From Tubulanus polymorphus (taxonomy: Eukaryota > Animalia > Nemertea): a stretch of 64,000 nucleotides of DNA. This document shows positions 1 to 64,000 of this stretch, piece after piece. Below the pieces are notes generated by a model, which saw only the letters and a program-made list of their open reading frames with translations, did no database searches and was not told the DNA's origin. The stretch covers positions 7,669,122 through 7,733,121 of the forward strand of contig NC_134030.1 of assembly GCF_964204645.1 (NCBI RefSeq), read 5' to 3'. Every line of letters starts with the position of its first letter. Position 1 is the stretch's first letter. A program made the position numbers and the translations under genes.

Positions 1-3000
1 AGGGAGATGAGTCCGTTGTTGACCGTCCATCAGAGTCGAATCAATGCTCATCAGTGTATTACGTCATACTTCGGCAATTAAACCGTAATTAGCCTACAGG
101 AATTAGGCCAATTTATCGATAAATAATTAACTACGCAGTGGTAATTTGACTACTTACAAGATGAGTCCGAAATGGACGGAATGAAATTTGGTGGGTTAGT
201 TCCAAAGGCATCTTTTTTTTTCTGGAAGCCATCGCTAACACCTTGTGACAAAAGGTGAAAATTGTCGTCATTGTTATGCGATCCTATTGTCCATGAAGGA
301 ACCCCAAAGGGATGAGTATAGATCAGCTAAAGTGGCCAAGGTAATCAACGGTAATTGGTCGCCATTTATGGATTAGGCAAGATAATCTTCTAATGCATGG
401 TTCCATGAGCGTTCGCGATAGATATGTGCATATTTCTGCCTACCTCCAGCAACGTGGACAGCTCGACGTTTAATCAAACTTCTACGGTATTTCAAGCCGA
501 TAAAAAAGATTCAAACTGTGATTTTCTTTATTGTAGCGTATCGTATTGATGGGCGCTGTATTAATGATGGTTTTGAACCTGTCCATGGATTTCATCTGTT
601 TACTGAAACAGCAGAATATCCCAATAAATGTACGAACTGGATAAAAAAGGGATGCGTTCACACTTGTTAAGTTTGTTTCCATGATATTTTTGAATAATGC
701 CAATTTTACTTATGTCATCAGGTTTTATGGTTGCTTTAAGTACATATGCGTTCGACACATGGTTCGACACATGTGCGGCCATTTTACCTTGATTTGAATC
801 TAATTGCCCAGAAGTCGGGCCTTTTGGAATCGCTACCAACTAATTTGATGAGACCTTGAATGCGATATCATTGCTATACGTGTGAGTAATAGCCATCTGT
901 CCACGAGGATGTGTTATGTTCGGACAGATGCGGTTATGCAAACTTTTCTTCAGTCCAGTTATAAATTAGCTCGATGACCAAACTGACACCTATCTAATGA
1001 CAACACCTCAAGGCCATTATTTTCAATAGTTGGAAGATGTAATGTATTTCTGGTGATCATTGACCATAAATGTTCATTCATGAGTTTGCTATTGTCAATG
1101 CAATAATAATGTAAATCAGTTATACCTATGATGTAAGGATAATTGATCACCGGCTTTTGGCAGTTGGTACCAATTAATAAAGTAAAGTGAAATCTACCTG
1201 AATTATAGGTTGACAAAGTGATTGCCTCATGTATTCACATTAATTCAATTAGCCTGGCATAGCCAAGTTATTTTGTAATGTGGAAGAAAAGAGGTGGTTT
1301 GCTACCTTTACAAGTGTGTTGGGAGTCACCTCCATGATAAAGCCTGTGAATTTTGCCTTGTCCGTTACCAGCTTTAGGGAAGATACAGTATTGCTGATTA
1401 ACGATAACAAAGTATTGAGGAATAGATAATAGAAATTTCATTTATTACTGGTTTACATGCGCTAATTATAAATTCTTGCAAAGCAGCTATGGTAAAACTG
1501 GTTGTGTTTTGGTCCGGTCTAGGCAATCACTCCATGTTCAGTGACCTTATCCATTCAAAGCATTTTATTTCATTATTTCGACCTTCACGCTCGGAAGCGC
1601 CTCAGCTGTTTTTTATACTTCTGAAGTGACGACGAATTCTTTGCTTACTTTACTAGTGAAAAGTTTCTAGAGAGGAAGTCCATCGAGCGGGCGACTGAGC
1701 GACGTTACCGTCGTATTAATTTCACACCGATGAATGCTATGTTCGGTTTTATTTCGTGTTTGTTGGTTTTACATCGCGTACGATGTTGATTCTTCGTCTC
1801 GTCAGGTGATGCGATTTTCCGGTTAATTCCGTCGGTTTTTCCGCGTGATTTAACGCGTTTGATTGCCGGAAACTGAACGCGACGCGTACCTGAATATATT
1901 TTCACCTGAGACGGCATATGCTGTGGCTGCTGTTTTGTCGATTTATGAATTTGACATTTATCGAAGTTCTACTATATTTGTCATTCAAAAAGATCAAGAA
2001 TTTTCTCAAAACGTTAACTATGACATTTACATGGGATTGAAATGACGATGGACATTATTTTGTGAGTAGGGAGTTTCTTAGAACGTATCACTTGCCACGT
2101 ACGAGAAAAAATTCAATTCAACGATGATGTTGACGGGTTTTTTTGCCCGTCACAATCTACGGAGATGTTCGTTTTGAGTGCCAGTGGCTTGATGTCTCTT
2201 GGCGCACGTTGCCACCTTTAATACACCTGATTACCTGTCTCCTATCAACACGGATCCGTTTCACAGACTATTCCATGGTTTTATCGTGATTGAAAAAGTC
2301 AATTACCACCTTAGGTGGCAAAACGGTAAACGCTCTAATATACGTCTGGTCGAGAGCTTTCGGCTTCAGGTTTCTTCGACCTCTCGTCGTAATTCCGCGT
2401 GAGAATTTTTCAGTCGAGGATCGTAAAGGATGACATCTACACGAGATTGAATGCTGACCCTCCGCTGCAATATTCTGTGTATAAGATTGTATTGTCTAAT
2501 AGGCTGCATATAAGCGTCTAATTCCTTATCTAATGTCCAAAAGTAAAGCTGATCACTCATGTGTATCTAGTGGAAATGCTCATTATTAATGCTTTGTTCT
2601 ATCAAATGTGCTTGTATCAGTACCAAGTGCGACTCGTGATTGCTGTCCAATTTTTGAACTGTTTTTCTTTGTCTTATGCTGTTTAAGTTCATTCATATGT
2701 GTGAATGGATCTTAATAGTTTCTTACTCTCCCCTCACCCCGGTGGTGGCTGTTTAATAAGATGGTTTACGGTAAACCAACGGCGTATCTCTCTCTACCTG
2801 AGAGTGGAGCACTTGTTTTTATTGCTAACTCAATTACCTGAGCTGACAGTCGGGTGTCAGAAGTAGATAGGAGAAAATCACCTGAATGACTCGCGTTGAA
2901 TAAAGATCAAGTAGCAGCGTGAACCGGTTGTCGTGTCACATAGTGTGTTTACTGATAACGTTAGATGAGAAAATGAAGGCAAGATCGGTCTGTTGTCGTA

Positions 3001-6000
3001 AACTCTTACCATGCGACAATGATAACATTACAACTGAATGGATGAAAATGGGGCTCGATGTGAACTATGAGCAATTGTAGATGTGAAAGACTCGCAAACT
3101 GTTTACGTTTTCCTCTCAGTGAAGAATTTAGAATTGGAGACAAATGAAATAGGTCATAAGGCTATGAATTGTTGTGTTTTCAATTACACCAATAACACTG
3201 ACCTATGATTGAATGAAGATAGGATGATTGAATGAAGATTTCTTCATGAAGGTTTCTTCAATTCCCAAATTTTAATTCCTTATATTAGATATGTTCATTT
3301 TAGGGTAGATATTTAACTTAGAAATATGACATACCATTTTATCTGCATCTACGAATTTGCTCAAGACTGTTTAAACAGCTATCAGTACTTCTTAATCTGA
3401 AGATTACAAAGGTGAAAGTTACTATATTTTACTCATTACCGTCTACCCATCAGAGATGAATCAGTCTTCATCAAACTCGACGCAACACTAGATTCTTTAT
3501 CATATAATGTTTGAATAACGGCTGCGGTTATGATCGAGGAAATGAAATATTCATGCAACCACCTGGAGGCTGGTGGCAGCCACAGGGGGACTGATCGTCG
3601 GTCAGGTAGATCGGGGCTGAAAACCTAATCTCTCGCCGTCGTCGCCGCCTCGGGTGAGATTTTGTAAATGTTGCCCAGGTAATCTAATAACCGTATAGCC
3701 ATCGTCATTCATCATTCAAAACATAGCGCTTGTTTTGTCTCGTTGATTGTATCTAATGTCCGTCGGGCGGATTGAATGTCCATTCAGCGGTTATTCAGCG
3801 GGCAATCAAAGCAAAAATATTCACGGCTATATAATTTGAGCGTCTGGACACCATTTTTCCTTGTCACAAGAGTTGATCCGACCTTTGGTTTGTAGCCGTG
3901 CCCCAGAATCATTGCCTAATTCATTCTAATTTTGATAATGCCTTATTCGCTTAAGAAACCTACATAATTCGCTCATTTCACTATTCTTTGGCATTTACGG
4001 TTCTGAAAATTGTTTTATTTCTTCAATTTAGAAACTATGATATTGATCTTTTTAGTTGATATTACCCTATTGATATATCGAGATCTCACCATGAATCGAA
4101 TTGCGATAGTTATATTGATCTATACTACAAAGGGAATATCACGCGGAATATACCGATATTTTGACCGACACACCAGGTGTTGGGGATGTATTTTTTATTT
4201 GTTCCGGACAAAGCATGTTCCGATCTGCTTTGTGTTGCCGTAGCTGGTCCAATCGGTCCATTCCACTCAGTGGCCTGTAGTCGATTGTTCAGTCACCTGG
4301 TCACATGGCCCCTGGACAACAACAATTGATAAAATTTGAATAATCTGATAAATGAAAATCTAGGCCAGGTACCAAATAACGGTGGATGTTTTTCATTTTT
4401 TGATCCTGAGTGAAGTTGAATCGATCAAAAAATTGTGGTCACTAGGTTTTTGAAAATGCCGCGTTGTTCGTGTGATCGGTCCCGTCTCGTCGATGCGACA
4501 AATTTAAACAAAGAACACGCCCGAGTACGATGAATTATCAACAACAATTATTTCTCCCATGCGATGACAAAAGCAATTGAAAAATCGCGCATTAATCTGA
4601 TTTCCTGATCATCCGACAGAAGGGTGGTGGTTTTGGGGCATAGTCTTAATCAATCCCAGCACGAGTAGGTACAAAATAATAAGTCTTTGTTGTTGTATTC
4701 ATTTGACCAGTTGATGACCAGTGACCGAACTGTTTTTGATGCAGGCGGTCATGCTACTTCGCTAGGGTGTCGTGTGTCCGCACGTGACATACCCATTATT
4801 AGATGTTTGTTGCAATTTCGGCCTTTGTGTCTTTAGCATATATTATGTACGTATATGAGCATTTAGCCTAGAGAAACCGGGCATATACAAAAAGAAATTG
4901 ATTCTTTTCTTATTCCTGTGGTGAATATTTCGATTTAATCAAAATTACTCTCTCACCGATGACGATGCGGCCGGCAACCTACTCCAGCGCGAACGCTAAA
5001 TGTATTGTTGCTAGGCAACTCGATTTAATACGCATATGCAAAATCTGATCAAGTTATTTTTTCACCCGGGAAAATACCCTCGAATTTCGAGTCTTAATTA
5101 CGAAACATAAATTTCAACAGATGGGCCTGGCCCTGCGCTAGGGTTGACGGGACTCATTAAAACTTCCCGATTAGAAAGGTGCATTATAATTAAGCCCGGT
5201 CGTAATACCCGAAATAAGTTTATGATCACGTTTTAAAACGTCGATTACTGAAGTTATATCGAATTATCGCGAATTAAACATTTGTCGAATTTTTGCTGTA
5301 AATCTATTATTGCTTGTAATTGGAAGATGAAATGCGGTTAGCCGTATTGCTGTGTCATTTAAATTGGCTCTTCATTCCACCTTACATGAAACTATCGGCT
5401 CTCGGTTTATTAGCTAAAAGGTATCGCGCGGATGGGAGAAGCTCCGCCGGGGAGGTACATCCCCCTGAATACACAAAAGAGACCCAACTCTTTCTGTTGT
5501 TTTAAATACACCCAATAATTATACACCACTTGTGCGCAACCGCGCTCTCCAATGTGAAGTAGAAGCCTGACAGGAAGTTAACAACGGTAGTCAACCTGCT
5601 AATGAAATTACAACGCAAATACAATTACCGTTGATGGGGTCTGTTTGCGGTAATAGTTGTCCCTGGTACCTTGCACAAATAGACGACGACTAATTCCTCA
5701 CCGGAAATAGTGATGACCCGGCAATTTAAAAGGTAGCAATTTACCGGAGAAATAATTACGTCTGGGGGCGCGTTTCGAACACCTAAAACAAACAGCAGAA
5801 CTGTTCATCAGGTCGAACAACTAAACCGGGACAATAAGTAACAAGCTTTCATGACTAAACCTGAGTTATTCAAAATTATTCAATTTCAACAATTAAAACG
5901 AATTCCATATTCCTGCAACTAGATTTAATCCATCCATGACTATACCTAATGGTCAGTTCTCACTTATGTTATCAATATCCATATTTACTGATATCAAAAA

Positions 6001-6069
6001 TGCTTGAAACGCTCACAAGATTACTGACAGTTGGACTTGTCATGGACAGAGTCAGACATGCAGCATACT

Positions 6070-6480
6070 CAGGTTGCCATTACCATAATTCCTATGCATT
6101 AGGTTCACACTGTACCATAATTCCTATGCGCTAGGTTGACACTACCATAATTCCTATATCCTAGGTTGACACTACAATAATTCTTATGCGCTAAGTTTAT
6201 ACTAACATAATTCCCATGCGCTAGGTTGACACTACCATAATTCCTATCTGCTAGGTTAATACTACCATAATTCCTATGCGTTAGGTTGACACTGACATAG
6301 TTCCTATGCGCTAGGTTAATACTACTATAATTCCTATGCGCTAGGTTGGCTCTGTACCATAATTCCTATGAGCTAGGTTGACACTACCATAATTCCTATG
6401 CGCTAGGTTAATACTACCATAAATTCCTATACCCTAAGTTGACACTACCATAATACCTATGCACTAGGTTGGCACTGCAT
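6070..6480. repeat. 30-bp minisatellite, ~13.5 units (consensus CTAGGTTGACACTACCATAATTCCTATGCG)
   Basis: Units are directly readable, e.g. 6131-6160, 6161-6190, 6221-6250, 6373-6402. They are contiguous with no unique spacers. Confidence 0.97.
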
Positions 6481-8329
6481 TGCCGTTGATAAGTTTATCA
6501 TAAAATTTTGAGATGAGTTCAGCTGGTCACCGATTCATTTCGGACGCTTACCTGAACATTCTATTCATGCGATGTCGTTATTACGTTATCGCAAGGGGCG
6601 ATATTTATTCAGAATATTCATGGATTTTAACGCGATTACCGACGAGTCGTTGTCCACATCGCTGCCGGTCATTCAAGTACCTGCCCCTAATAGTAAGCCA
6701 ATTAGTCGAGTTTATCATGCGCCTACAATATAATTTCATACACATCGGACGAAATTGCTTTACTGTTTGCCGGTTCCCGTATTGGGTAATCGAATCAATG
6801 AATTACGGAACGATGGCCGCAAATTTTCGGTAATTAAGGCTGGCGTGTCTCTCGGCGTTTTCTTCGATATGAGAAATTCCGTCGTTGAATCTTACGATGG
6901 AAATAAAATCATCGTGTCCTCCGTCACTCGCTGCTCGAATAGTAGCCGTGAGGTATATATGTATATACAGTATTGAAGATGTTGTTGTCCGGCCGAATAT
7001 GAATGCGGAAATCGGCGACCAATTTTTTTATGACCAGTGAAACCTGGATGATGGTAGAAATGTAGCCCTAATGATATTGTGGAGCTTCAATGACTATGAT
7101 ATATCTGAATGACCAGTGTTAAAATGACCAACATGTGGTGAGTAGAGGATAGTGAAATGGGCTCAGTCTGGTCTTATTTGATTCTCACTATAAAGCCAAT
7201 CTCTTTGCAGTTTCATTTATGACTTAAGCCACTGGTGGGTCCGCCTTGCCACTGCCAATGACAATTGGAGTCGCTGGCGATCAGGTCGCAGTGAACTGTC
7301 AGCCTATGAACCCGTGCAACTACCAACGATTCATAACGTCTGCCAGCTATGTCAGTTGCAAGAGTCGCGCATGTTCTACTTTCTGCATTTCGATGTCCCA
7401 GTTGCCACTGACATGCGCTGCTCTTGTGACTGACAGAGACTAGTTGAACACTGTTGTTGACAGTTGTGTCGGAGTGGCGCCCATTTGCGACCAGTTGCGA
7501 CTGATGGCATCACGTTGCACAAGCAGCCCTTTTAGTCCTCCCTATAGGTTCAGCTATTTTAGTTCTATGCCATTCTAACAACATCAGCTAGGTCTTAATA
7601 TGTTCATGACTGCTTCGTGAACCGGCCCATGACCTTTCGTTCGTTGTGAATATTCCCATATAAAGCGGCGTTTTTTCCCCAATCCATCCTCTGTTCATAC
7701 CTCGAATAGCATTCATCAGCCTAATTAGTTGGTAATCAAGGATGATGAATGGTAGCTGAACTTTTTCGTACATAATGCTGCATCAATTTATACCTGCATA
7801 ATTGCACGTCGCTGCTTAATAGTTTGACAGAGGTATTTTATGGTGGCGACAGGCAAAACCTGAAAACTCCCAGATTGGTGAGAGAGGTCAGATAGAATCG
7901 GCATCTCGATGATATTTGAGGTAATGAATTTCGAATATAGGAACATACTATTGTACTTCAGTTGTAAGATAATGCTTTCAAAATTACGATCAATCTAATA
8001 ACAGGATATTTTAGCAGCCTAAGGACAAAAATAGTAACTTGAGCACTGCTAAGATGAAAATTTGTATTTTCATTTTCACTTTCACATAATATCTTCTGTA
8101 CTGTTCTTTTTTAGGAATATTTACTAAAGTAAAAAGTTATCTGGTCATATTCGCTAAATCATGTTGATCCTCCTCTGCCCTACATAAGGCCTTGGAACTG
8201 CAGATTGGTTCTACATTGAAGATATGAGATAATACCTTGCTCCGCCAGCTCGTTCATACCAAAATGGCTCACTTGCTATCCAACGGATGGCTAGGTAGGT
8301 GCTAGCTATGTGAGTCACTTCTACAACCA

Positions 8330-8525
8330 ATCGTCAGTCACATGGAAAAATTAGACCAATGCTGAAATTTGGCGCAAGCTTCCTCTGACAAAAAACATCG
8401 ACCAGGTTGGCTCATCTTAAACAGGCATGGAGCCATTTGGTGCACCAGCGTGAACGGTTGGCCTGGGCCTAATCTGGCATGAGCCAAATTTGGTCCGGAT
8501 CAAAAACACTTGTTTCATGGTGCCT
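8330..8525 (+). mobile_element. MITE family A (PIF/Harbinger-like), degenerate copy
   Basis: Contains gcatggagccatttggtgcaccagcgtgaacggttggc, matching the family core GGGCCCATTTGGCACC..GTGAAC at 9741 and 28921. Termini are eroded and boundaries approximate. Confidence 0.7.
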
Positions 8526-9231
8526 ATTTACAATTCAAGACCCTATTTCAGAAAGCAGAAATACCTCACTCTTTCAAACCAGCCTTGAGCTTACTTTAGA
8601 AATTGGGCCTGGGTTTATATTGTTAATTAATCGAAATACTTATCAAATCCGATGTTATATTTGAACTGATTTTTTAACGACCTCCGCCATTTTGTTACTA
8701 ATCGTGTGAAACGGCATCGCGCCCGCGCGAGTGCGCAGCACCGATCGTAATTTATATTCGCCTAAGTGTCGTTTAGTTCGGTGAGTAAACAACGTGAAAT
8801 GGGTAATTCCGGCACTTTCACCTGACTCGCGTGAGATATGTCGGTTAGAGAGGTAAATTACGGTTTCGTTACAAACGACAGAAATTAACCGTCATTAATC
8901 ATCGACAAGCGACTGCTGCTGCCGTGGTGGAAATTACCGGCGGAAAATTAAGTTGTTATATCCTGTCATAAAACCTGGGTTGACGTTCTTGTCGGCGGCG
9001 ATGGTTGATGATAGGTGAGCGGTAAGGAATTGTTACCGATGAAATGTAGTCGCGTCGTCACGAGCGGCGGGCGATGACGAGTACCGATCGGGGATCGTTT
9101 GTTACTCGTCACGGCGCGAGACGAATGCGGGCCCCCGCGTGCGTACGTCCGTCCCCGGTGCGCGAAACAATGTCAGTTCGTTAGGGCTCGTTTAAACTAT
9201 GAATCTTAAACTTTCGATTCTTCGCGCCGAG

Positions 9232-9301
9232 ACCTTGAAGTCTGAATTCTAGATAAACTAGGCGACACCTTGAAGTCTGAATTCTAGATAAACTAGGCGA
9301 C
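9232..9301. repeat. 35-bp perfect tandem duplication
   Basis: accttgaagtctgaattctagataaactaggcgac occurs at 9232-9266 and 9267-9301, with a diverged third copy near 9398-9435. Confidence 0.95.
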
Positions 9302-9703
9302 GTCGGAACGTTTATATATTAGGAAGTCGTTTTGATTACAGCTTGTTGTTCCCATCAGTGTCGGCGTCTTCGTGGAGTTAAGTGTCTGAACCTTGAAACT
9401 TGAAGTTTTCAATTTTAGATAAACTTAGTTGACGTAGGTGACATTGTAAGGAAAATTCATTAAAGGGCTTGTCTTCTCCATCATAGCTTTACTGCCTTGA
9501 CAGTCTTAATGCACCGAACTTTCAAAATTCTATGAAATGATACATTACTCTGTACAAGACATCGATTTCCAGTCGGAATTTGGGGAAATCATGGAAAGGT
9601 TCATAGGTACTTAATGATGATATTAGATGATATTCAAATTACATGTGGCATCGCGTTTGAATTGCATAAGTTTTATGTCCACAGTCACAGTAACATAGTA
9701 TAA

Positions 9704-9803
9704 AGCCAATCATACGGAGACAATTTGGCCAAACAGTCATGGGCCCATTTGGCACCGGTGTGAACCGTTCTACCGGGCCAAAAGTGCTTGTGAGATTGCG
9801 GCT
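9704..9803 (+). mobile_element. MITE family A, 100-bp internally deleted copy with TAA target-site duplication
   Basis: Structure is TAA|AGCCAATCATACGGAGAC ... GAGATTGCGGCT|TAA, with imperfect TIRs. A 3-bp TWA TSD is typical of PIF/Harbinger (superfamily call is inference). Confidence 0.8.
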
Positions 9804-10663
9804 TAAGCTGTCTTCAGTACTCAAGTTGATGCTGGTTTTTTACTCTGCAATTTAGGAAGCAATATTATTCCGACAGTCTGATAGAATCGAGCAACCCGCG
9901 CGGCTTTCATTCTTTCTAATCACTTTCGCGGCAAAAACGAATATCACCATTTTCATCTTCGGGATGCTCTTGTCAGAGTTGTCGAAAAGTATCGTGGTTC
10001 GTAATGATTTTGTATTACTACTGTTACGCTACTACTCCAACCGTTGTTTCGGCTTCGGCGAAAAAAGTCAAGTCGCTCTCCACGTGTCGGCTGTTTAATG
10101 AATATTGGACAGGATGATAATTAATATGCGACGTCGTCATTATTGGAATGCGAAGGTACTTCGTTTGTTGGCTTTCGCATATTTGTCGAACTGCGCCCGC
10201 GCGCGCAAGCGAGCGAGCGAGGAGAGTCGGCCGGGAGAGAAGAAAATTGAAGATCTGGCGGCAGCGCGATTCGAGCACGCGTATGCATTCGTGTTTGTGT
10301 GTACGATGCGAGAGTTGAGATGATGGTGAAATTGAGGTGTATATTAAAGTGATAGTCGAGTATGTTGACACTGTGAGCTATTCTCAAATCGTCGAACGTC
10401 TCGCACGAGATTTCTTCTCTCGTTTGAGATTGTTCGCGAGAATGATTTCTTTCATTTCGCATTTGTATTCGATAGTTCCGAATATCGGTTGACATTTGTT
10501 TTGCTAGTTACGATCTCGTTATAGCTCAATTTCGTCTCGAATCTGTCAATTATGCGATGCAAGTATATTCTTTTTAGATATCGCTGTTGACTGGATAAAA
10601 AGCCATTCTCCAGTGGCGAGGATTTTTGAGTCGTACCGCAGTTGTGGTTAAGATTTGACACTG

Positions 10664-10928
10664 AAGCGATCACTCGAGCGATTTTGGCAAGTGTTCACAC
10701 GGGTGCCAAATGGGCCTGAGCCTTTTTGGTGTGACCTTATTGGTCAGACCAGGTCCAAATTATTACGTTTGAATTGCAACTGGTTCCGGAAGTGATTTAC
10801 TTCACTTTTTTAAAGCATTGTTTAGTATTGAGTAACTGGTTTACGTCTGTGAACGCGTTCTCTGATCAGGAAGGGCCAAATTTGAATCGAGCCTGATCGG
10901 GCAAAATCGTCTCCGGGTGATCGCGGCT
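10664..10928 (-). mobile_element. MITE family A, long copy
   Basis: gttcacacgggtgccaaatgggcc, gcattgtttagtat and the terminal atcgtctccgggtgatcgcggct are shared with the copies at 16630-17002 and 53938-54194. Confidence 0.85.
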
Positions 10929-10934
10929 TTATTG

Positions 10935-11156
10935 CAGAGCTGCTTACTGTTCCTGATTTTCAGAATTTGTTAATATTTTATAATTAGAAATACTGATTAG
11001 ATTTGTCTGATGCAAACAGGAACATGAAAGACATTACTGAGGGTCTTACTGTTGATTACTGATTAATTTGAATATTTTCTTTCATATTTCAATGAAACGT
11101 AACTGAAAGAATTCAATTTGTTACTGATAGCAGTTTTCAGAGGCTGTAATTGGCAA
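10935..11156 (+). mobile_element. MITE family C (CAGAGCTGCCAAC...GTTGGCAGC termini; hAT-like)
   Basis: Colinear with 15239-15492 and 50370-50586 (ggtcttactgttgat, attactgattaatttgaa, ttcaatttgtt). Confidence 0.85.
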
Positions 11157-12770
11157 TGAAATGATCTAACTTGTCGACTTTGGTATTGTGGAACGGGCCC
11201 CATCGCATTCAAAACAAAACCCTAGAAATAGAAAAGCATTTAGGTATGCGTTAATGAATGATTGTTGTTTTAATTTGCTCGGTAAGTATGATTGAACACT
11301 GGATATCATAATGACAATTATTTGCGGGATTGCTTTTTTAATGTCGGAAAATGTATCTGCTGCATTAGTACACGTACGCAGCAGCGAAGATTGGTGTTTT
11401 GGGAAAAATAACTATTAACAAACACAGAGCGTGTTTGTCTGTCGTGCTTTGTTTTTCGGTGCAAGCCGAGACTTACATATATAGCCTAATCAGCTGCGTA
11501 CCCGATACCAGAGTGTCGTTTTTGCGTCTTCTCGAGTAAAGCCTAACGATAAACTATCTAAATGCAATCAAGTGTCCCAAAACACAGGTCATCAGCTTGT
11601 TTTATTGGGCCGCCAGTGATTAAAAAGTCTCGGTAATTTGTCCGAATCTCTCGTCGTCGTTGGTTATCAGAAACGATGCTGCGTCGCGCGATTCCCTATC
11701 TGACGGTATCCGGGTATCGTTTGTCTCTATCGCTAGTTATTGTTGTATATACTTCCCGGGGGAACGGTTTTGCCGGATGCCCGCTGCTGAGACAGGTCCA
11801 ATTAAACGTATGTCACAACTTATGTCGAGATGCGAGAGTTTTCCCGTTTCGAGCACCGCGCTCTCATTAAGAATCGAGGTTCGATGTCTGTAATCTTGTT
11901 TTTCCGTGTAGTTTGATTATTTTCATTATCGTTATTAGATTATTTCAACCAGTCAAGTCTAAAATGCAAAAAAAGCTATAGCAGTCCCGCGCCGTCTCGG
12001 AGATATACACGTTACACTCATTCCTTCAGTTGAACGGGTGGGCGAAATAAAAACGCCATAAAAATAAGATCATTGTTTCGTATAAAAGAGACGTCGAGCC
12101 ATCTTTTACTTTGTTGGATCGTTCCGTTGGGGTTTGTCGGACAGATTAAGGGAACATAACTTCGGCGACGGTTTCGCAATCCGACGCGCGGAAGATCGGC
12201 TACATACTGTAAAAGATTGATATACACCTAATGAGGGTAACCAATCAACTCGTAGTCGCTGGAGAATTCTTAATCAGTATACGCGAAATAAAATCGTCGC
12301 TGCGCTTACAGATTGTTTGACAGTAATTGCTGATGTCGGCCGGCCCCCAACAATACACGTTTAATTTGCCCGGGTTACCGTAAAGTGATTTGTCGTCATC
12401 GATGGCGTTGTACCGGCGGCGTTTAATTTGGAGAAATTGCGGCACCCATTTGGTGCAGCGGCGGCGGCGACGACGAGTTTTCAGCGTTGAACGACGGGCG
12501 CGTCTAGTATGCGTTTTAATAGCATCACTTTCACCTTGTGATTGATGCTCCTCCGTCGTGTAGCGAAAAACGGCAATAAACCCGCGATCGGCATAAAACC
12601 TAATTACGTCTTTTAATTGCTCGACAGTGTAACTTTTTGTTTGTCAAGAAAAAAGTATAGACACAAGCGATATGTCGGCATTATTAGTGTTTATTACTTG
12701 GGAGTGACTGTCATAAAGAGAACATGCCTATAAGGTTAACTTGTTCTTTTTGAAAAATAGCTTTCGCAAA

Positions 12771-13202
12771 TACCCATCATCGGCACAAACATGCTTAAGT
12801 CAAGAAAGTTCTAACATCTATACTAGAAATGCAAATCACCAAATCATGATGTCCAGATTTATTCATCTTTCATATCTAACCCCTGTTAAATGATGCTCAA
12901 TTATCCTTGAGAAGTTAATCTATGGCCCCTTGCGTTGTGTTTATACAATATCAAATCATACAGATACATTTCTTGATTTCACAAATTGTGAGTTTATGAT
13001 GTTCATCTATATTATTGTATAAACATAACCTGAGGGAGCATGGAAGCATCGATTAACTTTTTAAAGGTCATTGGGCATCTTTTAACAGGGGTTAAATATG
13101 GATATGGGAGATTTAGATTTTTGGACCTCATGGTGGGCAATTTGCATTTATGGTATAGATGTTAGAAATTTCTTCAGTCAGGCATATTTTTGAATGATGG
13201 TA
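12771..13202. mobile_element. Foldback element / long inverted repeat (~160-bp arms, ~100-bp spacer)
   Basis: aagaaagttctaacatctatactagaaatgcaaat pairs with atttgcatttatggtatagatgttagaaatttctt, and taacccctgttaaa pairs with tttaacaggggtta. Confidence 0.9.
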
Positions 13203-14134
13203 AACCACGTTGCTATGGAAATTCGCATCATTTATTCCTGTACCATTTTGGTGGCAGGTGGTCTCTCCAATAGTGACCATTGGTCATTTTCTAATAACAG
13301 CCTAGCAAACCGTTAATTATACCCGGAAAAATGACCATTGGCCCACACGCTGGGTGCTATATTAGAACCCATGAGAGAATCATCATCCCAGCCATATGTT
13401 TAATGTTTCACAGTTATTTTCGAAGAATCTTCCCTAGTCGTTTTTCAGTTAAGCGTCGGTCACCTGCGGTCAAATAGTGACCATCACACATGATCGGTCA
13501 AATTCGCTCGGACACCGGGCCTGGGGACAAAGACAAGTCTTCACAACAACAATGCAGTCGTTGCTATGAGACAAAGATTCGTATGCGGAAATCAATCTTT
13601 CTATTGTTGTCGCAGTAGATTCATTGAATGTTTTTTTCAATCGGATTGCGGTGGTCAGTTTCGTGGACGAATCCCCGCTGGCGTGCGCAATTCGTCAAAA
13701 CGCGTGCGTTCGTGTGTCACCTTTTCCGACGGACACTCGAACCTGATTTATCAAAGCTTTGTTCTTTTCGATGAACGAAATAACCAAGAACCTCCCGTGG
13801 TTTGATGACGGGGGTTTAGGGTGTTTTCTACCACACTGGTCAGTCGGACACGTGGCGCTTTTGTTGTTTATCGAAGTTTGATTTCTTAAACAGAAAAGGC
13901 CTTGTATTGATCTCATTGTTTGTCGGACAAAAAACTTGGTTAAAGACCCTCCGCAGGTGGTGTTGGTCAGTCTTGTAAATGCCGCCTGTGGTTTGCACGG
14001 ATATCCGTTGACCATAGACATGATATCAATGCGGTACTTATTGTTTTGCGTGGGAAGAATATTGAATGGGACTTCTTCATCGGATGTGTAAGACTGAAAT
14101 AAGAAATTTATTTGGCTGGAAAAATCATATCGTT

Positions 14135-14393
14135 TAGCGTGGCCACTAACCTGGAAAACTCAGGGATCAGGAAAATCTAGAAAAACATCAGGAAAACTCA
14201 GGGAATGTGACATTTTAACCAGAAGCCTTGGAAATTTGGATAATGCTATTGACCATGTGTTTCTTCATCAGCACGTGATTCAATGAAAAATGAATGAATT
14301 GTGTAACATTTCAAACCTAGAAATTTCTCTTGATTCACTCAGCGAATTTTGTATGTGTATCTCTCAAACGATTGATACTAGGTGGCAGCACTT
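14135..14393 (+). mobile_element. MITE family D (CAGGGTGGCCAC-type termini; hAT-like)
   Basis: Colinear with 59998-60294 (aaaatctagaaaaa, gggaatgtgaca, tattgacca). Carries repeated subterminal (tc)aggga/ggaaaa motifs. Confidence 0.8.
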
Positions 14394-15238
14394 GTTATAA
14401 GAGAAGAGTCCAGATGATAAGTGATCTTTGTTTTATATTAATCCCTGATGTAAATCGTTCTGTCGCACGGGTCAGGTTTCTAACTGTCTCCTGTCTTTAC
14501 TAATGAACCGGTCCTCCGATCACCAATAGTAAACACTCGTATTTTCATCTGCATTCAATTTTCGCGGGCGTTTCATTTTCATTAAAGGTTGAATTCGACA
14601 ATTTAAAAGAAGGGATTATCGAGCGAAGTAGCCATTCCTGAGTCTTGATTAGTGTTTGACTATGAACTTTCGTTTTTAAGCGAGAATCGAAGAACAGGAT
14701 TGCGCAAATTTCGCACGAATGTTTAAGATCGGACACCGAAGTGCCGGAGAAAGATAATGATGATGTTACCGTGATTCGGGCGCACACATGGACCGGTTCC
14801 CACACCGGTTTAACTCATGTGTGCGCGCGTCGACGTACGCGGAATTGAACAAAACCGTCTTCAGTCGAACAATCAGACCATTATGGGTAAAATTACATCA
14901 ATGGTCTTAGAGAAATCGATGGTAAAAGTCGGCGGAAAAGCTGATTAATTACCTTCCCGAGGTTCCTTTTCGCGACTGTTTCGACTTCATTAGGTACCGT
15001 TTTAGACTTATGTTACCAGACGTATCAGTTTTTTGAGTGCGACGATTGTCGAGGATGAATCGCGTGCGGTTTTTGCGTCGAGTGTCGTCGTTGACTGCAA
15101 ATTGTTTCGTTTTTGTGATTGAAACATGTAGCGCTTTAAAATAAGAACTACGGCAAAGGAAAAATCTTGAGAATTCCCGCTGAAGCCATTCCTACTCAGG
15201 GGTTCATGATGCATTTTTACTGCTAGATGCAAGTATCA

Positions 15239-15492
15239 CAGAGCTGCCAACTGTTCCTGATTTACAGTATCTTTTACTATTTTATGATAAAAAGTACTTA
15301 TTTTATTTGTTTGATACGTACAGAAATATAAAAGATGTTACTAAAGGTCTTACTGTTGATGAGAGAAAGTGTTCGAAATAATCAGTAATGATTACTGATT
15401 AATTTGAACATTTTCTTTCATATTTCAATGAAATGTTACTGAAAAAAATTCAATTTGTTACTGGTAGCACTTTTCAGTGGTTGGCAGCCTTT
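15239..15492 (+). mobile_element. MITE family C
   Basis: Starts cagagctgccaactgttcctg and ends ggttggcagcctt (TIR pair). Interior matches the 10935 and 50370 copies. Confidence 0.9.
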
Positions 15493-15559
15493 ATCAAATT
15501 GATTAATCAGTTTCATATTTTCAAATTAACTAACAATAATTCAACTGATGAATTATGAA

Positions 15560-15880
15560 CACGGTCCATTATTTTCGGCTAGAGGAATCAATGTTTCAAC
15601 CGTTGATTCTCAAAATTGAATGGGTTGAAGAAACTTTGCAGTTGCTCGATATCGATGATTTTCAATGATATCGATGATTTATTTCTTCATGGCTTCAAGT
15701 AAGAAACCGAATTATGACTTACGAGTTAATTTCAAATGACGACCACTGTCCAGTTTTTATTCTCGGCTAAATAAGTACATCTCAATGTTTCGAACCTAGA
15801 ATCCAATTCTAGTGGGTGTAATTAGACTTCGTAGTTGGTCAATATCGATGATTTTCAGCAATAATTTATTTTTCTCCGCT
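15560..15880. repeat. Old diverged tandem duplication, ~190-bp period
   Basis: The motif series tcggcta...tcaatgtttc...atatcgatgattttca occurs at ~15575-15664 and again at ~15763-15857. Confidence 0.7.
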
Positions 15881-16629
15881 GCAAGTGAAACGCATCTATC
15901 CAGTTTCCTAGAGATGATATGTTTAAATTCTTTTTTCGAAGTTGACTGAGCCATAACTCCTCCAGTCGAGGAATTAATCCTTCGAATCGCTTTTCTTTTC
16001 CCCGAAGATATCTGAAAGCGGCAGTCGTCGCCTAAGACCCTTTCATTCAGAATTTTCACGGCGTGGGTGTATCGCTACAAATGAGGAAGCACTTTCAGAT
16101 TAATTATTCGGGAAGTCCGCACGGCTCATTTTTGCAGCAAAATGAAAATGTTACATAAATATATCTGGGAAACACGTTTTTCAAAATAACGGAAATCCTT
16201 AATGGAGCGCCCTAGTTGTGGTCTTTGTTATTCGGCAGTGTGTGGGAACGTTAGGTAATTATCTAGTAGCGATTATTTATCAGGTACAATGCAGTACCAG
16301 TATCAGGATGTGAATCATTAAGCATCAATTCCTGTCAGACGTGTATGTATAATGTAGATAAGTGAACGCTGACATTTCACCTGGGGACCACCTCAACATC
16401 GATGACGTTGCAGTTCCTCAAACCTCGATATGCGGTAAACCAGGCCCATAGCCAGCAGACCTCTCACTCTCGAGTATCTGAAAAGGTAATTAAGATATGA
16501 AGATATGCTTTGAGCGAGTTTCAGCATTTTCAATATACGTTATTATTCTTATCTGTTGATGAAATATGGTGGATGCAATACTGCTGAATTATGATTAGTT
16601 ACTGATGATAACTTGCTTTTTCTCAAGGA

Positions 16630-17002
16630 CTTAATCAGGTGTGGATTTTGGTGGTGGCCCAAATCTGGCCTTGAACTTACTGTTCACACGGGTGCCAAAT
16701 GGGCCCGAGCCTATTCTCAATGATCTATCTAGCCTATTTGGCCCGACCAAAAACGTCGGACCAAGCCCAAGCCAAATTAATTTTTAGCACAGGACGAATG
16801 ATGGTGTTTGAATTGCAACTTGTGACCGGAAATGACCCACTTCGCTTTGTTTGAGCATTGTTTAGTATCGAGTGAATGGTTTGTGTGTTAACGCGCTCTC
16901 TTATTAGGCGCGGACCAAATTTGGCTCGGCCTGCTATTCGTGCAAATTTGGCCCAGTCCAAATCATCTCCGCGTGATTGCGGCTATCCTCGTGATTGCGG
17001 CT
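16630..17002 (-). mobile_element. MITE family A, longest copy, with duplicated terminus
   Basis: Has the family core tgttcacacgggtgccaaatgggccc, and the terminal cgtgattgcggctatc occurs twice in tandem (~16972-17005). Left boundary is approximate. Confidence 0.85.
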
Positions 17003-17029
17003 ATCAAAACCACTTGTGAGCAGGTAGTC

Positions 17030-17084
17030 AATTCAGTACTGGGCTCTGATTAAGGTAATTCAGTACTGGGCTCTTGATTAAGGT
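17030..17084. repeat. ~27-bp tandem duplication
   Basis: aattcagtactgggctct(t)gattaaggt occurs twice. Confidence 0.9.
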
Positions 17085-17456
17085 TTCTTCAACTGTCGTT
17101 TTAGACTGAGGAACATGTTTTCTTCTAGTGTTGGTAAATTTCAAGACGTCATTTTGAGATGGTCCATGTATGACGACTCGATGTTGATTTTTTACCGGTA
17201 TTCACTTTTACGGCCTCGGTAGGTCGTGAGAACGACGAAACCTTTTAATGAAAACCAAGGTACTGAAAACATTGCATCCGGATAAATCTCGATGATATAT
17301 TCAACATTCCACGGGTCAAAGAAACACCTCGGATAAAACAACACCGATTGTCTGCCTGCTCAGTGCCATGAAAACAAATATAACATCGTGGACTGCCAGA
17401 CTTACAGATAAACTATTGTGATAATTATGGATGCATATATGCATATATATGGATGC

Positions 17457-17459
<3 letters not shown>

Positions 17460-17489
<30 letters not shown>
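17460..17489. repeat. (AT)n microsatellite
   Basis: Uninterrupted AT/TA run. Confidence 0.98.
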
Positions 17490-17492
<3 letters not shown>

Positions 17493-19897
17493 CCTCATTC
17501 AGAATTGGGTTTTTCAGAAAAGGAAACACTTCGGTGAAAGCTATGATAATCTGTCTTTTTTTTCCGCGATATGCAGGTTCGTGTCGAGTCATTCCTTTTT
17601 ATAGTTCGTCTCTGTTTGATATTTTGTCCTTTGGTCAATACCCTCATATGGTTTATGATATATTGAGTGAAGATAAATTCCTGATTATACATTTTCCATA
17701 ACAGTCCACCTACGAATAATAAGTGGATGATGCATTTCATAAAAAGTATGTTAAGTTGCTATTACAAACTTGACATTGTCAATTATCGTCTAAGCTCGGA
17801 ATTGGGCGAGTAACACCTTACCTAGAAAACACTCGGCTGCACTTTTCTAGCTCGTAATGTTTTTTTGGGGCTCGTTAAATCGGGTGAAGATAAACAATAC
17901 GCGTAATTAACTTGTGATTGAAAAACTTGTAGCGATTTTTATTACAGTTTACGATGACGTTTTCCGCTCGCGTGATATTCTCGGGGTCCGCGGGGTGGCT
18001 GTAAAAATGAAAAATACCTTCCTGTTATTCGCGTAGCAACAAGTAGTAGATAGAATTTATAACGTTTGTTATGAAATTTTTTGACGAGAAAAAATTCCCA
18101 GCGTGCGCGCGGTTTTATGCTGGTTGAGGCGGGCGTGATGTGGATTTCGTAACGACGTTAAACGACATCGTACGATTTCGCAATAAGTATATCGCTGATT
18201 CATCTATAATGACGGTGAACTCGGTTTGTACCTATCTCGGTAATTTTCCGATTCGCGGGGACGATATTAAAAAATGCGGCGTGCAGATATAAACACGCCG
18301 GCGCAGGGGAGGTTCACACGACATCGAATCGGGGTAATTAGTCTGCGGCGCAATCCTCTCGCTATTCCCGACGTTGACCTCGAAGGTTAATTTGTCAATC
18401 GGTTTCGCATTCTCAATCGAAACAATGGCCGTGTTGCTAAGGAACACCTGTCGATACGAATAAATACCTGTCGATTCGGATTAACGTTCCTGAAACGCGG
18501 GTGGCGCTAGTTTATCTCCTATCATCGTAATAGTCGACTTCGATCAAAAACTCTGAACGAATTTACGTTCTCCGTGTACGGATTTCATCCGATGCGCCGC
18601 CTAATCAAGCGATCTCGTTTTGCGATCTCGTTTTTAGGTGAATTCATTATTCGACGTAAACATTTCGGTCGGTGAAAATATTTGATCAGTGGTTATGAAA
18701 ACAGCGATAGTAAAAGGCTTACCGGCTGTGATGATTCTGCATTTAATGAATATCGATTAGAAAATACCCTTTAGAATCTGCTTGAATATTCTAAGAAACT
18801 CTTCCATAGGAAACTGTTCCGAACTCAACTGTTGCTTCCACGTTATGGTTAAGACGACTAGCTGAATATTTATTCACGCCTTGAAAAATAACACATTTAT
18901 TGCTTAATATTGTCAACAATAGATAGTATAATGTAAAATAAATGATATTAAGGAACAAAGAAATTATTTTGGATTTGAATATCAATAATTAAATTGAAAT
19001 GAACGGTACCCAATATATTGATGGCGTAGTGCACATCGTCTAATAATTATTAAGATTTCTAAATAAAGAAATAGGAGTTCTGAAATATATTTAATTACAA
19101 AATAAATGCCAAAATTCACAATTGTAATTGTTTTTTTAAAATGCCAATATTGATGATGTAGGGAACATCAATTGCACAGAACCCCTTAGATAATGCATAG
19201 AAGGTATTAATGTGTATAAACATTATTGTAACGGTTTTTACGGCATGAAAAAAGTGCTTGTATTTGTGAAAAATCCGATGTTGACTGTTCCACCAGTGTA
19301 AATTAAGTTGTAAATCTTACAGTTGAAATAAGTTCATTTATTTAACCTTTGAGTCCGAAATTGCCTGCTGAGTTATGATTGTCGGTGCAGAACATTCATC
19401 TTGAAGACAAAATGAAATTCAACCCTTAGTGAACTGTCGCCAATCGGCAGACTTGTCGGCTTTTTGCAACGATGAAATTAGCTGTTGTTTTTATTCGGTT
19501 ATCAATCGAAGTGCGATAAGCTAGGTGATAAGCTACGAAGTGTAGTCAGCATCGTGTCTGAACGGCCAATTAATCTATTTCACCGATGACGTCTTTCAAC
19601 CTTGGTTACGATCACGAAAACACATAAGGGATATCGATGTCGCGAGATAGGATCTCATATTTTCTTATCGATTCGGGGGATGATCTCGATATTTTGAATT
19701 ATTATAGATCTAACCAGAAAAATAGATTTGTATTTCATTTCCTTTTTTAAGTTAACTGAGAAAATAGATTATACACTATATATCTAGGTGGATGGAGTGT
19801 TAGAGTTATCATGTCTTTTGAAAACAACCCCTACAAATCTCTAATTTAATGCCAAGAAATTATGATTCTAATGTTTTTATCTTATCACGCCATGCTA

Positions 19898-20094
19898 AGC
19901 CCAATGCACACGACTCATGGAAACATAAAAACACTGAATCACAGAATAGAACATGTTTGAATAGAACATCTTGGAAACGTTGGTCCCGAAACCATGTTTC
20001 TTGTTCCTTGTAAACACACCCGATCAAGTCGCACGCTCGGAAACATGATTCTTTCTCCTGTTTTGTTGTTTCCCTGTATCATGTTCGGTGGGCT
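19898..20094. mobile_element. MITE family B (PIF/Harbinger-like)
   Basis: Imperfect TIRs AGCCCAATGCACACGACTCATGGAAACA / TGTTTCCCTGTATCATGTTCGGTGGGCT, flanked by CTA and TTA. Related copy at 36862-37020. Confidence 0.75.
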
Positions 20095-21878
20095 TTATGC
20101 TTTGTATTGGCCAGGTGAACGCATTTCCTATTTCACGCTTCTCTGGGCTATGTATGACATTGATTTTCAAAGTAAGGCTTATCCGGTTTGATAGGGCCAA
20201 CTAGATATGGTCAAAACTGGGGATAAACGCTGTATCATCCTAGAGCGCTGGCCCTTTTTTGCAGTTTCGTCGTGCGGTCGTTCGAGTGAGTAATCAACAA
20301 CGGCCGTTACACGAGCGTCGGATCTTCGATTACCACCGCATCGTGAGCGGTGATCGTTCAAGTACGCCATTCAACAATCGGACAACAATGGCTACGCGAC
20401 GCGAACCTGATCATCATGGCGTCGCCGACAGAAGGTATCCGCTAGATCGCGGGCACCGGCGTCGTCTAAGGTGCACCACTCCAGTCGGCGGCGGGAACAA
20501 TCGTTCTCTGGGAGTTCGACATTTGGTCGTGGCATCTTGCTTTGAAAGAAACTCCGATCTTGAACAAGAAATGCGGAAGACTCTCGTTGAAATGAAAACT
20601 CGTCGTCATCGGCGGCGCGGAATCGGGGTCAACTCCGAGTATCTACAATTCATTTATTATTTACCTCCAGTCGCTCGGTTTACAAAAGATGAAATTCGAT
20701 TTGATTTGACTCGAATCGAAGGTAGAATCGCGGTCAACGACGCTTGAAATCTGATCACGTTTCCGAATGCGACAGATAAGTGTATATCGCGCCAGTACGC
20801 GAATGTCTTTCAAGAACGAAAATTCTATTATCGACTTTGTACCGGGTTGCAGACTTGAAATTTGTTATTCTTATCGAAATTTGTTAACAAGCATAGCCTT
20901 ACAGTCGATTCTGGAAGATTGGGCTGTAAAAAAACCCCAAAAAATTCTGCTTATCTCCTTCTGTTTTCATTTTTCCAGACTTGGAGCCATTGTTAATGTG
21001 GTCATGATTATGAAAGAAAATTTTTTTCAACGAAGAATTTCTATAAAATCATATTGATACTGCAGCACAACTGCGGTACAACTTTTGTTGTTAGATCAGT
21101 TAGTCCGGAATCCTGGTCAGGAAACTGAGATAAGTCCGGAATGACTTACATGGATTCACAAGAACTCAAACCCAGCAGCTCTGTTGTGAGTCAAAACCCT
21201 AGCCGACCTAGCCCTGAATATGGGAATTTTATTCATTTGTCACGTAATGATAATTATTTAGTTGATTCAAATTAGAATTTTCCATTTATTTTTCCTTGTT
21301 CTATTGTGCTTGGTATAGTCGGATAACGGAATTCATCTTCACATGGATGTATCTGGAAGCTTGGCCTAGTAGAGGTTCTTCTCTGGCCTCCGGTGATGTG
21401 GTGGTCACGGGAGGTTTATCAAGTAAGATGCAGATTTCTTTCTTGTCTCGGTTCGAAATTACTATTCGAATCGTACGTCATGATACCATGATTCTCAAAT
21501 TTCAGGAAATATCTCAAAAAGGAACTAATCACTGGCTTTAAGTACTTTCCGATATCGAAATGGTTCTCAAATGTTGAGTCGATGGGAACGGATGTTGAAG
21601 GGCGTAGTTTTTGCGGAGGACGTATAAAATTGTTCGTTTCGGACTCTTCACGGCGTAAATCATCAAAATATCATCAAATCGAGAATAAGAAGGAGAAATT
21701 CGAATTGCAACGTGAAGTACGCGCTAGGTATAACGACTATAAAGGTTAATAGTGCTTCAGGAAAGATGCGAAGTTCGCTTGGAGTAGAAACTTCAATTAC
21801 AAACGAACGATGTCATTAACTATTTAAACAACTTTGTCGCCGGAGCCGCTGCTGTACCGTCTTCGAGCGAGAAACCGA

Positions 21879-21899
21879 TGACGACGACGACGACGACGA
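21879..21899. repeat. (GAC)n microsatellite
   Basis: gacgacgacgacgacgacga run inside a CpG-rich block. Confidence 0.9.
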
Positions 21900-24800
21900 G
21901 ACCGATCTTTCAAATCACGACACGACAAGCTGATTTTAACCTAGAAATAAAAACAACTGTTTTAAACTCTCCTCAAGAGTCGAATTGCGCGCGAAGACGA
22001 CGATGAAATCGCCCGACGACAATGAACGTTCGCGTCGGCGTTGAAATTGCCGAAGATATCATCTTCCTAAATTCAGAGCCGGCCAGGTATAATCAGGTTG
22101 TTTAAATGCATGCACTTGATATTTCGTGTGTCAGCCGAGGACATTTTCATCATTATTTCCAGGCTGAAATATCCGTCGCGTTGATCGTTATGTAAATGAG
22201 TATTAAGTATTCGGAATCGACTTCAAACGGCGAATGCTCATAAACTGAAACACCGCGGATGCGTGCGTCTGTAACGTTTTATGCCTTGTGTGAGGACGCT
22301 GGTTTGTGAGACCAGCAAAAATCTTCATTTTGCTGCAGAATGGAAGAGAATAGGAAGTGGGAGTGAATTCCATCTCCTTGGTCATCATTTAGAATCCTAC
22401 ACTAATATAACTAGAAAGATGGAATCCGAAAGGATCCCATTCAATTGATAATTTGTTGATTTGATGCTTTGAATAGAACCTGATAGTCATCTTCAGGAAT
22501 ACTGAGTTAACAAAAATATGACATATTTATATATGCCAATTGAATTGACATGGTTCTAGATATTGGCTTCTTGAATTGATATATGGTCACGTAGTTGGTT
22601 TGAACGAAATTTGATCAACTACTTGAGTTTTGATTCTGATTTAGATTCAAACGATAGGTGACAAGCAGTCGAAAGTAAAAAGGCGCTGACAACTGCACAC
22701 GTTCGCCATACAAAGACCGTTCGAATTGTCTGCGAAATTTTATAGCCATCCAATTGAGAAAAACTTCATCAATCCAACAACCGAACATTCGAAAAATCAA
22801 TTTACCTGAATAATTGGCTCACGAAGGCGAGTTTATTGTCACGAGATGTAGTGTTTAATAAAGTCTACGTGACAAAAGGCGACTTCATTTGAAGCCGAGT
22901 CCAGGACTTATTCGTCCTCTACTGGGGCACTCGACCGGTGCTTATACCCGCTGTTGTTCACAGGTGTCGCCATCGGTGTTTTGTGTTGAAGTGGTAGGTG
23001 GGTGGACAAAGAAATTAAGCGCCAAGTGGCTATTTCCATCAGGAAGAGTTTTTGAGCGCATCGGTCGATTCGAGCTTTTTTCTATGCCAGGCACAGCCAC
23101 GGAATAGGCAGATGCTCATTTGAATTCTATCTTGCCAACGAACTTTTAAAATTGATTCGCAGTGACTGTTCATGATTGAAATGACTAAGGAGTATAGGCC
23201 TAGTACGAAAGACATATATCTTGGATATAACTGAGATATAACTTTCTATTTTTCGAAGAAAAGATCCTTCATTGAAAACTTTTTAAAATCCAATTGCACT
23301 TAATTGCCCATTGACAACGGACACTTGCGCTTCAAAGACACGAAGGATGTACAAAATTTGCATACTTCCTTAAGCCGTAACGATCCTTTTATTGCGAGGC
23401 ACAAAACCCGAACCGCCGGATGATGTGATATGTACTTATATGTGAAACCATTGTTACAAATTCTTTTTGAACGTTGCCATCTTTGATAATATAAGCCACA
23501 TGGCGAGAAAATGTGGTATATTTTTATCGGCCATTTGGCAGCCACAATGAACATTTGGACACGCGTCGACAGCGACAGAGGGGATATTTTAATATACGTA
23601 TTATTAATCACTTCATGCCCCGGCACAAGATTAATACCTTCTTAGTGCGCAGAAAAGGTGACTTACTTGCATCTGCCAGGATCTAAAAAAGTTGTTGGCT
23701 ATCGAGATTCTTTTAGTATATGTTTGGGTCTATCATCCTAATATCTTCGAATGGGCTATTGCCAGGTATGGTAGGCTTAAGCATTGATTTCTTCAGCTAC
23801 ACATGGCCTATTAACGATGACGAATTTGACAGCACCTAGCAATAAATGCTGGGTCTGGAGCGGTCCAAGGCAACGGCGGCCGAGTTAATGTTTTGTCTCC
23901 GTGTCCGGTAGCAGTGGCACAGATGTCGAATCAGGCCTCACCTGAAGTGAGCGTGAAGAATAAACTGTTGTTAAACTCCCGGAGAGCGCGGCGCGACGCG
24001 CGTTTGACCGCCATTCACGTTCGTTTAGGCGTGAAATTTGAATAGACGTGTTTCACGTTGCGATTTGGCATGGCCGGAAGGCGTGATTCCGCCACGTGTC
24101 GAGCCTTTCACCGGCGTACCCGCTCACCTACCGTTACCTGCTACAAACAACGCACCCATTAGGTGCTCGGCGCGGATTTCTTTTTTTCTCATCCTGTAGC
24201 GTTCGCGATGCAGTGATTTTTATAAGTTAATTGGATTTTTCATGGAAAAAACACCCGGCATCTGTCACCTTTGCGATTGTCAAAAGACGAGGCGTGCGAC
24301 ATGCTGCAAAAACTAGGTTAACCATTAGGGTGAAGGTTCTGATTTATGACAAAACACAGCGATCGGAGTGTATTTTACACTCCGCCATCTTGTTTCCCTT
24401 AACTAGTCCTTAAATACAACTTAATCCATTTCTTCGACTTAATCTAGAGACTTGGATATATGTATAAGTTAAAAAAGTTGCAAGGAAAAAAACTCAAGGT
24501 TAGGGTTCTGGATTAGGATACTGAGGGATAACTTTGATTTTCCGATTTTGCGTGTCAACAAACCTGTCACGCTCCCAGATAACTGCAGCAGCCCCCGGGC
24601 TCCTCCGTTTAATGCAAATAAAGCATTTTAAAGCGGTCTGATGACGAAGCCGTTAATGACATACTTTTACGTATTAAACGAGTGGTGATTGTTGGAGTTG
24701 TTAACGGATCAATTCAAGAAGCGGGGTAATCTTCGTCGGAATCGTACCTTGTTATCCGTACGAGAGAGATAGAGAGCGCGAGGGGGTTTTCCGATGTTCA

Positions 24801-26938
24801 AAGCGCTAGGTATAGCTCGTGGACATCGTGGTAGTAAATCCACATGAAGGGTGTTAACGCCGTGACAAGGTACGCCTGACAGGCGACGAGATGCAGTCTT
24901 ACTCGTTATGAAAGGGATTAGATCCGTCTAACAAGGTATGCCGTCAGGCAATCTCGCCCAATCGTCATAACGGAGACAAGTTTTTAAGAATTTCATCATT
25001 GAGGATTAGAAATTGAATGCGTATTATATCTCGATGAAAATTCCCAAGCTTGAAGGCTTTAAATGACTGAAAGTATATTTCAATTCATAGTGTCCAAAAG
25101 CTTATTATAGAGCCAATATCTAAGCTGGATTCTCAGTGCTTTTTTGGTGACTAAATCAAGGCTCGGATAAGTTTTCTGTAAATGTGTCACTGAGCATCAT
25201 TTTGTTTACATGGTCAATGTAATAGGGAGCCGCACTGGTCCGATTGGCTGAGTTTGTCCAATTCCAAGTAACTTATCATTGAATAATGAAATTGTTATTG
25301 AAATGACAATGAAACAAGTAGCTTCAATTGGTGAACGTTTTCGATGATGACTTTTCTACTACATGTACCTGCTTGAGACTTTCATTCAACTGCCTTGTCA
25401 AAGAGATATGTCGAAGGTTTTACACGTGATAGACAGTGTATAACATCCTTTTAAGGCAGTATATACTGACTGTAATACGACTTACTTCCACGTTGATAAA
25501 AACAGGTTCTGGCTCGAAAAGTCTCGATCTGACAATATAGATTGATGGTTGCGCTCTCTGGATCATTGTCGAGGTGCTGAGAACCCAATCAACGACACAA
25601 TAGACACAATCGTCCATCTACTCTAATCCTTTCAAATCTGGCCAATTCGCACATTGTTCGTTCATAAAGACAAAATACGATCCCTGGCCTCTTAATCCGC
25701 TGGTTCCCATTTAACTTCAGCACCGGCACCTTAAATTAATGTGTTGAATCTAGAGTTCGAAGAATGTTTGGGTTTCAGATTAACGAATCTTTTATGATTT
25801 GGATTTTTTTCAATCAAAGGGGTTTTGTTCTCGATAGCGTTGTTCGGCTGAGGTATAATTATTTTAAGAAGTTTCGTCCTTTGTGAATGCTGTACACCCA
25901 CGTGTACTCGATATATCCATCCAATACATTATGTGTCAAATGTTCAATTCTGAATGCAACTGAATTAAGTTGAAAATGAAATGTATTTTCACATATCTTT
26001 TTTTCATTCAGATTTTGCCTGGGTACCATCATATCATACTCTATAAAGCGGTAACATAATAATTCACCCGGTAAATATCCGCCCTAGGTAAGAATCCTGG
26101 TAGAAATCCCCCCAAATTTGGTTTCACAGCAAAATTCAACAAAATACTTCAATATCTTTATGTTATAAAACTTAAATAGTTTTCAAAAATTTCAAATACT
26201 CTTTGGTGTTTTTCACAATATTCACCTAATCTGTGACAAAGCTATACATGCATAAAAAATGACATCCAATCAATCAGCGCCTGTAAATTGTGGCTAAATA
26301 AGCACTGTGATTTACTGGAAATCACAGATTTAAGTTCCAGGAAAGTCTCGATGCAATTATTGAAATATGTTCAGCCGACAACTGTATCTTCTTGCCCGGG
26401 TGTTGAATGACTTTTTTGTAGTCATCTGCAGCTACGATAAACTATCTAGGATAATCTAGGTAGGTTCTAGATCGAAGGAGAAAGATATAAAATGAGCTTG
26501 TTTAGGGCTCAATTGTCAGTATTTCGATACGCACACAGATGTGTTCTATTGAGTCAACGTGAAAACACATGCTGAATAATCGCTAGTCAATTGTGTATTG
26601 ATTTCTCCGGTATCTCTTGTAGCGTTGGGAGTTTGATGTGCATCTCTTTATTAGGTAGTATTTATCAGAGGCAGGAGTTTCCACGCTCCAGCTATAGCCG
26701 GAGCAGGTAACCCCTCCGTTTCATGCTGTGCGCAGACGTCCATCAATCTTGTCTTGACTATGAAGGTAAAATTTAGTTTCTTTCATCATTTAACTATATG
26801 TCTACTTACCTTATGACTAGTCTTAGTCTTAGTTGGTACTCTGTTTTAGGATATCATGATCAAATTACTCTTAGTGTTAGTAAAGATAGCTACATCAAGT
26901 TTCACTTGACATGCAGTCAATGTGCAGTCATTGACTAT

Positions 26939-27195
26939 AGCCGCGATTGAGCTGATTTGGCCCGTATCAGACACGAGTCAAATTTGGTCTGTGCCTAACT
27001 AGAGAGCATATCCACATGTATATACATCTCTTACACGAAAAATGCTGCGACAAGCGAGGTGAGTTACTTCCAGAACCGGTTAGAATTCACGTAGAATGAT
27101 GTGACCCACACTGGAATCGGGCCAAATTTTAATTGCCCATGTGGCAACAGTGTGAATGGTTGGCGCAGACCAAAAATGCTCATGTAGCCGTGGCT
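26939..27195 (+). mobile_element. MITE family A, diverged copy
   Basis: Starts agccgcgatt and ends tagccgtggct. The interior caaatttggtctgtgcctaactagagag is similar to the reverse complement of the 16630 and 53938 copy interiors. Confidence 0.75.
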
Positions 27196-28875
27196 TTGAA
27201 AAGACATTTCCAGACCTTAGCTCCGGAATTTCATGAATTATCTTTCATTTTCATGGATTTTAATGAAACAGTCAACAGTGAAGCCCTTGATCATCCTGTT
27301 GATTCACGATTTTCATATCTGGGCAATGTGGCTGTTTTTGTTTATCAATCGCAATATTTGATGAGCAATTGAAAACCGGTTGATTCTTGGTCAACGTGGT
27401 TGATGGTTTAAAACCTGTTCGGTTTCGCGGTGGTCTTGGTCACAGTTTGTTTGCTGGTTCAATACTACAGCACGCTCTCCTGCACAACACGGCGCACACA
27501 CACACTCGCACGTAGATTTAGCTGTCGCCATAATAAACAATCAACATGCCTCACCTCAATTGTAACAGATGGACCGATTGAATGTTGAACGTATCAAAAG
27601 TTACAATATTTGTCAATATGTCAATCTACATGTTTCACTGCGATGAGTGCTAGAATTGACACGCAGATTGGCCGCCAAGCTTCTTCGAAATGACTTCCTA
27701 TATATTCCTATATTGTTTGTTTGCGATGATCGATTAGAAATACTGTAAGAAAAGTTTAAGCTTTTCTCAGTATCTCCTCGTACATAGCATAATTGATGGT
27801 AAACTCCTGATCGCTTATGAAATAAATAGATGATTTCCGTGTCTATCCCGCCCTAAAATGAAACAAGCCCCTGAACCCTATACATGTCATTCAGGTCCAC
27901 TGATACAGTACTGATCAGAATCGCTTTGATGTTAGGATATTGGGCTGATAATTACAATCCACTATCCACCTGTAAATGCATATGACATTTTTTAATCTGG
28001 ATTTTTCATTAATCGGGTTAATTTTTATAGGTTACGAAGCATCCTGATTAAGCGGGCCATTTTTCCTAAGAACTATAGCAGTGGTTAACTATGTACTTAC
28101 GTTTGTATGTTCGCGTATGGATTTTGTACTGCTTTCTACAGGTGGTCTGAAAAACAGGTGGTTATTAAACCGAGCAGGTGCAGTACTCGAATGAAAAACT
28201 TCGATTACGCGCTATTGTTTCGCCTAAATTCCACCTGGATTTCATTAAATTTCAGCCACGTAGTCGTTGGCGTCGGGGCGGGCGACGATTACATTTCATA
28301 TCGATATGACGACGCACAATAATACAGGACGATATAATGTGACAATGATGTTGATTGTGTTTGGACTGGATCAAGTTTTTCATTAGATTTTCAGTTTCGA
28401 CTGACGAGCGAGCAAGTGCGCGCACGTGTGTGCTTCATATGAACTGATCGTATTTATTGATAAATCATATTTTCTACCTGGCTGAATAATAACTGCTATT
28501 TCGCTATTCATATGTGGTATCAGTTTATCCGCGCCCGATGCTGGTTGTGATAGAAGCTGTTCATTATGATGAACGAACAAAAAAGTAAGCATCTTCTTTG
28601 TCATGGAATAATGATACGCTATCAAGGTCAGACATGTTATCGAAGAAATTGTTTAAATTCAACTAATCTTCATTTAATGAATACATCTAGAATATCATGA
28701 ATATCATTAATTTCTTATTAAACTGCTGGTCTTTTACTGGGTCCAATCCAGGTCTTTCCACCTTTTTGTTGGAGAGATGTATGTAAAATCCTATTGAATC
28801 GGCTATCAGGCTAATTCCGGTAGAGAGTGACGCAACGAGGATAAATGTCGTACCTAGTGATGCTTATGGTACCAT

Positions 28876-28996
28876 AGCCGCGATCATGTGGAGACAATTT
28901 GCCCTGGGTCAAACAAGCATGGGCCCATTTGGCACCTATTGAGCGGTTGGCTTAGGTCTAATCTGGTAAGGCCAAAACAGTTATGTAGTCGCGGCT
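28876..28996 (+). mobile_element. MITE family A, 121-bp internally deleted copy
   Basis: TIRs AGCCGCGAT / GTCGCGGCT, core gcatgggcccatttggcacc, flanks CAT and TAT. Confidence 0.85.
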
Positions 28997-30469
28997 TATG
29001 CAGGCCTTCAAACCCATTACCTGGCTGACCAGAGACTTGCCCACGCTGCTCTGAGTAGCTCTAACTTGGCCTTCTACTGGAAAAAAATGCTTAGACCTGG
29101 TTAGTCCGAGTCGATTGTTTCTCTAGTTTTATAACCTAAATTGGTAGACATTTTTTAACGTAATTGGTGATTATTATCACTATGAGCCCTATACCCATGA
29201 ACAGGACTATTTTAACTGCGCACATGTGCTCATATTTCTGGCGTATAAGTATCCGGCTGAAAGGTTTTAATAGATCATCTACGAATGGTAATATTCATAT
29301 AATTCAATTTTCATTAAAGGAGGTAACATAAGGTAGAGACTAACAGGTGGCTAGAAACACAGGTGCACGGTGATGAGCCATTTAATTATCTCGTATGAAT
29401 GAAAATGACAGTGTCTATTGTCCATTGTCAGTTTAGTAGATTAAAGATAGATAGTGGATAGTCGATTAAAAATTCTCTTGAGATATTGTCTCATGATGAC
29501 ATTAGTTTTCCTTAGTCAGCTTTTTCATCATTGATGTTTTGCTCTTTGCTTTTGTAATACGTATACAAGATATATTAGAAGATATTCATTTTCCTGAAGA
29601 TCAGCTTTTTGTACAGTCAAAAGGGTTATTTCTGTTAGGTGCGTAAATTCTTCTGAGAACAGCAGAACAGGTGATTTTCAGTATTTGTTATTCTATTATA
29701 ACAAGAAATGCTGATTGGATTCAATGTTCAAATTGGACATTTTCCAAAGCAACCCAAGTACTAGCATCCATTCAATATAGGAGGATGATATACCATGATT
29801 TTAACATTTGTTTAGTTACTAACATCTTCAGGTTTCATGACACTGAGGTATCTGTCACATATAGCCTTACAGAACACATGTGGTGTATAGATTTATTTTG
29901 ATACCTATCACCCGTAGGTGTGTGCATTGCGGCTATTACTCGGTGCATCCTACTTCAGTAGCCGGTGATAAATGACTATTTGCACATACCTTCGTCAAGT
30001 ATTCGCGCAGGTATTCACCGCTTCGTGTTCCGTCCACTCGAAGGCCAGCACTCGACTGTCCAGGTAGAATGATTCTCTATTGATTTCTGGACGTTGCGCT
30101 GAAGTGAAGAGATCTTGTATCCAGCGGGCCCGTCGACAGATTCGAAATGTGAAGTATATCTATATGGGCAGTTGTTGGAGCACATCTATCGTTTTTTATG
30201 AAAATCTGTCTATATGACACCAAGCTTTCAGTTACTGCCATTAAAAATGAATGTGCACTCTATTGTTACTTTTATGCTTAATGCAGATTATTCACTCTTC
30301 CCACATCAGTGCAGTGTATGACATTTTTGATAGGTGTTCAAAGATGGAAGTTTCTAAAGTATTTTGGAAGAGGAATGAGTTAATGACAACGTGGAAAGAA
30401 ATTGATTACTGGCATAAAAATATCGCGGGTAATATTTTAGAAGTATGAACAGGACACCTACATTGCTTA

Positions 30470-31044
30470 TCCATTCTAACTAGGCAGGGATTTGAACCTG
30501 ATGCCAACATGAATTACCACGGTACAAAACCCTGCCAGATTTGCCCTAGTGCGCAGGTAGGTACATAGGCAGCTTCGATAATTTCATTATCAGCCAAGCA
30601 GAAGATCATGTTTTATTTTAGCTTAGGTTATTCCATCTGTAAATTTTGCCTCAAAAATTAGGAACAGGCAATCTGATTTACTGTGGCAAACCTGCACATG
30701 TACCTGTGCATACAGTCTTGTGTGGCAGGGGTTCGTGCCATGGCTGAGTCTAGCCATGCTATCAGGTTCGAATCCCTGGCAAGAGAGGATGTGCTGCTAA
30801 TCAAGAATGTTCACTGTTAATTTTGACCTATATCTATTTCAGCTTAGGTTATTCCATCCGTGAAATTTGCCTAAGAAAGTAAAAGATGGCCAATCTGATT
30901 TACCGTGGCAAACCTGCGTATGTAGCTGTGCAGACAGTCTAGTGTGGCATGGGTTTCGAGCCGTGGCTGAGTCGAGCAACGCTTCGAATCCCTGATGAGA
31001 GAGGATGTGCTAATCAAGAATGTTCGCGGTCAATTTTGACCTAT
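30470..31044. repeat. tRNA-like (SINE-like) repeat: one inverted partial copy (~30470-30570) plus two ~220-bp tandem copies (30620-30832, 30841-31044)
   Basis: The tandem copies align end to end. They contain a B-box-like GGTTCGAATCCC preceded by an A-box-like TGGCTGAGTC. The upstream cagggatttgaacctgat and ccacggtacaaaaccctgcca are reverse-complement matches to the same core. Confidence 0.75.
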
Positions 31045-31569
31045 GGCCAACTTGAATATCGTCGTTAGTTTCTCGTCATTAATCATCGACATGTTCCACT
31101 TAGATACTACTACTGCTGCTTCATTATTTTCCGGTGTGTTTTTCTGGAAATGATGTTCCTGCTCCGCTACTGCCGTTCTTCGTTCGGCAATGTCGGTTGT
31201 CGAGTCACGTTTGTTAGCTTACGAGCGGGAATTCATTTACGGTACACACGGGATCGTTGAGTTAAGTGCAAACTCATCGTTACAAACTACCTTATATCGC
31301 GGCGGCCCGATAGTAAACGGCGATGGCTGCGTCTCACCTGAATGACAGTCAACCGGTAATTGCTCGGTACTTGAGAGCTGATTATTCAAGCGTTTTACGA
31401 GACACCGGCGGCAAACCTCATCACACGTTTGCCCGGTCTCGCAATAGTCGCTTGTCATCGGTACAGATATAAAACTACCCTTACGAAAGTATAAAGTCAC
31501 GTCTCGTTTGATTAATCATCTTCCATCAAATCTGCACCGTTTTAAATCACTGAAATATACATGAAGAAT

Positions 31570-31717
31570 GGTAGAATAGGACGAGGAGAACGGAATATAA
31601 GTCACCTGACGATGATCTCTAGTGAGAGTTCGAAACGTCATGTATTTTGATTTTAATTTGTGATGAATGAAATTCGTTTTTGATCTTTTGATCTGTATAT
31701 AGCGGGTTTTAAACTTG
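31570..31717 (+). mobile_element. Short Penelope-like/retrozyme-type element with degenerate hammerhead, 13-bp TSD
   Basis: Core cacCTGACGAtgatctctagtgagagttcGAAACGTC at 31603-31639, with an AT-rich tail homologous to the other two copies. Direct repeat atacatgaagaat at 31557-31569 and 31718-31730. Confidence 0.8.
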
Positions 31718-32889
31718 ATACATGAAGAATCTTCAATTTTGGCCAACGCATTATCGCTGGCCAAATTATTATTATTATTCACATATTGTGTAGAAAGTTG
31801 TTTTTCTGTAATGTATCGTTCGAATTATATGTTAACAATGTTTCATATTCTGAACCCTCTCTTTCGAAAAAAGCCATTACCTATTGACAAACTTATGAAT
31901 CCTGTCTTATACGCTTTCATGTAAACCGTATTCATTTCTTCTCTTCGTATCTCTTAACAGCGCAATGGCACCGGCGAGTTGGCATTCTTTCCGAGTTGGC
32001 AGCTTGATATTGTAAAAGGTGATATACTTTTCACTGGGGAAATAAACGGAGAACGAGATAGATATTATAGTCGTTCATACCTGAGCAAGTTTTCCGGCGG
32101 CGTTTAAATCGCAAATCATATTTTTGCTGCATCGCTCCGTTGGCGATGACGAACAACGGCGACTGCATCGTTTTCACGATTCAATCTTTTCCATCGGCGT
32201 TCTCTTAGACGCAGGTAATTCTCCGGCGCCGATCGCTGGGGAAATGCAATAATTGCGCGAAGGTGTTTGGCAAGGTAAAAATGCCAAACACGCCGATGAT
32301 TGATGGCCATTGTCTGCGCCCGACGGGGCTTTCATCCGACTTGAATCCGACACTCTTAAATTAATGAACAAAATGTCTGTTTAACCCTTTTAGTCGATTT
32401 AAAACGCGAGCTACACCACTGGCGACGCGAACAAAGCGCATATAGCGTGGAAGAGATGATCAAAATGGCAGGTTTGTTTCATCGCTTTTCAGAAAATGAT
32501 GTTGCGGTTTGTGAAATGAATGCGTCGCATTCAAAACTAGTGACGATCTAATTGAATTGATTTGCATTGTTATTCAATATATAATGCTAAATTGTTGTTA
32601 TGTGATGAATATGGTAATGATTTGCAAGTTATGATTATCTGTCTTAAGGGTCGGGCCCATTTCAAACACGGACTTCAAGTTTAATTAGATGGTCATTTAC
32701 AAATACTGTTAACTAAATGATCCATGTACTCTTTCCAAGATTGGCACTGTGTAATGGGACTCGATATGAAAGTAAAACCATATTTCTATAAACATTCTGG
32801 TACCGAAATATAATGTATGAAGGGAATTTTACTAATAAGTATGTGGCACTATTATGAAGTGACTTTCTAGGAAAATCATAGGTTCTCAA

Positions 32890-33376
32890 CTTCCGTAAGA
32901 CCCGTATTGGCGTACCATTTATCTGTGTGTCTGTCTTTCAGCTACTTAGCTTCGTTAATAGGTTGATCTTGATGAAACTTGGGTACAGTGTTCACAGTGA
33001 AAAGAATGGGTTCAATGTGCCACCTAGCGGCGGAACTTAACACTAAAAACAGTGACAGTTTTTCAGTGACATGACCTTGAAGATGACCTCATAATTGAAA
33101 AATGGGGTCAAAATTAAAAAAGGTACAACATATCCAAAATGCAATGGGAACTAATGCATGGTAATTTTGGAGTTCGAGTCTGAGCCCGAGAATCGTTTTT
33201 GCCTTGTTAGAATTCGACATATCATGCAATAAAGAAGGGTTCATATTTGACAATATATTGATAGTACAATGTTCTTCATATTCAATATTGTAACAAAACA
33301 AAATGCGCAGATACACGAACATAGCTCTTGGTGCAATGATGAATTTGCAGACACCGGTTTTTATCACCGGTATAGT
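32890..33376 (+). mobile_element. Possible Helitron/Helentron-associated non-autonomous repeat
   Basis: Has a tctgtgtgtctgtct microsatellite seed, gatcttgatgaaacttgg and tgacctt motifs, and a 3' accggt-tttatc-accggt hairpin followed by atagt. Single copy in the window, so this rests on resemblance to DINE-1-like architecture only. Confidence 0.4.
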
Positions 33377-34749
33377 ACAATAAAGTATGTTTAAATGAAC
33401 ATTCTCGTCTGCGACTGACTGCCGAGTCGTACCAGGTAACGCGCAACGTTAACATGCTTCGCCCTGGGAAATAACGCGCGATTTCCGGCGTTTAAACACT
33501 TTCAATTAAGGTGTTACTAAGGTAGACTCGGTGGTAGCGTTCGGTTGATTGATGGACTCGCCGCCCGAGAGACACGTCGAGCCGTTAGATTATTATTAAC
33601 AAACGAAAGAACGCTTTGCGCGCATCGCGACTAGGCTGCCGATTCTGAGCGATTGTTTTACGCTGGTTTTCTGGTGTAAAATGTGAATGATGGCCACCAC
33701 TCAGCGGGCATTCTTTTTTGTGTGTGCGCGAAATATTGATGCTTTCTGGTCGGTACGATACCCATAGAAAATTGTAGAATAGCTAAGATATAGGTGTGAT
33801 TGTACTTAATTTTGAGGTACCAGAGTAAAAAGGGGATGTGCATTTTATTTTGATAAGTAGATTTGATTTGATATCTAAGACTTATTACTATTTGATACTT
33901 ATTGCGGATACCAGAGCTACCATTAAGGTAATAGTCCAGTACAGGTATTATCTGAGCTATTGTAAACCACCCCCTCCCTGTGGGTTACAGTTAAAACCGC
34001 TTCAATCAGAATCGATTTGTACTTTCCAGGGTAATTTAGGAATCTTGTACATTTTGAAGAATCCTTATAAGTTTTCTACCGGTAGAATCCAATCATTAGT
34101 AGACAATAAGCATGCGAATAAATTACCTCGGCTCGGCGTGCGAGATATGAAAAATTTGCCGAGTCGCGCAGATTTTCTTATTAATAAACGATAAAAAACG
34201 TCGCTAATAACGCAGGGAAGATGAATGGCGATATTCATAACTCACCGGCAGATGGTAATTATAAGGTAAACCGCTCCGGCACACTGGCGGAGCATCGATG
34301 CATAAATCACGGGACTTAGGTGTAAAAACACGCCGCTCTCCGGGACGTCGGAGATGAAAGAAAAAAATATGAAACGAAAAAATCGTCGCGCCGACGAATT
34401 ACCACGAAATTACAACGTAGCCCGGCATCTTAAGTGATTTATAATGAACGCTAGGTTAACCGAAGCTCGCAGGTATACCGCAGTCGAAACAAAGCAAAAA
34501 CGTCGCATCGGGGCCACCAATTATCGACGACGACGTTTAGCCTAATCGATGTTGTTTTTGTTGTCACGACTTCAAAGATGACGTCGCAATTAAAGTGGCA
34601 TTAAAGTTTCCGAGTGAAAATTCCCCAGTTGGAATCGCTGGTAGGAGTTGCCGGGTTCTTAATATAATCGAATAGGTCAGGAAAATAGAGGTAACCGTTT
34701 TAGTTATGCCTCACCATTAGTAAGACAATATATCCGTGTTGTGACAATG

Positions 34750-35009
34750 ATATAAAGAGAATCCCACCATGATAACGAAAAATGAAGTCCGAAAATGTTT
34801 CCTTGAGCTAGGGTTTATTCAATGTTTCGGCTATATCCTGATAATCATCTTCAGGAATATGGTGAGTAGTAGTTATTCCTTAAGATGACTATAAGTAAGT
34901 ATTCCTGAAGATGAGATGGGATCTAGTCGAAAAGTTGAATAAACCATAACTAAGCTCAAGGAAACATTTCCGGACATCATTTTTCGTTATTGTGGGATTC
35001 TCTTTATAT
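34750..35009. mobile_element. Palindromic MITE/foldback (~110-bp arms)
   Basis: atataaagagaatcccac...aaatgtttccttgagct pairs with agctcaaggaaacattt...gtgggattctctttatat, and tcatcttcaggaata pairs with tattcctgaagatga. A short related fragment lies at ~22484-22503. Confidence 0.92.
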
Positions 35010-36861
35010 TTTAATTTTGCCAGTCTTAAACACAATGAACGTCGAGGCATTGTGTCAGGTGATGATGACTTGAATATTTGGCAGATTTTATGGAGACAGA
35101 TGTGCATGTATGCTTCTTCTGTTTCAATAACTTGTTATGCCTGGCTCATAGGGGAGAAGTGTAATAGGCAGTGAGAATTTTCCTTTTGAATAAAGATAAT
35201 GTTTCTCAAGAAAAGCAAACGATTTCTCAATAATGCTATTTGCAACAAAAACTTATAACTTAATTGTTTTTGTTATTGACTCCAATTTTTCAGAAGTTAT
35301 TTTAATAGTGATATGCTGAATTTTCATCAATATTTCATATAATCAGAGGGAGCTGACCAACATTTTGCGCCATTAGTCCAAACCTATTCAACGTGGTTGG
35401 TTCGAACTCGTCCGGTATCTGGTTCATAACGAACGTCTAAAGAATCATAAAAGTAAAAGGAATCGGTGTAACGGAAAATGATTTCGAACTTTTTATCAGC
35501 ACCTATTGTTACAACCGGCGATGCTATTGTTACGCGTTCGCGGGTAGAAGATGCCGGCGTGTGGCAAAGTGTGGCGAAGTTTAAAGAGCCGACGACACCC
35601 ACCCGACCATCCGACTACAACGCGCAGTTGCCGCGTCGTCAAATGGTACGCCCTCCGTTCCATTGTTAACCCGTTTGACCCGAAGCACTTCTCCAGTTGA
35701 AGATTTGTTATCGCCGGAGAACAATGGCCACCACCGGTAGTTCACTCTCGCCAGTCCGTTGCTATATACGCCAATACTGGCAATACGCCTAATTAGGTAG
35801 CTTTTCACGGCCCACTTGATGTTTTATTTTAAAGTTAGCCATTGTTATCTTAACTCTGAAGGCAGTCAATTGACGGTGGCCCGAATTATATGCATACTAG
35901 TGAATAGCCAACGATATGATGAGCGATTTTCGAATTTCTACATGATCGTCAGAGGCATCTTTCCTCATAGCCGAACTTATATATTGTTTTTGTGTGTCTT
36001 ATCTTGTCAGTTTGCAAAATATTCCACACAGCACTCGGAGCCAATGCTAGAGAGGGTGGGCCTAGTTTTGTCAATTGTGGCAATTTGTTTCTGGTTTCTT
36101 ATAGGTAATTGTTCGATCACCTTTGATCACAGTATCTAGCAGAAATGATGTTGGTTGTAAAGTTGAAATTGATTAAGTCTTATCACAAATCTTTATCTCA
36201 ATCATGTCCGGCCTGTTAGGCCTAAATTCTATTAGTTTATACCTTTTCAGTTCGAGGCCAGATTTTTGTCAAGTGTGTCGCTAGTTATGATGGAATTTCA
36301 GATCATGTCCGCACAACAATCAATTCGAATTAGTCGAAATGCCCAGCGGTGGTTATTTGGGAGATGATGTCAGGTAACTAGACACTCGGAGGGTTTTGTC
36401 GGTATGTTTGGTATGTGCGATGGTAATACCGGCCTGCAGGCTTTACGTACCGTATCGGAGACGCGCACGGCGGATAGTTAAGCTACCGTTGTAGTCGTCT
36501 CGTACACGGTGGTACGTATGAGGGGATCAAGTCACTTGTGTTTACCGTCGATGCGCACCTTGGTCGTTCTCACGTCGTATTAGCGAGATTCCTGGCGATG
36601 CCGACCCTTTCGACGACGACGACTACGACGGTTTAATCTGCTTGTGTCATCGTCGAGCAGGCTCACGGAAGACAATGCGGATAAATAACATGTCTCCCAT
36701 CTGTCAGATTAGGTTTGACGCCCAATTTCTACCTTTTCGCCGACATATTGCGGACTGATCTTCGCCGTAATTTGTGGAGAAGTTTGTCATAAGAATCATC
36801 ATTTTCTGCATTGTTTCCAAACTGTGGTTTTATCTAGTTAGATTTACTGTAGTCAACTTAA

Positions 36862-37020
36862 AGCCCGACGCACATGACACAGGGCAAAATAAGTAACAAG
36901 GTGTCAAGCAGTTTTGATCTCAGAAATCATGCTTCTTGAGAATGCACGCTACGCCCAATATGCTTGGCAACATTTTTCTGTCTCTTGTTTCTGTCTCCCT
37001 CAGTCGTGCGCATTGGGCGT
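36862..37020. mobile_element. MITE family B with TAA TSD
   Basis: Structure is TAA|AGCCCGACGCACATGACACAGGG ... CCCTCAGTCGTGCGCATTGGGCGT|TAA. Confidence 0.8.
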
Positions 37021-37588
37021 TAAACACACTGGTTCACTTATTTACACTCAGATGCCTAAAGCTGGATGGTTAACTTTTATTGAAAATAGGATGGACCAAT
37101 TTTGACCGTACCGGATATGGTTGGGTTGTGTGACCACAGATTTCTCGACAAATGTTTTGCTTGAAGTATCATGAATGTTGACATAATGGGATATTTTCTG
37201 TATTCCAGCGGTCAAGCAAAACTAACGTTTTCGTGAGTTTACGACCACTGTTTTCGTTCCGATGATTGTTTTCCTGGTGAAATTAGCTGGAAACATGTAC
37301 AACTTTGGTCGGAATTCCTCGCGACAATTGTAACGTCGTTACGAGGGTTTTTTGGGGATGGTTGTCTAATCGCGTTCGCTGATTTCGGATGAATTTGTTG
37401 GTAAATTTGGCGAATGTGTCATGGCCGGACATAGATTAGTGATGGGTGAAATTTATGAGTTATGGAGATTATCAGGGTTTTTTGAAGATAACCGCTTTAA
37501 TGACCAAATATAGGAAAAGGGCTCGATTTTTATAAAACTTTGACCCTTTGGTTAACTATAGATAAATTAACTCATAGTTAAATAAACT

Positions 37589-37692
37589 GCAGGGACTCAG
37601 TTCCACAGTTGTGGGTTAGTTAACTCTGAGTTAAAGTTAGTTCATTTTCAATGAGTTAACTCAGAGTCAAATCTTAACTCAGAACTGCAGGT
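37589..37692. mobile_element. Degenerate palindromic MITE (family E-related)
   Basis: Internal inverted repeat gttaactctgagttaa / ttaactcagagtcaa, and the start cagggactcagttccaca resembles the 45618 terminus. Confidence 0.55.
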
Positions 37693-38927
37693 CAAGTGTA
37701 AACCATTCTATGTTTGGTACGCTTTTCGCCTTTTTTCAAGAATGTAAATGAGGTTTTTGCTGGTGGTGCAAATAACGTCTAGCCGGCCGAGAAGATGTAT
37801 AGTCTGCAGCTCGTCAGAGATAATATCAGTACCTGAGCAAACTGAAAAGATTTCTCGTTTTTCGCGCTGATCAGGTATGCCGTGTGAGTAGGCGCAGTTC
37901 AATCGCGTCGACTTAACTGTTAAATAAACGCATGAAAGCGCGATTTGAAAGCGCTTACCGTCGCGAAATAAACCATCGACGCGGGCGTACAATCTGCGTA
38001 AAGATGGCCGTGCGGAGATAGCGTAGGTAGGATCGCATTAATGTTCGACAATAAACTCTCGAACGGTCCCCGGTGAATACCTACCGTCGACCGGCGACAG
38101 AATTGATGGATGCTTTGAGAGTGAAACGGCGCGGCGTTTTAAAGTCGGGCCGAGGCGAAGAAAGAAATCGTGAAATTAAAGACGGTCGCGATTGACATCT
38201 CATGGAAGTTTTATGCGTGCGTTTCGACGAGTAATAGCTTTCCATAAAAAGACATTAGACTCTCTTGGTTTATCGACTGCGTGTAGGTAGTATAAATATA
38301 CTGAACGAATATCACTTTTCTCTAGTCTTGTTAATTACCATATGGTCACTCGATTGATTCGAAGGTCGTTGTATTTTTTTTTCAAAAGAAAGAAATTTTA
38401 ACCTTATGTGGCATTTTGGATTCTTCCGACTTGTGCCCCATTAGAAAATAGTTATTTACTATATAATAATTCATTGCATAGGTAGACACTGTAACATATT
38501 CCAGATTTTTGGAATTTGACCAGGATGATGTATAATTCATATGATATAAGAATGCTGTAAACGTATCAGAAACTTTTATCGCTTACGGATGTGTTTTGAC
38601 ATTTGTCTATTGTCTATTCGGAATATGAAGGATCTATTGATGATTCATAGGTTCAAAATATCAAGGTACGAAATCTATAAATGACTAGAATACCGCAGAT
38701 AATATCAGTAACGACAATAAATCAGTTTTATTTCTCTTGCAAACCACCATTTTTCTCGGGTTACTGGTTTATCACTTCAGTTCTAAAGTTTTCACACAAA
38801 TATTTATTCTAAGGTCCATAGTTCATGTTCTCCTGTGAACGAAAAATGAGTAAATGGGTTTAAGTCGTGAATTGTCTATATGGTTTTATAGAATAAGAAA
38901 ATTTGTGAAATCATCCTGACGTAATAC

Positions 38928-39212
38928 CAGGCCCGTAGGCAGGATTTAGTGGGGATTATTTGATATAAAGAGCGCTTTCTGGTTCCATCTTATGCATGTA
39001 AACTGCCCTTTTGCATCAATGAAAGTGCCCTTACTGTGTCCATGTGTATGTAGAAGTGCCCTTACTTGGAAAGTGCCCAAGGTAAAGAAGTAGAGGAGTA
39101 TGAATAAAATAAGTACATCTCAGAAAAAGGGCACTATCTGCCAAATGGGGGGGGGGGGTGGTTATGAAATATGAAATATAACCCCAGTACCCCCCTCTGC
39201 CTACGGGGCCTG
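38928..39212. mobile_element. TIR MITE with 5-bp flanking direct repeat
   Basis: Structure is aatac|CAGGCCCGTAGGCAG ... CTGCCTACGGGGCCTG|aatac, with repeated internal aagtgccc motifs and a poly-G tract. Confidence 0.88.
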
Positions 39213-39381
39213 AATACCGTCATTCGCAAAGGGCAATAGAAAATGAAAGGTGTCGAACCTCTTCAATAGGTTGGGTACAAGAGCAGATTGATTACCTGAG
39301 TAATTACTCGAACCACAGAGCTCTCGAACACCTACCGCCATGTACTAATCCTAACTAGAAGCTGAAAATTCATAAAAGATT

Positions 39382-39590
39382 ATAAGATAAAATCCCACTA
39401 TTTACAGATTAAAAGAATTTAAAAACCAGAATTTATTTATTCAATCAAAAATATATAAAAGACACGACGTTTCGATCTCACCCTAGAGATCATCGTCAGG
39501 TGTGAGATTAAGATTAAAAACAGGGGTACATATACAGAAGAGGACAGGTTAATTGAGTAAATTTGAATAAAATTGAGTAAATTGATTTCT
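39382..39590 (-). mobile_element. Short Penelope-like/retrozyme-type element, 13-bp TSD
   Basis: The reverse complement of 39382-39502 is near-identical to 57123-57243. Direct repeat ttcataaaagatt at 39369-39381 and 39591-39603. Confidence 0.88.
39462..39503 (-). ncRNA. Minimal type-I hammerhead ribozyme motif (PLE-type)
   Basis: Minus strand reads ACAC-CUGACGA-U-GAUCUC-uagggu-GAGAUC-GAA-ACGU-C-GUGU. This gives stem I ACAC/GUGU, a 6-bp stem II, a palindromic ACGU stem III and a GUC cleavage triplet. Confidence 0.85.
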
Positions 39591-40957
39591 TTCATAAAAG
39601 ATTCTATATGTTACATCGGATGTATGCGCACGTCGTAGTTAATTGGTTCTTCTGCCGTACCCAATAGCGTCTTCGTCTTCGATAAAATTGTGCCCGAAAT
39701 TGAGAAGACAAATTTCTAGATATTCTATTATAGATATACGGCATGAATAATTGACCGGGTCGGACCTTCGCGCAGTCGTCGGTCTACGAAGATAAATTGG
39801 AATTGTCGCCCGGCGAACTAATAGACCAGACAAAATATGACGGACGATAAACTATATCGAATTATACCTGCTATCCTCGTCACTCGAAACAAAGGCTTTT
39901 TATTGAAAAGAGAAAAAATATTTCTCAAAATTGATCATTGTCATTTGGTAATGTTATTAAGGTTATTAATATCATTATTATTATTAATGTTATTAAATTT
40001 TTTTTTCTTTCATTATTTCATCGCTTGATTTAGAATATTCAAATCACCGTGAAACACTGTATTCATAATACGAAAATGAAATGAAAATCACTCAGGATTA
40101 AGAATCACAGATCTTAGTTGTTTAGATACGCGCAGATAAGTTCAGAGGTCGCCACATTACTTATGTTGATATTCTATGGACTAACAAGAGATATATATAT
40201 ATATTAAAAAACCTTACAGAACTAGTACTGAGCGTATTAGTGAAATTTCAGTATCTGACTGCCTTAAACTCGAATCAAATTTTCATATCTAAATACATGT
40301 GTAATTTGTTTTCCGTTATTCCCCTGATGCGGCCATGAATAATGAAAGTTCCGCTTTTATATAACTGCACTTAGCTTATGGCACGTAAACGACGATGAAA
40401 ATAGGTTTGATTTCAACTGCGACGTTGAAATCAGATTATAATTCAAAATGGATCGCTTCGAAACTGCTGTTTTTGCACGGGGTTCAGCCATCAACTCGGT
40501 TATTATATTCTTATCAATGATGACATTTCTCGTCGTGGGTACGAAAGAGGCATTCGCGGTGTGGGTGATGGCTCACGTTTTTTCCTCGGAGCAGCAGCAG
40601 CAACGCGTAGTAGGATGATGACCCGACACTACGAGTACCCGCAGCACCTTACTGCCGCGTACGCCAAAGTCCCAAGTGGGTTGACACTAAATCCACGTTG
40701 TTGAGGGCTGATTCATCCGGCGCATGATAATTCTGAAACCAAATATTGTCGGCACTTTACGCACCCGCACTGCTGCATAATATTAATCAGGATGACAAAA
40801 TTAAAAACGGTTACTGAGTATTTCCGAGGAAGGCAGGTATTCGGTATCATCAACAATGTCAAGAGTTCACTGTTTACCACTACTCTTAACATCCTGATGA
40901 CTTGTCATTGCATTTAACCCTTTATGCCATTGAGAGGTGTTTTAAAGTCACTACAAT

Positions 40958-40975
40958 GGGGGGGGGGGGGGGGGG
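40958..40975. repeat. Poly-G tract
   Basis: Uninterrupted G run, with another at ~39146-39158. Confidence 0.95.
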
Positions 40976-41925
40976 TTGTGTGTTACAGTTTTGCTGCGGA
41001 TGATAAAGCAGAGGGAACTTCTGGAATTGGTTCTGTTGACTCCCAAGAATGTAGGGTTATTGGTCTTTTTGTCGGTTTTCATTTCAACCATGGTTTTTTG
41101 TTGGGATCTTTGTCGTGGTACCCCTTGGGTTGCGCTGTTGAGTCCTTGAGTCCAGTACAAAATTCATAAGTGGATTTTGTCGAAAGAGCAAACAATATAT
41201 GAAGACCATATACAGTGAGCTCGTCTAGGCCCTTGATAAAAGAACGACACATTTTCTTGCGTAATACAGGCTGTCTGTATCAAATATCTGGAGCATCGCT
41301 GGAAGATATATTTTATGCTTGTTAATTAAGCGAGGAAACATGAAGGACGACGGAGGTGTAACTGTTCATCCCGAGATCATCATTAGTCCGAAATTAACGT
41401 TGTCCCTAATCCGAGTGTTAGCCAGTTACGGAGCACTGATGGATTCTGTATCACCTCTAGACTGTATACTCGGACTGCGCTGGTTAATGATAACCGCAAC
41501 TCCTGGCTGTCCATAATGTCACATTATATGTTACACTCTGTTCTCATGGCGTGTAATTGATAAAGTTTGTGATGTTCGCAGTCGTCGGTCATCTGAAAAT
41601 AGGCAATGCGCAAACCTGTAAATGAAGACGATGTTCTTTCGCTGACCGATTGGTGTCTTCTGTCTACTTGAAAGGATTCTTCTACGCCTGTCCTCTTTAC
41701 GTAGTCAGGTTATTCTCGTTTGAAGTGATACTCTCAAGAATTCAAACGTACGTTTGGTAGTAGATTTGTGTAGAAACTGAGTGCAACGCGTTTAGATTTC
41801 ACCTCTTCACTAACGGCTAGTCATTCATACAAGCTAAAACATGATCAATAATGTTAGATTTTATTTGAACCTTTGTTTTTATTTTAACCTTTGTTTGACT
41901 CGAATACTTGTAGACTCTTCAATGG

Positions 41926-42023
41926 AAGATGGCCGCCCCAGAATTCTATGACTTCATGCTAATGATTGCACCAGTCATGTTTCCAGGAAGAGTCATAGGG
42001 AATTTGATCATGGCAGCCATGTT
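41926..42023. repeat. Small imperfect palindrome (probable MITE relic)
   Basis: aagatggccgcc..aattctatgact pairs with agtcatagggaatt..ggcagccatgtt. Confidence 0.6.
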
Positions 42024-42283
42024 AGGGAATTTGATCATCTTTTACAGTGCTAACTCAGAGACAAAATAGTGTCTCATCTCTTTACCATTTTTTTTTTTAC
42101 TGTCTCCTATTTTCTACAGGAGCTATCTTCATCCATTATAGCTGAACGGTTGATTATGATGCGGCAGTTACTGAATTCAGACGACATTAACGCGCTTGTT
42201 TATCCGCGATTATCACCGTAAACACGGCGCCTGTGTCCAGATCCCCGCGGGACGTGTGCGGCGCAGGCAACCGGTGCTCTCCT

Positions 42284-42332
<49 letters not shown>
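42284..42332. repeat. (GA)n microsatellite
   Basis: GA run with one interruption, and a complementary (CT)-rich tract at ~42437-42456. Confidence 0.97.
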
Positions 42333-42958
42333 ACACAAATTAGTTACACTTGTCTTCGGATGTATATTCGCTTCAAATGAAGAACGACCACAGGACATAA
42401 TCAGCCTTCTATTCAACGACGTTCGATTGTCATCGTTCTCCTCTCTCACTCTCTCTAGTCATTTGTTCGTCTACGTCGATTTCACGGTGAAAATTACGGC
42501 GATTTTCACCCGACGACGACTACGAAAAACGTTTTGATTATACACCTTGATTCGACAGAAACGGGGAAAAAACGTTTACCGAAACGACCGACGAGTGGGT
42601 ATTTTTCGGAAAATTGATCGACGGGAAATTCATTACGCCGACAAATAGTTGTTATTGCTTTGAACTCTATATAATGGTCCGTGTTGTTATCATCATTATC
42701 GGTATTCAGAAAAAAATGGCAGAACAAGCTCTTGTTGATAAGTTGGCAGATTTCCTTATGAAATATCCCACATCGCCGTTTTTTTATTTTCAATTATTGA
42801 GTCATTCGCTATTCTCCATTAACAAAGCAAGGCGATTTCTAGTAGAAAAGCGGAACTTATGAACTTGATAATAACTGATTTACCCAAAGACTAAGATATA
42901 TATTGTCCCCTGCTCTTGCCATAAACAAAACAACCCTTTCAACTTAGTTTTGATTCAA

Positions 42959-43226
42959 TAGAATGGCCACTTAATCAGAGGAAAGTCAGGGAATTTTCTT
43001 ATCTATTAAAAAGTCAGGGAATAGTCTGGGAATTTTAAAAAAATGCTATAAATCACTGATCTGTCAGGGAAATTAGTTGAGATTGCTAGATCACATGTAA
43101 AATCAAACAATTTCTGTCAATGTTTTATGTATTTGACTGTAAATTGATTGGATTCTAGCAGATCGCTCAGGGAAAACAACGTGCATGTCAGGGAATAGTC
43201 AGGGGAAAAGCAAAGCGGCCACCCTG
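42959..43226 (+). mobile_element. MITE family D-related
   Basis: Starts tagaatggccact, ends agcggccaccctg, and carries multiple gtcagggaa subterminal repeats. Confidence 0.8.
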
Positions 43227-45289
43227 TAAGAAAACTTTTCTTCTAAATGAGTTTGTATTCGCTTTTTACTTCAAGACGCCCGAGTCTCTGATAGTACATT
43301 GTGGTCGACTTGACGATTAGGAAATGGTTTTGCATGCGAGATTGAAATGAAAACGTTTTTATCGAATTAACGCGAATCGCTGATGAAGACAAGGCCTTAA
43401 TACGTCGCGAAAATTGCGAAATTGCTCCTCGAACCGATAACGATATATACCCGTGCCCGTCGTCGAAGACCTTGTATACGTCTATCGCCGCAAAATATGA
43501 TACGAACATTACAGAACATTACGGCGTTCGCCGACGTTACGAAAACGCCGGGGCAAATTGATTTATAAAAGAATTTGTCATTTGATTGACGTCCGACTGA
43601 GTACCTTATACGAAGCTATACCTGATTATCTCGGTGTAATCCAATTTCTTCGAGATCGTCGGTAAATCGTCCGTCAATTGCGATCCAGTCACCTGGAATC
43701 GCTTTACGCGCGAGTTTTCCGCCAAAGCGGACAATTTCTCAAGGTATCGCTCGCCCGGAATCTAAAGACAATTAGGTTTTCGACGACGGGCCGCGTAATT
43801 CGACAACGTCGGACGACGCTATATTATCTCGCGCCTTCGCCGGCCGTCGTAGATTGGACGTAATTCATCATCGCGGTCCCGATTGCCGATCGATGAGTCG
43901 GCGAACGCGCCGCGCACCCCGCGCTTTTTAGAAAACGAAACAAACCATGTAACGCGTCGTCGTATAATCGTAATTAATTAAAACTGTCGCCGTGATCGAC
44001 GTCAATTGGTGCGGTAACGCCGGAGGTGGGCAAAGGTCGCTACCACGGCGATCGCATGTCACAATGTGACATGTAATTTCTTACCGAATTACCCGCTAGA
44101 AATGTTTCTCACTAACATCTCATGTTTCTCTCATCTTTGTCAAGATGCATAAACGGTGCGTATTGACACCACCGAATGTATTATTTCTCTGTGTTCGATA
44201 TCTTCACCGTTTATTTCTCTAAACCGTTTGCGACTTAATGAATTTAAGTTTTCATTCGGATGATTTTTTGAGAATGTTATGAAACAGATATACAATAATG
44301 TCGGCGTAAGGTGGGACTCGCCCAGATGCGCTGTTCTCGTGTTGGGGGCACAGACCTGACTACCATTACTATTTCAGATTGTTACTACTCTGTAAGAGTT
44401 TGCTACCAAAAATATCGAAGAACTCTCAAAACCAGAATGATTTCTAGTTCCATTTTTCTATCAAGCTATTCTCAAAGTGAAATTGTGGCAAGAACTACTA
44501 CATTTGGAGAGACCAAGGTATTCGTATCAGGAAACATGACGTTGTTCGAAGTTGATGACGAATGACTTGATGTTAAGGCTTTGAAACCATCGATTTTTGA
44601 TGGTAGTAATAGAATGACGGAGTAATATCGTTAATATTTCTTTCTCAAACTATGCAATGTTAACTGAAATTGTATATCTAATGAATATTGGTCCGTAAAC
44701 TCTTTGACAACTCGCATACAAGTACGTCTTACGTAATTAGCGATGGCATTCTTAACGAATATTATTTTTATTCCCGATCGGCCGGTCGTAATTCTAATGA
44801 ATGTATATTCGCGTCCCAAACGGTGCCATTCGCGATGATCTGAAACTGATGGGTGCGTTGGGTTAAGATGACAAGTTTCCGTGAGATGTCATATCAAATT
44901 TGTCGACGGCCGACCCGTTTTCAAGAACTCGATTCTCCCGGGATAATGAGCGTGAATTTATAATGCGCACATGAAAGGTAGTGGAAATGTGAACGGATGA
45001 AAGCCGCGGCGAAATGCTCGACTTGTTGCATAATTTTCATCATTCTATACCGGTCGGTTTCGAATTCGATTGAATATTTGATTAGAACGCCACGCGGTTG
45101 TGAATAATGAAAAAAAAAGAATGATATTCATGCCGCATCAGTTGAATACACATTGATTTCTATAAAACTCTTGAAATATCGATGCGCATTTCATTTGATG
45201 CACATGTCCTATCTGACTATGTGGACTCTATCCATGATTATACCTAGTTAACCAGGATTAAAAACTTAATGACCAGTTTTATACAGTAA

Positions 45290-45492
45290 CAGAACTGTCA
45301 ACTGTCTGCTTGTCAGGGACAGTCCCTGAAAATGCCTCACTGTCCTCACTGTTTTTTTATGCTATTGAAAATCTATTGCTGTCTCTGAAACTATATCTAC
45401 TGTCCCTCTAAAAATTGTATCAATTATTCATTTTTCCTTATCGTACCACTGAAAATTTACCCCATGTGGTAATTGATAGGTTGGCAGGTTTG
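45290..45492 (+). mobile_element. MITE with family C-like termini and a different interior
   Basis: cagaactgtcaact ... aggttggcaggtttg, with repeated ctgtcc(c)t motifs. Confidence 0.6.
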
Positions 45493-45617
45493 CACTGAAA
45501 ACTGGCCTAAAAACTGGACTGCGGAGTTAACTCAATTGATAGATAGTCGATTGATAGATAATTGAGAAGTGGAGCCTATTGGTTAGAATTTAAACTTGTA
45601 TATGAAATCAGGCCCTG

Positions 45618-45724
45618 GGTCCAGTTTCACATAAAAGTTTAACTCTTAAATCGATTTAATTCCTTCGTTAATTCAGTTTATCTTAAATCGATTTAGGCCT
45701 TAATCCTTTTTGTGAAACTGGTAC
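45618..45724. mobile_element. MITE family E (Harbinger-like, CTG flanks)
   Basis: Structure is CTG|GGTCCAGTTTCACATAAAAG ... CTTTTTGTGAAACTGGTAC|CTG, with internal tcttaaatcgattta twice. Terminal fragments of related sequence lie at ~52700-52730 and ~60872-60902. Confidence 0.82.
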
Positions 45725-48700
45725 CTGGGTTTAAACAGAATGGTCTAGCTTACTGGTAAAATGTTATATGTCCGTCGTTTGATCTAGTAGTAATGAGTCA
45801 GTTCAACTCTGAAATACAGGGGAGGTGGGTATGACCTGCACAAAGTCTGATGGCACTCGCTTGATAATGATGAAGTTAAGGAAGTATTTGATGATGATTT
45901 CTGCGTATAAACCTGGCGGGCGATTTATGAATCTTTGACAGCGGCATATAATAAAAACACCGCTTGACTGCTCACCGTTTGTGATGATGCGTTCCACCTG
46001 GATAGTTTGAGTTTTACGTTAGCGCCATTAAAACAGACAGCGCGTACATGCATTGCGCCGCGTTCGAAAGTAACAGTATCCCCGACGGGCGCCGTTTACT
46101 GCAAGGTACACGCAATTATTACCAATAACTGGTTTACCGTGCATCTACCGTGACTGTCCCGGCGGAATGGTATTAAAAATCATCATATCTCGTTGTAGCC
46201 ACCGCCGACGAAAGTTCGCCGCTCGCGATGCGTGCATTCGGGGATATTAATCTGCTGAACAGACATCGAAAAAATATGATTACCGTGTATTTTGTATAAA
46301 GGTGATGTTTGATTAGGCAAAATACATTGTATTGGCGTATTCCTCCCACGGGCTGCGCTCTCGGTTTTTCAGCGTATGAGTAGAATAATAAAAAAAGGTT
46401 ACCGGTTTCTATTCGGGGACGGAAATTGAATTAATGCCATCGTTGCGGTTCCATTTAGAATAATCGAACTATTAACACTGTTCAGCAAAAACACGACGTC
46501 ACGTGTTGTTAAACTTTTCCCCCATTACCGATCTAGAGGTCTACCTCGTTTTTAAATGAAGCCACATCCGTCTTATCACCTTGAGTGGTGCCAGGGAGGT
46601 CAGGTGGTCAGTTACGCTCGAGTGTTTGCCGTAGCCTCGACGGAAATCGCGACGGTGCCCGATGGCGCCACCTTAATCACCGTGCTGGTGTCGGAGGTAA
46701 ACACACTGCTGCAGTCGCGAGTCCCGAAGGTGCCGTTTTAATTGTATCCAATATTCATGTTGAGGTACGGGCGGTTCTGGTAGTAATACTCTCCCGTCGG
46801 GGTCATTAGGCGTTTTACTCATTCAACGATTCTGATAATTTTATAAATATGTTAATTATTCCGATGTTTGTATCGGCGTTTAATTCGATTTCCGCTCTGT
46901 ACAGCATGCATTATGTATGCGCGCTGGTACGTCGGCGATCACCTAAATTTCCTTAAGTGATGGATCGATTCGCAAAGTGCGACGGAGTTTCGACGCTGCC
47001 GTTTCCAAAATAAATCTTGCGTCGATAAACAATTAATGTCCACGGGAATATTAGGCTCTCGTTCTGTAGTAAAAGTTCAATGATGAGTTTTTTTTAATCA
47101 GATCGCAAAGCGTTAGGAATCATCAAAACTACTCTTGGATTAAAGCCTATTTTCTGAATTTTTTGATTGCACAACCAACTGCACCGTCTAGCCTTAGTTC
47201 AGGGAAATTCTTTGCCTATTTTGCAACGCCCATCACTATCGTACAAATGACACAGTCTTATCTGATGCAGATGTTATGTGATTGGACTTTGTGTGAAGCC
47301 ACGATCAGCGTTACGATAATATTTCGTTTTCAGCGACTGATATTCATAAAGGCTGGCGATATCGTGATATCATATCGTGGAAAGTTTGTGTCCGGTTGTT
47401 GTTCAAACAAAATCTGACTCACGCTTGCGAAAAGAAACGTCACTATTTATTGAGTTTGCCGGCTCTTCAGTCCATCAGCAATCTCTCGGGCCGCCACAGC
47501 CATTGTTGCTCGCGATTTCGTAAACGCACTGTATAAACGGAACTGGTTGAGTTTACGGAATTGAGATAACGATTTGCTGTGTGTCCTATTCTCCGACGGC
47601 GACCTAAGGGACGTGGTTAATTTCCCCCAGTCCAGTCGGAGATAAATTAGTCGTCGGTTGGTGGTCTGTCCCGGGGTCAGGTAGGGCAAACCAGTCGGCA
47701 AACAGTCGATTGCATTGCCGGGATATCAAGTTTCTTAATTTGTGGCAATATTATCGTTTGCTTATTATCTGCACCAGGGCTATAAACGTTTCTCGTTTGC
47801 TGTGACATTTTTGTGCGCTGTATTGTGTGCCATTTCATCATTGTATTTATGGTATCTTCTGCTCTGACAAGATATACAATATAACAATTTGTCGACCAGC
47901 GAATGGTTCCTTTCAGACTTTGTTGTCTATGGCGAAGTCTTCTTCGATCTGGTGTATATCGATTTTCCCAGCCCATGGAACTCTCGTTCATTTTCCCAAA
48001 ATCAACTTTGATTTTCTCAATGAGGCTTAAGATTCATAGACCTCTTGTTTCATCTTGTTTTTAGTATTGCTTCCAGCTTCGTCAAATTATCAGCATGGTG
48101 TTATGTATAATCACGGTCAGTTCTGTAATACTGCCCGTGCACTCATCAATTATATTTCTGGATTTTATTGGTCGCTAGATGCACGGGGTAACTGGGTGAA
48201 ATTAGTATTGACAACTTTGATGGATTTATGGTATGTACGTGATTTATGATGGGGTCACTAGAGAGAGAGTTTAATTCAAGATACACTATGTATTTTATCT
48301 GCCGATGAATTGTCGTAGGTTGACCATTCCTCAAGAATGAAATTAATAATTGGGGTTATGCTAATCTAGTTATGGTATCCATTCCAAGAAATGTCTTGGT
48401 GAGAAGTTCTTGTGACGTTTTAGCATAGGCCTTTGCTACCACCTGAAAAACGTTAACTGGTTCTAGATTAAGCCATCTTTCATGATATACCAACGATTTA
48501 CATTTTAATGTCCTGGATGATAATAACTCATTTCGTATCATATTCCCCCTTTTTTGTATGTAAATCAAAAAACATTGTCATTGTTACCAAAATAACAACA
48601 CTCGATATTTGGAAAATTTTCTTGTACGATAACACTGAACTTTTGTGGTCTGGGCAAACGGATACAAGAATTTTGTCAAATGAAACTGCAGATGGCTGAA

Positions 48701-49503
48701 TGTTTGCACGCGTTGATGTTGTTGGATTTTATTGGCGCGCACGGACCACAAACACCCACATCACCGTACATAACATAATTATCTCCTGTTCTAATGACTT
48801 AATGTAACAATTGGTTTGCCGGCGTATTCGTAATTGCCCGGGTACCTCCGAGTGGCCAGCAATCGCCCCGTGGTCCGGCGACTAATTACACCACCTTATA
48901 AATATTTGTCCTCCGCGATGTGATACGAATGGAAGAAATTTTCGTTGCTTGAAATTTTCACGTCTACGTTTTTCACGGCTGTGAACCGTTCTCAAAACGC
49001 TTCGAATAATTTTACTACTATTCTGCAATGATCTAACCGGTGCTAGTTAAGTTGCGATATGTCGGTGGTGGCAGATTGATAATTCAACTTCGGGAACATT
49101 TCGAATCCAGTGGAAATATGGCGAGAATTCCGGCCGCAGGGAAGCATAATTAATTTTTACGTAGTTATTGGGTATTGAATAGGTAAAGTGACCACATGAG
49201 ACAGGAAGGGCAAATAGGCTTGATTGTAACCGTTAGAAGTACAGTGTAGCACTGGAACAGGCTAATTGATCAGATATGCTAATCACTAGCGTGTTGTGGT
49301 CACTCGACCACTCGGGAATTTGTGGGAATGGGCTCGGAATACTGATTGAAAGGTGCGAGGCTCATATTGCGTGGTTGCTTGAAGTAATATATCATCCTCT
49401 GCTATGTCTAAGTTCTATTTCATGCAAACCATTCAGTAGAAGATGCTAAGTTTGCTGAAATTGTTGGAAATTTGAGGGGTCCTCACCAAGAATACAGAAG
49501 TGG

Positions 49504-49640
49504 TTAGGGTATGTCACTTCAGGACTGAGTAAGTGAGGGAGGAGGGGATGACGTCACACCGGAAGTGACATATCCAAAATGGCAGCCGGAAATGACGCCC
49601 TCCCCCCTCACTCACTCTGCCCTGAAGTAACATATCCTAA
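49504..49640. mobile_element. Palindromic MITE (~45-bp arms) with motif-rich centre
   Basis: ttagggtatgtcacttcaggactgagtaagtgagggaggaggg pairs with ccctcccccctcactcactctgccctgaagtaacatatcctaa. Confidence 0.85.
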
Positions 49641-50369
49641 TTGCTTACAGAATTTCTTACAGGGCTATATCTCGTTGAAGTAATTTTAGTATGTTTGAAA
49701 ACCCTGTATCACTGATGCTTCGAGCACGTAGATACAATTCTTGAACTAGACCAATTTTTATGAGTAAACAGAGAGAAAAATGAAATTGGCACTGTGATCA
49801 GCGTTATTAGGTTCTGTGTAGGCTTACATACCGTATTTGGCCTGTAGGTATGATGCAGCCTCCATTTTGGTGTTGCAAATACTCGCTAGGTCCAGTCTGG
49901 ATTTGACCCTGTAAATGGAGGGGGTTGTTGTTCTGGAGGCATCGTCCTAGTCATCGAATGATGGAGTCGTACGCGGTATTTTTTACAACGATGATTATGA
50001 TGTTGGATATCGGAAATAAGACAAACTTATATTCGTTGTTGTATTCCCAAGTGTACATTTAGTATTCATAGCTTTGTGCCGTACCTGCCAGGTCAATAAT
50101 AGGACCTGTCATTGGCAACTGTTTGTAATAACTGTTTTAGCAATCCTCGCTGTCTATACGTACGTGAATATACATTCTGCGTCGAACGAAATTGTCTCTA
50201 TGTCCACCTTGAAGGTGTGTGTCCGGAATAGTAATAACGCAATAAAAACACGCATGTAAAACGCGCTAGTCATATTGCTTTTTCACGTTTTTACTACCTT
50301 GGATGAAAACTAGATCCCTACCCTGGCTCAGGGAGTTCGAACTTTTCTCATAGGTAGGGAGTTCACAGC

Positions 50370-50586
50370 AAGAGCTGCTAACTGTTCCTGAGTTTCAGTA
50401 TTTGTTACTAACTACAAATACTGGTTGGATTTGTTTGATGCATTCAGAAATGAGTAGGAAAGATGTTATTGCAGGTCTTACTGTTGATTACTGATTAATT
50501 TGAAAATTTTTTCACATTTCCATGAAATGTATCTGAAAACTATTCAATTTGTTTCTGATAGCACTTTTCGCAGGTTGGCAGCCTTG
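50370..50586 (+). mobile_element. MITE family C
   Basis: agagctgctaactgttcctgag ... aggttggcagccttg, with an interior matching the 10935 and 15239 copies. Confidence 0.9.
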
Positions 50587-51713
50587 ACCTTAGATTCTTG
50601 CTGACAATGCTGATAAGAACAACGATGGCTATGGAGGTATCATTCTTTTAACTTAACCATATTTCTTTATCTTAATCTGCAATACTGCTTAAGCGAAATA
50701 CTATCTGAGAACTACCTGAGAAATCCATCAAAATCAACAATTCCGACGTTCTGAATGGTTAACACGTTCTGAAAGAACAAAGTTACTGGCTTTAGCTGCT
50801 CTGAAGAAATTCTCAGCCCAGTAGTTAACCTTTATTTGTCAATATGGCTGCCGTCGATGTGTGCTATGCATTTCTGTCTGACCAGAATATCTATCGATGG
50901 CATCTTTCGAAAAATGCTGTGCTTTTCGCCATCGTATTCACTAATGAACCAGGTATCTGCGCGCAGCGGCCAATCCTTACGGCGGTATCGACTGACAGCG
51001 GCTATTGGTAATCCAATCGTGCCCGGACGACCGGTCAATCATACGTTCTGAATGGTCAATTTCTGTCGCCCGATAACAAATTCTCCAGGTATTCTATGCG
51101 GTAATCAGGTACGCGTGACGGTAATTGGTTGAAGGTGAACGGGCGACTGGACGCACCCCGGGGGACGCCGCGTACTTGAGCATATCACCTACCCTACCTT
51201 ACTGGCCGATTCAATAAAGGTATATGCAAATAGTTTGCAGATCGAATTTCCGACTGGTTAGTCAATTGCGACAGGAAATCATCTCTCACTAATGACTTGC
51301 CGTCGCTGGCTCGTGGTCACTTTACGCTGGACACTTTATTTGATTTTTGCTCATCAGTAGTCTTTTTCCAGTTTCACCGCCGCGGCGGTCTTCGCTTGCG
51401 GCTATTCGTTCCATCAAAATTGTCGGCGGTAAGAAAATACCTACTGACAATGTAATAAGAAAAGAAAAAATTTCGAACAACAAAAGGATGGTCTTCTGAG
51501 GCCCAGGGCCTTGCAGAGACGGATCTAGGTAAAGAAAAACCATTTCCCGGATAAAGCAGCCATGTCGTAAGATTTTGAAGAAATGCATATCGGCCAATAG
51601 ATGCAAATTGCGCGAGGATAAGCATCAAATTTGCAGGATTTAACTATGTCTTGACAAAGAGGGTAATCTCGTGGGAAGGCAGGTGCCCAAACCCCTGAGA
51701 CCACTCCCTTAAT

Positions 51714-51769
51714 CTAACGATCAAATCATAACTTCAACTTAACAGCTTAAATTATGATTTGATCGTTAG
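51714..51769. repeat. Perfect 18-bp inverted repeat with 20-nt loop
   Basis: ctaacgatcaaatcataa (51714-51731) pairs with ttatgatttgatcgttag (51752-51769). Confidence 0.95.
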
Positions 51770-53937
51770 GCTTTTTGAAGATATAACCCATGAATTTTAC
51801 AGAGTTTCACGATTATCGCGAAACCATTTATGAAAAATATCGCTTAACAGAGATATCTTGTCATCGGCTAGTAACTCTGGCGCCATCGTCGCCCGCACCG
51901 CCATCATCTTAATTTGTTTGTGCGCTGATGAATCTCAAATCGTCGATAAAATTACCTGCAATCGATGGCAACGCACGTCGGAAATTTGCCATAAATTCGC
52001 GGACGCTCGTTGAAAAATGGCAGTGATTTACGCGGTATTCATCGACGCCGCGATTTCTTTGCATATTCAATTACGGTAAGGTGACTCGGTGATTAACCTG
52101 CGCGCGCGCGGTAGCGACGACGACCGGCAGAAGAGTTTGCGTAAGCTTCGTTCCGCGGATAGAGGAGTCATCGTGCGGTATCGCGTTCCAGGTAGATAGA
52201 TACCGGCGTTGATTGCTCGAGTGGCAATCGTAACAAACGCTCTCATCAACGTATCCGATGCTGCGGCGCCGATGAATATTGAACGGGATTACCAGCGCAG
52301 ATGATGCTCTTCTCGTGTGGCTGTAACTTCTGCCTACTTCAGACTAGACACACATTGATATTATCTTTGCCGAAAGGGCCTATAATTTGTAGTGATCGCG
52401 AGCCCGACCCAAACGTGGACTGCCAAATCGTCCGTGCCAATGTCTGAAAGCTGAAATGCGATTTATCTTGCATTCTATTAACATCAACATCGTTTAATTG
52501 TAGTTTCAAGTTAAAAAGCTTCCAGTCACCCCCATAAAAAGTTGCCAGGACAGTTTCACTTTAGAGTAAGAAAATGAAAAATACTTTGAAGGTAAACTAG
52601 ATTTTTTTATAAGTAACTTTCGCTACTAGTATATAGTAGGGTGATTAGGTTAATGAGTGTTAGTTTCATCTCATAGAGTATAAGTTATTTCATGTCGAAT
52701 ATTAACTTGAGAATCGTGGAATAGGCCCCAAGTCTATGGATGAGCCCTGCCTACCCCGGGAATGTTAGTGTTGAAATCTTGTACACTCATGTCTCTGATG
52801 CATAGTTTTGATTCATGCCTGGCACTTTTCCCTTACATCATCGCTCTCGAAGTTCTCGTCGGGTGCGCTGTGGTAAATAAGGTGATTATCATATCGCCCT
52901 CGGCATTTTGTCATTATCACAAAGGACGAGAAAAATTGCATCCGGAATTCGATAAGTCAAATAACTTATTGAAATTTTATTCGGTGTCTTTACGTTTTAA
53001 ACAAGGTAAAATCAGATCCGCCTGAATTTCAAATCGCCGCGTAATAAAGAAAGTAGGTAAGGGAAAAATGGAATACATCGCGCTGCTTTAAGTTGTTTTA
53101 TCACTCGGTATCGGTGACGAGATTAACTCGCGTTTTCGTGATGCCGCGAATAATCTCGTCCGATACGTCAGCAGAAATAAAGGTGAATTTTTCGTTCGGC
53201 GGAATTAGATTGCGAATTTGAAACGTCTTGAAATAGGTTGACTCTGCCGTTGATTACTTGAGTACCAGCCTTAAGAAACGTTCTCATCAATCTGATTGTC
53301 ACTGAAATCGTGGCGTCGCATTTTAAATTCCGGTTTTTTTGAACACGCGGCAGTGAAGACAGTGCAGGTAGATTGTGGTGGAGATATCCCAATGCTGAGC
53401 GGTTGACTCTCGTATTCACACTGCTACTCTTTCCTTTCAAATCCCGAGAAACGGAGTAAATTTTTTCATCAATTTTCCCTGAAATTCAACTTTCCCTAAA
53501 ACTTTTCTTCGACATTTCTCAGTAATTTGCCTAGTGAACTATTGTTAGGCTGCTAGCTTCTTAAAGAGTAGCTCCCTACGTTGCCCTTTGACAAAATACC
53601 GGGAACAAGAACCAGAATCTAAACATTTTTCAAGATTGTTTGACAGATTTTGTGTGGTCTTGCCCTGTAGCGGTGAAGTTTTACTACTTTGTATATTTAT
53701 CATTTTGTCATTATACACACACCATAAACTTCTTACATAACTTGTTTGATTACAACATGTTTTTTCAACGTTTTATGACCATAATATCATAAAATATGCA
53801 CCGATCATTTCGAATTGATTATACGTAATTCTTTGACAACTTTAACCCCTTCCCTTCCAGTTCCTATAATCAGTAGTTAGAGGAAATTGGCTTAAATCGA
53901 GCATACTATGATATGATAAGTGACATGATATGACTAT

Positions 53938-54194
53938 AGCCGTGATATCACTCGATTTTTTTTGCTATAGGCCAAATTTTGTCGGGATCAGGCCCGAGGC
54001 AAATTTTTGCATTTGGGGAAATGATTGCATTTGAACTGGTTCTGTAAGTGGCTTACTTTGAGCATTGTTTAGTATCAAGCGGCTGAGTGTTTTGCATGTG
54101 AGCCCCCTCTCTAATTAGGCATGGGCAAAATTTGACTCTGGCCTGATCTGTGCCAATTTTGTCCAGGCCAAATCGTCTCCGTGTGATCTCGGCC
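53938..54194 (-). mobile_element. MITE family A
   Basis: agccgtgat ... tttgagcattgtttagtatc ... ggccaaatcgtctccgtgtgatctcggcc, colinear with the 10664 and 16630 copies. Confidence 0.85.
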
Positions 54195-57077
54195 AATGGT
54201 TATTGCAGCGAGGAAGCTAGATGAATCAAAGGAAAAACTTCTCAGAATTTTTCCGCATTACCGGGTATTGATGTTTCTTTATGAAAGTATTGCTTGTTTT
54301 TTTTTCCTCGCGGAACTATATGATAAGCACTGCCTACGTGGAGAAATGGTTCTTTCACATAGATGATGTTGACATTAAAAGGGGTGGTTGAATAGATTTA
54401 TGGCAAAGTTGACCTTATGCAGTTTCGTAGTACGGCAACATTTGCACCTTGACTGCAAGTAATTATGCGTAATTTGCTGCATTTGATCGAGGAAAATGAG
54501 CACCATATATCATAGTTTTAATGGTAGCATTTCGGATCGGGCCACAAGGTGCGTATATACTCAAACGTTTATTAATGGGAGGTAAATATCAGAAAATATC
54601 AAATGTTAATCGCCGTCAAAAGTGACCTACTTCATCAAGTGAACGTTGGAAGAATTAATGTGATTTTGGTTTCGACAGGCTGTTGTGTACGTGTCAAAAG
54701 ATATCAGCAGATATGGGAAAATGAAAAAAGGTCACATTTAGATTCGCTCTGCGTTTTCATGTGCTCTGGCACAAATCTACGAAAGTGTCAGACGTCAAAT
54801 TTGAGGACTTTCGCCGTTGTAAATAAACTATAATTTTGTACGCAGTTTTTAGTATTTACGACTTAGACGCGCGTTTGTTTGAGAAACGTGAAAAAATGAA
54901 CCACTGTTTGCACTAAAAACAAATGATCTATGCGTAATTACTGTATAAGGTATGTCGACCTGTTGATGTACAATGCTTGGGAAAACAAACCAAGTTTCTA
55001 AGTGCAAGGATACCATATATTGTACGACGTAACCTGTTCGTTCGTCCTCGGTGGCTAAAAAATATTCACCAAATCTGCTATTGCCGCTGCTGCCACTTGC
55101 TAAGAGAAAAGTGCTACAATAATTTTTCTATGAAAATCTATGAAAGAAGATCTGTAGCTTTATAGATAGAATTACAGTCTTATTACTTATAGGCTACATG
55201 TAGTAATGATGAAACAGGGTAGATTATGTGAGATGCATGTTGATCGCTTATAAGGCAAGTTGCGAAATTCATATCTCAGCTTTTCCTATCTATGGTTTAG
55301 TCAGACACACTTATCAACTGCATGGTCCAAACAGGAGGTTATCTCGAAGCTTTTCTATTGTGGTATCATAATCAACCTGACCACGACTGCTATAAGAGAG
55401 TAGTTTCTACTTTGTTTAAGTATTTAACTACTCTGAAAAATTACAAAATACTATCAAAATCAGAATTGTTTTCAGTTCATTTTCAATTAAACCCCTATTT
55501 TTGATGTCAAATTATTCTCATATAAGGTGTAAACTGCAATTGAGCGATATCAGGTAGTCAGGTCTGAACAAGTAGTATATCAAAGCTAGATCAAACTAAG
55601 ATTTTTCCAAATCGTTACTAGGCCTAGATACGTGTACTTCTGTTGTCACAGCTTTGATATTCTCAAGACAGATATCCTTGAATCATGCAGGTATAATATC
55701 TGCAGGAATCGTTATTCCGATTGGACGAATGATTGATCGAACATTGATTGAACGATCTTCGATGGACCGGGGTGAAAAACTTTTTGAACTTCTCGCGCCT
55801 CAAGTCCGACGACGAGCGATTGTTTACTTATGACCGCTCACCGGACGACTTGTCCGAACCGGGAAAACAGGCGAGATTGATCGCGAACCGATCGACGACG
55901 ACGACGCAGATATCGCTGATAGAATGAATCGCGGTTCACAGGTCAGTCGAGTTGTCGTGTCCGAACGTCCCGCAATCGCAACGCTGACAACCATTTGTTG
56001 AACGATCGGGTCAGCGTGCCGACGCAGATTCTCGTCGGGGCCGGATATCGGTTACGTCGTCGACGCGGTGATCACCGGGACCCGCGAAATCATCCGCGCA
56101 GACAAATCTATAAACTTCCTGATTAAGTCAACAATTGACGACGTCGCGAAATTTCTCTTCCGATTTGCGGTCGTGTCGGTTTTTGATCAATTTTTCCGAT
56201 ATAGTTAATCAAGTCGACGGCTGGCTCGCGGTAACGACGACAAAGCGCCGGGGCCCGTTAGTTTCACGGTGGGTTTGTTAGGGAAAACGAACGAACGAAC
56301 GGCGGCGAAGAAGAAGTTTGATACATCGCACGCGGGTCACGGGTCAAAGGTATCAGTGAGAGCAAATCCGGGCTTTTAAGAGAGTGGAGGAATTGATTAT
56401 ATTTTCCACTTGAAATTAATTGGTTCATGATTCATAACGACTCGTAACCAACGGAACCATGAAATGTAAACTCGCTGCTAAATATCTCTGAATTTTTTTC
56501 ATACAAAGTTATAATTCTGTTGACTGTCATGAATTGTCGTAGAGGGGAACGTCTCATCAAGAATTAGCCTATATTGATGCATGAGATTTAGGTTCGATGA
56601 TTTAACATAAAAAGCTTTGATTAATGGTTGACGGCTTTACATTTCTCGATTCAAAATATTCCTATTTATTCATATATAGCCGCAAGCCAACGGGAAAAAA
56701 CGTTCTACATTGAGTTACGTACTTATCTTTTTCTGGTAATTGGAGATGATGGTTTCAGATATACTGCTATCACTACGTATTAATTTACCGATTCTCAGGT
56801 GCCATGTCAATAGATAATCCAAATGCATATCTTTTCTAATCTCTCTTACCTCAATTATCAGTATCGATGCAAACATACCTGGCACATCTCTGGCATCGCA
56901 TACCTGCTGTATTCGTTCATTTTTACCGTGTAGAAAATTCCGTTTTTTCGTGATGAGTCTTGAGTAACCTACGATAGATAAAAACCGTATCTTGCCCCCT
57001 ACCTGAATAGAACTTATCAGTGACTTGTTGTATTTTATCAAGCTTTATATTATTTTTATTAGCTGAATTTGTTTGGA

Positions 57078-57280
57078 TTTGGATCTCATTATAGAGATCA
57101 TCATCAGGTGAGATCGAAACGTCACCTGACGATGATCTCTAGGGTGAGATCGAAACGTTGTGTCTTTTAAATATTTTAGATTTAATAAATAAATTCTGGT
57201 TTTTAATTTCTTTTAATCTGTAAATAGTGGGATTTTATCTTATTATCCGTTCACCACGTTTGAGTGTGGTCATCGTTCTA
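57078..57280 (+). mobile_element. Short Penelope-like/retrozyme-type element with inverted 5' segment
   Basis: Full hammerhead plus AT-rich tail, preceded by an antisense partial hammerhead (57082-57110). Candidate 9-bp TSD ttgtttgga at 57069-57077 and 57281-57289. Confidence 0.85.
57123..57162 (+). ncRNA. Minimal type-I hammerhead ribozyme motif (PLE-type)
   Basis: CAC-CUGACGA-U-GAUCUC-uagggu-GAGAUC-GAA-ACGU-U-GUG, with a GUU triplet and a 3-bp stem I. Confidence 0.8.
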
Positions 57281-57789
57281 TTGTTTGGAGGTATCAGGTG
57301 TTTCTATGTGCATGGTCAATATGTTACGTCTAAGATGTAACTACGTTTTGTTGTTTTGTGCCAAGGTGTAATCAGTATTCCATGACTTCAAAACACTTGT
57401 TTGACTATTCTTTCTTGGTTTAAGCAATCTATTAGTGAGTTTTTGATGTAAATTATGGAGTTCATGCAGCCCGAGGAGGATGATTCCCTATTTCAAATAG
57501 AATAGATATAACTTATCAAAATATCTTATACCTCTTTTGTTTATTGATGATTGATTTTGGACTGTCAAATGCATATTGATGATTTGTGTTGTTTTCAATA
57601 TTTTTCAGATGAATTCATGAAATGTAATGACAAGGCTTAAATGGGGAGACCAGGAGAATCGAAAAATCCAATAGCCATGAACCACCTAGTTATATGCCGC
57701 TATCCTGACGTAGTCACAGTTCACCATGAACAATCACACTTCTGGAACAATCTGTAGTCATCAAGGAATCAGTGCTGTTCCCTTCATAG

Positions 57790-58467
57790 GAACTGTCTGA
57801 GCCGTTACTCTCAATGGAAAAATCCTGCGTGAAACAGTCCGAGCAATCATCTTGCCTGGAACAGGCTGAGGCATTGCCCTCCGTGGACAAGTTGGAAGTA
57901 TTGCCCTGTGTGAAGCCATCAACGTGCGTAGAACAACAGTCTAAGGCATCTCCCTGCATGGAACAGTCTGAGCCATCACCCACTGTGGAACAATCTGGGC
58001 CATCAACTGACATGGAACAGTCTGAGCCATCTTCCTCCATGGAACAGTCTGAGCCATCACCCACTGTGGAACAATCTGGGCCATCAACTGACATGGAACT
58101 GTCTGAGCCATCTCCCTCCATGGCACAGTCTGAGTGGCCATCGCCAGAGCTTTGTAAACCATCAACTGACATGGAACAGTCTGAGCCATCTCCTGCCATG
58201 GCACAGTGTGAGGTGTCACCTTGCGTCGAGCTGTGTAAGACATCAACTGACATGGAACAGTCTGAGCCATCATCAGATATGGTTAAGCCCGAAACATCTC
58301 TTCACATAAAACACACTGAGCCATGTACTGCCATCGAACAGACCAAACCATCTGAAGAGCCATCTGACGCAATGCAATTGACTGGTCCATCATCCGAGGC
58401 TGAACCGGAACCATGGCAAAATGAACCATCTCAACTCACAGAACCAATTATAGATAGTAAGTCCTGA
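57790..58467 (+). repeat. 27-bp minisatellite forming a 217-aa Ser/Glu/Pro-rich ORF (MEQSEPSPT/VEQSGPSTD units); possible exon or pseudo-exon
   Basis: ORF 57814-58467 has 9-aa periodicity. There is a candidate acceptor ctgttcccttcatag ending 57789 and a donor-like GTAAGT at 58457-58462. In-frame stops lie upstream (57706, 57727, 57787). The repeat is certain but coding status is not. Confidence 0.7.
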
Positions 58468-59997
58468 TTCCTTGCAATATGTAAAGTACTTTTGCTGTTT
58501 TGTTAATGACCTTGTGGTTTATGTAGCAGGAATTAGACGTGAGATCGTTCATTGGATCATATTGCTATATTATATCATCTTCAGTCAAGAGGAATTGATC
58601 ATATCTCCTCTTTTCCCGCTGTAAACATTTTCCTCGTGGTCAGGAAAGTATCCAAAGCTCATAGATTAGAAATTAGAATATCTTTTTTGGTCAGAACGTA
58701 AGAAGCAGTTTTCACTTATGTTCGAAAACAAGATATTCCGATGAGCCTGTGCTGATTTAAGTGAATCTCCTTTCAAATTCGCTGTATTGGAGAATCATTT
58801 TTTCCAGCATTTGGGTTGACAGTCATTGCGCGGTAAGAGACGAACGAGTCTTCTATCTAGCGTCTCAGTCGGGGGATTCAATAGTCAGTTGAGTGACACT
58901 TAATTATCTCACAGATAGTTGTGGTCAGTTAAGGCTGAAATCACCTAGTTACTCGGTAATGCTGGATTTTCGGGATAACACCACTTCGCGCTAATTAAAT
59001 CTGATAACATCCATCAGTGCGCGCTTTTTTTTACGATTGTCGTCGTCCGTTTAAAAAGAGCGGTCGAGCGGTCCCCCGGTCGGTTGGACAGTGATGACGC
59101 CGCGCATCAACTGCGGCGAAGATCCGATCATTGAGAATTAGCGAGGCAAGGTTTCTGTTGATAACGGTGCTTGCATTTTTGGAGATAATCCCAGGTGACG
59201 TTGCAGCATTGATTGATTATGCATCAAAGTCTCTATTAATTCCAAACCGGGCTACATCTTTTCGATCATAACTTTTTTAAAACGCATTTCCCCTGAAATC
59301 CTTAGAATAAGCCGTAGAGCACATATGAACAAGATGAAAGATCAGCTAAAACTGCAGATGATGGAGGGAAGTGTAGAAAATGGAAAATTGCACATGTTTA
59401 AGAAATGGGAAATCCCACGTCTAAATAGTAAATCTCATGAATATCATTTCAAATGCTAACTATTTGATTTCAATAATTAGTGATTTATTCTTTCATTGTA
59501 ATCTTTCTTCCCGCTCTCCGGAGAATTACTTGAACGAGTTAACTCTAGATGAAATTTCATTTCCTCTGATTCGCGATTGCTGTAGAGAGTGGTGTACTTT
59601 TTCATGAGTACTGATGACAGGTATGAGTCCACTCATCGGCTGCTAGTATATCGCTAGTAAGGACGCTTAATACGAGTGACAAATGGCCCGCGTTGAGCTG
59701 TCATTTATCATCGGGCGAACGAAGCCCCCTTCGTTTATATATACCTTTACCGAGGGTGGGTGACATCGCAGCGTAAGCGAAGGATTGTCAGGATTTTAAT
59801 CCGGCGCCCTAAGCTGCCGGTAACTCGCTGGAATTGATGAATGATCTTAGCTGTACGTGACTAATCAACTACGCCAATGAAGCATCATTGATAATTTTAT
59901 ACCAAAAGAAAAAATACTTCTGTAATCAATAAATCGCTTTTAGACACTTTTTCCAAAAAAGGGAATTTATATCATTTTGTGTTTTGATTACTATTCA

Positions 59998-60294
59998 TAT
60001 ATGTTGCCACTGACCTAGAAAACCTGAAAAATTGGGGAATCAGAAAATCTAGAAAAAGCGGGGACAAATTGGGGAATGTGACAAATTTTGCAAAAAAAAC
60101 CCTGGAAAACTTAGAATTTGGATATATTATTGACCAGACGTTTCTTTATCAATACATGATTCATAACAGATGAATAGATTGTAATATTTTAAAACAGGAT
60201 TTTCCTTGGATTTTACCCAGGGAATTTTGTGTTATGACATGGAAAAATGAAGGAAATAGGGAAATTTCTAAATTGGCAGAAAGTGGCCACCTTT
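59998..60294 (+). mobile_element. MITE family D
   Basis: atgttgccactgacctagaaaacct ... aaagtggccacct, colinear with 14135-14393. Confidence 0.82.
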
Positions 60295-63200
60295 AAAAGT
60301 TTCTAATTAGTTTCTAAGTTCTAAATATAAAAGGACACAATCCATTCTATCTAGTGTATTGTAATGACAATTCCTGAATCCACTTTAATACATTTATTGA
60401 AATGTCTCGATACAAATTGAGTTATTGTAATTCAGGCGTTGTTTAGAATTCCCAAACGTTGATAGTCCGTCTGTCCAAGCTGCTGGGCGAATCAAATCGT
60501 CATTGGAGTCCATTCGAGGGTGAATGTTTGGTTAATTATACTGTCTTACAATATCTGAGATCTGGCAGCGTAATCCTCGGTTGGATATGATTTATCATAC
60601 GGCGTATTGTCCTGGAAGGATCTTCCGTTGATCCTCGAAACCTGAGTCACGGGTGGAATATCTTCAGCCCGTAATTACGCGTAGTTTGTTGACTAATAAA
60701 CTTATAACTCACGTTTAATACAAGGGACGCGCGCGCAATATAAGCCGTTATTCTCTGCCGCAGTATTGACAGCATGTGGCTACATGAAGCATCGTTCTAT
60801 CGGTATGCTGTCGTCCGTATAAACGGTCCCGAAGGCTTCGGTAGAGATTATCCTACAAAAAAAATTTTGTCTTGGCCCAGTTCCACGAAAAAGTTTAACT
60901 CACAAAATTTGTGGTTTAGTTGCTGTTGTTTATTTAGTGTTTTCAATGAAGAAAACAATTCAAACCTAGCCATTTACGCTTAAACCTTTTCATAACAATG
61001 GATCCTGGTTCAATGGCTTCACTTGTTTTTTTTAAATGCAATTTCAATTGTTGGTCACTGTTGTTATCTGAGTTGGGAAAAATGGCTCCTGGTAATGATA
61101 TCACAATTTCAGTATGATATTTACAGTTTTTGAGAATGATAGTTATCCCCAAAGTTAAGGATAACTTTGATGTTGCCCACTAACAGTCCCAAAAATGGTC
61201 AATATCAGAGCCTTATCCGAAAAGCACCATTTCAACTTCTAGAACAAACGTTTGACAGATGTTTTCGGGTTGCTATTCAGGGTTTTTGTGAATGGCAGTT
61301 ATCGGCTAAGTCTTAAAGAAGGGTACAAAATTCAAAACTGCAATGGGTCATTATAATACCATCCTCGCGTTTTTATCCTGTCGATGATAAAATAATGGTC
61401 CATCAAACGCGCACGATGACTATACGTCGCACTGTTTCGTAATGACGACAGCCCATCAAGCGTAATTTGTTGCCCGCTTTGTCTGAATCATGCAGCAACT
61501 GAATGCCGCCTGCGTATGATGTCATCTTTTCTATCAAAACAGGTGTCATTTTGTCATAGATTCCATAACAATTCGGTATTATAGGATGAAACGTGGATAA
61601 TAACTTTATCAGAACGGGAGGATTCCACCTACATATGTAGCTTACTGGCTGATCACGGTAGCTCGGTTTCTCCGTTTAAAAAATCTGTCTGCCTCGACTC
61701 ATGGAAAATTGAGTTGAAGAGTTTAATTCTTCTGTAATAAGCCTATATCTGATGGTAGAGTGTGTTCAAAAATCAAACTAATTGAATTTGTTTTCATTTG
61801 GTCCCCTAGATCAACAGCAAGTTCAAATGAAGCCCCCCAATATCTAAAAGATATGCTTTATTGTTTTTGTCTTGAAATTTGCTCGTTCTCTATGAACAAA
61901 TTATATATTTTAAATCCTAAATTCTAAATATTTTCTAGCTTCTTGCCCTTGAGAATTTATCATATACTTATTCATTTGTTCCTTTCATTTCCTGACCATT
62001 TTTTGTAAACTCGAATATCGAATTTCAATCACTTTTGTGGATAGACAAATTCGCAATAATTCAAGTTATGTAATTGGCAATTAGAACATCGAGTGTATTA
62101 TCGTCGTTTAGTCGTGTAGATCCTTTGAAAAAAAATGACAGGCTTAGTTTTAGTCGGATTTTCCACGGCATTGACCCCGACGTAGCTCATTCATTCGTTC
62201 GGGTTAACGATGACTCAGCGTATTTGAGACCATTTACTCATTTAGACTGATTATAATTGTTCTTTTTAGCATACTCGCGGGTTCTCTCTCTCTCTGTGGC
62301 CGGCGGATGGAATCGACGCAGGGCCGTCATGCGGAAACACGCGTTTGCCATCCGTCGGTATTCACTTGTTCATCCGTGCAACACGAGAACCGGCATCTAC
62401 TATTTTATTACAACGAATTATGATATACGCCCGCCTTGCCTTTGACGCATAATGATAGTTTTGTACTTTTCACCTTTTTACCCTTATTGACTGAATACTG
62501 ATTCATTCAGCTTTCTTACTTGGGGGGAGGGGATGGTTGGTCATCGTTCAAATTTCTTTTTCTAGGCATCGGAAAGGCCACCCTGTAGTCTTCACGACAA
62601 TATTTTACTATTTCCAATTTAAACTGTAACTTGCATCTGAATGTGAAATCTTAGATTCAATAAGTATACGTGTAACATAATGTACTACTTTTGAGAACAG
62701 CTTCGGGGATTTTGAATCAATGGTACAGCCTTTGCTTTCCCAATTTATTCCCTCCTTTTTCGTCTGTTGAATATGATCCATTTTGCATTTCGTAATACCC
62801 GAAAAGCAAAAAACAAAATCAGCGTTTGGATAATAATGAAATTAAGATTTCGACGAGGAAAACTTGTTTCTCTCGTCCTTATCGATTGTCATACGCGAAT
62901 TAGAAACAACGTAATTAAAATCGCTGTCACCGATATAAAACTGCGATGTTCAATTAACTCGTATCAATCCTGAGATGACAGTTTCATCAGCGGTTATCTG
63001 CTATACAGCTATAAACTCAGTGCACCGCTCTCTCAGGGCCTGCGCGCATTCCGGATGGGGGGAAAAAAATGTTGGAAATCGTAACACCTAAACTATGCGC
63101 AGTGGACTGTTCGTTGTATTTTTGGACAATTTTGAAGAACATCCTTAACCTAAAAAGTGTTTAATTAGAAAGAAATGGGTGTGCAGCTTTTACAAGATAA

Positions 63201-64000
63201 GTCCCATTTAGTAGACTAGGGGTTTCAACAGTATCCATTGAGAAAATGAAATCTCTGTTCAAAATTTACTTTACACGGTACAACCAAACACTGGACATCA
63301 CGAAAAGATTGCACTACAAATTAAAACCCTTTATGCTAAAATTGTTGAATAAACTTCGTCCTGCTCATAGCCTTAGAAGCCAGCTCAATATCCCGAAAAT
63401 TTTAAGTTTATTATAGTTATTATGACAAAGAATGTATACAAAGAAGATAGTGTAAAGCAATTTTTTTCAAAGTTTGAATCCCGATTTCAATTTCACTTCA
63501 CTATTTACATCACTGGAAATTCTGAAAATATCATAAACTCTTGTTTCCGGTGCTATATTCGGGTATCAGTGTATTCAAGTTTATTGCACAAATTCCTAAA
63601 TGCTTGTGTATGCGATTATACCTGTATTCATTTGTTCGCATATAAGACTAACTGTTTGCCATCTTTCCATGAACCCAATTTCCACCGCGTCTTCAGATAG
63701 CAAACATCATCATTCCAGCGGTGTCATCGGGGTTCGTTCGTCGAGATTGTTTTCATCGCAGGTCTCCGCCGCGAGATCCGACCAGTAGTGACTCAGTGCA
63801 TCGTCGTTCAGTCACCGATTCGTACGCGATAACGACAAATTACCCGAGCGCTTCGTCGTCGTCTCTCTCGTACCTTCATTCCGGCGATATCTCGGCAGCC
63901 GAGCGATTCTAGCAATTACGCGACACGGGCCTATCCCGGCGGCGTGTCACGACCCGTGAAAGCGCGCGCGGCGCGGAGTCTTACGATGCGTAATTTCGAC

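Follow-up and report, generated by a model that had tools for sequence, protein, structure and literature searches.

The DNA analysed here (the window, a stretch of 64,000 nucleotides from the ribbon worm Tubulanus polymorphus) is an irregular mosaic in which CpG-dense, single-copy islets and CpG-poor spacers alternate about once per kilobase. This mosaic runs through positions 1-64000, with an overall G+C content of 40.3% and a CpG observed/expected ratio (o/e) of 1.19. The alternation is real, its spacing is a characteristic scale and not a strict period, and it is only partly a transposon effect. Most likely, the mosaic records local germline methylation and not a regular chromatin lattice. 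Our best explanation, proposed tentatively and with not quite an even chance of being right, is that the islets would be unmethylated and CpG-island-like, and separated by methylation-prone spacers that accept transposons, in a kilobase-scale mosaic without lattice order.

The CpG mosaic

After smoothing over 150 bp, the window divides into rich (28%, at least 6.5 CpG per 100 bp), mid (26%), low (29%) and very poor DNA (17%, fewer than 2 CpG per 100 bp). The number of CpG per 200 bp has a variance of 41.8, about 5-fold that of homogeneous first-order Markov sequence (8.07 ± 0.64). Depending on the threshold, 49-63 rich blocks are counted, with a median length of 340-450 bp and centres lying on average 1.0-1.3 kb apart (coefficient of variation of the spacing 0.44-0.51), and islet density is about 0.8 per kb. 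Islets measure 150-900 bp, with CpG o/e of 1.5-2.1 and G+C of 0.41-0.58; spacers measure 0.3-1.5 kb, are AT-richer than islets and have CpG o/e of 0.3-0.9. Islet G+C is 0.46, against 0.33-0.41 outside. The contrast is specific to CpG, as the rich state of a hidden Markov model (HMM) differs from the rest in CpG o/e (1.88 and 0.91) and hardly in GpC (1.06 and 1.01). Across the window, CpG o/e correlates with G+C only at r = 0.40. Samples of 10 kb from the genome span CpG o/e values from 0.45 to 1.59.

An earlier sequence-only reading had proposed here a heritable alternation of methylated and protected chromatin, about 1 kb in scale and fossilised in non-coding DNA. Its five hand counts (28, 3, 27, 1 and 1 CpG) are exact, the 11 rich blocks that it listed are all CpG-dense (6.7-11.7 CpG per 100 bp, o/e 1.28-2.08), and its estimate of 50-60 cycles spaced by 0.7-1.5 kb is matched by the number and mean spacing of the blocks given above. 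It was also right that the rich blocks are not copies of one another, as they are single-copy and have no BLAST matches among themselves, and that G+C alone does not make the pattern: positions 57961-58200 have 52.5% G+C and one CpG, and GpC is flat. GC correction and repeat masking, which it had proposed as controls, were both run and the mosaic persists after each. As for the fossilised alternation itself, position-dependent CpG loss at sub-kb resolution stands, and regularity falls: the coefficient of variation of the spacing is about 0.5, lengths and gaps do not compensate one another, and spacings are unquantised. A period at the nucleosome scale is absent too: from 150 to 250 bp, a range that includes 165-200 bp, the Welch spectrum stays flat at 0.8-1.3 relative units. 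Nor is the general idea new, since CpG islets left amid methylated, transposon-bearing DNA have already been published for other animals (PMC12582260; PMC8857917; PMC8286816).

CpG-dense islets

The following islets are referred to below. Coordinates here and in later lists are window positions, and no feature carries a strand.

8652-9303: islet, 69 CpG in 652 bp, single-copy in the sampled genome
9909-10533: islet, 56 CpG, holding a 124-aa open reading frame (ORF)
17891-18691: islet, 80 CpG in 801 bp, with a high-copy repeat directly after it
20231-20845: islet, 67 CpG, holding a 162-aa ORF
31120-31484: islet bordering a MITE duplicate that retains CpG
33368-33701: islet, first of four successive stripes in the sequence-only reading, no other genomic copy
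34115-34606: islet, third of these stripes, single-copy
35411-35731: islet, single-copy
36377-36726: islet, single-copy
37830-38258: islet, 47 CpG
43299-44075: densest islet, 97 CpG in 777 bp, o/e about 2.1
51820-52313: islet, 55 CpG
55733-56375: islet, 83 CpG in 643 bp

BLAST found no match to the rich blocks in the 364 kb of genome that were sampled, and the blocks searched genome-wide proved to have one copy each. Judged as CpG islands, 34 of the 44 rich blocks of at least 150 bp attain a length of 200 bp (the longest has 801 bp), and the o/e threshold of 0.6 (Gardiner-Garden and Frommer) is far exceeded, both in the listed blocks (1.28-2.08) and in the HMM rich state (1.88). Block G+C ranges from 0.40 to 0.56, and most blocks lie below the G+C threshold of 50%, the HMM rich state having 0.477.

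Open frames in 18 of 20 blocks are no longer than those in composition-matched Markov sequences. The ORFs of 9909-10533 (128 open codons, p 0.045) and 20231-20845 (167 open codons, p 0.04) are marginal against the composition-matched model, each p value being uncorrected and each block one of the 20 tested. No significant Pfam match was obtained for these two ORFs or for 24 others, taken from the window, from its flanks and from CpG-rich sample loci, and the eight longest ORFs in the 20 kb past the window end have none. Searches of the whole window with Rfam (gathering thresholds) and tRNA scans found no RNA genes. Among CpG-free k-mers, enrichment reaches about 2-5 fold at most and none survives multiple testing, and distances between CpGs show no helical or other preferred spacing beyond 3 bp. 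An excess of AGGT is only apparent, because AG/CT is depleted generally. The densest islet, 43299-44075, is complex, non-repetitive and non-coding by the ORF test, and contains homeodomain-like and CRE-like words. Neither motifs nor ORFs nor RNA families point to a function of the islets.

Public reads comprise three runs from one study, one of which resembles the assembly's own data, whereas two look like low-coverage DNA of a second sample. Over a stretch of 5,901 bases, the two sequenced individuals present three clean differences, all of them between CG and TG/CA, and two of the three fall within islet 36377-36726. Since islet o/e is about 1.9 and not about 1, protection from decay alone is insufficient and a CpG-favouring force is needed, such as selection on CpG, conversion biased toward CpG, or an AT-biased drift under which CpG mutates less readily than other C/G.

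CpG-poor spacers and repeats

The CpG-poor part of the window contains both single-copy DNA and repeats.

997-1385: very poor single-copy block, 2 CpG in 389 bp
18851-19257: interspersed repeat of about 400 bp, at least 1295 first-look candidates genome-wide, forming the CpG-poor stripe after an islet
33781-34100: spacer, second stripe of the sequence-only reading, single-copy, no terminal inverted repeats or target duplications
34700-35011: foldback MITE with k-mer depth about 17,900 (flanks about 33) and at least 1295 first-look candidates
35061-35328: spacer, fourth stripe of that reading, 1 CpG, single-copy
37437-37830: very high-copy short repeat in a CpG-poor stripe, k-mer depth 18,000-67,000
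45282-45501: interspersed repeat under a very poor block, at least 73 candidates
46000-49490: single-copy tract, CpG-dense grading into CpG-poor, no detectable repeat
55365-55578: interspersed repeat under a very poor block, at least 243 candidates
57727-58353: 27/81-bp minisatellite, G+C about 52%, almost CpG-free, containing the GC control of that reading

Recognisable repeats occupy 14.9% of the window, with CpG o/e of 0.63 against 1.28 elsewhere. Window-wide they account for 35% of very poor DNA and only 0.9% of the rich class. For the 32 kb that were compared with the whole genome, their share is 18% of very poor and 12% of low-CpG DNA. About two thirds of very poor DNA is single-copy. 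No repeat was detected in the first 6 kb of the window; for 900-2000 and 2900-6050 the search extended to the whole genome. The 37 recognised repeat intervals are all located outside the rich class, which contains 158 repeat bases against 2,701 expected (none of 5,000 circular shifts reaches the observed value). Depletion extends beyond the repeats, with 2.8-3.3 CpG per 100 bp within 100 bp of them and 6.9 at 300-600 bp (null 4.8 ± 0.5); flanks at 30-150 bp have 3.68, against 5.19 ± 0.52 (p = 0.0006).

Were transposons the only cause, poor stripes should be copies of dispersed families, but five poor blocks and several tracts of kilobase length exist only once. Striping should also disappear once repeats are removed, but the variance-to-mean ratio of CpG, 4.29 overall, is still 3.76 with repeats and 100 bp on either side excised, and 3.55 in repeat-free stretches (22 kb without a second genomic copy). 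There are no terminal inverted repeats or target duplications around the five single-copy poor blocks, and no transposon protein domains in ten longer ORFs scanned from long poor tracts. Two long ORFs at 57727-58353 are due to the minisatellite.

Position-dependent loss of CpG

Loss of CpG can be followed in transposon copies, in particular in two neighbouring ones.

30483-30831: old MITE copy of a family of about 320 bp with tRNA-T-arm-like inverted termini
30835-31044: tandem partial duplicate of the 3' part of this MITE, adjoining islet 31120-31484

The majority sequence of the family has 23 CpG in 328 bp. The copy at 30483-30831 keeps 4 of 21 alignable consensus CpGs and 12 of the 21 are now TG or CA, with non-CpG transitions at 10.5%. 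Between the two neighbours, eight CpGs are present only in 30835-31044 and none only in the upstream copy; at four of these eight sites the family majority is CG. In this single comparison (n = 1), position and not transposon identity decides CpG loss. Over all repeat alignments, TG or CA stands opposite 37% of CpGs, and transitions affect 10.3% of C/G sites outside CpG. A CpG-dense duplication elsewhere (o/e 2.35) has, by contrast, transitions at 8.7% of CpG and 9.0% of non-CpG sites, without CpG hypermutability. Hypermutability ratios of MITE copies are heterogeneous (0.6-4.7), and their age-adjusted CpG loss falls as regional CpG density over 600-1200 bp rises (rho about -0.43, p about 0.02); hypermutability does not follow the flank over its nearest 150-300 bp. 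A pairwise relation between asymmetry of CpG retention and flank CpG (rho 0.32-0.46) was discarded as pseudo-replicated in favour of the per-copy analysis. Beyond arithmetic CpG loss there is no excess of TpG/CpA (1.07-1.16 in very poor DNA, 1.06 and 1.11 in rich), and conditional TG and CA ratios are 1.04-1.21 across class and repeat sets; TG/CA is no commoner in poor than in rich DNA, and there is therefore no fresh deamination footprint.

These data support a dependence of CpG loss on position at sub-kb resolution. The genome has a toolkit for methylation, comprising DNMT1, a DNMT3-type ADD domain and TET: DNMT1-RFD and C-5 methylase domains share a strand within 9 kb of contig 7, the ADD domain is on contig 1 and Tet_JBP on contig 4.

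Origin of the mosaic

In spacer and transposon DNA, CG is lost to TG or CA faster than other C/G is, which is not so in CpG-dense DNA, and two adjacent homologous copies can differ sharply in CpG loss. We propose that spacers and the transposons that they accept are methylated in the germ line, now or formerly and at least intermittently. Islets would be kept unmethylated, probably under constraint, as CpG-island-like and plausibly cis-regulatory elements. Transposons would accumulate only where insertion is tolerated, and would thereby deepen the troughs and contribute part of the ~1-kb scale.

Alternatively, old and short CpG-poor segments derived from transposons might break up uniformly CpG-rich single-copy DNA at intervals of about 1.2 kb, single-copy poor DNA being relics beyond recognition and position-specific host methylation being unneeded. 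The exclusion of all recognised repeat intervals from the rich class favours this, and very poor DNA is similar in composition whether single-copy (o/e 0.33) or repeat-derived (0.24). Many recognised copies, at 62-75% identity, are close to the detection limit, a family with at least 1295 first-look candidates escaped the 364-kb sampled database, and excision of repeats with 100 bp on either side removes the negative autocorrelation lobe at 500-600 bp. We nevertheless consider the proposal unlikely, though not far-fetched: recognisable repeat makes up only the above 18% of very poor and 12% of low-CpG DNA in the genome-wide search, the 22 kb of repeat-free DNA are nearly as mosaic as the whole, neither the five single-copy poor blocks nor the ten ORFs of long poor tracts bear transposon hallmarks (inverted termini, target duplications or domains), and the tandem duplicate shows that CpG loss is set by position and not by transposon identity.

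Three further proposals start from periodicity or from the richness of the islets. A heritable germline structure of chromatin or methylation, repeated every ~1,170 bp on present-day coordinates, could dictate where CpG is kept, where it decays and where transposons insert or survive; the 1,170-bp component would then be real over at least 84 kb, with transposon starts and single-copy CpG troughs sharing one phase. The strongest spectral line does lie at 1163-1185 bp, both in the window as a whole and in either half of it, and again in the independent 20 kb of right flank. Its power over 104 kb is 46.2, against 25.0 ± 5.3 with blocks and gaps shuffled (p = 0.003, post hoc), and over the window plus right flank (84 kb) 52.8 against 27.1 ± 5.8 (p = 0.0007, the region being post hoc); in the window alone, the line of the CpG signal has p = 0.039 against the same shuffle. 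Phases of 4-kb segments cluster (R = 0.52, and none of 300 phase-randomised controls reaches the observed coherent power), the repeat indicator alone peaks at 1163 bp, repeat starts are phased on the period of unique DNA (Rayleigh p = 1e-4), and the line stays with repeats masked in place (26.3) and vanishes with repeats excised (1.7). However, no more than 5-7% of the variance belongs to the harmonic, block spacings spread broadly over 0.5-1.5 periods and are neither quantised, compensated nor autocorrelated, and a nucleosome-scale period is lacking. Rich-block centres alone give no lattice (p 0.15-0.76), the left flank is incoherent, the best period varies between 785 and 3,499 bp among single 10-kb pieces, and a 1,170-bp peak is missing from 16 random 10-kb loci. 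In addition, the tests were chosen after the line was seen, and the one on repeat phase is not fully independent because CpG depletion reaches past the masked ± 50 bp. Such a structure seems improbable to us, and its single shared phase equally so. The phase-coherent compositional line at 1,170 bp might also betray an ancient tandem array of ~1.17-kb units diverged past recognition, but base identity at lag 1168 equals background (z = -0.7), BLAST and Tandem Repeats Finder detect no inter-unit similarity and no tandem repeat longer than 81 bp, and excising later transposon insertions destroys the line rather than sharpening it. This origin is scarcely credible, and a cryptic tandem array or satellite is largely refuted by the identity autocorrelation. 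Finally, the islets could be recurrent short gene-conversion tracts biased to G/C, especially to CpG at CG/TG mismatches, with ~400-bp blocks gaining GC and CpG, the rest drifting AT-ward and methylation being minor. Protection from decay alone cannot give islets that are both GC-richer than their surroundings and beyond o/e 1 in CpG, typical gene-conversion tracts are near the islet blocks in length, and the three clean differences between individuals all lie between CG and TG/CA. Yet hotspots could by no means be as dense as the islets (~0.8 per kb), GpC shows no enrichment (1.06), and CpG-specific transposon decay together with the one-sided duplicate indicates a loss process and not gain only; we regard conversion as very improbable.

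The islet o/e of ~1.9 and the weak coherent component at 1,170 bp both lie outside our best explanation, that of unmethylated islets between methylation-prone spacers.

Comparison with known systems

The islets resemble the CpG islands of vertebrates, orphan and intergenic ones among them, in size (0.2-0.9 kb), in being CpG-dense, GC-richer than their surroundings and transposon-free, and in clustering in non-coding DNA (PMC8286816). The two differ in that CpG is not depleted globally in the background of the islets (o/e 0.3-0.9; mean of the window 1.19) and that the islets have an o/e of ~1.9, above any neutral expectation, a G+C mostly below 50% and a density of ~0.8 per kb. CGI-like sequences of invertebrates are understudied (PMC8286816).

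In transposon-driven CpG depletion, CGIs persist via counter-selection of transposon insertion (PMC12582260; PMC7431005). The islets are likewise essentially transposon-free, and copies in the window are CpG-depleted relative to their family majority, with an effect reaching ~100-150 bp into host flanks. That model, however, concerns heavily methylated vertebrate genomes, whereas the CpG-poor DNA of the window is mostly single-copy, and the mosaic remains where recognisable transposons are absent. Transposon-targeted methylation, as found in cnidarians and other invertebrates (PMC8857917), would explain the CpG-specific decay of copies, which here would lie in a CpG-rich and presumably unmethylated domain; unlike in that system, decay within one family is heterogeneous and follows regional context, and an adjacent duplicate escaped it. 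Classical mosaic methylation of invertebrates opposes methylated gene bodies to unmethylated domains (cited in PMC8286816). The spread of o/e among 10-kb samples (0.45 to 1.59) and the presence of DNMT1, DNMT3-ADD and TET are in keeping with it, whereas the alternation is sub-kb, in DNA without detectable genes, and not at gene-body or multi-kb scale.

In the honeybee and other Hymenoptera, CpG is over-represented in unmethylated DNA, for which no agreed cause is known. The window likewise has AT-rich, presumably unmethylated sequence in which CpG o/e is well above 1, but belongs to another phylum and has its excess in ~400-bp blocks, not in whole genes or isochores. Huff and Zilberman reportedly described in 2014 a nucleosome-linker periodic methylation, with a period of ~165-200 bp, in some unicellular eukaryotes; this is a periodic, chromatin-imprinted pattern, as the proposed lattice would be, and its one-nucleosome peak is absent here.

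Significance

The mosaic should not be ascribed to transposon peppering alone, nor to a lattice without a genome-wide, shuffle-controlled test. A lattice, if true, would be supranucleosomal and written in the DNA, and no description of this kind was found; a literature search likewise found no nemertean methylome. If the islets are unmethylated and constrained, they would form a very dense CpG-island-like array (~0.8 per kb) in the non-coding DNA of a ribbon worm. The finding would then bear on CpG-island biology, transposon exclusion and local methylation at sub-kb scale in a spiralian, and would provide a map of candidate regulatory modules obtained by sequence only. The islet o/e of ~1.9 also reopens a question unsolved in the honeybee, namely what enriches CpG in unmethylated DNA.

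CpG composition of the region

The window (contig 6, 7,669,122-7,733,121, of the 268-Mb, 77-contig Tubulanus polymorphus assembly) has a G+C content of 40.3% and a CpG observed/expected ratio (o/e) of 1.19, and its CpGs are distributed very unevenly. The alternation of CpG-dense and CpG-poor blocks described in a sequence-only reading is confirmed as a whole: all five hand counts of CpG were exact on recount, the eleven rich blocks listed there are all CpG-dense (o/e 1.28-2.08), and thresholding of the whole window yields 49-63 rich blocks, with a median length of 340-450 bp and a mean spacing of 1.0-1.3 kb. The variance of CpG counts per 200 bp is 41.8, compared with 8.07 +/- 0.64 in homogeneous first-order Markov sequence. 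A two-state hidden Markov model separates a rich state (CpG o/e 1.88, GpC 1.06, GC 0.477) from a remaining state (0.91, 1.01 and 0.384, respectively). CA, CC, CT, AG, GG and TG are all depleted in rich blocks, an arithmetical consequence of 45% of C there preceding G; after conditioning out CpG, the other dinucleotides are alike in all CpG classes.

Across the sampled genome the distribution of CpG o/e is broad and unimodal, ranging from 0.45 to 1.59 at the 10-kb scale. Windows of 300 bp with o/e >1.6 make up 18-19% of the region studied and 11-13% of random loci. The eight longest open reading frames (ORFs) in the 20 kb past the window end are without Pfam match. At another locus of the same genome (L008:996-4739), an uninterrupted ORF of 1,247 aa with zero Pfam domains coincides with a 3.7-kb extreme CpG tract of about 10-14 CpG per 100 bp.

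Spacing of the CpG-dense blocks

A regular lattice, the strong form of the original description, is not demonstrated. Spacing of rich blocks is broad (CV 0.44-0.51), without quantisation, compensation or autocorrelation; no nucleosome-scale CpG period is present, and block centres form no lattice against a null of shuffled blocks and gaps (p 0.15-0.76). Yet a weak component of about 1,170 bp is present: the window, both its halves and the independent right flank all have their strongest CpG periodogram line at 1163-1185 bp. Shuffling of blocks and gaps gives p = 0.039 over the window alone and p = 0.003 over a contiguous 104-kb region; the value of 0.0007 for window plus right flank refers to a region picked after the data were seen. 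The phases of 4-kb segments cluster, and the positions at which repeats begin keep phase with the period taken from unique DNA; the line persists with repeats masked in place and is lost with repeats excised. Neither the left flank nor any of 16 random loci shows it, and it accounts for only 5-7% of the variance. An eroded tandem array was excluded as its source, because base identity at lag 1168 has no counterpart to the line.

Transposons in the CpG-poor DNA

Repeats were sought by self-comparison of the window, by comparison with a 364-kb genome sample and, for 32 kb of the window, by a search of the whole genome. The 37 intervals found cover 9.5 kb (14.9% of the window). Among them are two minisatellites and short fragments of MITE or SINE type (80-650 bp), and identity to other copies is typically 62-85%. 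The intervals have a CpG o/e of 0.63, compared with 1.28 for the rest of the window, and only 158 repeat bases fall in the rich class (2,701 expected; 0/5,000 shifts). Repeat flanks are also CpG-poorer than random positions (p = 0.0006), CpG density being low within 100 bp of a repeat and peaking at 300-600 bp. Transposons therefore occupy and deepen the troughs. A negative autocorrelation lobe at 500-600 bp disappears once repeats +/-100 bp are removed.

Several individual elements were recorded. The very poor block at 12774-13200 is a 427-bp near-palindrome (69% self-complementary), probably of foldback type. A short repeat occurs in three copies, 74-95% identical, at 39363-39502, 57078-57280 and 31601-31735. 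Rfam at gathering thresholds returned zero hammerhead in the whole window.

Repeats make up 35% of very poor DNA across the window and 18% in the genome-searched part. The following CpG-poor features are single-copy in the genome:

33781-34100 and 35061-35328, stripes singled out in the sequence-only reading
997-1385, 3132-3403, 41890-42107 and 61740-61944, blocks
2900-6050, 22510-24900, 40020-41700 and 46000-49490, kilobase-long tracts

The striping outlasts removal of repeats, with an overdispersion of 3.55 in 22 kb of repeat-free DNA compared with 4.29 overall. The contribution of transposons to the mosaic is thus substantial but not sufficient. The single-copy poor DNA may itself consist of transposon relics past recognition, and the local genome database did miss one repeat family whose first-look candidates number at least 1295; no terminal repeats were found at the edges of five single-copy poor blocks, and none of ten longer ORFs scanned in the long poor tracts carries a transposon protein domain.

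CpG decay in repeat copies

Over all repeat alignments, TG/CA stands opposite CG at 37% of CpGs, compared with 10.3% transitions at other C/G sites. The MITE family of 30483-30831, with elements of ~320 bp and a first-look count of at least 1183 candidates, has a majority sequence of 328 bp with 23 CpG and 52% GC. Its inverted termini (window copy and loci L022-L050 elsewhere in the genome), GGTTCGAATCC and its complement, read like a tRNA T-arm. The window copy has kept four majority CpGs and turned 12 into TG/CA, with 10.5% transitions at non-CpG C/G.

The 3' part of this copy is tandemly duplicated at 30835-31044, adjoining the islet (CpG-dense block) at 31120-31484. Both duplicates share derived changes, so the duplication arose in place. 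Since then the two copies have come to differ at eight CpGs, each missing upstream and present downstream, with none in the reverse direction; the family majority is CG at four of the eight sites. The pair (n = 1) shows a boundary of CpG loss sharper than 200 bp and independent of sequence homology.

In 29 other MITE copies the CpG transition excess is heterogeneous (ratios 0.6-4.7). Adjusted for age, it is smaller in copies whose wider surroundings (600-1200 bp) are denser in CpG (rho about -0.43, p about 0.02), and it shows no such trend with CpG density in the closest 150-300 bp. At a random locus (L018:4122-8646), a ~1.9-kb tandem duplication with long open frames, 85% identity and a CpG o/e of 2.35 at just 39% GC has equal transition rates at CpG (8.7%) and non-CpG sites (9.0%).

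All three clean single-base differences between two sequenced samples (36462, 36665 and 36965) are CG<->TG/CA, two of them within a CpG-dense islet. Second-sample contigs (public runs X2 and X3; window 33300-39200) favour GC- and CpG-richer parts and omit the poorest stripes, probably a coverage or library bias rather than biology.

A possible role of methylation in the islet-spacer mosaic

The genome encodes the following methylation toolkit:

contig 7, 2,913,142-2,922,362, DNMT1-like gene (RFD and methylase)
contig 1, 27,608,276-27,608,413, DNMT3-type ADD domain
contig 4, 4,714,037-4,719,706, TET/JBP dioxygenase

An exon-by-exon genome search found neither DNMT2 nor a second methylase-domain locus. 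Together, the MITE decay, the one-sided duplicate, the equal-rate CpG-dense duplication and this toolkit fit a reading in which spacers and transposons would be locally germline-methylated and islets not. The earlier proposal, a fossilised ~1-kb alternation of methylated and protected chromatin, is borne out in part: position-dependent CpG decay (duplicate and MITE copies) and the toolkit favour it, and a regular lattice is not demonstrated.

On the sequence evidence, the best reading of the mosaic is an alternation of CpG-island-like islets (CpG o/e about 1.9), which would form a dense, unmethylated and transposon-free array, with spacers that would be prone to methylation and accept transposons. 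Such a mosaic resembles the models of PMC12582260 and PMC8857917, but on an unusually fine scale, and bears on the question of invertebrate CpG islands (CGIs) raised in PMC8286816.
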